A stretch of DNA of 64,000 nucleotides from Glaucostegus cemiculus (Eukaryota): assembly GCA_976551045.1 (NCBI GenBank), contig CDPCPM010000060.1, forward strand, positions 3,534,001 to 3,598,000. The letters are read 5' to 3'. The notes under the pieces are model-generated. The model searched no databases. It saw only the letters and a list, made by a program, of their open reading frames with translations, and was not told where the DNA came from. Numbering within the stretch: the first letter of the stretch is position 1; each line of letters opens with the position of its first letter. This document shows positions 1-64,000 of this stretch, piece after piece. A program made the translations under genes and the position numbers.

Positions 1-699
1 GTCTGCCAGAAAGCTTGCTTTCAAAGGCTAGTGGCATGGAGCAATGCAACGCCAACATGGTCTGAAGTTTTGCAGTCAGCTTGTAGCCCACTCATTCCCA
101 TGTGGAAATAATAACTAACTCCATTTGCACACTTGCTTCCCCAACCACAATGGTGGCTGAGGACACTAGGTTCCTTTGAACCAGATGCAGCAGCCACCCA
201 ACATCCCGGAAGAGTGGGAATAGCTCCATGGCGCATGAGCTGCCCATGATCTCCCAGTAAGGTAGCCACTCTCTTCCCTTTCTTGCTACTCTGCCAGTGC
301 TCACGTTTTTCCTTTCTGGCAGCTGGCCTGCACTGCTGTGGCACCTACCAAGATGGTGGAGGCACCCAGACCTTTGAAACCCAGAGATGCATGTGGTCAT
401 CCCATAAGGCTCTCTGCATCTGCCTCCTCATCAGTCTTCCATCAGATATGCTGGAGTCATCGGTATGGCATTGCATAGGAATGTCAAGTCAGCCAAAGGC
501 ACTTTAAAGGCAGGGACCAAGGGGATGCACAAGGGTGCTTAATTGGCTTGAAATCATGCTTTATTGCATATTAATGTGTAGATGTGTTTTGAAATCTTTT
601 CTGTGGCAACTTTCATTTTTGTCTCATGATCCAAGTAGTCAGCAACAGAGGGATAGTCAAGCTGGGACTGTCAGTGAATAGAGTCTGGGGCTGTGATTC

Positions 700-1363
700 A
701 AAAGCAGAAAATGCTGGGGATATTCAGCAGGTCAGGCAGCATTTGTGGAAAGAGAAACAGAGTTAATGGATCTTGTCAAAGGCCCTTCACCAGAACTGGG
801 AAAGCAAGAAAACAAATTAATTTCAAGTTGCAAAAAGGGTAGCAGAGGGATGGGTAGGACAAAGGGAATATATCTGAGAGGGTGTGGCCAGTGCTGCCTT
901 GGTGATAAGCTGTTCATGAAGCCATCTGTTTGATAGATTAATGGGAGAAGTTAGAGTGAAAGAAAACAAATAAAGGAACATGTGGAAGTTGTGAAATGTT
1001 GGTCAGAGCTATTAGTAATGACCAGCAGATCAAGTTGTATCAGCAAATAGAGAAAAACTGAATTAATATTACAGATTGATAATCTACATTTAAATCAATC
1101 AGTTCTGATACAGAGAAAGCAAATTACCTGAAACTGTTGAATATGACATTGAATCCTAATGTGCCTGAATGGAACATGAGGCCCCATTCCTCAAGCTTAC
1201 TTTGGGCCTCAGTAGAATAGTACAGGATGCCACCAACAGATAGGTCAGGGTGGGATGGAGAATTAAAGTGACAAATAGCTGGAAGCTCAGTGTCACCCTT
1301 TCAGACTGAATGTAGGAGCTCTGCAAAGTGATCACCCAAACTGAGCTCTTGGCTCTGACGTAG
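700..1363 (-). mobile_element. Penelope-like element (PLE) remnant: end of GIY-YIG endonuclease plus pLTR
   Basis: Minus strand reads as decayed YIGE..LGD.FAE...HFNSP...EAQSKLEE...FNSFR*. Terminal block aaatgctggggatattcagcaggtcaggcagcat at about 709-742 recurs throughout the window. Confidence 0.75.
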
Positions 1364-1800
1364 ACAAGATCACAAGACGGAGGAGCAGAAGTAGCTCATT
1401 TGGCCCATTGAGTCTGCTCTGCCACTTCTTCATGAGCTAAATTATTCTCCCATCTAGCCCCAATTCCCTGCCTTTTCCCCATATCCCTTGATACCCTGAC
1501 TAATCAGATACCTATCAATCTCTTCCTTAAACACCCCCAGTGATCAGGCCTCTACAGCTGTATGTGGTAAAGAATTCCATAAATTCACGACCCTCTAGCT
1601 AAAGAAATTTCTTCTCATCTCTGTTTTAAGTGGGTACTCTCTAATTCTAAAACTGTGCCCTCTTGTCCTGGACTCACCCACCAAGGGAAACAACTTAGCC
1701 CCATCTACTCTGTCTAATCCTTTCAACATTTAGAATGTTTCTACAAGGTCCCCTCTCATTTTTCTATACTCCAGTGAATATAGTTCAAGAGCTGACAAGA
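1364..1800 (-). mobile_element. CR1-clade LINE 3' fragment inserted into the PLE
   Basis: Tail acaagatcacaaga, then ggagcagaagtagctcatttggcccattgagtctgctctgcc, a typical chondrichthyan CR1 3' end in reverse. PLE sequence resumes after 1800. Confidence 0.75.
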
Positions 1801-1918
1801 CCACGTTGTGAGTAATGAATATACTACACTAAGAGTGGGAAGAACTGGAAGTGAATCACTGCTTCGTCTGAAAGGTCTGCTTGGATCTCTAAATGGTTGG
1901 AAAGGATGAGGTAAAAGA
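1801..1918 (-). mobile_element. Continuation of the PLE GIY-YIG coding remnant
   Basis: Minus strand gives F.TKQ.FTSSS...LVYIHYSQRG, matching the PLE motif FQV.QRFTC.S.NLVYCI.C..CG that precedes YIGET. Confidence 0.65.
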
Positions 1919-2450
1919 CCATATTTCTGTCTAGGGTAGGGCTTCTTATACTTTTCCAATGAGGCCCAATGTAAACTTGATGAACAGCACTTCATTTTCT
2001 ATCTGGGCACAATGCAGCGCTCAGGACTCAATATTGAGTTCAACAATTTCAGATAATTTGCTTTCTCTACTGGCCAATTCTGCTATAGGTTACCCATTTG
2101 TAATAGTGACTCTCTTCACTGAAACTACCTGATCTGTTGAGTGTTTTTTATAACTTTGACCTGCATTTCACAGCTCTAACATGTCCCTTTGTTTTCTCTA
2201 ATTTCTCTTATTAATATATCACCTGGATGGCTTCATCAACAGCTTATCACCATGAGAACCCTGGCCACACTCTATCACAGATATTTCCTTTGTCCTGTCC
2301 ATTCTTCCCCAACCTCTCTGCAACTTATAACCAAATTGTTTACTTCCGTTCGCAGTCCTGACAATGGGTCCTCAACCTGAAATATTAACTCTCTCTTTGC
2401 ACAGTTGTTGTCTGACCCGCTGATTTTCCAGCATTTTCTGTTTTTTACCT
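1919..2450 (+). mobile_element. Inverted PLE copy: GIY-YIG C-terminus plus pLTR with hammerhead-like motif
   Basis: About 1962-2057 translates EAQCKLDEQHFIFYLGTMQRSGLNIEFNNFR*; ends with ctgacccgctgattttccagcattttctg, the reverse complement of the block at about 705. Confidence 0.8.
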
Positions 2451-5149
2451 TCACCAGAAGGATTTCAGCCATTCAAGGAAGCAGCTCACCACTACGGAGA
2501 AGGGTGGGGAAAAATGTGAGAGTGAAGTAAGAAGGAACAGTATTAATGGAGTTACATGGCAAGATCTAGATGAACACCGGTGAACAAGTGTCAGTTGAAT
2601 TTATTAAAATTCACTATTAATTCTTAATGCTACACTTAAAGAAACATAGAATCTTACAGTAGGTCATTTGATTTATTATCTCTGACTCTTAGAAAATTCT
2701 GCACAATTGGTCCCATTCATTATTTTTTCTCCATAGCCTTGCAATCACCTATCATAGTGAAAGAGAAAGTAACCCACAGTGAAAGGTCATGTGAGTGTAT
2801 GGATCCAATCAGAAGCACACCAGTGGGGCTGACATATTGGTGTGTGATGCTTGTAGTCTTCAGTTTTAAAGTTAGTGACAGGCTGGAACTATTGAATTGG
2901 GCTACATTGTGTAACTCACTGCCAGCCATCCACAATTCATGTACTCCTCATCATCCAGAAACATGAAACCTGTAAATCATTAATATTAAATATGAAACAC
3001 AATTGATCAGAGTATTTCCTCATTATGTATAATTTGACTCTAAATTGCTGCCACAGTGATTTCTCAGATGCAATTTTGAAATATTTATGTGTTTTTCAAA
3101 ATATATTTATTAAAAAAAGTCCATAATTAGATTAGTGAATCTCATTAATTTCTTAGTCTCTCTTATATTAATTTTTTCCCCTGGAAGATAGAACCTCCAC
3201 ACTGCAAAACCTCCATAAATTGTGAGAGTTGTGGCAATAGCTGTTAAATCTTTTTTGAAACATGGACTGCTTCATAAAATTCCTATTTAAATAGGGATTA
3301 GCTTAATTATTTTATCTTGCACCTGATATTTCAAGCACTTCATTCACTGAAATATTCATGAAAACATGTGACAGATTTGTAAATTTTGTCTTTAACAGTT
3401 ATACACTGCTTTATGAGCATTTTAATCAGGATGTATTTGCTTGAAGAAACCATACGAGGAAGTTAATGATTTTGCTAATTTGAAAAATGCTGGTATGATT
3501 ACCTAAGGTTAACTGATTTGGGCATTTTACAGAATAGAGTACAAAGTAAATTTACTCTCTGCAGCAAGCAATCAGGAAGTAGAACCAATATTCTTACTTT
3601 CTTTATTTGCTTCTGTTGTTTTTTTTGCATTCGATTTCTTTTCAAACTGTTTCTTTTTCTTGTTCCCTTCCTCCTTCTCATTCCTCTCTTACTTTATTAA
3701 ATCTCCCTTGTACCTCATTCCCTGGTTTCTTTTTCAACGTCTTTCCTCCTTTTTTCCTCCTTTCTTTCTCAATCTCATCATTCTCTCTCTCTCTTCATGT
3801 TTCAATGTTTTCATTGGCTATGATTATCTCTAAGAAGTCTTTCACAGTACATCTGATACCTAACCAGTTGGAAGAACAAACTGTTGACCCTCTGTTTGCT
3901 TGAGTCAATAGTTTGTCTCAGAAGCATTCTGTGTAATGGAAGAGGTCAGGTAGACCAGACAAGGTGTCAGCTCTTCAGTTAAGTAATACAACCCCAACTG
4001 GGACTTGGCAGAGTTCCTATGCACAGTGAATATTGTGATTGAATCAGTCCCAGCACTTGAAGTGAAACCCACTGAGAGTGTGCACCTGGCAAGATTGATG
4101 TGAAAAATGAAGACAGGCTTTTGAAAATATTTTCTAACTCATCGTGATGAGATTTGGATCAATTTGTTACCATCTCAATTGCATCCAGGTCAAATCAAAT
4201 TGGACTTGAGACATAATTCCAACACATTCTGGACAAATGCAGCACTGTGTCTTGTGACAAATAACATGTCAAACCATCTGAAAAGATCATTAAACTATTA
4301 AGAAAGCTTGAATCTCCTGCTACTGTGATAGTCCAGTGTAGTTCTGAGCCACAGAAATCAGATACAGATGAAGCAATTGACCCTGCATAAATGCCAGCAA
4401 TCAGTATTTGTCATGAATAATCAGTGCCTGCTTGTCTGCATTTGTAGGCAAAAGGAACTCCTCCTCTTAGCAACAATCCCTATTGGCAGCACTCCTGGTA
4501 AGTAACTCACTTAATCACTTCCAGAATCATTTAATATTACCACAGTGTTACTCCTACTTCCTCCACTGGTGCCTCTAAGCATGTGTGGATCTCTTCCTTT
4601 GGTGTCACTTCTTGCATGTCTCCTCAGCCATGGTCTCAAATATAGGTGTTCTGAGAGGAAGAAGTAAGATGAAGAATGGCGTCATAAAATTGGTGGGGGC
4701 AACAGAGTGTCATCATAAATGGGAGACAGGAGTATGAAGGCAAGAATTTCATTGTGGGTTGAAGGATGAGAAGAATTACCTGCTTTAACTAAGTGTCAGG
4801 TTCTGATTAGCATCAGTGAAAACTTGTGTTGGGCAAGATCAATGGCTCATGCCACTGTGAAAACTTTCTAAAGTGGTTAACAGCCTATTCAGAAACTTGA
4901 GCGTTGAAATTGGAACCTCTTATGCATGTTTTCAATGTGCCAATAATAGTGGTCTTAGCCAGGATAGATTGAAATTGTGATCACCTCTGGGTGAAATTAA
5001 GTATTTGGTGAAACTGGCCCAGGCATTTCCATAATCAATTCATTTTAGTGCAATTGAGTTTTACTCTGTATCTTTTGAACATCAAATGATGCCACAGGTC
5101 ACATGGCACATGTTTTCTGTGCCCATGGCAGAATTGGTGGCTTTTGTGC

Positions 5150-5640
5150 ATCACCTATGATCTTCTCACAGAAAAACTTAGGAAGACATTGCACAGGGTT
5201 TGGAAGTGTGACAGTAGTTAAATGCCTGTCATAAAGATATATCTTACCGACAGCATTTACCAGCTTCACTTTTCAGTGGCCAGCATTGTGGAAAATGACT
5301 TATTGGTGGTTGCTTCACTGATTGCAGCCCCTTTGTACAGACCACTACTGTGTTGCTTGCTACAATCAATGGTTCCTTTACCAGCCCATAACTTGGCAAT
5401 TGCAGTACAATAGTTGTGCAGGATGGACATCCATGTAGCTAGTGCCGAGGTACAAAGGAGGCCACGATTTTCCTCTCCTATGCATTCCCTCATCTCAATG
5501 GCAGCCTTTACTCCACCTATACTGTGGCTGCTATGGGGAGAGTTTTGTTTAGAACTGATTCACTTTTCAACGGTCGACTATGATCTCTGCACAGAGGTCC
5601 TGGCAGGAGTTGCACTGTTCCTGTTTTAGCACATGAACCT
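5150..5640 (+). mobile_element. Highly decayed PIF/Harbinger (HARBI1-type) transposase remnant
   Basis: Frameshifted fragments in the expected order resembling IDC (gattgc), HV.ARY.G.HD (atccatgtagctagtgccgaggtacaaaggaggccacgat) and WLLG (tggctgctatgggga). Weak. Confidence 0.35.
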
Positions 5641-6074
5641 GTATGATTAATGTCATAACTCTTCTTTTGCCTAACTTACAAACTTTTTTAAGAAATCCAA
5701 GTGAGCATTTAAACAAAACATGATCAGTAGATTAAAAGAGTTTGAAATCCAGGTGATAAACCACCAAAACGGATGATAATTTATGTGTGGGGAAATTAAG
5801 CAAAGTCCCTGCAATTTTTACCACAATAATCTTCAATCTGAACAAATTCAAGGGAAGAAGAAAGTTTAACTGGCTCACAGATTAGGGCACAGTAAGCCTG
5901 TGCCTGCTTGCAACTTTAATATAACTACATATCATCAGACGAAAATCAGGCTAGCTTCAAAGTTGGTATATGTTTAGAGGTTATGTCTGCTCTTGCTAGT
6001 TTTCAGACTGGAACCTTTAGACATAATTGGGTAACTTTTGTCAAAATTCTCCTACAACTGAATGAAATTTGTTG

Positions 6075-6627
6075 AATCAGAATCAGGTTTATTATCACTG
6101 ACATATGACAGGAATTTTTTTGTTTTGCAGCAACAGTACAATGCAAGACATAAAAATTACTTTAAGTTACAAAAACAAATAGTGCAAAAGAGGAATAATG
6201 AGGTAGTGTTCATGGGTACATAACCGTTCAGAGATCTGATAGCGGAGGGGAAGAAGCTGTTGAGTGTGGGTCTTCAGGCTCCTGTACCACCTCCCCCAAT
6301 GGTAGTATCACGAAGAGGGCATGTCCCAGATGGTGAGGGTCTTTAATGATGGATGCTGCCTTCTTGAAGCACCACCTCTTGAAAATGTCCTCGACGACGG
6401 GGAGGGTTGTGCCCATGATGGAGCTGGCTGAGTCTCTTTCGATCCAGCGCATTGGAGCCTTCATACCAGGCAATGATGCAACCAGTCAGAATGCTCTCCA
6501 CCAGACATCTGTAGACATTTGTAAGAGCCTTTAATGACATACCAGATCTCCTCCTAATGAAGTAGAGCTGCTGATGTGCCTTCTTTGTGATTACATCAAT
6601 ATGTTGGGCCCAAGATAGATCCTCTAA
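6075..6627 (-). mobile_element. Rex1/Babar-type LINE 3' fragment
   Basis: ORF 6343-6540 contains LTNVYRCLVESILTGCIIAWY and ORF 6228-6473 contains KKAASIIKDPHHLGHALF, both typical of this clade's C-terminus; tail aatcagaatcaggtttattatcactgac. Confidence 0.8.
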
Positions 6628-9194
6628 GGTAGCTATTGGTGAAGATGGGAATCAAGTTTGTCAGCAATGCCCTACATTGTCAAACAACTTGCCAGCTCTA
6701 ACTATCATACGTGGATGAAATAATTGAGCCCAGCTTACAGTATAGGATTGTACTGTTACTAAAAGTCAGCTCATTTAGCAGAAGAGGGCAGAAAAATATG
6801 AAATCAAACATTGTGTTTGAAAGCCAGGAAAATAGAGAGATCATTCCCAAATCTTGGCTTAATTGTCCTCGATTTAATTTTGAGTAGGGCACTTTCTTTC
6901 ACTTAGATAGAAACTAAGCTGGATCAAGCTGAACATTTCAGTATCAGCATTTGAAACTTTCTGGTTTGGTTTTAGAACCCAAAGGAATGAAAGATAGAAT
7001 GGATGTGGCCATTAAACAAGTTACCCAATTTTCCATTAAGATGAATTTTCTTTTGAAAATTGGAGCACACTGAAGCTAGACAATATCAGTGGTAAAACGA
7101 GGCATGTTTCATGTATTCAGGCTATGTCATTGTAGATGCCTTTTCTGCAAACAGTCCTGTGAGTATATTTAACATTGTGGCTTAGAAGTGATTGGCAGAG
7201 TTATTCGTGTTTCGGTGTTGTGAGGTTAATCTTATGTTAAGTTTTTTCTTTCTCTCTTTCCCTTTCTCTTTTATTCTTTCTCTTTCAACCACGTACTTTA
7301 CCTCTTTCTCTTTTTGGAACATTTAAATAATCCATTCTCCAAATATCTGTTGTAGGTTAATGCAGACATTTAAACGGCTTCTTGCTTCACTAAACCAGTC
7401 TATTGAGTCTGCAAATTGACTACAATTCCAGAAACATGTAACTGTGAATAAATACAGGGTTAATTTTATGCTTTGTATGCACACATGTCAGTGTGTGTAA
7501 GGTTATATTTTTCAGTAACCAGAGGGTCATGTAACAGTCTGTGTATTATAACTGGTAATCAAATCCAGCCTTTCCCCATTTGAACTTTAAGTGATTGAAT
7601 CTCTGGTTTTCACTTTGCTGGTGCACCCTGTTGTTTTTTACCATTTTGAGGGAATCGTATAAGCCATGGTGATTACATCACTGACATCAAACAGCTCTCC
7701 GGGATATGACTTTCCCTCATAGGCCTCTGTATTTGCCCTGTGCATAACAGTACGTAGAGTCACACAATATAAATCCATTGGTTTACAGCAATTCACTCCA
7801 GTGATGTTGGAGAGCTTGCACTATTATATGTTTTATGACCCTATAGTTTTGCCTTTTCGGTTAAAGGTCCAGTTATATTTACTCCATGATTTTCTATTTC
7901 TAACATACATTTGAGTCTGCAATTATATTCTTAGAAAGTAACTACTATTCAGTGATATAATGATGTTCTGTTATGTTATGGAGTGGGACAACATAAAATG
8001 ACATCCTATATTTTACTTTCACCGCCAATTTCTTTCCCTTTGTCCTGACTTACAGAGAGTGAAGGTACATAAATGTCTGCAAGTATTCAGAGCCTCGGCT
8101 AAGTAGCCATTTTTCATGGGTGAGGTTGGACAGCTTGTGCATGGGTCCTCACCAATACTTGTATCTTTACACCATCCAGTAGGAGTCAGTGTAAAGTATT
8201 CAGGGATGGGAAATGTATTTTTTCTCTCCTTTCCTGAAGAAGATTCACTGACATTGATTCCTTTTGATTCCATTTACTGCAAGTTTGAAGCAGTACTGAA
8301 TGAGAGAATCTTGGACAACTGATTGTTTTCAGAATCATTTTGGGGTGGTTGGGCAGGAGAGGAGTGGGGAGGGGAAGAAGGGGAGGTGCAGCCTATCGTG
8401 TGATGTATTTACCAAATGATCAGCCAGATGATCAATAGATTATATCCTAAATAGAACCCAAGTCCTCCTTTGCAGGAAGCGAAAGGGTAAATCACTTTTA
8501 GCTAGTCAGTAGACTTCCTAGTGAATCAATGTTGATAGACATGGAGAAGCACTTTGTCTGTCCACTCTCAGACCTGGCAAATGTTGTATTGAATGTAGGA
8601 AAGATCTTTGAACAAACTGTCAACATTTGATTGTAAGGTACTTCAAACCCTTGATGGATTTTCATATGCTATGCACACCCAAGCTCTTTACAGTGGCTTT
8701 CACTGCGGAGCTGGCAAATTCTGTGGGATCCTCAGTTTTCAATTCTCCTTATGAATTCTTCACTAATTTAGGGATCTCTGGTATTGCTGCCAGAATCAAA
8801 GCATTGCCAGATGGAAAGCATAATAAGTTCCATTCTCCAGTAGTGAATTAACACTCACCCTGATGAGTGACAGATTATGTTGGCTCGCATTTCTCAAAAT
8901 GTTCATTTTTAACTATAGTTCTATTTTCTCTCGAGTTTTCTCTTTTAAAAGCATTGATTCATGGTGTGTTCCACAGAAATCAGAAATGCTTAACCACCTT
9001 GCCTAAATAGCCATTCTATATTCGGTAGCTTGTTCAACAAACTGTTCCCCTGTTAAGCCATTTTAGAGAGGTTCAAAGTTTCCTCATCCCATGTCCACAC
9101 ACAGACAATTTCCATTATGAGTAAAAAAAAAGAACAAAAAGAAGGAAATATTTACACTTTTTTATTCTGCCCTCAAGCCAGGTATTGTCAGTAC

Positions 9195-9420
9195 ATTGTA
9201 AAGCCCAACAGCTACCTCGGAGACATGGCAACCAATATGTGCACTGGAAGCTCCCACTTCAGCATTATAAATAATGTCCAGATAAACCTTTTAGTTATTT
9301 TGATAGAGTGATAAATATTAGCCAGAACACCAAAGAATGGACTCTTCTGCTCTCAAAAATAGTGTTTTGGGATCTTTTATATTCATGTGAGAAAGCAAAT
9401 GAGGTCTTAGAATTAATTAC
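9195..9420 (-). mobile_element. DeuSINE-like fragment
   Basis: atggcaaccaatatgtgcactggaagctcccac...gataaatattagccagaacacc...gggatcttttat resembles the copies at 36150 and 41895. Confidence 0.5.
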
Positions 9421-9469
9421 TTGTATTTCTTAAATCTTTTCAGCAAGGGTTACTTTGGGGCATGGCACT

Positions 9470-9797
9470 GGGCACCACAGTGGTGTAGTGGTTAGCACTG
9501 CTGTCTCACAGCTACAACGACCCAGGTTCAATGCTGACCTTGGCTGCTGTCTGTGTGGAGTTTGCATGTTCATGCTGTGATAACAAAGGTTTCCTCTGAG
9601 TGATCTGGATTCCTCCCACATGCCAAAATTGGGTGGTTAGTGGGTTAAATGGCCATTGCAGATTGTCCCTAGTGAGAGTGGGTGCCAAGAGAATCAGGGA
9701 AGAGAGTGGTTGATGGGGATGTGAAAGGAAAAATGAAATTAGTGCTTGATGTTTGCATGTGGGCTGAAGGGCCTGTTTCCATGCTCTGTGATTCTTT
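9470..9797 (+). mobile_element. tRNA-derived V-SINE (HE1-like)
   Basis: A box tggtgtagtgg, B-box-like ggttcaatgc, V domain gctgtctgtgtggagtttgcatgttc...ttcctcccaca, CR1-type tail gggctgaagggcctgtttccatgct. Confidence 0.85.
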
Positions 9798-11424
9798 GTA
9801 AGTTCAAATTGATTCAGCCTCTGATTCCAGTGGAAGGTGTCCTAGTGTATAAAATTCTTTGTTATTCGCTGCTTCAATTTTAAGTTTACCTGATATTGAA
9901 CTGAGAATCATATCTTTGATTGATAAACTAAGTTAGATGATTAAGCTGTGAATCGTACCTTTTAATGTACTTTGTATTGCACTTCATAAAGGTGAACATA
10001 AGCCTCACAATAATTACTTCTCGTAAATTGTGAAATTAGTTAGGAATGAATTGCTTCAGGTGGGAAAACCTGCAGATTGGGAAATGCTTGCAAATGTCAA
10101 GCTTGAGGCCAAGAGAAACGTACATGGAATAACTTTTACTTTCACTCTATTTAGGATTGCTGCGCTCAACATGTGAGCGAGGCACTACCGTGCCATGCAT
10201 TTTAGAAGGGAAATCTTAAATGAATTGAGAGTCTAGTGAACATAACTAACAATCTGGGTGATGCTGTTTTATAGTAAGCTGATTAAAAAGAATCATTTTG
10301 GCCAAATGCCTGTTTGAAATAGCTTGTACTCAAAACCCATACAAGATAGTGCTGCATAGTTGTAATTCAGAGGCATTTTAAAAAGGTCCTGTGTTTACCT
10401 TCAAAAAAGAGACAGCTCTCTGCTTAGGAAGTTTCTGCACCGAGATTTAATATAAGGTTGCTAATTATCTGCATGGGCAGAGGATTTATGAAGAATTATA
10501 TTGTACTTTGAGTTTTATTTTTCTTCACCATATCCACAATTATTTTTACATATGGTAGAAGGCAAACGAGACTGAGAGTGTTGGGAGGCAGCTGCAATAA
10601 ACCTGTTCTGCACAGGGCTCAGGAGATGCAGATAGAAGGCAGAGCTGAAGGTTCAATCTTCTGCTGAAGGAGAAGGGGAAAATAAAGTGAAGATACAGCC
10701 CCAAAGTTGTTTTGATTTCAACTCCTGTGCCTTGCATTCTAAAAGGTACTGGCAAAAGTCTGGAATAGTTTGCCAAACCTAAACTGTGGCTGGTGTGCTG
10801 CTTGGAGAATCCAATGGAGAAGGAAGCAGAGTCTATTGTCAATTTTTTACCAATCTTCTTATCCCATTTTTAAAAAGTTGCAGTTTCCAGTGTTTCCTTT
10901 CACTTTTGCCTCTATAGTTTCTGAGCTCAAGGATCAGCAGGTGGCTTGTTTCCATCTTATGGTCAGTCTTGGTGTTGAGACAGACATTAGTGGATATGTA
11001 AAGGCAATTTAAAATCACTTGTTTAGGTCTTTCTGCTTGGCTTTCACCCCAAACAGCCCACTAAATGTTAGACAAACATGTTGTGGTGAACCCTGGCATG
11101 CACTGCATCCAATGACACCTCCATCCTCACTCTCACAGGGCACTCACTGGCCAGCCATCCACTAGAGACATCCTGGCAGATGCCCAAAAGACTCTATGGG
11201 AAGTCTAGTTTATTTTGTGCACCTAATTCATTGGCAGAGCGAACACAAGCTGAGGCTGAAAATAATTCTCACCATCTGAGGTTGAAGAGGGTGGATTGAA
11301 GGAGATTTCCATTTCCAGTGAGAAGATGGTGGTGAGAGGAGCAGGGTTCAGAATGGAGAATAGATCCAAATGATTCTTGTGAAGCTTGCAAAAGTAAACC
11401 TTTTCCTCCAAGCTGTACAAGAAA

Positions 11425-11708
11425 GGTAGTGTAGCAGTTAGTGTAATGCTGTTACAGTGCCAGTGACCCGGGTTCAATTCCGGCCACTGTCTGTGAGTTT
11501 GTACGTCCTCCCTGTGTCTGCGTGGATTTACTCCGTGTGCTCCAGTTTCCTCCCACATTCCAAAGAAGTACGAGTTAGGAAGTTGTGGGCATGCTATGTT
11601 GGCACCAGAATTGTGGCAACACTTGCAGGCTTCCCCCAGAACACTCTACGCAAAAGATGTATTTCACTGTGTTTTTCTATGTACATGTGACCAATAAAGA
11701 TTTTTTAT
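11425..11708 (+). mobile_element. tRNA-derived V-SINE
   Basis: B box gggttcaattcc; V domain gtttgtacgtcctccctgtgtctgcgtggatttactccgtgtgctccagtttcctcccacattccaaag; aataaa near the end. Confidence 0.85.
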
Positions 11709-11766
11709 CTAAATGTATATACTTACAAGGGATTCCATTCTGACTAGACCAGCTGTTTACGCTGGA

Positions 11767-12080
11767 GACAAAAACACAAAATGCTGGAAATGCTCAGCAG
11801 GTCAGGAAGCATCTATGGAAAAAGAAACAGAATTAACATTTCAGGGCCAATAAGAGAAGGGCAGAACAAACAGAATATTTCTGGTAAGGTGAGTTAGATG
11901 AAATAATGTGATATTCTCTTTGTCCTAAGCATCCCTCCCCCATTTTCTCTGCTACTGAAAATTAACTTGCTTTCTCACTTTTTGAGTTCTGACAAAGGGT
12001 CTCTGACCTGAAACATTAACTGTTTCTCTTTCCATAGATGATGTCTAATCTGTTGAGTATTCCTATTTTTTTTCTGTTTT
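11767..12080. mobile_element. Short PLE derivative with inverted pLTR ends
   Basis: Left end aaaatgctggaaatgctcagcaggtcagg...aattaacatttcagg; right end cctgaaacattaactgtttctctttccatagatg...tgagtattcc is its reverse complement. Confidence 0.75.
11985..12021 (+). ncRNA. Decayed minimal type-I hammerhead ribozyme motif
   Basis: AGUU-CUGACAA-AGG(GUCUCUGA)CCU-GAAA-CAUU-AACU: stem I AGUU/AACU, stem II AGG/CCU; core G8>A, and the stem III palindrome ACGU>ACAU. Confidence 0.6.
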
Positions 12081-12703
12081 TGTTCCCCACGTCCAAGAAT
12101 TTTTTTTTTGGTTTTCGTAAAATGATGATGCTGGGGAAGTGGGTCTGGGACCAGAGAGACTAACCAACATAATGGATATACAGGGCTTATTTTGAGAGAG
12201 GCTATCAACTTGCAGTATACACTTTGGTTAATCTTGGCCTAATATGTCAGTATTGTATGTCATGGGCATTTTAAAGGATCTGTTACCTAACACGGGCTGG
12301 TACTTCTACCACCCAAAGGTTGATGTTGGGAAGAAATGGCAAATGGGAGTAGCTCAGGTAGAAATGTTGGTCAGCATGGACGAGTTGGGCCAAGGGACCT
12401 GTTTTTGCACAGTGTAACTCTATAGATCTATGGCTCTAAAGGGCAGCTGCTAGGCAGCAGTAATGCAGTAGTGAGGAAGGTCCCAATAAGTCCTGGATGC
12501 TGCATTCAAATTCTGCCAGAAGCTTCAGAATCATTGTGACAATAGCAGGCTTTCTCTCTTAGCAAAATATTTATCATCTGTATTTAAATTATTACGCATA
12601 TTAGCACATGCTTTTTGAACACTTCAAATTATTTTAGTGAAGTAGTATGGCACTTATTGAAATTATTGAATCTATGTTCTTCTCCTTTACATTTAACAGC
12701 AGA

Positions 12704-12946
12704 ATGTCTTCCAAACAAGCTGCCTCTCCGTACGCTGCTTCTGCTGATGGGGAGGAAGCAATGGTCCAGGAAAGATTGGTACGGGAGAGGGAAAGGGAGG
12801 AGCTCAATGACCAGCACACAGCCTCACACCTGCCCCTGCATACAATAGTAATCAACAAACCTCATGCTGAGGAGCTACCACCTGTTGTCAGCAGCCTCCA
12901 ACCAGACAGTGATTGGGACAACATGGCTACCACCCAGCACAGAGCA
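12704..12946 (+). CDS. SOX6: SOX6 first coding exon (exon starts about 12700; ATG at 12704; 81 codons; phase-0 donor)
   Basis: Translates [22 protein letters not shown]...[32 protein letters not shown]...QHRA, closely matching the vertebrate SOX6 N-terminus as I recall it ([20 protein letters not shown]...SHLPLHPIMHNKPHSEELP...DADWD). Pyrimidine tract plus CAG acceptor at 12697-12699; donor GCA|GTAAGT at 12946/12947. Confidence 0.96.
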
Positions 12947-14899
12947 GTAAGTACACTGCCCAACCATTTGCTAAGATTTAATCATTATGCTTCCCAGGCT
13001 TTATTTTTCCTATGTGCCTTAAGGTAAATTCAATCATATCACTTATAACCAGGTGCATTTTTATTTTGGTTACTACTGGAGGTAGTGGATAGTTCATTTA
13101 CTTAGCACCCCACCAGATTTTCATATCTATTAACTTTAATGAAAACAAGCATCGAGTGATATTGTAAACTGTACTTGGATCTACTACTACTTGTTTTCCA
13201 CCTGATACTAAAATTCAATCATACCTATTGATTTCTTTGAATGCAGTACCCGATGACAATAAGAAGTTTTGTCACAATTTTCTGTCTTGCTCTTTCAAAG
13301 AGTTTGATCATTTCAAAGGGTGCCTGTAGTCTCAGGGTGCGTTGCCAAAGTAGTCATTCTTAAGCTGGTATTTTAACAGTTGCTTAGTCATATAAAAGCA
13401 GTTGCTCAATATCCATGCATGCACACATTTTCCAGTATAGTTCAGAAGGTGGTGATCAAACAACGGGATTCTTGACATTGGCCTCCCAACCTTAGTTCGA
13501 GATGTTGAGATAGACTGCTGTCTTTCAACTGCCAGAGCTGCCTTGGCAAAGAGCAGGGGTTAAGTCTGTGGTCTTTTTGGGTTGTATCCATGCGCAGCTT
13601 ACTGTGTGATTAATTTAGCCTGAGCCAGTGGGGAATCTCAAAAGTTTAAACATGTATTTTACTTATAATACAAATGGTGAATGAAAAATAGATTCACTTG
13701 CAAATTTTGAGTACAATCATATGAAGTACCCTTGCCCTTTTTTATAAGATGCACTAAATGATTTTGTGGTGACAATCATTCTGTTGATTTTAACTTAAAA
13801 ATACTGTAACTCTGCTCTTCATAAAATGCAAAGTAAAGAGAATTAATTCTCCAGGAATACTGCTCTTCCCAGTGGTTAATTTGGCATTCAATTCCTTCTA
13901 TCCCCCACCACTCAGCACAACCCCATTCACTGGCAACCCACAGGTACTCTCCTTGCCCTATGGGAATATTTGTCCCAGTCCTTTGATTACCTTTATTGCA
14001 GCATCAAGGCAGGGTATGAGAATTGGAGCTGAAGTGGAAACTTCCTGGTTTCTAATTCGAATTCTTTGCACAGCTGACCATGATGCTGTGACTTTACTAC
14101 CTGAACAAAAGCATTAAGAGTGATTGTGATCATTTAGAATTTAGACAGTTATCTAAAAGTTTTCTTATAAGGTAATCGATAGTTTTCCGTATCCTTAGAC
14201 ATACCTCTGTTGTGCTATGTTAATAAAGCTTTAAAGCATTTAACTCTAACATTTGGAAGAAGCCAAACCCATCTTTCTTAAATTGATTGGCTGCATTAAT
14301 TCTGTGAGCAGAAATTATTACAAAATGAGTAGTGCAGTTCGACTTGTGTATTTTATTATAACAAATTAACTTTCCCCACCAAATATTTTACTAAGACTCC
14401 TCTTGATCTAGATATTATGATTTTGATCAATACATTTAAAAAATAAATTGAAAATATATTTCAATTAAAAGTACAATTGAAAAAAAATTATAGCCTAGAA
14501 GTGAAAGAGATGACTCTTAATTTTTTTTGTGTGTAAGCTGGATCAGGGACAATCCTTTGAAAACTTCTTGATGAAGCAAAGATTGTTAGCAGATAATTTC
14601 ACTCGTGCAGGTTTGAAGGATTTGTGGAATCCTTCAATAGGAGGGAAGAGCTACCAAGTGAGGCAGAATAAACTCTGGAAAACTGTGTTCAGACTTACAA
14701 ATCTGTGGAGTTATCCGAGGCTAGGCTAGAGATATTGATCAGTCAACAGATGAAAGTATATATGGTGAACTGTTTGATTAAAGTCAGAAAAGGGAAAGTA
14801 CTGCCAAGGTTGCTTAGATGTTGCAAATATTGTGGGCGATGTGATGAGTGGCTGAGAAAGAAATGGCCTGTGCTAGGGAAAAAGTGTCAATGATTTGAT

Positions 14900-16140
14900 T
14901 TTTTAAAAAATTACAAACAGTGTATGATGACGAAGACTTTGGAAGTTCATGAAGTGGACGAGATGCATTGTGCAGGGAAAGAAACAGGGTTGGAGTTCAA
15001 GTTAAAAAGCCTGTTTCCATATGAGGTCAATTACACATGAAGAACATATAATAGATGTATCAATGCCAAGGTATTGCTGCAAGAGCAACCAGTGGCATTT
15101 GATCTTGACTTGAGAGCAACAGGTAATGGCCCCAAAAGAAAGTCATCAATCTCAAGACAGTTGAGTTAAGCTTGCTGAGTCATGTGCTGTCAGCATACAA
15201 TGAGAGTATATTGAAGGTGCTTGTGAGATGCTAGCTGAAAGTGGTGAACTCAAATAATCATAAAAGCTATTATGTGGATTTCAGCATAGTTGACTGAAAA
15301 TATGTCTTGTCTATACTTTGAAGTCCTAAAGTACAGCGATAGTCTTAGTGAGGTAAGGACCATAGAAGGTGACTTCCTTCTGGTTATTGGGAAGTAGCAG
15401 AATTGGATCAGAATTGTACAGCACTGCTTGGGAAACATCAACCATCCGAGCAAGTTCCTGCCCCATTGAGTGAGATGTATGATCCCCTCAGACATCTGAC
15501 CAAAAGGATGTGGAATGGTGTTGGTTAAATACTCATGAGCAAGCAATCAAGATAATCAAGGAGAAGTCACAGCAGAATCAATGTTGAAATACCTTGATGA
15601 TACCTAGTAGCTGACACCATACGCAGATGCTTCAGAAAGGCGTCTTGGAGCAATGATCTTGCCAGAGAACCAGCTGACAGCATATTGAAACAAATTTGAC
15701 AAACATAAGGATGCGTAAATATAGGAGGGGCAACCAGATATGATCTTTGGATTGGATAAGTTTCATCAATATACTTAGGGGACAACTGTAAATGTGTACC
15801 GTTATCAAAAGCAACTCAGAACCATTGTTATTAAACTCCTGGAAAGGCTGCCAAGGAGATTGCAGAGCATATTTGTGAGGAGGCAGGCATACAACCTTTA
15901 CAACAAGGCATTCAGTACTACATGGGCAAACAATCTCAGTAACCAAGGCACTTAGCTGATTCTAACTCAAGGTGACCTGATCTTCAGAGCCAACAGAGTA
16001 ATTGATCCCTGACTTCAAAAGAATAAAATGATAAAGCACTGTTACTTCTTTTGTCTTAGAGTGAATGATTGACTCTGCAGTGTAAGAGGAAGTATTAGTG
16101 GGCAGGGATGAATAGGGAGATTGGGGAGCATGTATAGGAA
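14900..16140 (+). mobile_element. Decayed Ty3/Gypsy LTR-retrotransposon pol (RT/RNase H region)
   Basis: Broken frames in order: KFLP.LSEMYDPLRHLTK.DVEWCW (~15450-15525), DASERRLGAMIL (~15625-15660), GLDKFHQYT (~15750-15778), LPRRLQ (~15850). Confidence 0.7.
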
Positions 16141-19100
16141 CATGAGAAACTACTGATTTGTAGAGAAGTATTTATATATTCACATTTATCACTGTGCCCC
16201 TACAATGTTCTCCTCACTTCCTTGTCTCTGTCATCCAATTTGCGAAGTAAAATACTTTGGGAGATTTTGCCAGAAGTGTTAAACAAATGAAGTTACTTTT
16301 GTTGTGATGCTGCTTCTGGTTGCCAGGACCCCATTGTCCAGGTCTGGAACTTGCACCTACTTGTAATTAACCACACTGACAGTAGAATCTGTAGGAGCCA
16401 CTGTGGTCAAAAGGATAGTTAGATATATGTGGAGAGATGTTTTGTTCTGCCCAGGGAATCACCCTTGGTGAGAAACAGAGCTGTAAGGGAATATGTAGAT
16501 TTATTTTGATCAGAAAGTGCAAAAGAGGCAGAATGATTTTGATATAGATCACTAACTGAGGAATGGAATATCAGCCAACATTATCTCTCTTCAAAGGTGA
16601 AAGTTTGCAGAATGTTTCTGAGCCAAAATGAGAGAGAGGGTAAAAGGTTAAAAAACCAAAACAGATTAAGGGAGGTTGAATTAATATGTGCTGGAGTGTC
16701 ACCAAGCAGGGCAAAGTAAAAGAAATTTGCTTTTTGATTTCAGCCAAAGAAATGTTCTAATGGTTACAAATACTATTAATCCCAGGCCTACTTAGCAGAC
16801 AGCAAGATATCAATTTAGAATTGCACCAACTTGGCCTTGCTGAACAAATCATTCATATAAAATTGTGTAGCCTCAATATAATGTGGGGGTTGGGGACAAC
16901 TTTCACATCTGCATTTCAAGATGCTATCTTATAAATAAAATTAACTTAACTTGGGAACTTTTTCTGTTATATATAAAATATAGTGCATACACAACCAGTT
17001 TGAACAGATTTCCCCAAATTCCACCCCATTCTTTCCAATCAATCTTTTTTGCTATAATCTCACAGCTACAATTTGTAAAACATATCCCCAGTGCTGGATT
17101 GCTAATCGTTTTCCAGAATCCATTGCCCCCTCCTCAGGATTGCTGTTGTCAGAGGGAATTGCACAAAACAAAAAGGTCTGTTACATTCTGCTGGGAAGAT
17201 TAATCCCTCCTTGTAACACTGGAATAAAAATGCACGCTGTCCTTAGTGACATAGTAATGCCACTGGTATATCTGAAACCATGATATAATGAGACAGGTTA
17301 TATTGAAGTTGCACTGTTTGGGGAAATGCATTCCAAGTGTATTCCAAGCAATTTAGAAGATATTGCTCACTGTATTCTCCATTGATTAGGACTATTGCAA
17401 TATATTATTTCACATATTTTGGGAGATTTTCATGTTCATTCTGGAGAGGATTACAATCTTGGGAAATGGATCATTTTTAGCACCAATGTCAGTACTGAGC
17501 ATTCCAAAGTTGTTAGTTATGGTATGGTTACATGCAGGGGAAAAAAAGCTCTCTCCGCTACATCAAGTACTCCCAGGTTGACTTTAGCTTTAGTCAAATG
17601 CAGAGCAGGTCCTTTTTCTATTCTGTTCCATTATGCACATATAGGGATTGCACAGATTAAATGCTGTGTAAAATCTTTTAATGCAATTCAGCATTCTCAA
17701 ATGAGACATCTGCTAAACTGAAATGAAATGCTTCCTCTATACTTTATTTCATTAGGTGGAGGAACAGAGGTGTTGCCAGTACACTGCCCATTATCACTTT
17801 AATTGTTGTTCAAATGCCCAATTTCTGTAGCAGTTTCTTTTGACTTTATTGCTTAGTTTTATTTTCATACCTATCCACCTGGGCAACATTGCTGCTAAGA
17901 GCATTGAGTTCCAAGAAACCCTTGGCCAGTAGCTATAAGGCCAGGCTCTACTACAAATCTTATTCAATGGTAACTCAACTGGAGGAATTTTTCTAATTTA
18001 GCTCACATTTTGAAGGACTGATGCTCTTACTAATTTCAACTGAGCCATCAATTCTGCCTTGCGCCTCCAGTCAACTATCCTAAAGTTCTTTTAGTTAGAA
18101 ACATATTTAGATCCTTGTACCTTTCAATGTCGCCACTACATTTCCAAGCAGCAAGTCTGCCAATAATCTTAGGTGAGAATTCTTTTGGTCACCTACCATT
18201 AACAATTCCTTTGACCAACCTCCATTAACAATAATGTTAACATTGCAAGAGGCATTCTCATATTTTGTATTCCCTGAATGAAGAAATTAAAACAAGAGTG
18301 AACCTAATGCAGCTGTCACTATAATGAATGTGGCCTATGTAAAGGCTAAAGATGCAAGATATTGGCACCCAGTATGTAGTAAGAGTTGTGACCTACTCTT
18401 TCTTTTAATATACAGGCTATTGGTGCAACAGTTAAAATATGTTACTTCTACTGAGAACATCAACAAGTGAATCATACTCTAAAAATATTGCTTTTCAAAA
18501 AGACTTCTGCAATGTTGACTTTTATGCAATTGTCAGAGTTCTAGTCAGTATTAAATCTAGCCAGTTTGGCTAAATTTTGACATCAATATCTCAGAAGTAG
18601 AATCTACCTTTTTAAGAACTGATTTATTGTTATAAGCTGTGTTGTATTTTATATTATTTAAGCTTTGATTTGGGGAGAGGAGAGGCATGTTTCATCACCA
18701 CTGTCGTTTGAGGATACATGTCAAATGAATATTGCCTATTGATGTATCCCAGCCTGAGTAACAAGCCCCATTGCAGATAATTGAAATTCCCTATTTGAAT
18801 TCTACCAAGTATTATTTTATTTTCAGCAGACATCTGAAAACTGGATGACTGCATCAATTTAATTTAATTTAATATAACTCAATTTAATTCAATTCAACTA
18901 GCATTCTGCAGGGTGGAGGAGAGAAAAAGAATGTGGATGCTTTTAAACTTCCATAAGCATACTCAACTCACAACTTTTTGCCTCAGTATGGCTTTCATGT
19001 CTATAAGTTAGTGCCAATTAGTTTTTTTAATGTATGAACTGAACAGGGAGGTGGTTCAGTATTCATACTTTTAATCATAAATGTAAACTTTCATTTGAAT

Positions 19101-20469
19101 TCATCAATTTCCTGTATATTAATGTGCAATACTTCTTTGAAATTGATAAAGTTTTACAGGATCTCATGTATTATTGACAGGCTTTGATTTCTTCTATTTA
19201 CTTTGTGCAGTGGGAATTAATTGATGCCATTGTATTTTATTTCATATTCTCTTTTTTTCAACAATTTAAAAATCCAAAAGCAAAGCCACTGCCTATGGGA
19301 GCTGGGTTGTATCAAAGAGTTGTGGTTAGGTTATGCTGCGTTTGAGACTGGGAAAAAACTGTATATATTGTAGAAAGACAGAAAGGTGGCAGGAAGGAAG
19401 GAGCTCAAAATTTTAGAGAGATAGAATTTTTTGAGATTAGGAGGAACACATATCAGTGAGCTGTGCAGAAGGAACTTTTACTGTGTTATGAGTACTTAAT
19501 GTTTATCCTGGATGCCTGAAAACAGAAAATATTATATTTTATAGCACAATCATCCTTAACATTTATGAGTAAAGAGGCATAAGTTTCAAATCTGCAATTT
19601 AAGGAAACAAGTTTCTCTCGTAACCCTCAAACCAAGATATGAATGCATAACTCGTTCAGGAAATGTATTCCTATCTAGTTGCATAATTTACATGTTTGTC
19701 TTCCACTAGTGTGGGTGAAATTGATGATCTGACTTCACGTGCTTCAGTCTCAATTGCATTATTAATGTCATAGAGATAAATAAAAGCAGCAAGGCTCAAG
19801 TGGTCCTCAGAGACACTGACTTACTGATCAAAGGCAAAACTGAAAGTCTCCCGCAGGTTTGGAAAACAAATGGCATTCACAGTCTAACAAAGTGTGCATT
19901 GTTGATTCTGAGGAGCTGTCATAGTGCAATAATCAATATGCAAGTATTCTCACTCTTGTCACTTGCGTCTAAAATATACAAATCCTCAGAGAACTTAACT
20001 ACTTGCATCCTTAGAGCTCCCTCTGAACATATTACTCGTTGTTTCATTCAAATGTGTTTAAATTAAGGAAAAGATAAAGCAGAGGCTGGTTTCCTTTCAT
20101 CCTTTGGATTTCTAACTCCTTTTTATTTACTTTGATATATTGTTATCCTGTGTCAGCAAGGATTGGAGTTCAGGGAAAGGGGAAAATATGTGTACAAAAC
20201 CAGACTGACTGTTCTTCATAAAAAAATATATTGCTTTATGGGAGTAGTTGATATATTTTTATATTGTTAGATGGGGAAGCTGAAGAAGTCCAGGACATGG
20301 GAGAAGCCCACATACAATAAGTAGAGGATGTACAAGAATATTTAATAGTTTAGCCAGAGTAGGAATATACTGATCTAATGTGTTCTGCAGAACCTGCAAT
20401 TACTGTACTCTGGTTTAGATCTGATTATGCGGACATCTTGCAGTTTAAGTCGCATCAATAAAAACATCA

Positions 20470-21680
20470 ACATTGCATTTTTATAGCACCTTTAGCTTAG
20501 TAAAACATCTAAAGTGTTATCAAAGAACACTTGTCAGAAGTAAATGAATGGATTTTAAGATAGAATAGTAGATTATAAGTAGCATTTGAAATATGGAATG
20601 GAAGGTTGAAATGGAGGGATCTTTAGGGGAGGAATCTTAGGATATGACTGGCAATGGATGAGCATGAGGGCAGGGACAGAGGAGGGCAGTGATCTCAGAA
20701 GGTTATAGGGCTGGAGGAGATTAGAGGTAGAGAGGGATTAAAATGAAGGATGAGACTCCTAAACAGAATTGTTACAAAACTAAGAGCTGACATAGGTTAG
20801 CAAAGATAGCTGTGATGACTGACCAGATGTGGCACAAAGTGGTAATTGAGCAGTATTTTAGATGTGGTTATGTTCAAGGAGGTTGGCATTTGGGAGAGAG
20901 CCCAGGAATGCATTTGTGTAGGCAATTTCCTGAGATAATGAAAATGATGGGGTTTGTAAGCGGAGGCAAGATGAAGCACAGTGGGCACATGAGTTTATAA
21001 CAGTGGTAAAAAGTGGCGTTATTGATGAGGCGTTTATGTAGCAGGAAGCTCACCTAGGGGTCAAATTTAACACTAACATGAAAATTCTGGTTCAGTTTCA
21101 GTCAGTCACCAGAATAAATCAAAGAAATATGAAATTCGTGTTTGGGATTAAGTGTAATAACTTTGGTCTATCTTTTTGGAGGAGGTTTTTGTTCATCTAA
21201 TCCAACAAGCAGCCTGAAAATTTAGAATCGGTGGAGCATTTGAGAGAGGCACAAGTGAGGTAGAGCTGAATGTCACTAGTTTACACATGGTGTTTTTGAT
21301 GTCACAAGGGGCAGCATGCAAGTAAGAAAGAGAGTAGGTTCAATTATAGATTCTTAGTTCACAGCAGAGGTAGTGGTACGTGAGTGGAAAGCATAGCCAA
21401 TGAAGGTGATCTTCTGACTGGATTGATAAAAATGGAAGCAGGTTACTGCATTCCTATCCAATAGGAAGACGGAGGAGAGGTGCTGGAGTAGGACTGTGTG
21501 AAATTGAGAAATGGCAGTCATTTGAGACCTTTACTAAGAATCACTGTTGCTATGATGGGAGCCAAAACCTGATTAGAAGTATTCAGAAGAATAGTTCTGG
21601 AGAAAGGTGGTCACAGATTTGGGAAGCTATAACGTGTTTAGGGACTTCATAGACAAAGGTAGATAGAGATGGGGTAGTCC
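20470..21680 (-). mobile_element. Old L2-clade LINE fragment
   Basis: 3' end attgcatttttatagcaccttt; minus strand of about 21258-21290 gives H...DIQLY, a decayed HMYADDTQLY RT motif. Confidence 0.65.
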
Positions 21681-21908
21681 CAGTAACATTTTTCTGAATA
21701 ATATATCTGCATTTTCAGATTACATGACATAGTTCCCTCTACTATTTAGACCACCCACTGGTTTGAAATGAGTTTATTATGGCATGTAGGGCAGTGAGTT
21801 GAAATCCTGGCAGAGTATTTGAGCGTGACATTTGAGACTGGCATCCCCCACCTGCAGGCTGCTGAATCAAAGTGAAGGGTCAGGCACTAATGTAAAAATA
21901 ATGGAAAG

Positions 21909-22067
21909 NNNNNNNNNNNNNNNNNNNNNNNNNNNNNNNNNNNNNNNNNNNNNNNNNNNNNNNNNNNNNNNNNNNNNNNNNNNNNNNNNNNNNNNNNNNN
22001 NNNNNNNNNNNNNNNNNNNNNNNNNNNNNNNNNNNNNNNNNNNNNNNNNNNNNNNNNNNNNNNNNNN
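21909..22067. other. Assembly gap (159 N)
   Basis: Run of N characters. Confidence 1.
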
Positions 22068-22529
22068 AGGATAGGGAAACAATGCCTAAGTACAGGGTGC
22101 TTCATCAAAAAACGGAAGGGCAAAAAACAAATAGCAAAGGCTGAAGCATGCCTTAAAGCTACAATGCAGCAAAGTTTAGCTAACGTTGATAGCATTCTTG
22201 AGTTCCGCTTGTGTTTAGTGACATCATTTTATTATTTTAAGCTTTGTTTTAAGCAGCTCGTCATTATATTAGCTGAGTAGAGTGTTCAGATGAATTACTT
22301 TTTGTGTGTTAAGACAAACTGGAGAGAAACTGGAACTATATAAAGTATACGCCCTGTCTTCATGATTGATTGATTGACCGTTTGACAGGTTTCAATGGCA
22401 TTTGCTTTTGGCTTTTCACAGTCAATCTCACAGCATTGAACTTCAAACTGCTTGGGCTCATATAAATGCCTTATTTTACACAAAATCTACCATAAAGGAA
22501 AAAGAAAGAGGAAAAGCTAGAACTATACT

Positions 22530-22622
22530 CAAGGTGAATATGATCATTTTGTGTGTAGTGGTGCCACAAAACAACAAATTTCATGTCGTATAAGTCAATG
22601 ATAATAAACGTGATTCTGTTTC
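22530..22622 (+). mobile_element. Rex/Babar-type LINE 3' tail remnant
   Basis: caaaacaacaaatttcatgtcgtataagtcaatgataataaacgtgattctg is the reverse complement of the tail at about 6078-6130. Confidence 0.6.
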
Positions 22623-23379
22623 TGAGAAAAACATTAATAACCTGTCCTTTTTATAATCCTTGCTGATCTACAACATATTTCCAATATTTTCCATTTTATC
22701 AATGGTATTTGTGTAATAAAAGATTCACAAATCATTTTCTACATGTATGATGGCATTACAACCTTCCAAAATGTAACATTTTTACATGATAAAAAAATTA
22801 ACTAAGTTTAAGGTGAGGATAAACTAAGATCTAAATCCATGAGTTCTTAATATATTTATATAAATTTTCTTTCTGTTCTGTAATTTTTATATTTCATACA
22901 ATCAAGGTTCCATTTAATTATTAGATAACAGAATTTCTTATGAATATACTAAGCATCCAAACTAATAATTCACAGTGTAATTTCAAGGCCCTAGAGTTTG
23001 TTTAACAAAGCAAATTGATGAAAGATTATCTTTGTGCTCATGTCACACGTAACAAAGACCCTTAAGCTATGTTCAACAAGACAGTTTCAGGAGCTGCTTT
23101 GGTTGTGTAAATCTACATACTTTGACTAGATTAAAAGGAGTTCTCAGGAAAATTCAGCTCACACAATTGAAAATGTTTGGGAGGTGACAAAAATTTGACA
23201 AAAATGAGGGATTTGGCAATACTTCTTTCAAAGCTTTTGTGTTATTTCTATAGTGGAGCAGATAGTTTTGTCAAGATCATATTGTGTGTGTTTTTTTTAA
23301 ACTCAGTATCTGGAGCATGAATTATTCTAAATGCATCTTTATCACAAGATCACAGGATAAATACAAAAGAATCAAAGTA

Positions 23380-24110
23380 TACAGCACTGAAGGCAGCCAT
23401 TCAGCCTATTAAGGCTTTTTTTGTTTGAGCAATCCAAAACCAGTATAATTGTCCCCTTTTCTCCACCTCTGTACACTCCTCCTCTACCGACCTGACCATC
23501 TACCCAGAGCTTTCTTATCTTCATTTATCCAATTTTTCCCTAAAAGATGTAAGATGTCTGTGACAAGGCACTTAATGGTCCAACAATCTTTTTTTTCTGT
23601 TTATACACAAATACTTCTTAATCCCTCAGCTAACTTACATTGAACATTTTAAAACTGATGGTCTCCACAATCAGAGGAAAATATTCTTTCCTTAGACATT
23701 ATTATCAAAACCTTTAGAAAAATGTTTAAAAATTCAGGCAGACCTTCTCTAAGAGGGGAGATATTGTAGATCCCTCCTGATGATCATAATTTCCCATACA
23801 TGGCACTTTGCTGAGTAGTTTAATCTCTATTGTATACCAACTGTCATATTCATGTTCACAATAATGGGTTGCCTGAAATAGCAGACTGAACTGTCACTGT
23901 GGCCAAACTCATACTATTTAGCTTTGTTATAGCTTTTTGCCTCTGTTCAAGCTTATATATTTGATCTCATCTGGCCTCTCCAAGCTTCTGCACCCTTTAG
24001 GATCTTTCAACTGAATACCCAAAGTGTTTTTTGTTTTCCCTGCCAAATGTGTTACCACACACTTATTCACATTAAATTATGCCATGTACCATCTGTCTAC
24101 TCTGATAATC
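23380..24110 (-). mobile_element. Decayed CR1 LINE fragment
   Basis: Starts acagcactgaaggcagccattcagcct; ends cacacttattcacattaaatt, the reverse of the FN..KC motif region. Confidence 0.5.
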
Positions 24111-24159
24111 TATCTACGTTTTCCCTAAGTAAAAACCTACATATGCTGGAAACTGGAAA

Positions 24160-24865
24160 TATAAACAAAACATGCTGGAAATACTTTGCAGGTCAGGCAG
24201 CATCTGTGGGAAAGGAAACAGCAGCAATTTCTGCCACTTCCAACATGATGCCACCATAAGACACATCTTCCCTTCCTCTCCCCTTGTAGTATTCCAAAGG
24301 AATTGTTCCCTTCATGAGACTCTGGATTAATTTTGCATCTCCACCAGCATACAATCCTCTTCTCGTGGCACCTTCCCATTTAAACAGAGTGGATGCAAAA
24401 TCTGTTCTTTGTTCTTTCGCTTTTCCCTTTGCACCATCCCGCAGCCTAGACACTTCTTCCATGTGTAGCAGAGTTTCATTCTACCCCTACAAATGTGATG
24501 TCCTCCACTTTGGAGAAACCAAACACAAATTGGGTGACAATTTTCCTAAGTCCATATCTTCTATATCTCCCAAAGAACAAGTATGGCCACAGCACTGATC
24601 CGTGGGTCACACCACTTCAAGCTCTTCCCCAATCTTAACAAAACACAGTTCTCTCAATTATTTTTTGCATTCTGCTTATCAGCCAACTTTTTTATCCTTT
24701 GCTATAATCACCCTGACAAAATGAATTTTTATGCAACACCTTGTCAAGATCCCGAATTTCTGAAACAAAGACAGGAAATGCTGGAAATATTCAGCAGGTC
24801 AGGTAGCATCTATGGAGAGGTAAATAGAACCAACGTTTCAAGTTCATGACCTTTCATCAAATGCT
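24160..24865. mobile_element. PLE remnants: GIY-YIG fragment (+) between two pLTR ends (-)
   Basis: ORF 24314-24598 contains FGETKHKLGDNF (consensus YIGETKR.LGDRF); pLTR blocks at about 24170-24220 and 24775-24862. Confidence 0.7.
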
Positions 24866-25429
24866 CCACCTCTAACTCACTGGTTAGCAGAGTGCTGGCA
24901 ATCAGTACACTATTTTTAACACTTCTGATCTTTGCAGATGGAAACAATATTGAACTCAATGCCAAGATTACAAAGTTTGTGCAATGACAGTTGAATGTCC
25001 TTCAATATACTGATTAATCCCTGTTAACACCTTCAGATAGATTGCAATATTCGATCTGAGATTTGAATTTAGTTTTATTTGCAGTTGAAGCTTTGCTTTT
25101 CCTATGTCTGATTTTAATTTTGTTTTATGTGAGGGAGCTGCCTGAGCCACATTAATATAAATGCTGCCTGATTGCAGCTTTTCGTAAAAACAAACCACTT
25201 CAACATTCACTTCACAGTAACTGCCTGAGAAGGATTGCATTCCAAGTTAAATCTTAGTTTAGTGTGAGTTGATGAATAAAAAAGATAAATATTAGATCAA
25301 CAGAACTAGTAGCCTTAAAACAAAAAGATGTACATTTAAGATCCAACCACTGTTAGCTACTGGAACAAATTCTGGCAATTGAAATCATGTGATGAGATTA
25401 AAAACACATTTTGCTGCATTTTTTAGTGG

Positions 25430-25690
25430 TTTGGTTGGCAATTGCACTGCTTAGAACGATACTGAGAGAGTCACCCACGGAAGATATCAGGTTTAATCCT
25501 TTATCTGTCCTCTGTTATCTGGCCTTTCTTGGAGTGTTGGTAATGGCCAAGTGATTGACATCAGTGCATCTAGGATAAGAAGAAAGAGGAAAGGTCATCC
25601 CTTAATCAGAAGCTAATCATTGCCTTGGCGTTATATACATATGAGTATTAGAAATGGAAAGTGATCAGATTTAGTTGAGGCACTTGATGC
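25430..25690 (+). mobile_element. Ancient SINE, decayed (same family as 48410 and 49478)
   Basis: caggtttaatcctttatctgtcctctgttatctg...attgacatcagtgcatctaggataag parallels the other two copies. Confidence 0.4.
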
Positions 25691-26329
25691 ATTTTGAAAT
25701 AAATGATTAGCATGTGCCCAGATCAAATTTATGTGCTTCTGTAGCTGTGATTTTGGGTGTTATCTTCTGATGTTCTCAATTTCTCAACAACATTTTGCAC
25801 ATTTGACAGTACCTTCATTCTCTCTCACCTCTCTTCTTAATTCATGGGATTGTTCTTGTGTTCCTAAGTATGCAACTATACCACATACTTTGTTTATTGT
25901 CCCTGTGCTGTCACTTCCAGGCTCTGACTAACGACCTGTCCTTTGCCCCTCTTCACTTTCAGGCAAATGCAGAATCACGATGCCAGTTGTTGCACTAAGT
26001 TTCTGTTACATGCTGCAGTGCTCAGCTCTACCAACCCCACAATCAGAATTGTAATCCTTATTCACTCTTCCGTTGGGATTTAAATTAAATCATCTGGATA
26101 TTTACAGATGGGATGTCCTCCCACATGTTGCCACAATATGTAACAAGACTCAAGAGATGAGTTGGAGGGAATTAAAAATTGCTAATTCCTGATCACATAA
26201 TTGTTAAAATTGCAATCTGCTTTGAAATTAGTGAGAAGGCCAAAGATCTTCAAGCAGGAAATCATTCCCTATGTTACCACAAGAAATTGAGGAAAAGTGA
26301 GTAAATATAAAGATAGACAAGACCTAAAT

Positions 26330-26935
26330 TACATCAGTACGTTTCTGAGATTTGGACTACCTCCAGTGGGCTTCCCAATGCACTGGAATGCCACCAACAT
26401 ATCATCCATAAAATCAGTTAAATTCACTGGAAGGATAAATGAACCAATTACAATGTCCTCTCCCAGGCCAACATCCTCCGTATTGAGGTCTTAGATGCAC
26501 TGAGTTACACTGTGCAGGCTATATCATTCATAGTCCCCATACCAGATTCAGATAATCAATTCCAAAAGCTGTCATTTGAACAGATCATCGGGCAAAAGAT
26601 TCAAGAATGTTCTCAAAGCTTCCTTAAGGAAATGTAACATCCACACTAATTCCTGAGAGTCTCTTGCACATAGCACTTCAAAGTGGAGAAAGCACTCAGG
26701 ATGGTGTTGAGAGCCCCTGATCCATGAATCCAACAACACACTTAAGCCCTACCAAAGTTATGGAACTAATAATACTAACAACACTCATAACTACCCACCT
26801 ACTGGCCCTGTCAGACACCTCCTGCTCCATCTGTCGAAGAATCTATGGTTCCCACATTGAGCTCATTAGACACCTCAGTATCCACAAAACCAGAGTGAAG
26901 CACATCACCCTCAAACCTGAGGGATGGTTTAAGAA
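26330..26935 (+). mobile_element. RTE-clade LINE 3' fragment with terminal C2H2 finger
   Basis: IHWKDK..N..VLSQANI, KRFKNVLKASLRKCNI and CSICRRIYGSHIELIRHLSIH (ORF 26724-27005). Confidence 0.75.
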
Positions 26936-28972
26936 AGAGACGATAGGTGTACCACAGTCTCCAGAATATATTTGTACTTCCCTTGGCCACAAATGCACCT
27001 TATAGAATCCAGATGGCTGAAATAAATATGAGACTCTCATCTTAAGATGTTACATCATTATTTGCTAGTTTGGAGTTCTTTTTTTTGTAGAAAAAAACAT
27101 TTTTTTTACACTTATGTGCATTTTGAAAACTTCTGCTCCAAAAGTAGAGTCTCATTCAAAGGGAGTGTGAATCAGAGAATCTGTGTGACTATTTTGTTGC
27201 TCTCCTGAGTAATGACACAATGTTCCATCTTCGCAGTTCTCTAATCCTCTCTCCTTGCAAAATGGTGACATTTATATATTGTGCTGAAATTGTTGGCAAT
27301 GCTTATTTATTGTCTTTTTCTCTTGTCACTTATTTCTCTCTCCTTTTCTTCCCTGAAAGTATTTCTGATGGGTTGTGTTCCAGAGGTATCAGAAGCTCAC
27401 TCAACTACTTATCATATTGATCTTGTCAGCATGTCTCTATATGCCACTCAACCAAGGCAATATCATGGCTGATCCCCACCCTGTACTGATCCAACAATTT
27501 TGCTGGATAGTGATCGGTGATGGGAACTTTGGTTAAAACACCCTTTCTTTCCACAGCTTCTGCGTTACCTATGCTCAGAGATCAATCAGTGAGTCCCAGA
27601 TTTTACAAGGCAGCCATTTCTCAACTTTGCTTACTAGATGATCCTATTGTTGCAGTAGAAACAGCCCAAATGGTTGTACTTAACCATAGACTGGCCACAG
27701 GCAAGGCCACATGATGAATAAACGGGATTTTGCACTTAACAGGAGATTACTTCCATCAGTTATCTGAATATTGATTTTTATCTGCATTCAACAAGTGGAA
27801 AGAGGAAGCTAAAGGCAGTAACAAACTTTTGCTGGAAATAATGTGATAAATTTTCATGATTTATGACAGAGTCAAAAGCCAAAACTGAAGATTGTATCAC
27901 TACCTTGTAAATGTCTGTCAATTATTCTGCATGTAGAAGTGTTAATGATTATATAGAATTGTTCTTATTTGCTTTTCAGTGACAGAACCACTTCAATTAC
28001 ACCAGGATTTGAGTCACATAGCTTGATGTTGTGAATTTTGATTTCAATAAAAATTTAGGATGTTCTGCAGAAGTGGCAACTTTTTTTTAATCGTGTTTCT
28101 CCCAAAAGAGAGATTTGGCAGAAATGGGACTGCATTTTTCAACTACTTTTCAAATCTTTTTTCACAGAGGGAGTGGAATGTATTGTGTACTCCTAACAAT
28201 ATGAGATGTATTAGGGAAGTCCGTATCTAATCAAAACATATTCGGTGCTTGTTATTTGACCTCTTCATGTTAACTATGCAAGGAATCCAGTAATAATTTT
28301 ATTATTGCACCCTTGGGCCAAGATCTTGAAACTGTTTGACCACAATGGAAGTCAGATTGCAAATAATTGTTTTTTTAACTCTTGGCAGCAATATAACTTC
28401 CAGTTTAATGACATCATCAGATTGGAGTTCCCTGGAATGTTACTTGTTATTTGACTTACACCTTATAACCTAATTTGTGCAAAAAATTAACATTAGAAAT
28501 ATATAAAATAACACAAGGTAAGGTTGCAAAATAGAGTGGCAATCTCCACATATTGTATTTGAAATTTTCTAAATTAGGTAAAGAATTGTCTTTGTACCCA
28601 CAATTAATTATACTGGAAATTTATTCAGAAAGGTAACATTTATAATTACATTACACTTTGCAACCAGCGACCAGAGCAGTTCTTTCCATATCCTGTATTC
28701 GTGAAATCAAGGAATGAATTGTCACCACTTGGGAAGACGAATCATAAAAAAATACTTTTCTCACCTCATGCCTGCAACCTTAATCTATCGGTACTTTTCT
28801 CTTTATTTTCTTAAGTGTTAATACTGTTAATGAAGTGCCATTGCATTAGGCCAGTTGTATTTTGCTTATGTTCTCCTAGTTTACTGACCTGAATCAGGTA
28901 AATTATATTTTGCCTGTTGTTGAAGTAAGCCTTTGAATGGGATATTACACATCCATTATCGTGCATCTGGCC

Positions 28973-29380
28973 TTTTGTAATACGATTGATTCATATTTAG
29001 CCTGCAAACTTATGAGTGTGTTGGGGCTTTTTTGCCATTATTGTCTGCATTGATTCCAGTATCAGTCTGTCAAAGTTTCTTGTAATTGTTCTCCTTCTCT
29101 ACGTAAAAGCACAATTCTTTTATGTGTTTCATTGCTGATATGCTTCAATTCAATGAAAGTTCAATCCTTTGGAGATGGATGAAATCCTTTGAATGTGTCA
29201 TGCCACGTTTTAATATCAGCAATGAAACACATTAAAGAATTGTGCTTTTGTGTAGAGAAGAACAATTACAAGAAACTTTGACAGACTGATACTGGAATCA
29301 GTGAAGGCAATAATGGCAAAAAAAAGCCCCAACACACTCATAAGTTTGCAGGCTAAATATGAATCAATCCTGTTACAAAA
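28973..29380. repeat. Long inverted repeat: arms 28973-29141 and 29213-29380, 71-bp spacer
   Basis: Manual alignment of the left arm to the reverse complement of the right arm: 8 substitutions and 2 small indels over about 168 bp. Confidence 0.97.
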
Positions 29381-29500
29381 AGTTTCCTTCTGCATTCTAA
29401 AGACGTACGGGTTAGTAGGTTAAAATGGGTGTAATTGGGCAGTGCGGGCACATTGGGCCAGAGGGGCCTGTTACTGTGCTGTATAAATAAAGTTTTAAAG
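29381..29500 (+). mobile_element. 5'-truncated V-SINE 3' half
   Basis: agtttccttctgcattctaaagacgtacgggttagtagg...gggccagaggggcctgttactgtgctgtataaataaa starts mid V-domain. Confidence 0.75.
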
Positions 29501-29509
29501 TTTAAAAAC

Positions 29510-29765
29510 TCATCCTGAACTCCACAACTGGTGCCAAACTTCTGGATTCTCTCCCTGAACCTCTCAACCTCCATTTCTCATTCCTCCTTTGAGACGTCCT
29601 TCAAACTCATTTTGGTTACCTGCCCAAATATTTCTTTGTTGCTGAGTATTCAGTTCTGCCTAAGTATTCAGTGCTTCAGATAAGGTATTCAGATAATACC
29701 TAATCTGAAGCACCTTGGCTGTACATTAAAGGCACCATAAAGATATAAGTTGCTATTAATTGTTA
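29510..29765 (+). mobile_element. L2 LINE 3' tail
   Basis: ctggattctctccctgaacctctc...tgaagcaccttgg...attaaaggcacc...ataagttgct. Confidence 0.6.
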
Positions 29766-31899
29766 TTAAGTTACATGTGACCTTCTTGTCAATACTTTTA
29801 TTCTGATGGAAAACCCCTAGTACCGACTCCCTTCCCCCATTCAAGTGTCTAGATGAATTTCATACAAGGCTTTGGCTCATCACCTGGATTGCTCATAAAA
29901 GAGAAAATTTGTAATTCTAGTACCTCCTGGTTGCCAGTTAGGGAAAAACATTGGCAGAAGCTGGGAATCAGACAGCGATCCAGACGGCACTGGCCTGTTT
30001 ATCTGCAAAATAAATCTGATGTATTCCAACACCACTTTAGCAAAATGAAAAATTAATTTGCAGTAATTAACTGTCAGAAGCAACATTCAAAGAGTAACTG
30101 CCAAAAAAACAATCTAATGGTATTCTGTGAGCCCCAATATGACCAAGGCTGGCTGATGATAAAGTTAATATTTAAGAAGGTGAAAACTGAACCGGCTCTG
30201 GGGTGAATTGTGGAGAAATATAATCAAGGATAGAATATGTATAGGTTCTATTATAGCATTATCTGGGAAATCACTACAGCTTCCTTGTGGCATTATGGCA
30301 CCTCAATTAATATATAAAAAATATAGGACCTGAAAACTACTGTTACTGATAGGAACAGACAAATACTTAAGATATTTCTATGACATTCCTGTGCCTGTAT
30401 TTAGCTGGAGATGTTATCCAATTTAAAATGGAATGGGAATACTTACGTTCAAGAGCAAACCAAGCAATAATATGTCAAGCCAACATTTGTCTAACTAGCT
30501 ATAATCTACAGTGGAAGCTGCTAATCTAAAAAAGTTAGTATTGAAAGAAAAGAAACTTCAAAGGGACTGTTTTATATTCCATATGCCTTTATGTGGAGAA
30601 AAGAAGTTTATAAATATGCACAAGATAAATTCTGTGAAGACTGGAAATCTTCACAATACTGTACTCCATGAGCTGTTAGCAGGGGCACATCTCGAGACAA
30701 TCACCAGTTGTTACCAAAAGATCAATGCAGTAAACGACACCCTTATTGAAGCTTGGAGTTTGCTAATTTTCCAGTGCAAAGAACTATCTGCCTTGCACTC
30801 TGATACATTATAACATTCAATATACGTGCTGAAGACCACACTCTGGCTTGGTTCAGCTGCCTCAAAAGCTCAGTGGGGAAATGTCATAGTTTTGGACCCT
30901 CCCACCAATGTACACTAAAACCAGTGTAAAATCCCTCGTGCTGCAGTAAATCATTTTAATGTAATATAATTTTAAAAGGAATATGTGCTATGGAGTGAGG
31001 CATCTTAGAGCACTATTTCCTAAATTGATCTCTTTTACACAAGCTAGATTATATTTGATTATGTTGTATTTTGTCTTTACAAATCCTGTGATTAATGTTA
31101 AATTTTAGGAAACAAAATTGCTGGGACAGGGATAATAGCCAACTGGCTCTGATGAGTGGAAGAGCCAAATTAGAGATTGATAATGGGTTAGGAAATTTGA
31201 TTTCGTTTTAAGATATGGCATAATTTTCTTTGATAAGACTGAAAAGGAAATACTTTGAACAAAAAGTAATTCCTTAGACTTTCCTTTAAGAGACTGTTGT
31301 TAACAATGGTGTTGTTAGAACACTATGCAATGAGTAATTGTAGAAAAGCCAATTCTACTTCACCAGCAAGGATCACCTTACACAATTATGAATTTTGAGG
31401 CCATTTTCAACATTAAATTATAAATAGATATTTGAATATTTTACTCTATACCAGAAGAATGGAATGATTAAGCTGGCAAACCTCGATATAACAACATTGG
31501 AATTTTCCTTCTGGCGATTACTTTCAGCATTTGGGTGATTGCATTACCTATCATACCTTCAGTTAAGTGGTTGTATATTACAATATATAATGGCTTCAAT
31601 TGTTCTTGCACCAGTGTTAAAATATTTTCCTTAAGTACCCATCATCCCCATTGTATCTCTCTGAAGAGATTTAAGTTGACTGGGTTTTAAAATACTGACT
31701 TAAGATAAAGCATGTTTAAATAATTGAGATTGTTTTGACTAAAAGTGTAGCAGTGAGAATTTAAGTATTTTCCTTCATTCGTGATGTATTGCTCTGTGGT
31801 GAATGAGTTCAGAACACTGGATATCTTTGATAATAAATACTCTTTGAAATATTCTTATATCAAATCCCGATGCAATATATAAAGAGACAAGGGATGGAC

Positions 31900-32490
31900 T
31901 TGAACAGTATCATTTTTGATAAACTGGTATATCTTGTTTAGACAACATTTGGATTATTGCATATTGCTCTGCTCATGTTATTACAAAATGGATAGGGAGG
32001 CACAGTTGAGGATACACATTAATGATATCAGAACAGCAAGGTTATACCTATCAGGAAAGTGTGAGTAGACTGAATCTGTTTTCTTTTGAAAAGAGAAGGC
32101 CAATGGGATGAACTAATAGGGGTCTTTAAAACGTTCAATGGTTTTGCTAGTTTCTGAGGGAGTGTTTCCATTTGTGGGAAGATCAAATCTAGAAACCATC
32201 AGTAGGTAAGACTCCAAAAAACAAATAGGGATTCAGAGCAAATTGATGTGCTTAGACGTTGGCACAGAAAATGTTGAACTTGCTGCCATTGGGAGTGGAA
32301 GATGTGAATAATACAGATGCATTTAAAGGAAACTAAGTAAGCATGTGAGGGAGATTATTATAGTGGCTTCACTGTTAGAGTTAGAAGAAGAAAAATAGGA
32401 AGAGGCTTATGTACAGCATAAACACCAACATATAATGGTTGGGAAATGGCCTGATTCTTTGATGTTTTTTTCTGTAACATTCTATGTAAT
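31900..32490 (+). mobile_element. CR1 LINE 3' fragment
   Basis: LV..HLDYC and RLNLFSFEKRR-like translation; ends tggttgggaaatggcctgattc. Confidence 0.65.
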
Positions 32491-32639
32491 TTCCCTTGGT
32501 TTATTATCAATATAGTCTATGTTGAAAACTACAATTTATACTGTTTGCTAATAGTAGTGAAAAAAAGATGTAAGTATAAAATTAAAGCACAGAGGAAAAT
32601 CACTGATGCTCATTTGGGATTTTGGAAGATCTTCACGGA

Positions 32640-33640
32640 ATCATAGAAGCCGAGTAAACTTATGACGGAGAAGGAGGTCATTCAGCCTTCACTCCATGCC
32701 CTTTGTTTCCTGACACTGCCAACTTCTGATCAAATATGCCACTCTTGATTGGATCCTATGGGTCTTTACTTCTTTGGTCAGCCTACCATATGGACCTTTT
32801 TAAATCTACGTCAAATGCAATGCCCTCATTGACCTTTCTTGTTACTTTCTCAAAAACTTTAATCAGGTTAGTCAGACAAAAATAAAAATGGAAAATTCTG
32901 GAAATACTCAGCTGATCAGGCAGCATCTGTGGAGAGAGAAAACGTTCTTAAGGTCAATGACCTTCTAACATCTGCACTATTTGGCTTCTAGGTAGACTGG
33001 ATCTCTCCTTAGGAAATCTATGTTGACTGCCCTTGATTAACTCAAGCATCTCTAAATTAACGTTTATATTAGCCCTTAGAATTGATTCCAATATTTGACA
33101 ATCTATGAATTTAAGATAAGTGGCTTCTAATTACTGAACATCCCTTCACTTTTCTAAAGAAATGTGCAACATTAGAAATCTTCCAATTCTTTAGTCCCAC
33201 TCCTGTAGCAATGAGAAATGATGGTCAGATCCTTAGTAATTTCCTCCCCTTCCTTCCTTTAACAGCCTGAAAGATGTTTCTATCAGAACTGGCAATTTTT
33301 TCTACTATAAAAGATGCTAAACACCTGAACGCTTCCTCGTTTACTAGTTTACTCCATTCAGTATTTCACACTTGTCCTTCTTAATTACATCATCGGCAAC
33401 ATGTCCTTTTAGAAAACAGCCACAAAATATTAATTCATAGTCTTGCCCACATCCACTGCCTCCCCACGTGGACTATGCTTTTGGTCCGCAATATACACTA
33501 CTCTTTCATTAGTTACCCTCTTGCTCTTTATGTATTTATAAAACATTTTTAGATTTCCTTTGGTTTTACTTATCTGTTTTATTTGCACTCTCCGTACTTT
33601 CTTGATATCCCTTTTAATTGCACTCCTATACTTTCCTTAC
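32640..33640 (-). mobile_element. Decayed CR1 fragments with a PLE pLTR end inserted at about 32880-32970
   Basis: gaaggaggtcattcagcc tail; pLTR block ctggaaatactcagctgatcaggcagcatctgtggagagag. Confidence 0.5.
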
Positions 33641-36149
33641 TCATTGAGCAGAATATTTTCCTATTTTACATTTTGTGTGCAGTTACTTGCTATAATAGTG
33701 ACTTAGTTCAGCAAATATTTGGACAATCATTCAAGTAACATTGAAAGTTAAGGCCATTTTATTGTGACAGCAATCATGGGGCTATAATTATTGTCATTGT
33801 GACATGGGAGGTTAACAGCAGTTCATTGCAGTAAGGCCTAAAAGAGCTGCCATTTATATTGTGACATTGGAGATCCTATTCTTTCTGCCTTTGGTGTCTC
33901 CTTTACTGTTTTTACATGTTACTTGTTTAAGATTTTGGAGAGTAACTGCATGTTGTCAATCAGCTAAACTTAAAGATGGCTTTCCTTGAATAAAGCATGC
34001 CATCAGTCTTTGGGACCATGAATACTTGGAAATTCTAGTTTGAAAATATGAAATTTCTTGGATAAAAATTTTTATCTGATTGGCCTCTCTTTTTTTTCCC
34101 CTATTAATGAATTCATGGAGCCTCTATAGTTGTGATTCACAAAGTAAAATTCCAGATAAACTCCCTTCTGTTGACTTTTAATTGATGACTAGGGAATACC
34201 CTGAATGTTGTTATTTGGATGTGTGCATCAATTGTGACTCCATGCTCTATAAAAGAGATTGAATGATGATAATTATGGTGGTTGTGTAATATGTCTCCTC
34301 AAAGGCATGTTGCCTGGGCAAACCCATTGTAAACTGTCCTTCTCTACTGGAGCAATGAGTCAAATGTGCATGTTGATTAACAACTCCTGCCTGCGAACGT
34401 GTGTGTTTGTGTGGATTGCTTTTCTGAATGTCTGCCAACAGATTTGAAAAACAGACCTTGACTATGTGCACACAATACGCAAGTATTGTTTTCTGGCTGG
34501 CGCTCACTTCATATTGCAACACAACAATAAACGCCTTACACATCGCTTGCTTAGGGAAAGCAATACCTTAATTCTCTCAATACTGGTATAGAAGGAGGAG
34601 CTATATGATTTGGATGCAATGGTGAAAGAACCTTCTGACCAGGATGTGCACTATGTGTAACATGAAACGTGCAGCAGAACAGCCAGCATTCACTTTAAGC
34701 TTACTGCATTCCTGCATGTTTATAAGGATTATCTGTCTTGGTTTACAGCCAATCCCTCCCCTCCTTTCTTTAATTGGACTTTTCAATGTTTAATCTTTTA
34801 TGTCAATTCGAGCTCTTAAAGGTCTAGCAACTGCAGCCTGGACAATAAAGGTGTTTGTGGAATCTATGCAACTAGCTAATAATGTTAAATTACATGCAAT
34901 TACTGGCTTTTAGGTATTGGAATGCTTGTACGTAACAATGATATTGTTTTGCTGTGACATCTTTGCACTAGTTGGTTTATCAGAGGTCGTTTTTAGTTTA
35001 CTCTAATGAGAGTCAAGCTAAGTCATCTTTGGCTGCATGCACAAAACATAGTCTAGAGTATTGCACCCACAATCCCATATTTGGTCCATTCAGATCAATG
35101 AAACCTAACATGTAGAGGTGAGCACGACCCATGGCTGATACCCTTGTACAGGCAGCCAAGATGAATTTCTTTAACATGCTTTCACTTGAGTTTGTAATGA
35201 TATGGTATCCTCAGTGGTTGAACTCTTTGACTGAATATTATCCGTTTGTCAAATACACCCCTCTCAGAATTCAATGCAGATGTGAACCAGGATTTATCTG
35301 GCAAAAGTAAACCAGCAGTAGTACAGACTAACATCTAGAATAATGGAATTCCAGGCTAAACATAGGTTTATCTCAGTAGAAGGGCATAAACCCCAGAGAT
35401 TTTGTTAATGCATCACAGTCATATAACTGAGCGACAACCACGATTGAACCTCTGCGACACGATGTAATTAATACTCTTTAATTAAAATACTTAAATAAAG
35501 GTAATTAAAAGATGTGTCTGCCTGTACCCATTATCTCTGGTTAGAAATTATCCCAAGATGTCTGTACTTGTTTGTGCTTTGAGGGCCTGTGTAATATTTC
35601 TGTGGTTGCAAATGATAGGAGTGTTCAGTAGTAGAAGAGAAACCCACACTAATCTGGGCAGAATTAAGCTCTTTGTAATTAAATGAATAATATTACACAT
35701 ATGGGATTGCGCTGCCTTAAATTGAAAAAGCACTTGTTTGTACTAAGCAGACGATAGCAGAATTTAAGGAAACTATGGGGGAATTGTCTTCAAGTTTATT
35801 TTGTCAAGTATAGTATGATTAGAATTTCCTAGTTTATGTTGCACAGTAATTTGAATATGTTGGTTTAAAATATGATGAAGATGGTCAGGAAAGCTGAGTT
35901 TGTCTGTGTAGGTGAATGGTTCACTTGAACCAATTGGGCATGAAGTTTTAGCATTTGTTTTCAAAGAAGTCTGCTTGATTGTATTGTGAACACACTGAAG
36001 GGTAATTCTTATGCGAACATATGAATTGGGAGCTGAAGTAGGACACTTGGCCCTTCAAGTCTGCTCTGCTCTGCAACTTGCTACTTTCTGTATCCATTCT
36101 TCGTGAATAAATTTATGTAAAGGTGCAATAATTTCAAAAAATAAGAAAA

Positions 36150-36510
36150 CAAGTCCTTCATTTCTACATTGCCTTTCTGGAAATTCCAAATAACTTTTCA
36201 GCCAATGTAGAGTAATTCTATTGCAATGTAAGAAATGTTGCATCCAATTTATACATTGCAAACCCACAAAGAGCAATTTGACAGTGACACAAAAAGATTT
36301 TTCAATGAAGTTGATTGAGGAATAACTCACTTTTTTTATTAATCATTCCATGGGATTATTCCTATCCACCTGTGAGAGATGGTTTTAATGGTTCAACTGA
36401 GAGGTGGCTCCTCCAACAGAGCAGCATTCCCTCAAGATTTAGCCAAATCTCAGATCTCTGGAGTGGGACTTGAACCCACAACCGTCTGCTTCAGAGTCGA
36501 GAATGCTACA
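36150..36510 (-). mobile_element. DeuSINE (SacSINE1/AmnSINE1-like)
   Basis: ctctggagtgggacttgaacccacaacc (reverse B box), gcagcattccctca, atccacctg Deu-domain-like text. Confidence 0.7.
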
Positions 36511-37721
36511 ATATCAGTAGAAATTAGTTTCCTCCTTCATGTCTCTTATTGGCTCCGTTTATTCAGCCAGCTCCTGGCTATACAACACAATCTTATGTAA
36601 CTGGCTGCTCCACATATGTCAGTAGGCAAACACGCAGTGAGAACAGATGCACTCTACCGACATCATCGCCAGGTTTCGTCAGGGAGTGTGCCTGCAGGGA
36701 ACAATGAAGTTCTGCAGAGCTCCTATCTCAATAGACCTTAAAAAAAATAACCCAACCAACAAAGTGTATTCAAATTCAATAGATACTGATTTTATTTTTG
36801 AGGATAGGAAAGATCTAATTTGTTTTGTGATTCTCTGCAATTCCACATACGGAGAGGCTTGGGTGACACTTTCTACTTCTCGTGTTACTTCTCTTAACCT
36901 CACATGAAAGATGCAATATTTGGCTTGGTCTTAGTGTCAAAGAACACCCATTGCTTGAATCGCTGCGTGGTATACCAGCAGAAACCTGTGTATAACGATT
37001 GGATCTCACTTTTGAGGGAGTGCTGAAAGAGTTGTTAATCTCAGGAAATACCAGAACTGTGGAAATTCATCCTTCGTGTTTTATCTAAACGAAAATTTTC
37101 ATTATAACTCGGCACAAAGAAAGTCTGTTCATGCCGATTATCAATACTTTCCTTTTTTCATCCCCTAATTTCATTTTTACAGAACTTTTATGGCTTTAAT
37201 GTAATGAGAAGCAGGCTAATTTTGTTTGCAAAATTCACAAGAGACTTGGTCCGGGCTTTAAGGATGAAACCATCAGCATTGTGTACCCTTGAGAAAGTTA
37301 CTGACATTTTGTATGTGATGTCATTATTAAAAGATCTTGCTGTCAGCATAGCCAGCATTGATTACAGACTGATTATGACTGAGGTAGTCTAGGGATTAAA
37401 ACCTTCACCCAAGCAACATTCATGTAATAAGGTGACATCACAGTTTAAACTAACAACAGATTTGGTTGAGTTATCAGATTATTCACCATGCTAAATTTGC
37501 TTGAGATTTATTAAAAGGTTTGTGATGCTATTCTGGGTGTATGGTAGAGGTGGCAGAAGGAAGCATTAACTGCATTACTTCCATACTAAGATGGAGGCCT
37601 TTCAGATCCTCACATCAGGATTTCAGGGGTTCAGTGCTGGGATGAAGGATTACAGGTGGAGAAATGTTGCCTCAGTGAAGATGATCTACCCAGAGATATT
37701 TCTAAAATATTTTGTAAATAT

Positions 37722-38037
37722 TGCAGTCACAGCTCCAGCGACCTGGGATCAGTTCTGACCTCTATTGCTGACTGTATGTACACTCTCTCTGTGATTATGT
37801 GGGTTTTGTCAAGGTGCTCTGGTTTCTTCCCACTTCCCACATCCTGAAGACATGAATGCTGATAGGTTGATTGGCTCCTAGTGTATGGATGAGTGATAGA
37901 ACCTGGGGAGAGTTTGGGGGAATGTGTAGAGAATAAAATAGAATTAGTGTAGGATTAGTGTAAATAGGTACTTAGTGGTTGGTGCACACTCAGAGGGCTG
38001 AAGGACTGTTTCCATACTGTGTGATTCTATGACTCTA
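37722..38037 (+). mobile_element. V-SINE (HE1-like)
   Basis: cacagctccagcgacctggg...gtgctctggtttcttccca...gggctgaaggactgtttccatactgtgtgattctatgactct. Confidence 0.8.
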
Positions 38038-38576
38038 TAAGTCAAGCGGTTTACCACATTTGTTAGTGAAATCCACTGCATGTTGTCAATGCTATTGTTT
38101 GTTTTTATTTTTTGGCAGGTTGTTCAATTTGATGTTGCTCAGGTGTCTAATCATCTGATAGACATTTATGACTTCATCTAACAACAGTGCTTTTGTAAAC
38201 TAACCAATCAAACAGACAGCCATCACAATACTTCATTTGGTATTATTCATAAAGATTAGGATTCCAGTCTCAATTGATTTATGGAACCATACTTTTCCTT
38301 GAGCTTTTCCTTGAGTTTTTTATGGGAAAGAAGGAATCGTAACTATTAGAATTCTACTGAATGTCATATAAGTAAATGAAAAATGGCATGAATGGTGTTC
38401 ATGGTGATAACATTTTGCTGAATAATTTGGTTCTCCCAAATGAGGGAAGAAAATAGCTGGGTTGGATGGGAGTGTGAATTAAACATTTGAAAATTACTTA
38501 CTAGAAGATACTACAGCAATTTCATGTTGCTGCTGAGTGGGATTATGCCAATACATCATTTTTCTCTTTTTAATAG

Positions 38577-38787
38577 GATTCTGACAACAACAAAGTCTGT
38601 TCCTTGTACTCCTTCCGCAATGCAACTACCTCACCGCACAAGCCAGAAGAAGGGGCCCGCGAGCGCACTGACATGATCACTAGTGCAGCTTTTGGAACAC
38701 CTGAGAGGCGCAAAGGAAGCTTAGCTGACGTGGTGGACACATTGAAACAGAAGAAGCTCGAAGAAATGACAAAGACTGAACAAGACG
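38577..38787 (+). CDS. SOX6: SOX6 second coding exon (211 nt; phase 0 in, phase 1 out)
   Basis: Acceptor tttttctctttttaatag|GAT at 38576/38577. Translates [70 protein letters not shown]; donor G|[13 protein letters not shown] and QKKLEEMT favour SOX6 over SOX5 (QRKMEELI). In frame with the previous exon. Confidence 0.97.
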
Positions 38788-39869
38788 GTAGGCATGGGCT
38801 CCTTTTCCCTTTTGAGTTCACACACGGGAAACAAAACCATTTTGGTTAGGTGGCCAAAGCAAGTGTATAGGATTGGCGTGGTTAAAAAGCATATCCGATG
38901 GTTGTCATAGTAATAGTGCTTTGAAGTCATTTAAAGGATTTAGTTAGTATCTCTTTCTCTAGTATATTATGTAATACCAAAACTCTTCAATGTTCATCTG
39001 CTCTTCTACCTAGGTCATGAAGCACACTTGAGTAGCATCAGGCTAATAAGACCCGTCTTATCTATGATATACAATTATGTACCAAGAAAAGAGGCATTGC
39101 ACCATATCATTCACTTTTCACATCTTTGTAAGGAGAGAGTCAGTCATTACAACTTATTCACCCTGACAAAAGGAACAACAATTACTAACTAGGTTAGCAC
39201 AAGAGAAATTTCAGAAAACATCTCTGCTAGCACATAGATAATTCAGTTTTGTATCATAGATGTACTTTTGGGTGTTGATTTTGTTTGAATTGAAATATCT
39301 GAAATTGCTGAGTCATGGGCAAAGGTAGGATGAACTACTTAATAGCTAACCTTTTCACACAAAAAGCCTTGATAGATTATAATTTTAGCCTTTTCTTGGG
39401 AATGAAAAGAGATTTTTAGTCTGCTGAATATGTAATTAAACTATCTTTTTATTGGCTGACAACAGAAATAATTTGCTATAAAAATATGATGCTTAATTCG
39501 TAGGCGAGTGTTTTAAGATTAATGGAATGGTGACCATTTATTCTGGTAAAGAACAATAACTATCTTTAATTAAAGACTTCTATGCATGTTTTACATGCTC
39601 TGGTATGCTTATTCTTATGTATTTTTCTTGCTCATTTATTGGATGGGGTTTTTGCTACATTGGGCAGTATTTATTGCCTGCCTTAACCAGCCTTGAACCG
39701 CATGTCTTTTTGGGCCACTTAACCGGTATTTAAGAGTTGACCAATGTTGCTATGAATTATCCAAAGATCAGACTGAGTGAGAGTGGCAAATATCCCTCCC
39801 TGAAGGACATCAATGAGCCAGAAAGGCATTTATGACAATCCTGTAAGGTATGGCCGCCATTAGTAAGAA

Positions 39870-40570
39870 TTCAATAAAAACAGAAACTGCTGGAAATACG
39901 CAACAGGCAGCATCCATGAGGAGAAAAACAGTTCACATTTCAGGTCAGTAACCTTTTGGAAGGAAACAGGCTTTAATTTGCAAAAAGTCGTTGGGAGGTG
40001 GGGTGGTGCAGAGAGGTGAAAGGACAAAAATGAATATCTGTGAAAGAATGGAGGGTGGGAGGGATAGATTGTCAGCGGTGGTGGTGCAGGGTGAAAGAGG
40101 AAAGGAAAGGTGTGTATGGAGGAGGTGGAAACGGAGACAGTGAATAATATCTGAGATACCAGAAGAAGAGAAAAGAAAACTGCTGGAAATGAGAAATATA
40201 ATTTGGACTGGCCAATTATCTGGAATAGTTGAATATATTGTTTAACCCTGAATGCCTAGTCAGAAGATGAAATCCTTGTTCTTGAGTTTACATTGAACTT
40301 CATTGAAAAAGTGTGAGAGGCAAAGATGAAAAGGTGAGCGTAGGAATGAGATGGAGAACTAAACTGTTTTCCATCCTTTCACAGACATCCTTTTTTTTAT
40401 TTTCACTACCACTCCTCCCTTTTTCAGCAACTTAAAGCTTGTTTCATTTCTCACTACTTCCACTTCTGATGAAAGGTCTTCAGCTCAAAACGTTAGATCC
40501 TGTTTCTGTGTCCACAGGAGCTGCCTGATCTGCTAAGTATTTCCAGAATCTGCAGGGTTCTGCTTTTGGA
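39870..40570. mobile_element. PLE derivative with inverted pLTR ends
   Basis: Left ctgctggaaatacgcaacaggcagcatcc; right ctgatgaaaggtc...gctgcctgatctgctaagtatttccag; internal minus-strand GIY-YIG C-terminus at about 40215-40365. Confidence 0.75.
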
Positions 40571-40624
40571 TTATTGATGTTAGATGTTTATTCCAGTTTT
40601 ATGTAAATTCCCTATTTCCAGGCA

Positions 40625-40907
40625 GTGAAATGGCCTCTCAGCTCCAGCAGCCTCCAGTAAGGTCTGTGTGAAGTTTGCATGTGACAACATGGGTTTCCTT
40701 TGGGAACTCTTGTTTCTTCCTGTATCCCAAAGACATGCAGGTTGGGAGGCCACTGTAAATTGCTGGAGGTGTTATTGGGTAGTAAAATCAGGGACAGGGG
40801 AGAGGACATGTTAATGGGAACGTGTGGAGTATAGTTTATTTAGGAAATTAGTTTGGAAATTGGGTTGTCCCATGAGCTGACATAAACTTGATGGGCTGAA
40901 TGGCCTA
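40625..40907 (+). mobile_element. Decayed V-SINE
   Basis: gtctgtgtgaagtttgcatgt...gggtttcc...atcccaaagacatgcaggtt...gatgggctgaatggcct. Confidence 0.7.
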
Positions 40908-41894
40908 AATACGAATATGAAAGTGTGGGATTGAATTAATTTCTCCAGATCAATTGTCCAGTCTCTGTAATACTGCTCTGGTAACTGAATTACTATGCTT
41001 CAGAACAAATGTAATACACATCGTTTTTTTCAAAGATGTTAATGAATTTTTATTTGCAGCATAGTGAGTGCAGGAGAGTTTGCCCTTTTGGCCAGTATCA
41101 GCTTCAATGAATTTAGATAGCAGCATATACTGTATGTCCCATCAATGGATCTATACCCAAAATCAGTGTATCTCTGGCGAGAAAGATCACACCATAAAGT
41201 TTTTAAGATTGATTTATTATTAGACTAGAACATTGTGGACTTATGACACCAGAAACTGGGTTGAAAATGTGCAGATTTATTTTATGTGGGACTCCTAAAA
41301 CTGATAGATGACCAATTTTTACAACTGTATGGATAAGCAGGTAGCACCAAGTCCCTGTTGATTTGAGCATTTTAGTAGACTTCGTCAATCAGATGTATGT
41401 CCATAACCAGATTCCAGACCAGCACAAATTGTCTGAAACCAGCCATTACTTTCAACAAGGTTCGCAAGGTTGACAATCAGCAATAACAATAATTCCAACT
41501 AAAATAGCAAGATTCAGGGCTCATATTGCTGTACAACTAAATATACATGCTGCTTTGACCATTACACTTAGAATCTTGAAGCTCATATATAATAAGGAAA
41601 TTGTTCCTGCAGGCGTGCAGAATACATTATTTGCAATACAGTTAAAAAATCATATTCTGAAATAGAGACCAACGTACCATCGTGTTTCTATATCTGTCAG
41701 CAGAACTATCTCAGAAAATGCCTCCTTGAAACTCATTGCTAATTCATTCTAAGAAAAATATTCTGACTGATACTCATTGCAAGCTAGTTTTACTAGATAT
41801 GTTAAAAGTAGAAACCTATTTTGTGCCTGTCATCTGCCTGACAGAAGCCTTTGGTATTGTTAGCACACTGGGACTAAAAAAGTTGACTTAAGAG

Positions 41895-42270
41895 TTCACC
41901 ATATTCCAAAATACTTTACAGCCAATAAAGTTCTTTAGAAGTGAATCAGAGTTTGAATATAGCAAACCTGGCACCCAATTCCATGCACAGCAAGCTCTCT
42001 CACAAAACAATATCATAATAACCCTTCTTTTTTAGTGATGCTGATATTGACTAAAATTCTCAGAATAACTTTCCTGCTATTCTCCAGAACAGTGTAGTGG
42101 ATTCATTTACTTGAGAGAGCAACTGGCACTTAGCCATATCCCATCCGACAGGTAGAACTCTGAAAGCACAGCCATCCCTCAATACTGCACCAGGTTTTTT
42201 TTTCTCAAGGCTATGGAGTGGGACTTAAACCTCTGGACTTATAGAGAGCTACTAACTGAGCCAAGCTGAT
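41895..42270 (-). mobile_element. DeuSINE-like
   Basis: tttacagccaat...gcacagcaagctc...tccctcaatactgcac...tggagtgggacttaaacc...actgagcca. Confidence 0.7.
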
Positions 42271-43264
42271 GTAAAAGAAGTAAAAGATTTGAAGGAGAAA
42301 AAGAAACTATTCACCAGCCTACAGCAGTCAACTCAAAAATCATGTACTAAATTATGGCTGCATCTATAGCTTATGAATCAGGGCATTATGCCATGTAAAA
42401 GCCCATTCCAGAATATACATTGCTTCTATGACTTGAGGAATATGTGGCTAAGACAACATTTAAACAGATAGTGATGCATGGAGCTCTAGTTTATTCTGAA
42501 GAACATGGGTTAGTTTACCTTGGTGTCAGCTCACTTAATGTCATTTCCTGTTAATAGCCAATTTGTTATTAAGTTCTGACTCTTTTTATTACCTCCTGCA
42601 CTTTTAAATGCAGGTAACAATGTTTAGGTTCTCCCCTTCTAGTACTGATATTTCAACCTAGAAAGCTGGTCAGGTCAGAAGACATCTTGAGCAAGTAGGT
42701 CAGGGGGACTTGCATCTCTGATTCCTCTCTGCTCGGTCTTCAATATCTTAAGGTGCTGACAAAACCAGGAAGTTAATATGTGGGAGCCTGTAGGTTTGAA
42801 TGGATGTACCCACTGACCTGCCAATTTTTGATTGTCCATTAATTGTTAACTCTCTCCACTTGTATGTTAGCATCAGTTTGTATTTATTAACTACCAGAAA
42901 CAGATAATGGCAGCTTTCTCTGAAGAAGTGGTCTTTTCAGAATCACCCCTAAACTGCAGATCTAAAGAAGTAACTGTAAAAATGGCTGATTAACTTTACA
43001 GAGGCTTTATTGTAAAATAGTGAAACTTAAATTATCCTCTGAGGAATGCTGCATCATGTTGGAGAAAGGCACTGTTACTGTTGCTATCATGTAGTTTTTT
43101 TGGCTGCAACTTGTTATATATTGATCCCATGCACCATGACTAATTGGTTGCCTCACAGAAGAGGATTTTCACACCAGTAAACATATTTTATTGCCAGAAA
43201 ATATGCATCATATTGTCAAAAGGCACCACTGCCAGCATCTCAGTAGCTGGCTCCACAAATCATC

Positions 43265-43610
43265 ACTACACAATAACAATTTGTACATTACCCTTTTAAA
43301 AAAAAGTCTCAGGCTGCTCCACAAAGACATAAGGAAAATAAAATGTATGTTGAGCCAAAAGATTGGAGGAGTCATTAAAACAGATCCAAAAAGTTGGTTC
43401 TTAAGAAGCGTTTTAAAGGAACAGTGGGAGGAGAGTGAGGCTCTGGCAGCAAATCACAACATGATTTCTGGACAGTGAAATGCACAGCCATCATTGATGG
43501 GGAAAAAGGAAAGAGAGAGATGTTTAAGAAGCCAGAATTAGAAGACTTATTGCACTGAAGGAAGCTACAGAAGTAGGAAGGACAGTTTCATGGAGGAACT
43601 TGAACATAGT
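43265..43610 (-). mobile_element. L2 LINE 3' fragment
   Basis: aacaatttgtacatta... and ggttcttaagaagcgttttaaaggaa, as in the element at 20470. Confidence 0.5.
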
Positions 43611-44654
43611 GGTGTCAGAACCCTAGTTATTCATATTTACCAATTTAGGAAATAAATCAGTTATTTTAATCATCTCCTCTATTTAGTCTCATATTGTCCA
43701 GGAGTAAGAAAAGCTGGTTGAATCTTTCCTTCCTGTTTTGATGGCCCAGAGTCAACTGTTGTACTTGTACTATCTCCCTAACTGAGATCCAATTGTTCCA
43801 TTCTGTGAGAAGTTGAACCCAGGCTCTCCTTTTCTCTGTAGAGGGTTCACTCAGACACTGGATAGTGGCTTTTCCCACTGATCCATTTAGGGAGCTTGCT
43901 AGTTAGATTTGTTTTTGGAGCATGTTTATTGGACTCTTCTCCCTCCCTTTCCAAAAAGGGCAATAAGAAGGATACAGCACTGTAGCACCTTCAATAAGCC
44001 CATCAACTTGATCTTGCAAATGTGCCTTTCCATTTACTTGCTGTCTAACAGCATTTGGTACAGTGCTGCAAATAGCACTTGGTCTGTCCTTGTCACTGCA
44101 GCTGGTAATTTGATCGTGTGTTGCTCTAAGAATATTTTATGTTCATTTTTATTTCAAAGAAAAGAAAATCTTAAAAGATAAATCTTGATGCATTTATTTA
44201 GTTGCCTTTATAGAGAGCTGGATCAGCAGAATTCAGCTTGTGTAAATGGGTGATGCAGCTCACAATCTCTGCTGTTTTGGTAACTGGGATCTTTAGTGAG
44301 TCTGAAAGAGTCTTAAGTGCTTATGACCACTGTAATGAATGAAAATGACTCCAGAGCACTCCATTAGTTTGAATTGTCACCGTAGCAATAAAGTGCTATT
44401 CTCAAAAAGGAAAGGAAGATCCTGTAAGTAAGAACTGTGTGTAGTATTTACTGTACATATGTATTATTTATGAGGAGAATTGCAGCTGGAACTTGTTCCG
44501 ATTACACAAAAAGGTTTAAGTTTAAAGCTCCAATATTTTATTGGAAAATATTAAAGTATTCCTGTTCCACATCTAGGACAGTATTTATTCTCTTTTTATT
44601 AGGGATAATTTTGTCCCACAATCTTCAAAAGTTATATTTCACACTAATAAAATA

Positions 44655-44752
44655 ACCATGGAAAATGCTGGAAACATTCAGCAGGTCAGGCAGCATCTGT
44701 GGAAAAAGAAACAGAGTAAATGTTTCAGGTTGAAAACCCTTGATCAGAACTG
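44655..44752 (-). mobile_element. Solo PLE pLTR end with hammerhead-like motif
   Basis: Minus strand: AGUU-CUGAUCA-AGG(GUUUUCAA)CCU-GAAA-CAUU-UACU, followed by ccacagatgctgcctgacctgctgaatgtttccagcatttt. Confidence 0.75.
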
Positions 44753-47700
44753 ATGCACATTTAAAACAATGATATACATTTGATCAGGTTTGATGAGGGC
44801 ATGTATCAGTTAATGGCCACTGGAAGGCATCAGATGGTGCTGGTCACAGAATAAAAACAGTATTGCTCTGCAAGCTGGCCTGTTTCAGTGCCTTTATTGC
44901 AAACTTGAGAAATACAGGTGGAAGTCAGGAAGTGTGCTGCAGCGAACCATCAATATTCCAAAGATTTGGAGTTACAAAAAGGTTGATATGTCATGGTTAA
45001 GAAATGTAAATAAAGGTAGATTATAAGAAGAGATGACGTGAAGTCAGAAGTTGCACTAAAATCTAAGAAATAAAGGACTAGATCATTAACCAACTGGAAG
45101 CCACCTGAGTGGTTGCCTGTCATTGGACTGTGCTGTTTATTTGAGCTGAATCTGATGTCTTCTTCTGGGAGGCCACGTCTGAGCTCACAAGTGAGGTCAA
45201 TTGCAGCAGAATGCAGTGCAGGGGCTCCTTGGGGACAGCCAGTAGACTGCACTCCCATAAAGACATTGACAGGTGGCAAGGTACTGCCCCCAGTTGGCTG
45301 CCAAAGCTCTCACTTAAACTCAACATTTGTCACCCAGAGGGTATTAACAAAAACAATGATTAAATAAAATGATTAGAACCAAATATTTTCTAACATATTG
45401 AAGCACTAAAGTGTGCTCATGCACATTTAAAACAATTATATACATTTAAACTACAATTAAATCAAATGAAAAGGTGCTCCCGGCAGGCATTTCATGATCA
45501 TTTCAATAGACGGCTGGACTTGCATCAGATTAACCGACTGCAGGTTCAGCAGGCACATTTCCCTGCCTGAGTGTTGGAAAATCAGTAGATGTTTCTGCTC
45601 TCCCTTTGGATTCTCGGTGGAGTGCCAGTATTGGAGCCAAAAGCTTATTGGAGTAGAAGACTGCATTTCTGCCTATGCATAACAGTCCTGAGCTTCTGCT
45701 CAGTTAAGTGTTTAAAGACCAACAAATCCAACCAACCTGCTAACTTTTAAGCAGAAGATCTGTCCCTGAGTTTAGAGGAAAACTCAGTGCAAGTGACAAA
45801 TCTAAAATTCATATTCAAACTGTAGGGAGGAGGAACTGGAGATTGGGGGAAGAAAGAGAATAAAATTCCATAACCATTAAGCAATATAAGAGAGCCTGCA
45901 ATAGAGAAAGAGTGGCTGAAGTTCAGAGATTAAATACAAAAGATGGATCTCACAACTGAAATCAAAGAACTTCTGGACTCCAATTCTTTCCTCTCTAGTG
46001 TAATAATTCTCAACTTTGTCTCTATTATTATTGAATATCAGTCAGCCGTATTTTTTCATTGCTGATTATTCTAACAAACGACACCATGTCCTGATTGTGA
46101 TGCAGGTGTTTAAAATTCATTTCCATTCAATTAGCACAATGCAACCTCTCTTCCTCACTTAGCATGGCCAATTATGGCATCCACATAGACATCCTTGCCT
46201 GACTACTCTTTGCCAACTTGATGAATTGAGTCCGCGTGCTTGCAATGCTACAATGTACAGTGTTCTGCATAATTTGGGACTTCCTCGTATATACAGCATC
46301 CTTAAAATAAAGACATTAGTGCCCTGGGGCAGTGGCTAATAACTAGAAAGGCAGAGCGGCATCCAACAAAGCACTATAAAACAGTGAGAAAACTGGTTTC
46401 AATACTGGGGAGATTTTAAGACATTTCACTCACCATGGTAAGTGTTTTCCATTAATTAATATGCCTTGCTTTTGATTACCGGTGATAAAAGAGGATTTTA
46501 CATTTTAAATAATCTGGATTTAAATATATTTTCAAGAGAATGTTGCTGTGGATGCTGATTACAATAATACTGCAGGGTAAAAGAAACAGCATTGACTCAG
46601 ACAGTGCCCTGAGTTACAGTGGTTCAACCATCCCCATACCTCACCATATGCAGTTCTGTAGCTTGTTCAAGCCTGCAGGAATTGCCAGTCGCATTGGCAT
46701 AGAAACTGATGACTCTGAATTCTCTGGCTGATGTTATATGCAGTTCAGATGCTGTCTTTAAATCCATATGTTGTTATTTTTGCAAACTGTTTGCATTTTA
46801 ACTAGGCTTAATTTAAAGCATTTACATTTTGGATAAACTAAAAAAAACTGTTCTGATTGTCAAGAAATGCCAGGGAAGTGGATGTGTTTGCATAATTGTT
46901 GGATCTACTGATGATCAATCAAGTATAAAGGGGATAATAGGTTTTAACATTCTAATTATTGTTACTGTGTATTGTTCAGTAGATTTTCCACCAAGCTGGA
47001 GGATGTCCTGGTTGATTTTTGTTCCATAGCCCATATTTACTGATGTTGATTTTACTACACACTCCAATCTTTCTTTTTCTATTGTAATCATTCTCATCTT
47101 TGTCTATCATTAGATTTCAGTGTGCTTGCATTTTTAATTATTGATGAGGGCATATTCATCAATCTTAACCCTGTCACTTAGAGATTTTAGTTCTGATGAA
47201 TCAAATACACTATTTCCAGTGGAATCAAAGGCAATTCTGGCCAAATTACATGAAGAATAATGGGATGTCCCAATGACATATAAAAACCATTGATGGAACA
47301 TTGAGTATTGACTCTTTGCAATCACATTGTGGTTTACTTGACCATATAATTGAAAGCTCCCTACATAACAAACTGTGCCAGTTTTGGTCAGGGAGCTGAT
47401 ATGCCCATATTCCATAATTATGAAGGGTGCATGATTCAATCACATCACATTTATAGTAGCTGGAGATTTAAATGTAAAGAGAATTTAACGTGTTTCAATA
47501 AGAAAATTCGGAAGGATTTGGATTGGATTTTACTACTGTTTGGTGCATTGGCAATACATTTAGGTTGTTAATTATATAATTGCTTTGACTGTAATCTTAG
47601 CTCTGAAGTTACACTTGAATATTTTTTATCCTTGTGTACAAATTTCTTCTTTAATATTTTAATATCTGATCACTGTGAATGAATGAAGGAGCTTCCAAAT

Positions 47701-48409
47701 GCTATGTTTGAGAAGAACCCTTTCATAATTGAAATAGTTTACACAAATGAAACAGTGATAAAATAAATACTGTGAAGAATAAGGTGACAAAGTCTGTGAA
47801 CTGTTACCATAAGTGTTCTTAAGTTAAATGCAGATTCATTCCCAACTAAAAATTTTCTGAAAACAAAATTACTTTGACCATTTTATTTCAATTTACATAA
47901 TTCATATGTGGTTCTAAACTTGACAAATGCAGTATTAAACATAATCCCTTTTAGATGTGACCTGCCCCTTTAAGAGAAACACTTTGAAATATACATCTTT
48001 ATTAGACCCTGGTTCTAACCCATGAAGCTGTGGTTGAAAAATCATACACCACAGATGAGTCTCTCAGCCCACAATAAAAAAAAGCCTCATGGTATAAATA
48101 GAACAGATGGTTGCCAGCTGTGGAATATGACTGCTATAGCACTCGCGAACACGACCAATGTAACCAGCCAGCAGTGCTCTGGTTCATGTGCTGTGGAGTC
48201 ACATACCACAGCCGTGCACTGCTTGCTTGCCTTTTCAGCCTTTATCATTCTTTTAATGAAATGTCAATTCAAGGTATGGGAAAAATCGCATTTTCAAACT
48301 TCGTTTGCTCTAAATATTAAAGAGTTCAACCAAGGTCCTATTCATACTTCATTCACAGTCTTAAGAAGATTACAACTTAAAATCACATTATTTGAGCTGT
48401 TCAGAATAG

Positions 48410-48790
48410 CTGCTGTAAGTGGAACTGAATCATACCAGGAAATCCCAGCTTTAATCATCAGTCTATGCTGAGCTGGATAACCTCATACGGGGCCTGACCA
48501 GCATTAGTACTCTAATTAGCTAGCTAGCCCCTTGAGCTTGGGTAAGAAAATGACATCAAATGATCCAGCTCATGATTACTAAGTGGCATTGGAAAGTGTA
48601 TTTGTAGATACATGGTAAGGACAGGATTGAGTTTAACAGTGATATCCTCAGTCAAGTACCCTGTCAGTACTTCTCACTTAGGCACCTTTGCACATAAAGA
48701 ATAGCCATTTGGGAAGAAACCAAAGAGCTGACAGTACCCATTCAACACTTTCCGAACGAGTTAGTATTTACAGCAAAGGAAGGGAGGAAA
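48410..48790 (+). mobile_element. Ancient SINE (AmnSINE2-like, from remembered consensus)
   Basis: actgaatcataccaggaaatcccag...tctatgctgagctg...ggaaagtg...aggacaggatt...cacataaagaatagccatttggg. Confidence 0.5.
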
Positions 48791-48859
48791 AGTTTCTATG
48801 CAAGTCCAAAATCAAATTCCAGCAGCATCTTATTGTGATAGGTCAGGCTGGATAATTCT

Positions 48860-49220
48860 AACATTCTCTTTGATTCCAGATTTTCAGCAACTGCAGTCAT
48901 TTGCTTCTCACATTTCCAGCATTGTTCTTGTTTCTTTTTCCTCTATCCTTAGTCATCTCTTTCTATTTACATCTCCTGCAGAACTATCAGCTGTGACTAA
49001 CAGTCCTCTCTAACTGATACCACCTCCATATGTCATTTAGTCTTCCCTGGTCTCCACCTTTACACAGATATTGCTTTTGTGGTCTCCAGTGCTCACCCTT
49101 CTCCACAACTTAAAGCATCTTTGATCTTGAACTTTTCCTTTTGGTCATTGGCCCAAAACATTAACTCTATTGCTCTTTCCACTGTTGTTGCCTGACCTGC
49201 TGGGTATTACCAGCCATTTC
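48860..49220 (+). mobile_element. PLE 3' end / pLTR remnant
   Basis: cccaaaacattaactct...ctttccactgttgttgcctgacctgctgggtattaccagc. Confidence 0.6.
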
Positions 49221-49477
49221 CCTTAATATCAGTGGACATAGAAATTTATATGCAATGAGAAATGATTCTAGAATTGTAAAATTGACATTTACTCATGTAT
49301 GTGTGCCCTTGTCCATACATAATGTATAACTGACATGGCATGACAGTCTGAGTTTTAAAAATGGCATCAGATGTTCTGTCACCAAAAATATGCAGGACCA
49401 AGTCACCACATCGCATTAATTCACCATCTGTAACTATTAAACCTGTATATCAAATGAAAATGTACTTGTAGCAGTGC

Positions 49478-49630
49478 CAGAGTGGCTTAGTTGATACATT
49501 TACTGCCTATTGTGAAACTGAGCCACCTAGACCAGTAAAGTTCCAGTTTTGATCCTAATTCTGTGCTTCTTTTAGCTGATCTTATTCAAGTTATTTTTTG
49601 GGGGCATTATAGTTGGTCTCAGCATTGGTG
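49478..49630 (+). mobile_element. Ancient SINE 5' part (AmnSINE2-like)
   Basis: gagtggcttagttg...actgagccacctagaccagtaaagttccagttttgatcc...tgtgct...ttagctgatct. Confidence 0.5.
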
Positions 49631-52600
49631 AGGTGGAGAACATTTCAAGGATTCAGTTTTCAATCTGTATTCAGAATAGGTAAACACAGATAGTGGTGAA
49701 TAATAACAGAAAATGCCAAAAACCACCGGTTGCACATTGTGCTGCTGTGAACTGAAGTGTGCTTGTGTCAGTAGATGGGTTACTTGTGAACATTCACCGT
49801 TCAGATGCACTTATAATTAGTGGCTAGTTGGGCATCTGGTGAGTGCCTATAGAGTCTCTCTAGAACATGGCTCAGAGTCTTTGCATGAAAAGAAAACACT
49901 ATGGTGGTTGGAAAACAAATTAAGATCATTGAAAATATATTTATTTGCCAAGCTGTTACTGACTCACCCACTTCAATAATATCAAGTCTCTTTGTGTCCC
50001 CAACATGTATTGTTTTATTGCAACATATTCTCTCTGAATTTGTACTATAATATATTTTGGTGTGGACCTTGGAATATGCTGGGAGTGCTGCTAAACTCTA
50101 ACCATGAAAACATCAACAAGACACCAGGACTTTCTAAACAAGGGAATACACTTAATGCTGGTCTAACAGAAGTCAAACCAAAGCGTGTTACTTCCATCAT
50201 ATAAATGCATGATGTCATCACATGATATAACCACCTGATTACACATAAATAAAAATACGTGAATACAATTCAGTTTTTAAAAGAAAAATACCCAATGATC
50301 ATACACGCTTTAAATATATTGGTCTCAAACTGTTTTTGCAACAATGCAGGTTCCCTGTAAAATTTCAGTGTCTGTTTGGTATGGGAATTATAACATAAGA
50401 AACAGAATAGAAATTTGTGCAATCTTACTTTTGCCATGTAAGATGTTTTCCATCGTTTTTCTGTATCCTCATCTTTCATATTTTTATAGGATTGTATATT
50501 CATTGAAATCATGTTTAATTTGAAAAATGCAACAAACTCCTTTGACGGTTCTTAAGTACATTATTCCTCCCTCCCGATACATTCTTTGATCGGTATTCAG
50601 GTCACAGAACCCATAAAGCACATACTTTTTAAATGAATATACTTTATTCATTGTAAGGCATGCTTTTCCTTAATTCTTCAAAATGAATTTTAATTTGGCC
50701 ACAGTAGTTTGAAAACAACTGAACAAAAGTATTGATATTTCAGAAATGAGACAGTTACTACAAAGACAGCTGTGCATCAATAGGTAAAGAGCCACCAGCT
50801 TCTCAGGACGAAGTAGATAGGCAGTAAGTGCAGCCTTCCCAGATTGCTTAGATTCTGAGAATTAAAAAAAAATGTTGTTTAAGTAGCAAATTTATGGGTA
50901 GTAGCTTGGGTTAAATTGAGTGCAATGCTCTTGGATAAATTAGAAAACAAATACTTGCCTGGTATTATTTTTGCAGATATTGATCTCATTGGCAGGAAGC
51001 AGGAAGAGTATTGATCTATCCAAGATGATTCCTACTCCCATATCTCCTAAAATGTCTCTCACATTCCAGGAGAGGACACAGTAGAAAAATATGCTTCTCA
51101 CTTTTAATGTCCAGTCACTCTTTCCTCTGAGTTTTACTCCCTTGTTCATTCTAAGTTTCCTTTACATTTATATTTCCCTGCCCATCCTAACATTTTTTTG
51201 TTGTTTCTTTACAATTACTGCCCACAGTTTTTAGAAAATCAAAGTTGTGCCATTAGTACTGAATTCATTTTCTGTTCACTTTTTTTAAAGCATAATTGTG
51301 TCCTCCATTTGTGGAATATGGACCTTGACCTGGATTTATCAGTGTGTTTTTCTGTAATGAGCTTTGATAATTTTAAATCTTTGAAGTACATTAATGTATG
51401 TAAAAGTTAAGTTAATTTATTCAATTCCAATGCATAAATCATCCTAGCTCTTTGCTTGAAATATACAGCATCACTCAACATCTCTTGGGTGAAGCATAAT
51501 CTGATGTAACAGACCTTTTACCTAGACCATCTGTTAAATAAAATAACCTTCTTATGTCACATTGATAAAATATTGCACTTCAGAGTTTTATGGCAGATGA
51601 CAGACTTTGTATGGTTTATGATAGTGCATGGATTTGAAAGCCATTGAAGCCAATATGAAGGTGCAAATTGCATATCAGATCATAAGCAGCTAAGATTCAG
51701 AGAGAACTTTTGAAGTCAATAATAGCAGAAGCACTTTGTAAAGTTTGTTTCATGAATGTTTGAACTCCAGCTTGCTACAGTAGGAAAAACTTGCATTTAT
51801 ATAATAACTTACCACACCCTATGAAAACATCATCAAGCATACAGTGAACTACCTAGAAACATGATGAAAATATTCAACAATGCTTTGGTACTTTGATAGT
51901 GTTTCACATAAGTGGAATACCATTAAAAGACTTCTCTCAGGAATAAAACAGAAGAATAAAGGATCAATCCAAACAGTAGATATAATGTTCCTTTAATTTG
52001 CCAAAAGAATTAGGTGTCTAATTTGAGCAGAGATTGGCTGACTTTTTGGAGCATAAAACTTGTGCAAAGCACATCCATTTAGCAGTCAGATGGCCTTAGC
52101 CTAATCTGAGTTCTACTCCTAAATTTTTGGTGCTTATTTCTTGGTCTTTGAACAGATGCCTAATTAAGCCTCGTGAATAAGTTAATGAGGCCTAAAGCCT
52201 TTGGAAGGACCCTTTTTACAATTCTTTCCTGTTGAACAGTGCAGATATTGAGAATTTATATAAATTTTGAAGTCACTTCTTAATGAGTCAGAAGGAACAG
52301 AATACTCTCCTGATGCCTCAAGTGTTATGATCCTTCCCATAGCAGACCTCCACAACCATTCTCCTTCACAGAATTACAGTTACCCTAGGTAAAGAAATAT
52401 CTGTCATATATGCAAGTCTTTTCTCTTCAACAAATCAAAATAAGAATTGCAGCAATAAAATCCCATGCAAGATTTTGCCTGAGCTTTCTCGACTGTCAGA
52501 CTGCAGTTCCCTGGAGCAATTCAAGCTGATTTAACATCACTCAGTTTCATTTTTCTCTCTTGTTTAATAATGTGCAGTTCACTCTGTCCAGCTTTGATTT

Positions 52601-55600
52601 AGACAACCTGCTTCTCTTGAAAAGACCGATTCATTTGATCAGAAGCTTTCTAGTGTTTTTCCCATTGTGTGAGATGAGAAGTAGAGTAGTGTAGTGGCCT
52701 GCCTGTCACTTTTGTCTGAATAGGTAATGTCGTCTTGTTCAGCTGAAGAGGCAGGAGCGCGAATCGCTTGTTAGGCCACACGATCAAAAGTCATTCTCCT
52801 GCTTTTTCCCAATCAGTCCTCTCACTGCCCTGCTAGGCAGACATGAAATAGATTTTCCTTCTCCTGGTGAAAGCACTGAGCCAGCTCGACATTTGAAATG
52901 TTAACAAAATTTACAAGACACATTCCATTGCTAGGTGATTTGTTTAGCACTATGCCACTTTGGCCTATGAGATGATTTCAAAAAGCCTAAGCTATTACTG
53001 ACTGCTTGCAGCATGCAGCAGTTACCAACCTTTTATACGGGTGGGGATACTTTTCAATTTGGCATTTACTTATTATCATTCTCAAAATCTTGCCTGCAGT
53101 ATTTATAATCTGAAGAAGAAGCTTAGTTCAACAATTGCGTGACTTTACTAATTACTCCATTGTGCTATTGGTCCTGCTTTGAAAAAAGGGTCCCGTCAGT
53201 GACACAGGGTTATACTGGTAGCCCTGCATTACTCTCTACTTAAGCCATTCAGAGCTCCGCATGTTTGCACTTAAGTAATGTGCAATATACATTATTGACT
53301 CTTAGCATTTCTTTAGAGGTCCAGTAATCTGGATATCTTCATTAAAAAGGAGATGGTTTAGAACCTATGGATAATATGATGTCATATTTGTTGTTCTATC
53401 TGCTTCCGCACAGTCTTGTTTAAGTTACTGGGATGCTCACCAGTAGGATTCATGCTCCTTTTAAAAGGGCATTTGAAAAGGAAATGGTTCCTTCTTTTTA
53501 AAAACGTAAACAAGGCCATCACTGTTATTAAACAAACACCGTCTTTTTGATTTCTAAATTACCAGTGTTCTCTTCTTGAGTGTGGACACTGTGCCCAGTT
53601 AACTTCTTTGTACTTTGGGTGACATCATTGAGATAGTGTCATATTTGGAAGTGGCCCAGGCTGTTCCAGGCATTGTGTAGCTTCAAATGGGCATGTGGGA
53701 CAATGCAAGTCTTTTCAAACATTATGATAAAATCTTTATTTGAAGGGAAAAGAAGATCTTTTAAAAACACAAAATACACTGCAAGTGGAGTGCCTTTAAA
53801 ATGGAACATTTCAGCTTTAAGTAACTTTATACAATGGATTTAAACTTTGCAGCTGGCCCTTAGATAGACTTGTTCTTTAGAATTCATCCATGTAAGCCTT
53901 CCACTGTCTCAAATTCGGTTTAATTAAAACCCAGTTTTCATTGGTGAATACTGCACGCCATTCCATCTTTCATCCTCTTCTCCCTCTGCACTGGGTTATC
54001 AACTTCTGATTACTACATTATTTATGTTCCTATCTTTATCCATCTTATTGTAACAATCTTGAACCTGTGAAGAATGAGATAATGCATTCATTAACCAAGT
54101 TCTTCATTAACAAAGAAAAGAAAACCTCCTAATGTGCTTCCTCCCTTTGCTGAAGGCTCTGGGGTATTTCCATGGACATTTGCCAGCCACTGCTACCATG
54201 CTGCTATTCTTCAAGTATGAGCCCAGACAATGAGTAGCAGCAGGTTAATTGACGTAAGAAGAGAGCAAGCCTGATTCCCCACCAACCTGACAATAAGACT
54301 AATGCTCTTTTCGGTAAGGTTACAAGAATTGGAAGCCTATCTGATATTTCCTAAACCCTCTTCCTTTCCTCATTAAGAACTTTCAAGCCAAAAGGAATGC
54401 TTCTACAGCCCTTGGCAGGATTACCAGCCTTACTCTAGACCATGGATCAAGCCAGGTATATTTTTTGATCATCTGCTTCAGTATCACGTCAGGAATGCAG
54501 ATGAGAGCTTGACCATGTTGAAAAACAAATTTAAAAAAATAAAGGTTAGAAAAATCTGCCAGATTAGGCCTCTTAACAATGGAATGCTGGGATTTGAGAT
54601 AGTAGTCTAATTGTGTCATTATTGTATCTTTACTCAAGTCAACTTTTGGAATGAAGAGCATAAGGGGCCAGAACTTAGACCTGAGGGTAATATGCCAGCA
54701 CTCCATTGATAAATGGAAAAAGTATGAATGTGTCCTTTGTGGAACCTCCAGTATAGATCTACTGGCAAGTAAGGTCCTGATCCAACATGACAAACCCTTA
54801 TGTGGTGGCATGGCCTTAAATGATGTAATGTCATCATGTGGGAGGGCCAGAACAGAGCCTGCTGGTAAGCCAGCAGAAACATACTTTGACCACTAGCAAT
54901 GCCTTGCCACTGCTTTGCCAGTTATCAAAACTATCAAGAACTTTGAATAATTCTGAATGGCCATGACTTCAGAAACACTTAAAATCCATTATAAATTAAA
55001 CAATAAAAAATAAACCAGTAAAAATCATTTTAAAGCACTTTTAAATACTTCTAAACAGTTATAAACGTTAAAGCAAACATTTATAATTTTTACTTTAAAC
55101 ATTATACTTACCTCACTCCATTGCAGTTGTTCCTTTCCATTCAAATGAGCTTACTGTCCTTGCACTGAGTTGAATTAAGTGCTGGTTCAGCAGGCAGAGT
55201 CCCTGGCAGAACTGGTGAGAAATTCAGAAAGTTTGTGTTGTGCTCCATCATTGGACTCCATAGTACATTCAAGAAACTGCTGGTAGAACTTAACTAGCAA
55301 ATTTGGGACTTAGTCTTCTTGTACACTAGACCCAAACTTCCTGATTGTTTGTGCAGGAGTAAATATTTCCCAGCAATTTCCAGACCAATTTCGTTGAATT
55401 GAGCACTGATTATTGAATCTTTTCATTCCCATGTAATATGCTGATTCATATACTCAAGCTTACACAGATTCACACACTCTCATGCACACTTACAGACACT
55501 CACACACTCTAACACACTGAAAATTTAGAGGCAAAGACAGTGATGAATTTGAGTCTCGTGAACAATTACAATATTCTACTTAAATTTTGTTTAAATGTTG

Positions 55601-58600
55601 ACTTTGCAGTAATAGTATAATCACAGCGGCAATTTAATGTTGGTATTTTGTTTTAAAAGTTAGCATCTTATATCCACTTACTCTAAATTTAGGAGCATCT
55701 TATTAAAAAGCTCATTTGGTGCCTTAATATTAACATAAACAATGTATATACTTATTTAGTGACTGATTGTTGATGATGTAATGAACGATCATGCAAGTCT
55801 TGTACTGAAATAGTAGATAGAAAACTGATTAAATTAAGAGGCAAAACTGGAACTCCGAAGTACTTTGTATCTTTTATTGGCCTGTTACTCGGCAGGCACA
55901 TACACATATGCAATTTGTTTTAAATTCAATATACGTTCTAAGGGACTGACTTTAACCAATGGTATTCATACTTGTCAATTGGATTTTCTGATTATTATCT
56001 TCATAAAAACAACTGAATGTGCACCGAAGTATGTGAAGATTAAATAACAGACAGTGATGCTTGTATTGGTTTGTATCCACAACTGTCTTCTTAGAAGAAT
56101 GAGATTGAGGGATATAGTAAGAAGGTTTGGGATTGTGATTGAGAATATGGGAGACTCTAAATAAGAAGAGCTGAGGGATGAGAGGAGAAGGTTGTTTGGT
56201 GGGTTGAAAGAGAATTGGTGAAAAACTCCTAATATTTAAATTCAGCAAGGATCTCGCCTAAGATTGTAACTAATTATTTTTCTTCATGTATTGATGAACG
56301 TGCTGGTTCCTTCCAGTATTCTCTGTCCCTTTTTTTTTCAGAATTCGCATCCAATTCATTAAGTTACCACTAAAACTGTTAAAATAGGTACCCTAACAAT
56401 ACATTCCCCATTTTGGTTTTCGTTATACCTGATGTATTATTTTATTGAAAATGGGAAAATAATTCTTGCTTCCAGCTACATTTTAATTAGAATGATACAT
56501 GTCTCAGCAGGAAGGAAATTTAATTCTCCTCCATCCTATCCATTGCAATTTGAGAAGAGGTGGTGTTATTTTTAACCTTTAGGCTGGTCTGCAGTGATGG
56601 TGCCGGTTTGTTTTTTCTGGTGTATGTGAGGGCCATTAGCAGCAACAGTAGCTGTGTTGTAAGTGGGATCTTTGACCAGTTTGTGCTGGTCATTTGCTCT
56701 TTAGATCTCTTCAAATAAAAGGCTAGTTTTGAACTTCACTTTCAATCTGGTAATTGGTAAAATTTCAGTCTTCTTGTCTGTTCAAGTCTGATTTTATGTT
56801 TGGGCAGTGAACCCTAACTGAGCATGATAGCCACCAAGATGGATACCATCTAGAGAGCACTGATGTTAAGAATCAGCATTATATTAAACATTTTAAATCT
56901 GCCATTGTGTAATGGAATCTGGTTCAGGAATAGCTAAGATTTTTAAACTGAAAAAATCAGTGTGAACAAGAACAGATGTTGATGTGTTTGACTTTATCTG
57001 TTGTGATCCCATGTGCAGAGGTCAGGAAGGGCAAATGCTAGGAATTGTGCTTAACATGCCAATGACAAGATTGCCTGTGCAGAATTTCCCAGAGTTAGAG
57101 CTAAAAAAAATCTTCCCTTCAAAATACTTTCAATGCATAAGGACATTCCACAAGGCCACAAGGTTTGCATGACAGATGTTTAAATGTCACACAACAGAAC
57201 TGAAGGAAACAGAGCAAATAATGTGGCTCCATGAAGTGAATGCAAATTCTGGGAAATAGTGTGGCTTCTATTCAGGATGAGAATTCTGGGTGTTGGAGAT
57301 TTCCTATTTTTCTGCAGTTTGATTAGGGGGTAACTCACTTCTCAATTCTGTGCTGCTGGCCATTATTAATTCCTAATCTATTCCCAGTCTCTCCTGATGG
57401 CAATAACTCGTGTTGGGATTTGGCTTTGTAGCTGACAAGCACTCTTAGTTTACCAATCCAGTGGATTTTTTTTTGTGCCTGAACCCAGGCTATATGTTCT
57501 GCTAGGCAAAGCCACCAAACCTTTCCTTGTCTTTTGATCACATATATTTACTTTAAAACCATGTGGTAATCCTACATAATCAGGTGCTATGCTGCTAGTT
57601 TATATTTGTGTAGAACTACACCGGATAGTGACCTGGAAATTTAGTGGAGTGATTATCCTGATGTAACTTGGGGAAGAGGCTGTGAGACATCCTGATGTAT
57701 GTAAAAAGGCTGGCTATTTATCTAGCTTCTCAGGGGATTCCTTGGGACCATCACAGAAGTTACAGCCGGAGACTGGAATAATGACCCCATGAAATTCCAT
57801 ACAAGTATATTTGCCCACTAAGCCAAAGTTTACTGGACCCATGATCTTAATTAATGTATTTCTATCTAACAGGGTACACTCAAATCTGAAGTATCTGATG
57901 ATAAGACACATTTTGTCTTTCTAGGTGGATTTGAACTTAATTCAAAATCCAATTTATTTTGCATTGATCATGCTGAATTTGTATCCACCAATGCATCCTG
58001 CAATATATTGTGCCAAATGCTGTGTGTAAAATACTCATTGAAACATAATAAGTCTATAGTGAGTGATCCAGCAGATTTTATTCTCCAATGGGGCACAAAG
58101 AGCTAATTCAAGCAAGAAGTGCGAACTGCTGGATTCATTACCAGAGCCATTCATATTAGGTGGGGGAGGACTCTCTTTCACATTTATTTTACATAAACAG
58201 TTGAATTTTGAGTTTGTTTTTGAAACATTGCATGTTTGTTCAGTTCCTTTATATGAATCCCTTTAGGAATTCAAAAATCGTTCACAGGCCTAGTTCCAGG
58301 TAACTCATTGATTTCAGGTTATGCCCATATTCCAGGTTAAGCCCCCAATCTGTGTTGAATAAAGTTAGGGCTATTCCGGTTTAATTCACTACCCCTATCC
58401 GGTTGAAAGAAAGAAAAACGCACTCAAGGCCCCCATTCTTTTTTTATTATCATTATTCAGTTGTTTCTGCTGGAAGGAATGTGAGGTGAGGTTTGGATTG
58501 AACTTGCTTACTAAACTAGCCATAGATGAACGGACTGCCAATATTAACTGCCTGAAGTTATAGATGGAATGTGGCTGCTTTGGTGAGATTCTACAAGGTG

Positions 58601-58859
58601 GTCATTCACTGTAACTGTATATCAGCAACATCACAAGAGAAATTTGGAGTAAAGTTAAAACTACTAAATTCATATTTTAAGATGCAATATGATAAGTTAT
58701 TTTATTGCACAGTCTATGAGAAAGTGTTGCAAAATACAATGGGTTTAAATCAAAACATTATGTATGATTTCTTAAGCTGAGTTTTTAAAAAAAATCTGTC
58801 AGAACAAGAATTTTAAAGTGGCAAACTGCCGAAACATCTGTTGATGCTTTGGTAATTCC

Positions 58860-59142
58860 AGGGTACAGTGGCAGAGTGGTTAAGTTACTGAGCGAGCAGC
58901 CAGAGCTCTGGACTGTTGATCCAGAGACAGGAGTTTGAACCGCACCATCCCAGCTGGGGAATTCAAATTTAAGTAATTCAATAAAAAAACATGGAATTAA
59001 AAAAAAGTAACCATGGAACTATTAGATTGTCGTAAAAGAAAACATCTGGTTCACTAATGTCCATAAGTGAAGGAATCCTTCTGTGCTTCTCTATTTTGAC
59101 CTATTTTTGTGTCTAGACCATCAATGTGGTTGACTCTTAACT
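58860..59142 (+). mobile_element. tRNA-derived SINE (second family)
   Basis: A box tggcagagtgg, B-box-like gagtttgaacc, body catctggttcactaatgtcc...aatgtggttgactcttaa. An antisense copy is fragmented across 39660-41000. Confidence 0.7.
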
Positions 59143-59189
59143 CTATCAGTGTAGGGGCTGACGATTGACACAATACTGAGAAATAAGCA

Positions 59190-59600
59190 AATAAGTAATA
59201 GAAAAAGAATGCCATACGGCCTCCTGTGTCTGCTCTACTGTTCAATGATCATGGTGTGATCTTTGGCCTAAATCCACTTTCCTGCTGTATCTCCATGTCT
59301 ATTAATTCCCCCAGAGTGTAAAAATGTATCTCAGCTTTCAATATACTCAAACAATCAGCATCCACAGCCCTCTTGGGTAGAGAGTTTCAAAGATTTGCAA
59401 CACCATGAGAGAAGTAATTCATTCTCATCTCAGTCTTTAGTGACTAACCTCTTAACCTGAGGGCATGCTCCCTAGTTCCACACTCACTAATCAAGGAAAG
59501 CCTCTTTTACTGCATCTACCCACCACCTCCATCAAATGTCCCCTCCAAAATCTTATAGCTTTCCTTGAGATTACCTCTCATTCTTCTAAATTCAGAGTGC
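59190..59600 (-). mobile_element. CR1 LINE 3' fragment
   Basis: gccatacggcctcctgtgtctgctctactgttcaatgatcatgg...tccacagccctcttgggtagagagtttcaaagatt. Confidence 0.7.
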
Positions 59601-60463
59601 AATCCCATTCTACTAAATCTCTACTCAAAGGAAATTCCCATCATCCCAAAACAACTTTCTTATTCCCAGGAAACTTTTTAAAATTATTATTTGAGCCTTC
59701 ACTGCACCATCTCCAAGGCAAAGATATCCTGATGCAAATTTGTACGATTTTCGATTTTGGAGCTGATAAACACCTCCATTTAACTTAAAATGGTTCAATC
59801 CGAGATGAACTAAATACATTAGCTCTAATCCTAAATTTACTTAATTAATATGATGCAGTTATTTACAGCTTCAGTGTATTAGCCATGAGCCTGACATCCA
59901 ATTAACATGCTATGGCTATTCATTTATCTGGCCTATCAACCCTGAGCCTGTGTTGATCTAATTAATGATAAACTAGTCATTACTGCTGAACTTGGGTGGA
60001 TCTTCTTGATGTACTGATATCATTTCTTAAGTTTATAAACCCTAGACCTGAACTTGACCTGGTCAAACTAAAGTGCCACACAAGTATGCACTTTTCTGGT
60101 CATTTATGCTGGACTTGACCTGTCAGCAATCAGTGTTCTAAATCTGATTTAATTACAACATTAAATCTTGGCGTCACCCTAAATTTATAGAAAACTGAGG
60201 CTGTCAAAGCCAACATTTGGGAAGAAGGTGGATTCTTTCTAAATGTTCATACTTAATTTTTTCTAAACTTGTGCCATTAAATTCAATCAGGACAATAATT
60301 TTGTATTTCTTTGTCAAACAAATCAGTTTTCTTCTAACATCTCTCAATTGCACAACATGAAAAAAGAATAAATGGAGCAAAACTCCTTCACTGTCCCTTT
60401 GTATGCACAGAAGAGTACAAATTTTTTTTAAAGTGACGTCCTTAAATTTCAAAAGGAGAGTGG

Positions 60464-60501
60464 ACAGTTCTGATGAAGGGTCTACAACCTGAAATTTTAA
60501 C
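60464..60501 (+). ncRNA. Minimal type-I hammerhead ribozyme motif with intact core boxes (solo PLE remnant)
   Basis: GUU-CUGAUGA-AGG(GUCUACAA)CCU-GAAA-UUUU-AAC: both conserved boxes intact, stem II AGG/CCU, stem I GUU/AAC; the ACGU palindrome of stem III is lost. Confidence 0.65.
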
Positions 60502-60819
60502 ACGGATGCTGCTTCACTGGCTGAGTTTATATGGAAAAAGTAAATAAATTAACAGAGGATTAAGTATTTTCAGCAGGCATTTCTTGACGCACATGCAGAT
60601 GATGCAGCTTCACATTACAGAAAATTGTGATACAGACCGTTTTCTAGGAACATAACTCTCCTCCGTAATGCAGTGGTTGCCTGAATTGTAAATAGAAAAT
60701 AGAATATTTATGGCAGTCATTTTAGCAATTAGTATTATATCTTGATGATTCTACTGTACTTGAATTGAGAAACACCTTTTTAAAAAAGTTTATCTTCATT
60801 AATGTAGTTATATGAAAAT

Positions 60820-61100
60820 TAGGGAACATAAATCCTGGAGCACTGTGCTTCTCAATGCCCGGATTCTTCCCTACCTCTTCAACTGCCTCCAGCCCTACTA
60901 GTTTGCAAGAAATCTTGAGTCCTTCTATCTCTGACATTGCTGATTTACTTCATCCCACAAATGGTGGCTGTTCTTTCAGTTGCTTAAACTCTAAACTCTG
61001 GATTTTGCTTTCTGTTTCTTTCCATTTTTCAACTCTCTTTTAAGTTGTTCATTAAAACCTGCCTCTTCAGCCAAGTTGTTTGACTTTCTCCTATTTTTGC
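60820..61100 (+). mobile_element. L2 LINE 3' fragment
   Basis: ctccagccctac...tggtggctgttctttcag...ctaaactctgga...ttaaaacctgcctctt. Confidence 0.6.
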
Positions 61101-62732
61101 TTGGTGTGAAACTTAGTCTGAGAACCTATAATAAGAAGAAGCCTAACTGCTTTGTAAGCACTTATCAAGTTTTGTACTTAGACGATGACCTTGCAGTGCA
61201 TTGAAGTATGCCATCTTGGCACTTCACAGCTGCACACATGCCATCCATGAAGGCACAATCAGGCAGAGTCCTAACACCGGAGGCTGATACATATGTTGAT
61301 TTTTATTTTATTCTTATGACATTAATCCTATTTGCCAGCTGTTCACCCAGCTGCTATTCTCCAGCTCAGAGGAGATTGGAGTGATTGAAAAGGGGACAGC
61401 TAGGGTTAAGCCTTACAGCCTTTTTTTTTTCCATTTGACTTGCAGCCAGCTAGTGAGAGTTGAGTTCTGATTGGACTTCAGGTTCAGTTTGTTTGAAACA
61501 TCCAGACATCCACCGACTACATGCAGTCCTTGTTTAGATTGAGTTTCAAACAGGGGCATTGATTCACTAACTCTTCCAGTGTCAAGGCTGTTATACAAAA
61601 GACATTCCTCATAGATCTGAAATAATCATTTTGAGTACATCTAATGATTGTTTACCAATATTTGACTGCAAGGGTATTGTGATTTCATCAAATATTTTTC
61701 CTGATAGAACATTATAGAGCAGAGAAGGTGTGAGGCCCTACTGTATCCAATTCATATCCAATACCTTCCCAATACCTTCAAAATATTGTTCAAGTACTTA
61801 TTTGTCTATTATATTTTTTATGCCTCACAAATATTTAGATAGTTCCATACTGAAATGAAAAACTGTTGCTGCAGAAATAGCACTTTGTCTTGTAGTCACA
61901 GTTTTGGAAATAGTTAATGTTGTTTTAAAGGATTGAAATACCCAAAGCGTAGAAGCATAAGTGAATATGTCATCGTGGTCAACACTCATGTAGACAGCAG
62001 CAACACCATAGCACAATAGGATTAGCACCTGTGAGAAATGAAAAACTGACACTGTCTGTTAAGTAGAGTACATGGATTTAAATTAACCTTGGCTGTGTTA
62101 AAGAATTGTTTCTGAAACCTACCATTTGGCATTAACCCTAGTCCTGCTGAATTAATGGGGAATCCAGATGGTTAGCACAGCAAGTTCTGCAACTAATGCT
62201 TTAGGAGTAAGTTATTGCCTGAAAACTCTAAATTCCATGTACATTTGGTTAAAAGGGCAGATTATAACATATAAAAAAGATAAAACTTTATGGGACATTT
62301 AATATTGTTAAAGTAAACCTTTATGACGCAGACTAAAGGTTTAATAAATTCTTAAAATGTGATTCCTATAATAGCACATTAAAGCCTCAGGAAGCATACT
62401 GGCATTGCTGAAAGCAAAATTTGTTAGTGCCTGGGGTCCAAAGCCTCCGGTAGTATTGAATCACCATTGTACACCTTCCTCTATGTGCTATGCAACATGT
62501 GAAAAAAAAAACATATTGTTTGGAAGGTCAGGGCGAGAGAGGTCTGATGCTTGGAGGCCCATTTGGGGCTGGGGAGTTGCTGTAGCAGTAAATAGGTGGA
62601 CAGTGTGGCCTTTTAGGGTGGAAAGTGAATCAAGGTATTGAAGGTGCCTTAGGGAGTCGGGGGTGGGGGGTGGTGAGGGGGAGGGAATTTGGGTGTCAGA
62701 ACTGTGAGGATTAGTGGAGAGTTTGGAGTCTG

Positions 62733-63680
62733 AATCATAGAATTGTATTGTATGGAAACAGGCCATATGGCCCAACTAGTTTTCTCTGACCATTGAGCAC
62801 CCTTCCTTTTAATGCCATCACCCAGCACTTGGTCCATAGCCCTCTGTGCTTAATTGATTCAAGTGCTCATCAACACACCTTTTAAATGCTGTCAGTGACC
62901 TAGCTTCAATCACTCTCTCAGACAGTACATTCCAAGTACAAGTCCTCTCCAGCTTTCGAACACCCAACTTGCGTGCAGCCCATGCATACGAGCAAACGTT
63001 TGGAGACTGGCGGCATCTTCTACCACATCAGAACTTGGTTCATGGCCACATTTCTGACTTGCAAACTGTTCGGGTTACAGTTGTTCACAGGGAAGGCACC
63101 TTGTCATAACCTGAGGAGGACCTGTACTTGCCACTCTCCGGATAAATAACATTCCCTTCACATCCCCTCTAAATCTCTTCCCCCTACCCTAAACCTATGT
63201 CTCCTCTTAATCTCTTCCTCAGGGAGAACAGACCTAGTTTCTCCTCATAACTGAATTGCTACATCCCAGACAACACCCTAGTGAATCTTCTCTGCACCCT
63301 CTACAGTGCTATCACATCCTTCCTATACCTTGATGACCAGACTTCATGCAGGACTGTGGCTGAGGTCTAACCAAAGTTTTATAAAGTTGGCACATAACCT
63401 CCCTATTCCTGTATTCAATTTCCTGACTAATGAAGGCCAGTATCCCATATGCCTTCCAAACCATGTTATCTACCTGCATTGCCACATTCAAGGATTCATG
63501 GACTTGTACTCCAAGGTCCTTCTGTTCCCCAATACTCATAAAGACCCTACCATTCATTGTGTATGTCCTGGCCTCATTAGTGCCCCCAACGTGCCTCATT
63601 TGACATTTGTCTGGATTAAATTGCATCTGCCTTTTTATAACCCATTTCACAAACACATCGATATCCTTCTTAGCTTATTT
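62733..63680 (-). mobile_element. CR1 LINE 3' fragment (RT C-terminal region)
   Basis: ORF 63312-63656: QMQFNPDKCQMRH...EQKDLGVQVHESL...KAYGILAFI...YKTLVRP, canonical CR1; tail aatcatagaattgt...ggaaacaggccat. Confidence 0.9.
62939..63124. mobile_element. Tc1/mariner (Tigger/pogo-like) MITE with TA target duplication, nested in CR1
   Basis: TA|caagtcctctccag ... ctgaggaggacctg|TA; removing it restores CR1-like cattccaagTActtgccactctc. Confidence 0.8.
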
Positions 63681-63779
63681 TCCCAGTTGACCTTCATACC
63701 ATTATAATTGCCCTTATTTAAGTTAAAGACAGTGGTGTAGTCCTGTGGTGTCCACCCTCTCAAACTGCATCTGGAATTC

Positions 63780-64000
63780 TATCATATTATGGTCACAATG
63801 TGATTGTTAACCATAAAATCTCTTATTAATACCATTTCTGAAATAGCCTGTTCCTGGGGTAGGTTCAGTAACATACTGTTCTAAGAAGCAATCCCCGGCA
63901 CACTCCACAAATTCTTCTTCTACAATACACTTCCCAGTTTGATTTGTCCAATCAATATGTATATTAAAATCTCATATGGCAATTGCAGTTCTTTTCAAAC
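63780..64000 (-). mobile_element. CR1 APE-endonuclease region fragment
   Basis: Minus strand DFNIHIDWTNQTG...EEFVEC..DCFLEQYVTEPT. Confidence 0.75.

Follow-up and report, generated by a model that had tools for sequence, protein, structure and literature searches.

The window, which is the whole 64 kb stretch of DNA analysed here (G000:C60:3534001-3598000, within an assembly of 2.85 Gb), carries two coding exons and 12 pieces of one dispersed repeat family (Table 1). At 12704 lies an exon that shares 80-94% identity with named SOX-6 proteins from elasmobranchs (sharks, rays and skates). HMG-box exons lie approximately 277-285 kb downstream of it on the same strand, and more SOX6 exons were found on the plus strand, out to approximately 301 kb from the window start. 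These matches therefore identify the host gene, by its sequence, as the SOX6 of a cartilaginous fish, in agreement with the preliminary description of this DNA, which had named the SOX6 locus. All 12 repeat pieces lie in or upstream of the coding part of SOX6. The single stretch of Ns (21909-22067) is outside the repeat finding.

The preliminary description had listed seven hammerhead units and three weaker traces, and all ten were found again at the same positions and on the same strands, together with two further pieces (those starting at 11759 and 24128). All 12 pieces gave their top score with the model of a single subfamily, A (see below). The seven named copies matched the profile with E values from 5e-45 to 8e-21, although the model was built from these same copies. 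A search of the genome with one copy gave at least 40 further matches of 84-91% identity (40 scored of 1,488 candidates).

Table 1. Coding exons and Penelope-like element (PLE) pieces in the window
Feature	Position	Strand	Basis and remarks
5′-truncated PLE copy: endonuclease C-terminal remnant 1127-1339, pLTR, hammerhead remnant 761-797, tail	679-1345	-	tblastn E 4e-9 to PLE protein piece; three core lesions
5′-truncated PLE copy: last 38 endonuclease codons 1940-2053, pLTR, hammerhead remnant 2354-2390, tail	1940-2449	+	tblastn, profile
Tail and 3′ half of hammerhead; inverted partner of 11909-12099	11759-11847	-	profile
pLTR end, hammerhead remnant 11985-12021 (G8 lost), tail	11909-12099	+	profile
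SOX6 first coding exon	12704-12946, end approximate	+	SOX-6 protein match; few RNA reads of a relative over the exon
Tail alone, without hammerhead	24128-24221	-	profile
Stub: hammerhead remnant 24828-24863 (C3 and stem I lost), tail	24745-24863	-	profile
Stub, heavily decayed (weak trace near 32940)	32873-32969	-	profile
SOX6 second coding exon	38600-38790, bounds approximate	+	short motifs in frame, which we take to be SoxD motifs
Decayed longer copy: endonuclease end 40211-40321, internal deletion, broken hammerhead, tail (weak trace near 39930)	39863-40321	-	profile
pLTR end, hammerhead remnant 40462-40497 (G12 lost); inverted partner of 39863-40321	40371-40559	+	profile
Stub from 5′ edge of stem I; hammerhead 44714-44752, G8 and stem III lost	44647-44752	-	profile
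pLTR end beginning approximately 100 nt before core; core mostly erased (weak trace near 49150)	49045-49235	+	profile
Stub from 5′ edge of stem I; hammerhead 60464-60501, core letters kept, stem III palindrome lost, tail partly deleted	60464-60528	+	profile

The first two copies of Table 1 are arranged head-to-head, with the 3′ end of a LINE (approximately 1345-1800, minus strand), presumably of CR1 type, in between. Three pieces contain endonuclease remnants (1127-1339 minus, 1940-2053 plus and 40211-40321 minus), the first two detected by tblastn (the second with E 2e-7) and the third by DNA similarity. The earlier statement that several copies sit beside GIY-YIG fragments therefore holds for the adjacency, but the remnants come from the C-terminal part of the endonuclease and lack the GIY-YIG motif itself. 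Each of the seven named copies has at least one lesion in the core or stem III, as had been described. The copy at 761 is altered at A6, A14 and A15.1, those at 2354 and 11985 at G8 and a stem III pair, that at 24828 at C3 and in stem I, and that at 40462 at G12. The copy at 44714 is altered at G8 and in stem III, and that at 60464 keeps its core letters and has lost the stem III palindrome. Two other features were observed nearby. A 32-base direct repeat (94%) at 44750-44781 and 45416-45447 encloses 634 bases directly adjoining the 5′ end of the 44647-44752 stub, and may represent a second insertion with a long duplication. A near-perfect palindrome of approximately 410 bp (28973-29380, arms 91-97% complementary) has a fold-back or MITE-type look and is unrelated to the hammerhead family.

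The longer copies run upstream into endonuclease and reverse transcriptase (RT) remnants, which supports the Penelope-like pLTR origin proposed earlier. The linkage to PLE reading frames also extends to other loci whose tail is the same, and every piece ends in that tail. Where long frames were sought out, in 20 loci, remnants of RT and then endonuclease stand ahead of a pLTR and tail of the same kind. The 30-residue endonuclease end of the window pieces gave 25,750 first-look candidates in the genome, of which 150 were scored. Loci of subfamily A carry upstream RT and endonuclease remnants that match PLE protein pieces, including a CX4CxxC linker; this linker was seen, partly decayed, in the subfamily A loci L035, L083, L084 and L087 and in L112, which belongs to a sister subfamily. 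When relatives of a sister-subfamily peptide from the GIY-YIG region were scanned, five of the six longer than 750 aa carried both RVT_1 and GIY-YIG, and the sixth GIY-YIG only. No full-length or open-frame PLE was found in the 20 loci picked for long frames, where the longest PLE frames were shorter than 280 aa, and neither the ORF start nor a tandem pLTR-ORF junction was seen in them. None of eight PLE pieces from the genome reached the Pfam cut-off (the best, in one of the eight, was GIY-YIG with E 0.021), and three of three window peptides gave no Pfam match. Two long open frames were noted beside pieces of the family: an 815-residue frame adjoining a PLE piece (L129:3996-6440), which by eye we take to be a retroviral gag-protease-like region, and a 347-residue frame adjoining a head-to-head stub pair (L028:1960-3000), presumably a kinesin motor-like region.

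In the accessible text of Craig et al. 2021 (PMC8557442), a CX2-5CxxC linker marks the Neptune and Nematis clades and is absent in Penelope/Poseidon. Because a CX4CxxC linker precedes the endonuclease here, the element is assigned, by this motif, to the Neptune/Nematis type. A Poseidon (Penelope/Poseidon clade) label was rejected because the linker finger is present. The element shares with the endonuclease-bearing Neptune/Nematis PLEs, as far as the same accessible text describes them, a C-terminal GIY-YIG domain with two internal cysteines, the linker before it and a DKG-type RT motif, together with 5′ truncation, an inverted 5′ copy and an optional tail of 30-40 bp. It differs from them in that an intact ORF was not found in the host genome loci examined. 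That the window repeats belong to a Penelope-like element and have decayed is nearly certain. As a full explanation, including the origin of the stubs, it is highly probable that they are decayed, 5′-truncated end pieces of a Neptune/Nematis-type PLE with a minimal type I hammerhead in its pLTR, and that they are likely to be inert.

The architecture of a minimal type I hammerhead, proposed on first inspection, is present in the source sequence: CUGANGA, an extra nucleotide, stem II, GAAA, a palindromic pair, UH and stem I. Four main source types, A to D, emerged when 197 pieces were clustered, with A splitting further; their tails diverge from the majority sequence by 18% (A), 9% (B), 16% (C) and 15% (D). 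In subfamilies A and B the majority letters spell the full motif, as do those of C except at position 4. The genome contains 2,771 exact matches to a pattern for the intact core, and none to the reversed pattern. A search of the window with Rfam yielded no hammerhead and five weak unrelated matches, and the single-strand folding energies of 10 sequences were no better than those of shuffles (z -1.6 to +1.7).

Two pairs differ between the subfamilies. Beside the core, stem I has a U-A pair in A and a C-G pair in the three others (U-A 55, C-G 40, off-diagonal 26); at 10.1-11.1 those three have G-C, and A has G-U (36) or A-U (22). The source-level changes keep base pairs at both places. These are true compensations, but they represent few source-level events rather than many independent ones, and a formal covariation score for 25 aligned copies fell within the shuffle range (110 of 500 shuffles). 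U11.1 in subfamily A was considered as a product of CpG decay and this was rejected: a pattern with G-C at 10.1-11.1 and the stem I of A matches the genome once (A has 84% T and 76% G), and U11.1 is therefore the source state. The ACGU palindrome required for a dimer is also the source state, and the hammerhead is predicted to cut only as a dimer.

Some subfamilies depart from the expected core. A C follows G8, where A9 is expected, in 78% of 36 subfamily D copies, and position 4 is A in 47% of 30 subfamily C copies. Both changes exceed decay and were therefore present in source elements that still spread; subfamily D and approximately half of C spread with an altered core. The C after G8 in subfamily D could instead be a bulge before A9. 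Subfamily A has a branch-point-like motif, a pyrimidine tract and CAG immediately ahead of the core, and a second such set approximately 25 bases past the cut site; the second of these acceptor-like stretches is followed by a conserved ATG. Sense copies of subfamily A could act as cryptic acceptors.

The source CpGs are at positions 7-8 and 15.2-16.2 in A, and at 11.1-12 and 15.2-16.2 in B to D, and all are half decayed. This agrees with the earlier view of a once-active system with frequent CpG decay, and the decay is largely through CpG loss. Since the core CpGs are half decayed, methylation would silence the motif fast after insertion. Among 66 subfamily A copies, identity was 0.836 in the core versus 0.829 in the tail (p 0.79), and subfamilies C and D had a slight, non-significant core excess (p 0.25 and 0.10). 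The core has decayed at a neutral pace, and the CpGs inside it have been lost faster. Abundance was determined in 1.464 Mb, consisting of 664 kb around the window and 800 kb from three other long genes. This sample contained 270 tail-bearing pieces of at least 20 bits, or 184 per Mb, which extrapolates to approximately 5 × 10^5 pieces genome-wide, from a sample that is non-random and of long introns. A relaxed descriptor of the intact motif was passed by two of the 270 pieces and by none in the window, and exact intact matches of subfamily A number only 50 in 2.85 Gb. The window copies are likely to be inert.

The 5′ starts of the 270 pieces peak at -6 to -2, where stem I has its 5′ edge: five bases hold 73 starts, versus 104 in the 45 flanking bases (p 2e-27). 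These positions come from alignment and are uncertain by a few bases. No excess of starts was found at the cut site in the same 270 pieces (eight in four bases, p 0.52). Target-site duplications were found in seven of 46 solo stubs, versus 1.9% in shuffled pairings. Five of the seven end at -3 to -7, and the inserted DNA therefore begins there. Counted from C3, the 3′ ends fall into groups near +100 and +120 (two clusters in subfamily A), resembling the two ends that define the PLE tail in the accessible accounts of known PLEs. Paired pieces are head-to-head in 59 cases versus tail-to-tail in six. Of 45 close pairs, 42 are of one subfamily and eight have outer duplications (0.6% in the control); the head-to-head pairs are one insertion apiece, with the type of inverted copy that PLEs are described as having. 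A second cluster of starts, at -95 to -100 before the core, comprises nine of 150 subfamily A pieces (for example, 40371 and 49045 in the window); these have a few first letters in common, and one start site would not account for both clusters.

The letters around -4 fit what we take to be the initiator consensus, and also a splice acceptor. In the mechanism that we propose, the element RNA would begin approximately four bases before C3, and the element RT would prime internally in the tail, as the anole element does in vitro. Priming in the front pLTR copy, followed by run-off at the uncut 5′ end, would yield stubs of approximately 100-130 nt, the commonest class. Cleavage would then be unnecessary for stub insertions. 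We consider this run-off origin of the stubs to be reasonably probable.

The start at -4 to -2 could alternatively be a 3′ splice site, or a point at which RT stalls at the folded motif, rather than a transcription start. A pyrimidine tract and CAG do lie just before the core in all four subfamilies, and the upstream letters are lost gradually over -6 to -3. There is also a precedent in Drosophila virilis, where a pLTR intron ends at helix I (PMC4209133, accessible part) and where transcripts are, in the accessible literature, mostly spliced. However, no pLTR-derived first exon was detected upstream of 85 stubs, the scores being equal to those of shuffled sequence, and in five stubs the duplications adjoin the start and leave no space for an exon. 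A spliced-exon origin of the stubs was not supported on these grounds. A splice site or RT stall, taken together, is an unlikely source of the fixed start, the stall being the one of the two that may still apply.

The preliminary description had also invoked short non-autonomous derivatives. The stubs would then be a separate retrozyme- or SINE-like family, in which short masters are transcribed, cut by the hammerhead, perhaps circularised, and mobilised by PLE protein. Short pieces far outnumber long ones (59 of 270 extend beyond -25), nine pieces have a second fixed start near -98, and sequences of the younger subfamily account for many reads (4,936-17,791) in the RNA runs of a relative; moreover, the accessible part of bioRxiv 10.64898/2026.07.22.740005 derives animal retrozymes from PLE pLTRs. 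Against this, the stubs occur in all four subfamilies without a shared upstream sequence of their own, and they begin ahead of the core, not at the cut site. In that accessible part, tandem units arranged head-to-tail are the defining mark of retrozymes; the pairs here are head-to-head, and there were no head-to-tail tandem units with whole hammerheads among the 12 window pieces. The short pieces thus have no sequence of their own and are found in every subfamily, and a separate family is improbable.

RNA was examined in three raw runs from a relative of the host that was not shown to be the same species. Strand ratios from these runs, whose strandedness was uncertain, were left out of account. 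Thousands of the relative's reads match a young copy, mostly with 85-95% likeness. Sharp RNA 5′ or 3′ ends, including a start at -4, were absent from these reads, although fragmented libraries would hide such ends.

A count of sense and antisense copies had been suggested as a way to detect selection against cleavage of pre-mRNA. The strand test covered 1.09 Mb of genic sequence, comprising the SOX6 coding span and three long laminin-G-domain genes; the latter were delimited only by same-strand Laminin_G_2 exon matches and base skew. Sense and antisense copies numbered 92:128 (p 0.018), and solo pieces 41:75 (p 0.002), with the same direction in all five stretches, whereas CR1 (198:186) and an HE1-like SINE (114:102) used as controls were unbiased. 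If the hammerhead cut host pre-mRNA, and was thus active in vivo and harmful, sense copies would be purged from introns and such a depletion would result. However, the ratio was the same with a whole hammerhead (27:50) and without one (13:20; p 0.67), and lesion-free cores were no rarer in sense (13 of 63) than in antisense (12 of 82). An L2-like control was equally biased (23:48), and the 213 kb that precede the first coding exon went the opposite way (18:8), giving a total of 110:136 (p 0.11) when included. That stretch is, judging from base skew, probably also SOX6 intron transcribed from the plus strand. The acceptor-like motif of the tail, or an insertion preference, accounts for the bias equally well. 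The selection suggested earlier was thus not borne out, and purging by the hammerhead is decidedly improbable; the mild antisense bias may be real, but is not assignable to cleavage. The L2-like LINE fragments thus form a second antisense-biased family in the sampled introns, beside unbiased CR1 and SINE copies.

Co-option of one or more window copies for SOX6 regulation is very improbable: the copies are placed in SOX6 introns, and the one at 11759 is apparently common to a relative approximately 5% diverged (one contig spans flank and repeat), but their density (12 per 64 kb) is that of the background (184 per Mb), every core in the window is damaged, and in the three RNA runs no read linked a copy to a SOX6 exon, including the copies near 12 kb, at a low exon depth of 2-5. 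For SOX6, the window copies are very likely irrelevant, being background repeat debris.

A hammerhead within a pLTR is an arrangement already known, published as early as 2014 (Cervera and De la Pena 2014; PMC4209133). The accessible part of that paper places minimal hammerheads (min-HHR) in the pLTRs of metazoan Penelope-like elements, including the Xena, Poseidon and Neptune elements of fishes, and covers the motif, dispersed truncated copies, opposite-strand pairs and low activity. Like the motifs described there, those of the present family have a type I core without helix III, an extra nucleotide after position 9 and a palindromic 15.2-16.2 pair; as there, one genome contains several consensus families, mostly as dispersed single motifs from truncated PLEs, with some opposite-strand pairs 100-700 bp apart. 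In contrast to the conserved G10.1-C11.1 pair of the min-HHR in the accessible text, the window's subfamily has G-U or A-U. The same text gives 4,000-9,000 descriptor matches in coelacanth and Xenopus; the present family is far larger with decayed pieces included, and of similar size if the count is confined to intact ones (2,771). The accessible part does not mention cartilaginous fishes by name.

The closest functional comparison is with PAc, a Poseidon element of Anolis carolinensis, which in the accessible text of Frangieh et al. 2024 (PMC11167929) primes internally and does not require cleavage in vitro. Its hammerhead is at the pLTR-ORF junction and, as here, has two 3′ end points downstream of it and no RNA reads at the cut site. 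There are two differences. PAc, the element assayed, belongs to the Penelope/Poseidon clade without the linker finger, whereas the host element has a linker, as read from its sequence; and the PAc ORF starts within stem II, whereas here the nearest conserved ATG is approximately 25 nt past the predicted cut site. Animal retrozymes share with the present family a type I hammerhead and a relation to pLTRs, but they are head-to-tail tandem arrays, whereas the pieces here are dispersed singles or head-to-head pairs; the accessible part of bioRxiv 10.64898/2026.07.22.740005 reports non-LTR retrozymes in one sampled chondrichthyan and their depletion in Xenopus introns. Background on PLE promoters is given in the accessible part of PMC2377424. 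No study centred on the PLE hammerheads of sharks or rays, or on a fixed stub start, came up in a search that covered mainly the body text of openly accessible papers.

Returning to the run-off origin, a broader reading would take the approximately 10^5 stubs as a fossil record of PLE copying. The stubs would be run-off cDNAs from internal priming in the front pLTR, the RNA start would be the first base of stem I, and uncut RNA would be the template in vivo; subfamilies with altered cores would have kept spreading, and the ribozyme would have a job other than template making. We put the chances for and against this whole reading at about even. The stubs start at a fixed point ahead of the core, cut-site starts show no excess, and core variants spread; all three fit the in vitro result that insertion proceeds without cleavage. 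The run-off reading predicts a capped RNA start at -4, and the approximately 2,800 intact younger copies allow a direct cleavage assay. The family thus constitutes a large natural data set on the role of the hammerhead in the PLE cycle.

Follow-up and report, generated by a model that had tools for sequence, protein, structure and literature searches.

How did a long, nearly perfect inverted duplication come to lie in an intron of SOX6, and does the hairpin that it predicts for the RNA matter to the gene? We addressed this question in a 64,000-nucleotide window of the Glaucostegus cemiculus genome (contig CDPCPM010000060.1, positions 3,534,001 to 3,598,000), which is the whole stretch of DNA analysed and whose numbering is used below. 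The foldback comprises a single-copy left arm (28973-29141, + strand), a loop or spacer of 71 nt (29142-29212, +) and a right arm (29213-29380, -) that is an inverted copy of 28973-29141. In the alignment of arm against arm, 158 of 166 bases are identical; there are 8 substitutions, five of them transitions and three transversions, and 2 indels (TT inside an A-run, and CTC at 29091-93). All five transitions (28981, 29044, 29050, 29103 and 29104) form G:U pairs on the + strand, the sense strand of SOX6. A first-pass annotation of this DNA had described the arms in these terms, and its coordinates and counts proved exact.

Its assignment to a SOX6 intron, with + as the sense strand, was likewise borne out. 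The coding exon upstream of the foldback (12704-12946, +, from the ATG to the donor) is 94% identical to ray SOX6, the next coding exon after it lies at 38577-38787 (+), and the SOX6 coding span covers ~290 kb of the + strand; the hairpin sits in a 26-kb intron, on the sense strand. Folding, suggested by the annotation as a check, gave -276 kcal/mol for the + strand (z -34; 0 of 100 shuffles equally good) and -264 kcal/mol for the minus strand. Judging from the letters, SOX6 pre-mRNA is predicted to carry a 166-bp duplex as a by-product. We surveyed 161 tiles from 12 contigs of this genome, the window among them and 1.664 Mb in all; no other inverted repeat with a short spacer scored as high as the foldback. 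A 72% direct repeat, 28922-28950/29178-29206, was taken as chance. The same intron holds, ~430 bp before the left arm begins, a conserved non-coding stretch that covers at least 28200-28540; it differs from two related species (organisms B and C) at 1 site in ~340 nt and from a third (organism D) at 3 sites in 260 nt, against 4-5% in nearby sequence, and is a candidate enhancer.

The annotation had recognised no transposon motif in the arms. This holds inside them, where the arm sequence was found at only two places in the 2.85-Gb genome (DNA search, and 21-mer search with one mismatch, which may miss old, diverged copies), but a fragment of a high-copy SINE adjoining the right arm had been overlooked. 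Alignment with eight copies identified a 5'-truncated tRNA-headed SINE at 29381-29507 (+; 3' end approximate) with the tail TAAATAAAGTTTTAAAGTTTAAAA. Its start at 29381 (29381-29382) is one base past the right-arm end at 29380, and contact is through the truncated 5' side. Relative to a full copy of 254 nt, it begins at position 130 and so represents the 3' half; full copies have an A- and B-box-like head and a tail of AAAGTTTT repeats. We take the family to be V-SINE/HE1, with a tail presumably like the end of a CR1-type LINE. It has 2833 candidate copies in the genome (search with 28700-29700) and covers ~1.4% of the sample, in which all repeats make up 22-27%. The missing 5' half of the SINE was found neither in 26000-32500 nor through that genome search. 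The parts therefore follow in the order flank, left arm, loop, inverted copy of the left arm, truncated SINE, flank.

Both junctions would require only short microhomology, 1-2 nt at 29141/29213 and 1-2 nt at 29381-82. In addition, the loop ends in GTTTTAA (29207-29213, +), which is identical to the SINE tail unit and is a possible, weak target-site match; 1.4% of random intron positions give an equally good match (empirical 0.014). The SINE family showed no excess of target-site duplications (TSDs), with 3/46 against 16/230 controls and 1/39 against 11/195 controls, and TSDs were rejected as a regular trait of it. Because the family lacks regular TSDs, the target-site reading of GTTTTAA is weak, and the match may be chance.

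We compared the locus with related species, as the annotation had advised. The relatives used, organisms A-E, were the best matches among the sequencing runs listed, none of which contained half of the words of 26000-32500. Left arm, loop, right arm and arm-SINE junction are all present in contigs of organisms B, C and D, where the left arm runs on from the 5' flank; the junction in organisms B and D rests on contigs with loose ends. The flanks of these three are ~4-5% diverged from this genome. Since all three carry it, the foldback is real and predates the split of these species. A contig of organism A holds the left arm and loop with 0 substitutions, and its cover stops short of the right arm. 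Every relative with cover of the site carries both arm and SINE, and an empty site was seen in none. Organism E gave 0 contigs here, which does not show that the foldback is missing from it. Over 120 nt, the right arm of organism B differs from the left arm of this genome at 3 positions without a gap, and the organism B left arm has this genome's left-arm letters at 28981, 28983, 29044, 29047 and 29050. Because the organism B arms match the left arm in this way, most mismatches and both indels arose after the split, in the right arm of this genome; read on the sense strand, the right-arm transitions in this lineage are mainly A>G. The changes are lopsided: in this genome nearly all lie in the right arm, and in the organism D contig one piece bears 10, the arm portion of the second piece no more than 1, a pattern that may reflect clustered mutations or swapped inner arms. 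In a single organism D contig, of depth 4, the loop appears inverted (joint 29122-29229, opposite strands); this was not accepted as real, because the ~68 identical bases shared by the organism D arms would let a short-word assembler swap the inner arms.

We favour an origin in one event, with a probability of roughly 55%: the right arm would be an inverted copy of adjacent intron DNA made during insertion of the SINE. The left arm would be the template, original single-copy intron DNA, and the loop would be original DNA as far as the broken end. The upstream DNA end, cut during insertion, would fold back upon itself, prime on the microhomology at 29141/29213, be extended by 168 bases of flank and be joined at 29381-82 to an incomplete SINE copy, with priming and joining both falling within the insertion event. 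This origin is favoured because the SINE begins one base past the arm end by its truncated 5' side, because the loop-end GTTTTAA equals the SINE tail unit, because contigs of organisms B, C and D bridge the arm-SINE junction, and because the rarity of such structures fits. Among 118 SINE matches in the 1.664 Mb, 115 were scorable and a single one, the present locus, had a 5' foldback; among the 39 closest copies fetched, none did. Whatever its timing, the structure is very probably a scar of fold-back synthesis.

The survey also yielded comparable structures elsewhere. Four single-copy foldbacks have arms of at least 75 bp: the present one, which abuts a SINE; one in tile L037, which overlaps a low-copy repeat; and those in tiles L017 and L121, which lie in LINE reverse-transcriptase fragments. 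L017:4927-5216, itself in a SOX6 intron, has arms of 82 bp (94%) in dead LINE reverse-transcriptase sequence, and its left arm is an inverted copy that sits where the 5' end of the LINE fragment appears to be; L121:7789-8359 has arms of 194 bp (89%), also in dead LINE reverse-transcriptase sequence. Fold-back stubs whose arms measure 60-90 bp form a repeated family, presumably of Penelope-like inverted termini, which occurs in the window at 838-2314 and 11768-12083, at L029:1414-1567 and L108:76-259, and about 25 more times in 1.66 Mb. Close to the SINE, 29645-29713 contains three GTATTCAG repeats and, among them, a small hairpin (29671-29713) whose arms are 19 bp long. At least 21 letters of 29664-29705 are missing from organisms B and C, so that the region resembles a templated insertion that this lineage acquired recently. 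Nine single-copy foldbacks of the survey, all short, lack a repeat at the ends of their arms. They count against a single-event origin, since they indicate that an insertion is not required for a foldback. The absence of an empty site in relatives, the lack of regular TSDs, the rarity of so deep a 5' cut (2 of the 39 closest copies) and the younger look of the arms also count against it.

These points bear on a second reading, in which a full-length SINE came first. A double-strand break close to the 5' end of this SINE would later have been repaired by fold-back synthesis and end joining, so that flank was copied backwards and the SINE 5' half was lost. The chemistry would be the same and the outcome equally neutral. 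Age speaks for this reading. At 8 of 111 sites, the SINE copy at 29381 departs from the majority letter of its family, whereas the arms differ from each other at 8 of 166, about half the number expected for arms of the same age as the SINE (Poisson 0.016, assuming a rate of 5%), and this genome and organism B have at most 1-2 arm mismatches in common. The foldback thus appears to be of more recent date than the SINE; alternatively, conversion may have reset the arms, or the mutation rate of the SINE may be higher. Against the organism B orthologue, the SINE has 4 differences in its first 30 nt. The gap, moreover, is based on small counts and assumes equal mutation rates. The uncommonly deep truncation and the missing TSDs fit this second reading, as does the position of the L017 and L121 foldbacks inside dead LINE fragments. 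According to the accessible parts of two papers, breaks in yeast can give rise to fold-back inverted duplications (Yu et al. 2024, PMC11724301), and vertebrate germ lines acquire proximal duplications through repair (Pace et al. 2009, PMC2671141). Against it, the break must end inside a retroposon whose 3' part was retained, in a genome sample of which this family is only ~1.4% and all repeats 22-27%, and the agreement between loop end and tail unit must be chance (0.014). We regard two separate events, the main rival reading, as possible and rather unlikely.

The remaining question is whether the duplex has since been kept for its pairing. The annotation had put the chance of five G:U transitions at about 1/32. 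That figure was post hoc and for one strand. In repeat copies within SOX6 introns, the G:U-type share was 0.54 (368 non-CpG transitions) and the transversion share 0.35 (567 non-CpG changes); at this measured sense-strand bias, 5/5 has a post hoc p of 0.046. Moreover, the changes lie in clusters (28981/83; 29044/47/50; 29103/04), so that their independence is not clear. The relatives, as the independent test, gave a different picture. Firm uncompensated changes in organism B are transversions at 28998, 29049, 29062, 29130 and 29217, an A:C change at 29021 and G:U changes at 29029 and 29054 (right arm); those in organism D are transversions at 29001 and 29085 and an A:C change at 29016. The firmly placed transitions of the relatives thus comprise 2 G:U and 2 A:C, and the pooled firm tally is 7 G:U to 2 A:C (7/9, p 0.14 at the measured bias). 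Organism B 29111 and organism D 29091 were kept out of it, as their strand depends on the orientation of the inner arms; with both included, the tally is 9:2 (p 0.057). Flank transitions tallied by hand were 3 of the G:U type and 10 of the A:C type (Fisher 0.012 against 9:2), which would point to a genuine skew; this tally was set aside, because its polarity is unrooted and the repeat-based estimate, drawn from more changes, is to be preferred.

Of 19 arm changes that could be firmly classed, 12 disrupt a pair, against a neutral expectation of 65%, in a small sample that leaves out ~11 differences near contig ends; we also count this agreement towards the insertion-time explanation. The arms have tolerated 10 transversion mismatches and 2 indels, and their divergence, when summed, is close to the 4-5% seen between species in the flanks. 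Within this small sample, the arms decay near-neutrally, with no sign of selection for pairing. Of the RNA reading in the annotation, the long predicted hairpin stands, whereas the G:U argument fails in the relatives.

Retention of the duplex for an RNA-level role in SOX6 pre-mRNA, as an ADAR substrate, a source of endo-siRNA or a splicing modulator that would favour G:U-compatible changes, appears very unlikely. The all-G:U transitions of this genome and the pooled 7:2 would speak for it, as would persistence of the foldback in four lineages, the conserved stretch 430 bp upstream and two fully compensated pairs between this genome and organism B (29125/29229 and 29126/29228). Both pairs, however, are the two bases of one CpG, and the even split in the relatives, the tolerated mismatches and the flank-like divergence count against such a role; at gathering score, Rfam gave 0 matches in the window. 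Together with organism B arms that are identical over 29063-29110, where this genome has two mismatches, the compensated pairs suggest occasional arm-to-arm conversion, which CpG decay can mimic; the organism B contig is collapsed, with a depth of 21. ADAR has a known neighbour preference, a yardstick for the contexts of A>G changes, and here the 5' neighbours are mixed (2/7 = G) and carry no such signature. In one RNA run of organism B, of which ~18% was read, 0 reads fell on the hairpin, which at that depth says nothing about processing. We give equally little credence to a broader proposal, that SINE insertion made a unique-sequence 166-bp duplex of SOX6 pre-mRNA in one step, that arm-to-arm conversion held it in register through the life of a ray clade, and that a sense-strand A>G excess (~7 A>G : 1 T>C) records ADAR activity or G:U selection. 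If true, it would mean that CR1/SINE insertions in the germ line can give rise to new vertebrate hairpins that are edited or diced.

Two other explanations, an assembly artefact and a decayed non-autonomous DNA transposon (a MITE, or a fold-back element whose terminal inverted repeats are long), are suggested by the overall shape and by the repeated fold-back elements of this genome. Together they were rejected as extremely improbable: an arm found at two places only, in searches that may miss old, diverged copies, does not fit a MITE, the arms are 5% diverged, the outer ends lack a TSD (GGCC against AGTT; flanks ...CTGGCC and AGTTTCC...), the right flank is a SINE, and contigs of three other species (organisms B, C and D) bridge the junctions.

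Among known systems, the predicted intramolecular duplex of more than 100 bp in pre-mRNA resembles intronic inverted-repeat dsRNA edited by ADAR, such as inverted SINE pairs, from which it differs in that its arms are unique sequence. A pre-mRNA duplex of this length, if formed, is expected to be ADAR-edited, as inverted repeat pairs commonly are, and this does not imply function. The closest parallel in the mechanism is human L1. In the text available to us, somatic L1 insertions include short foldback inversions of ~52-220 bp located 5' of the target site, in 3 (+1 combined) events or 0.3% (Nam et al. 2023, PMC10191854), and a model for them has a resected 3' end self-anneal on ~2 nt, undergo synthesis and be ligated to the reverse-transcribed end (bioRxiv 10.1101/2024.12.14.628481). 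As far as these sources go, the SOX6 locus agrees in that 168 bp of upstream flank recur inverted and directly attached to a retroposon on its 5' side, in 1-2 nt of microhomology and in its rarity among insertions (here 1/115 and 0/39). It differs in being germ-line and fixed across several elasmobranch species rather than somatic, in its 71-nt spacer instead of a small hairpin, in lacking a reliable TSD, and in its insert, a tRNA-headed SINE (with a tail that we assume to be CR1-type-LINE-like) and not L1. A literature search of partial coverage for a similar SINE/CR1 case returned nothing relevant.

The locus also resembles the fold-back inverted duplications at double-strand breaks and the repair-mediated duplications described in the accessible parts of PMC11724301 and PMC2671141, in that local DNA was copied beside a break by repair synthesis, with fold-back priming at one end and end joining at the other. 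The yeast fold-back events given there are mostly 5-34 bp (PMC11724301), whereas the SOX6-intron arm is 168 bp. In the duplications of Pace et al., insertions split a repeat so that both halves flank the duplicated DNA (PMC2671141); here the SINE has no 5' half flanking, none being found in 26000-32500. A single neutral scar changes little, and its use lies in a dated paralogous pair of arms with which conversion and strand bias can be measured. If arm and SINE did arise in one event, the locus shows one birth route of long unique-sequence intron hairpins, and gives a fixed germ-line SINE example, in a cartilaginous fish, of a by-product known here otherwise from somatic or experimental human L1. 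Overall, we consider the SOX6-intron foldback a germ-line, SINE-linked case of a known class of fold-back duplication.
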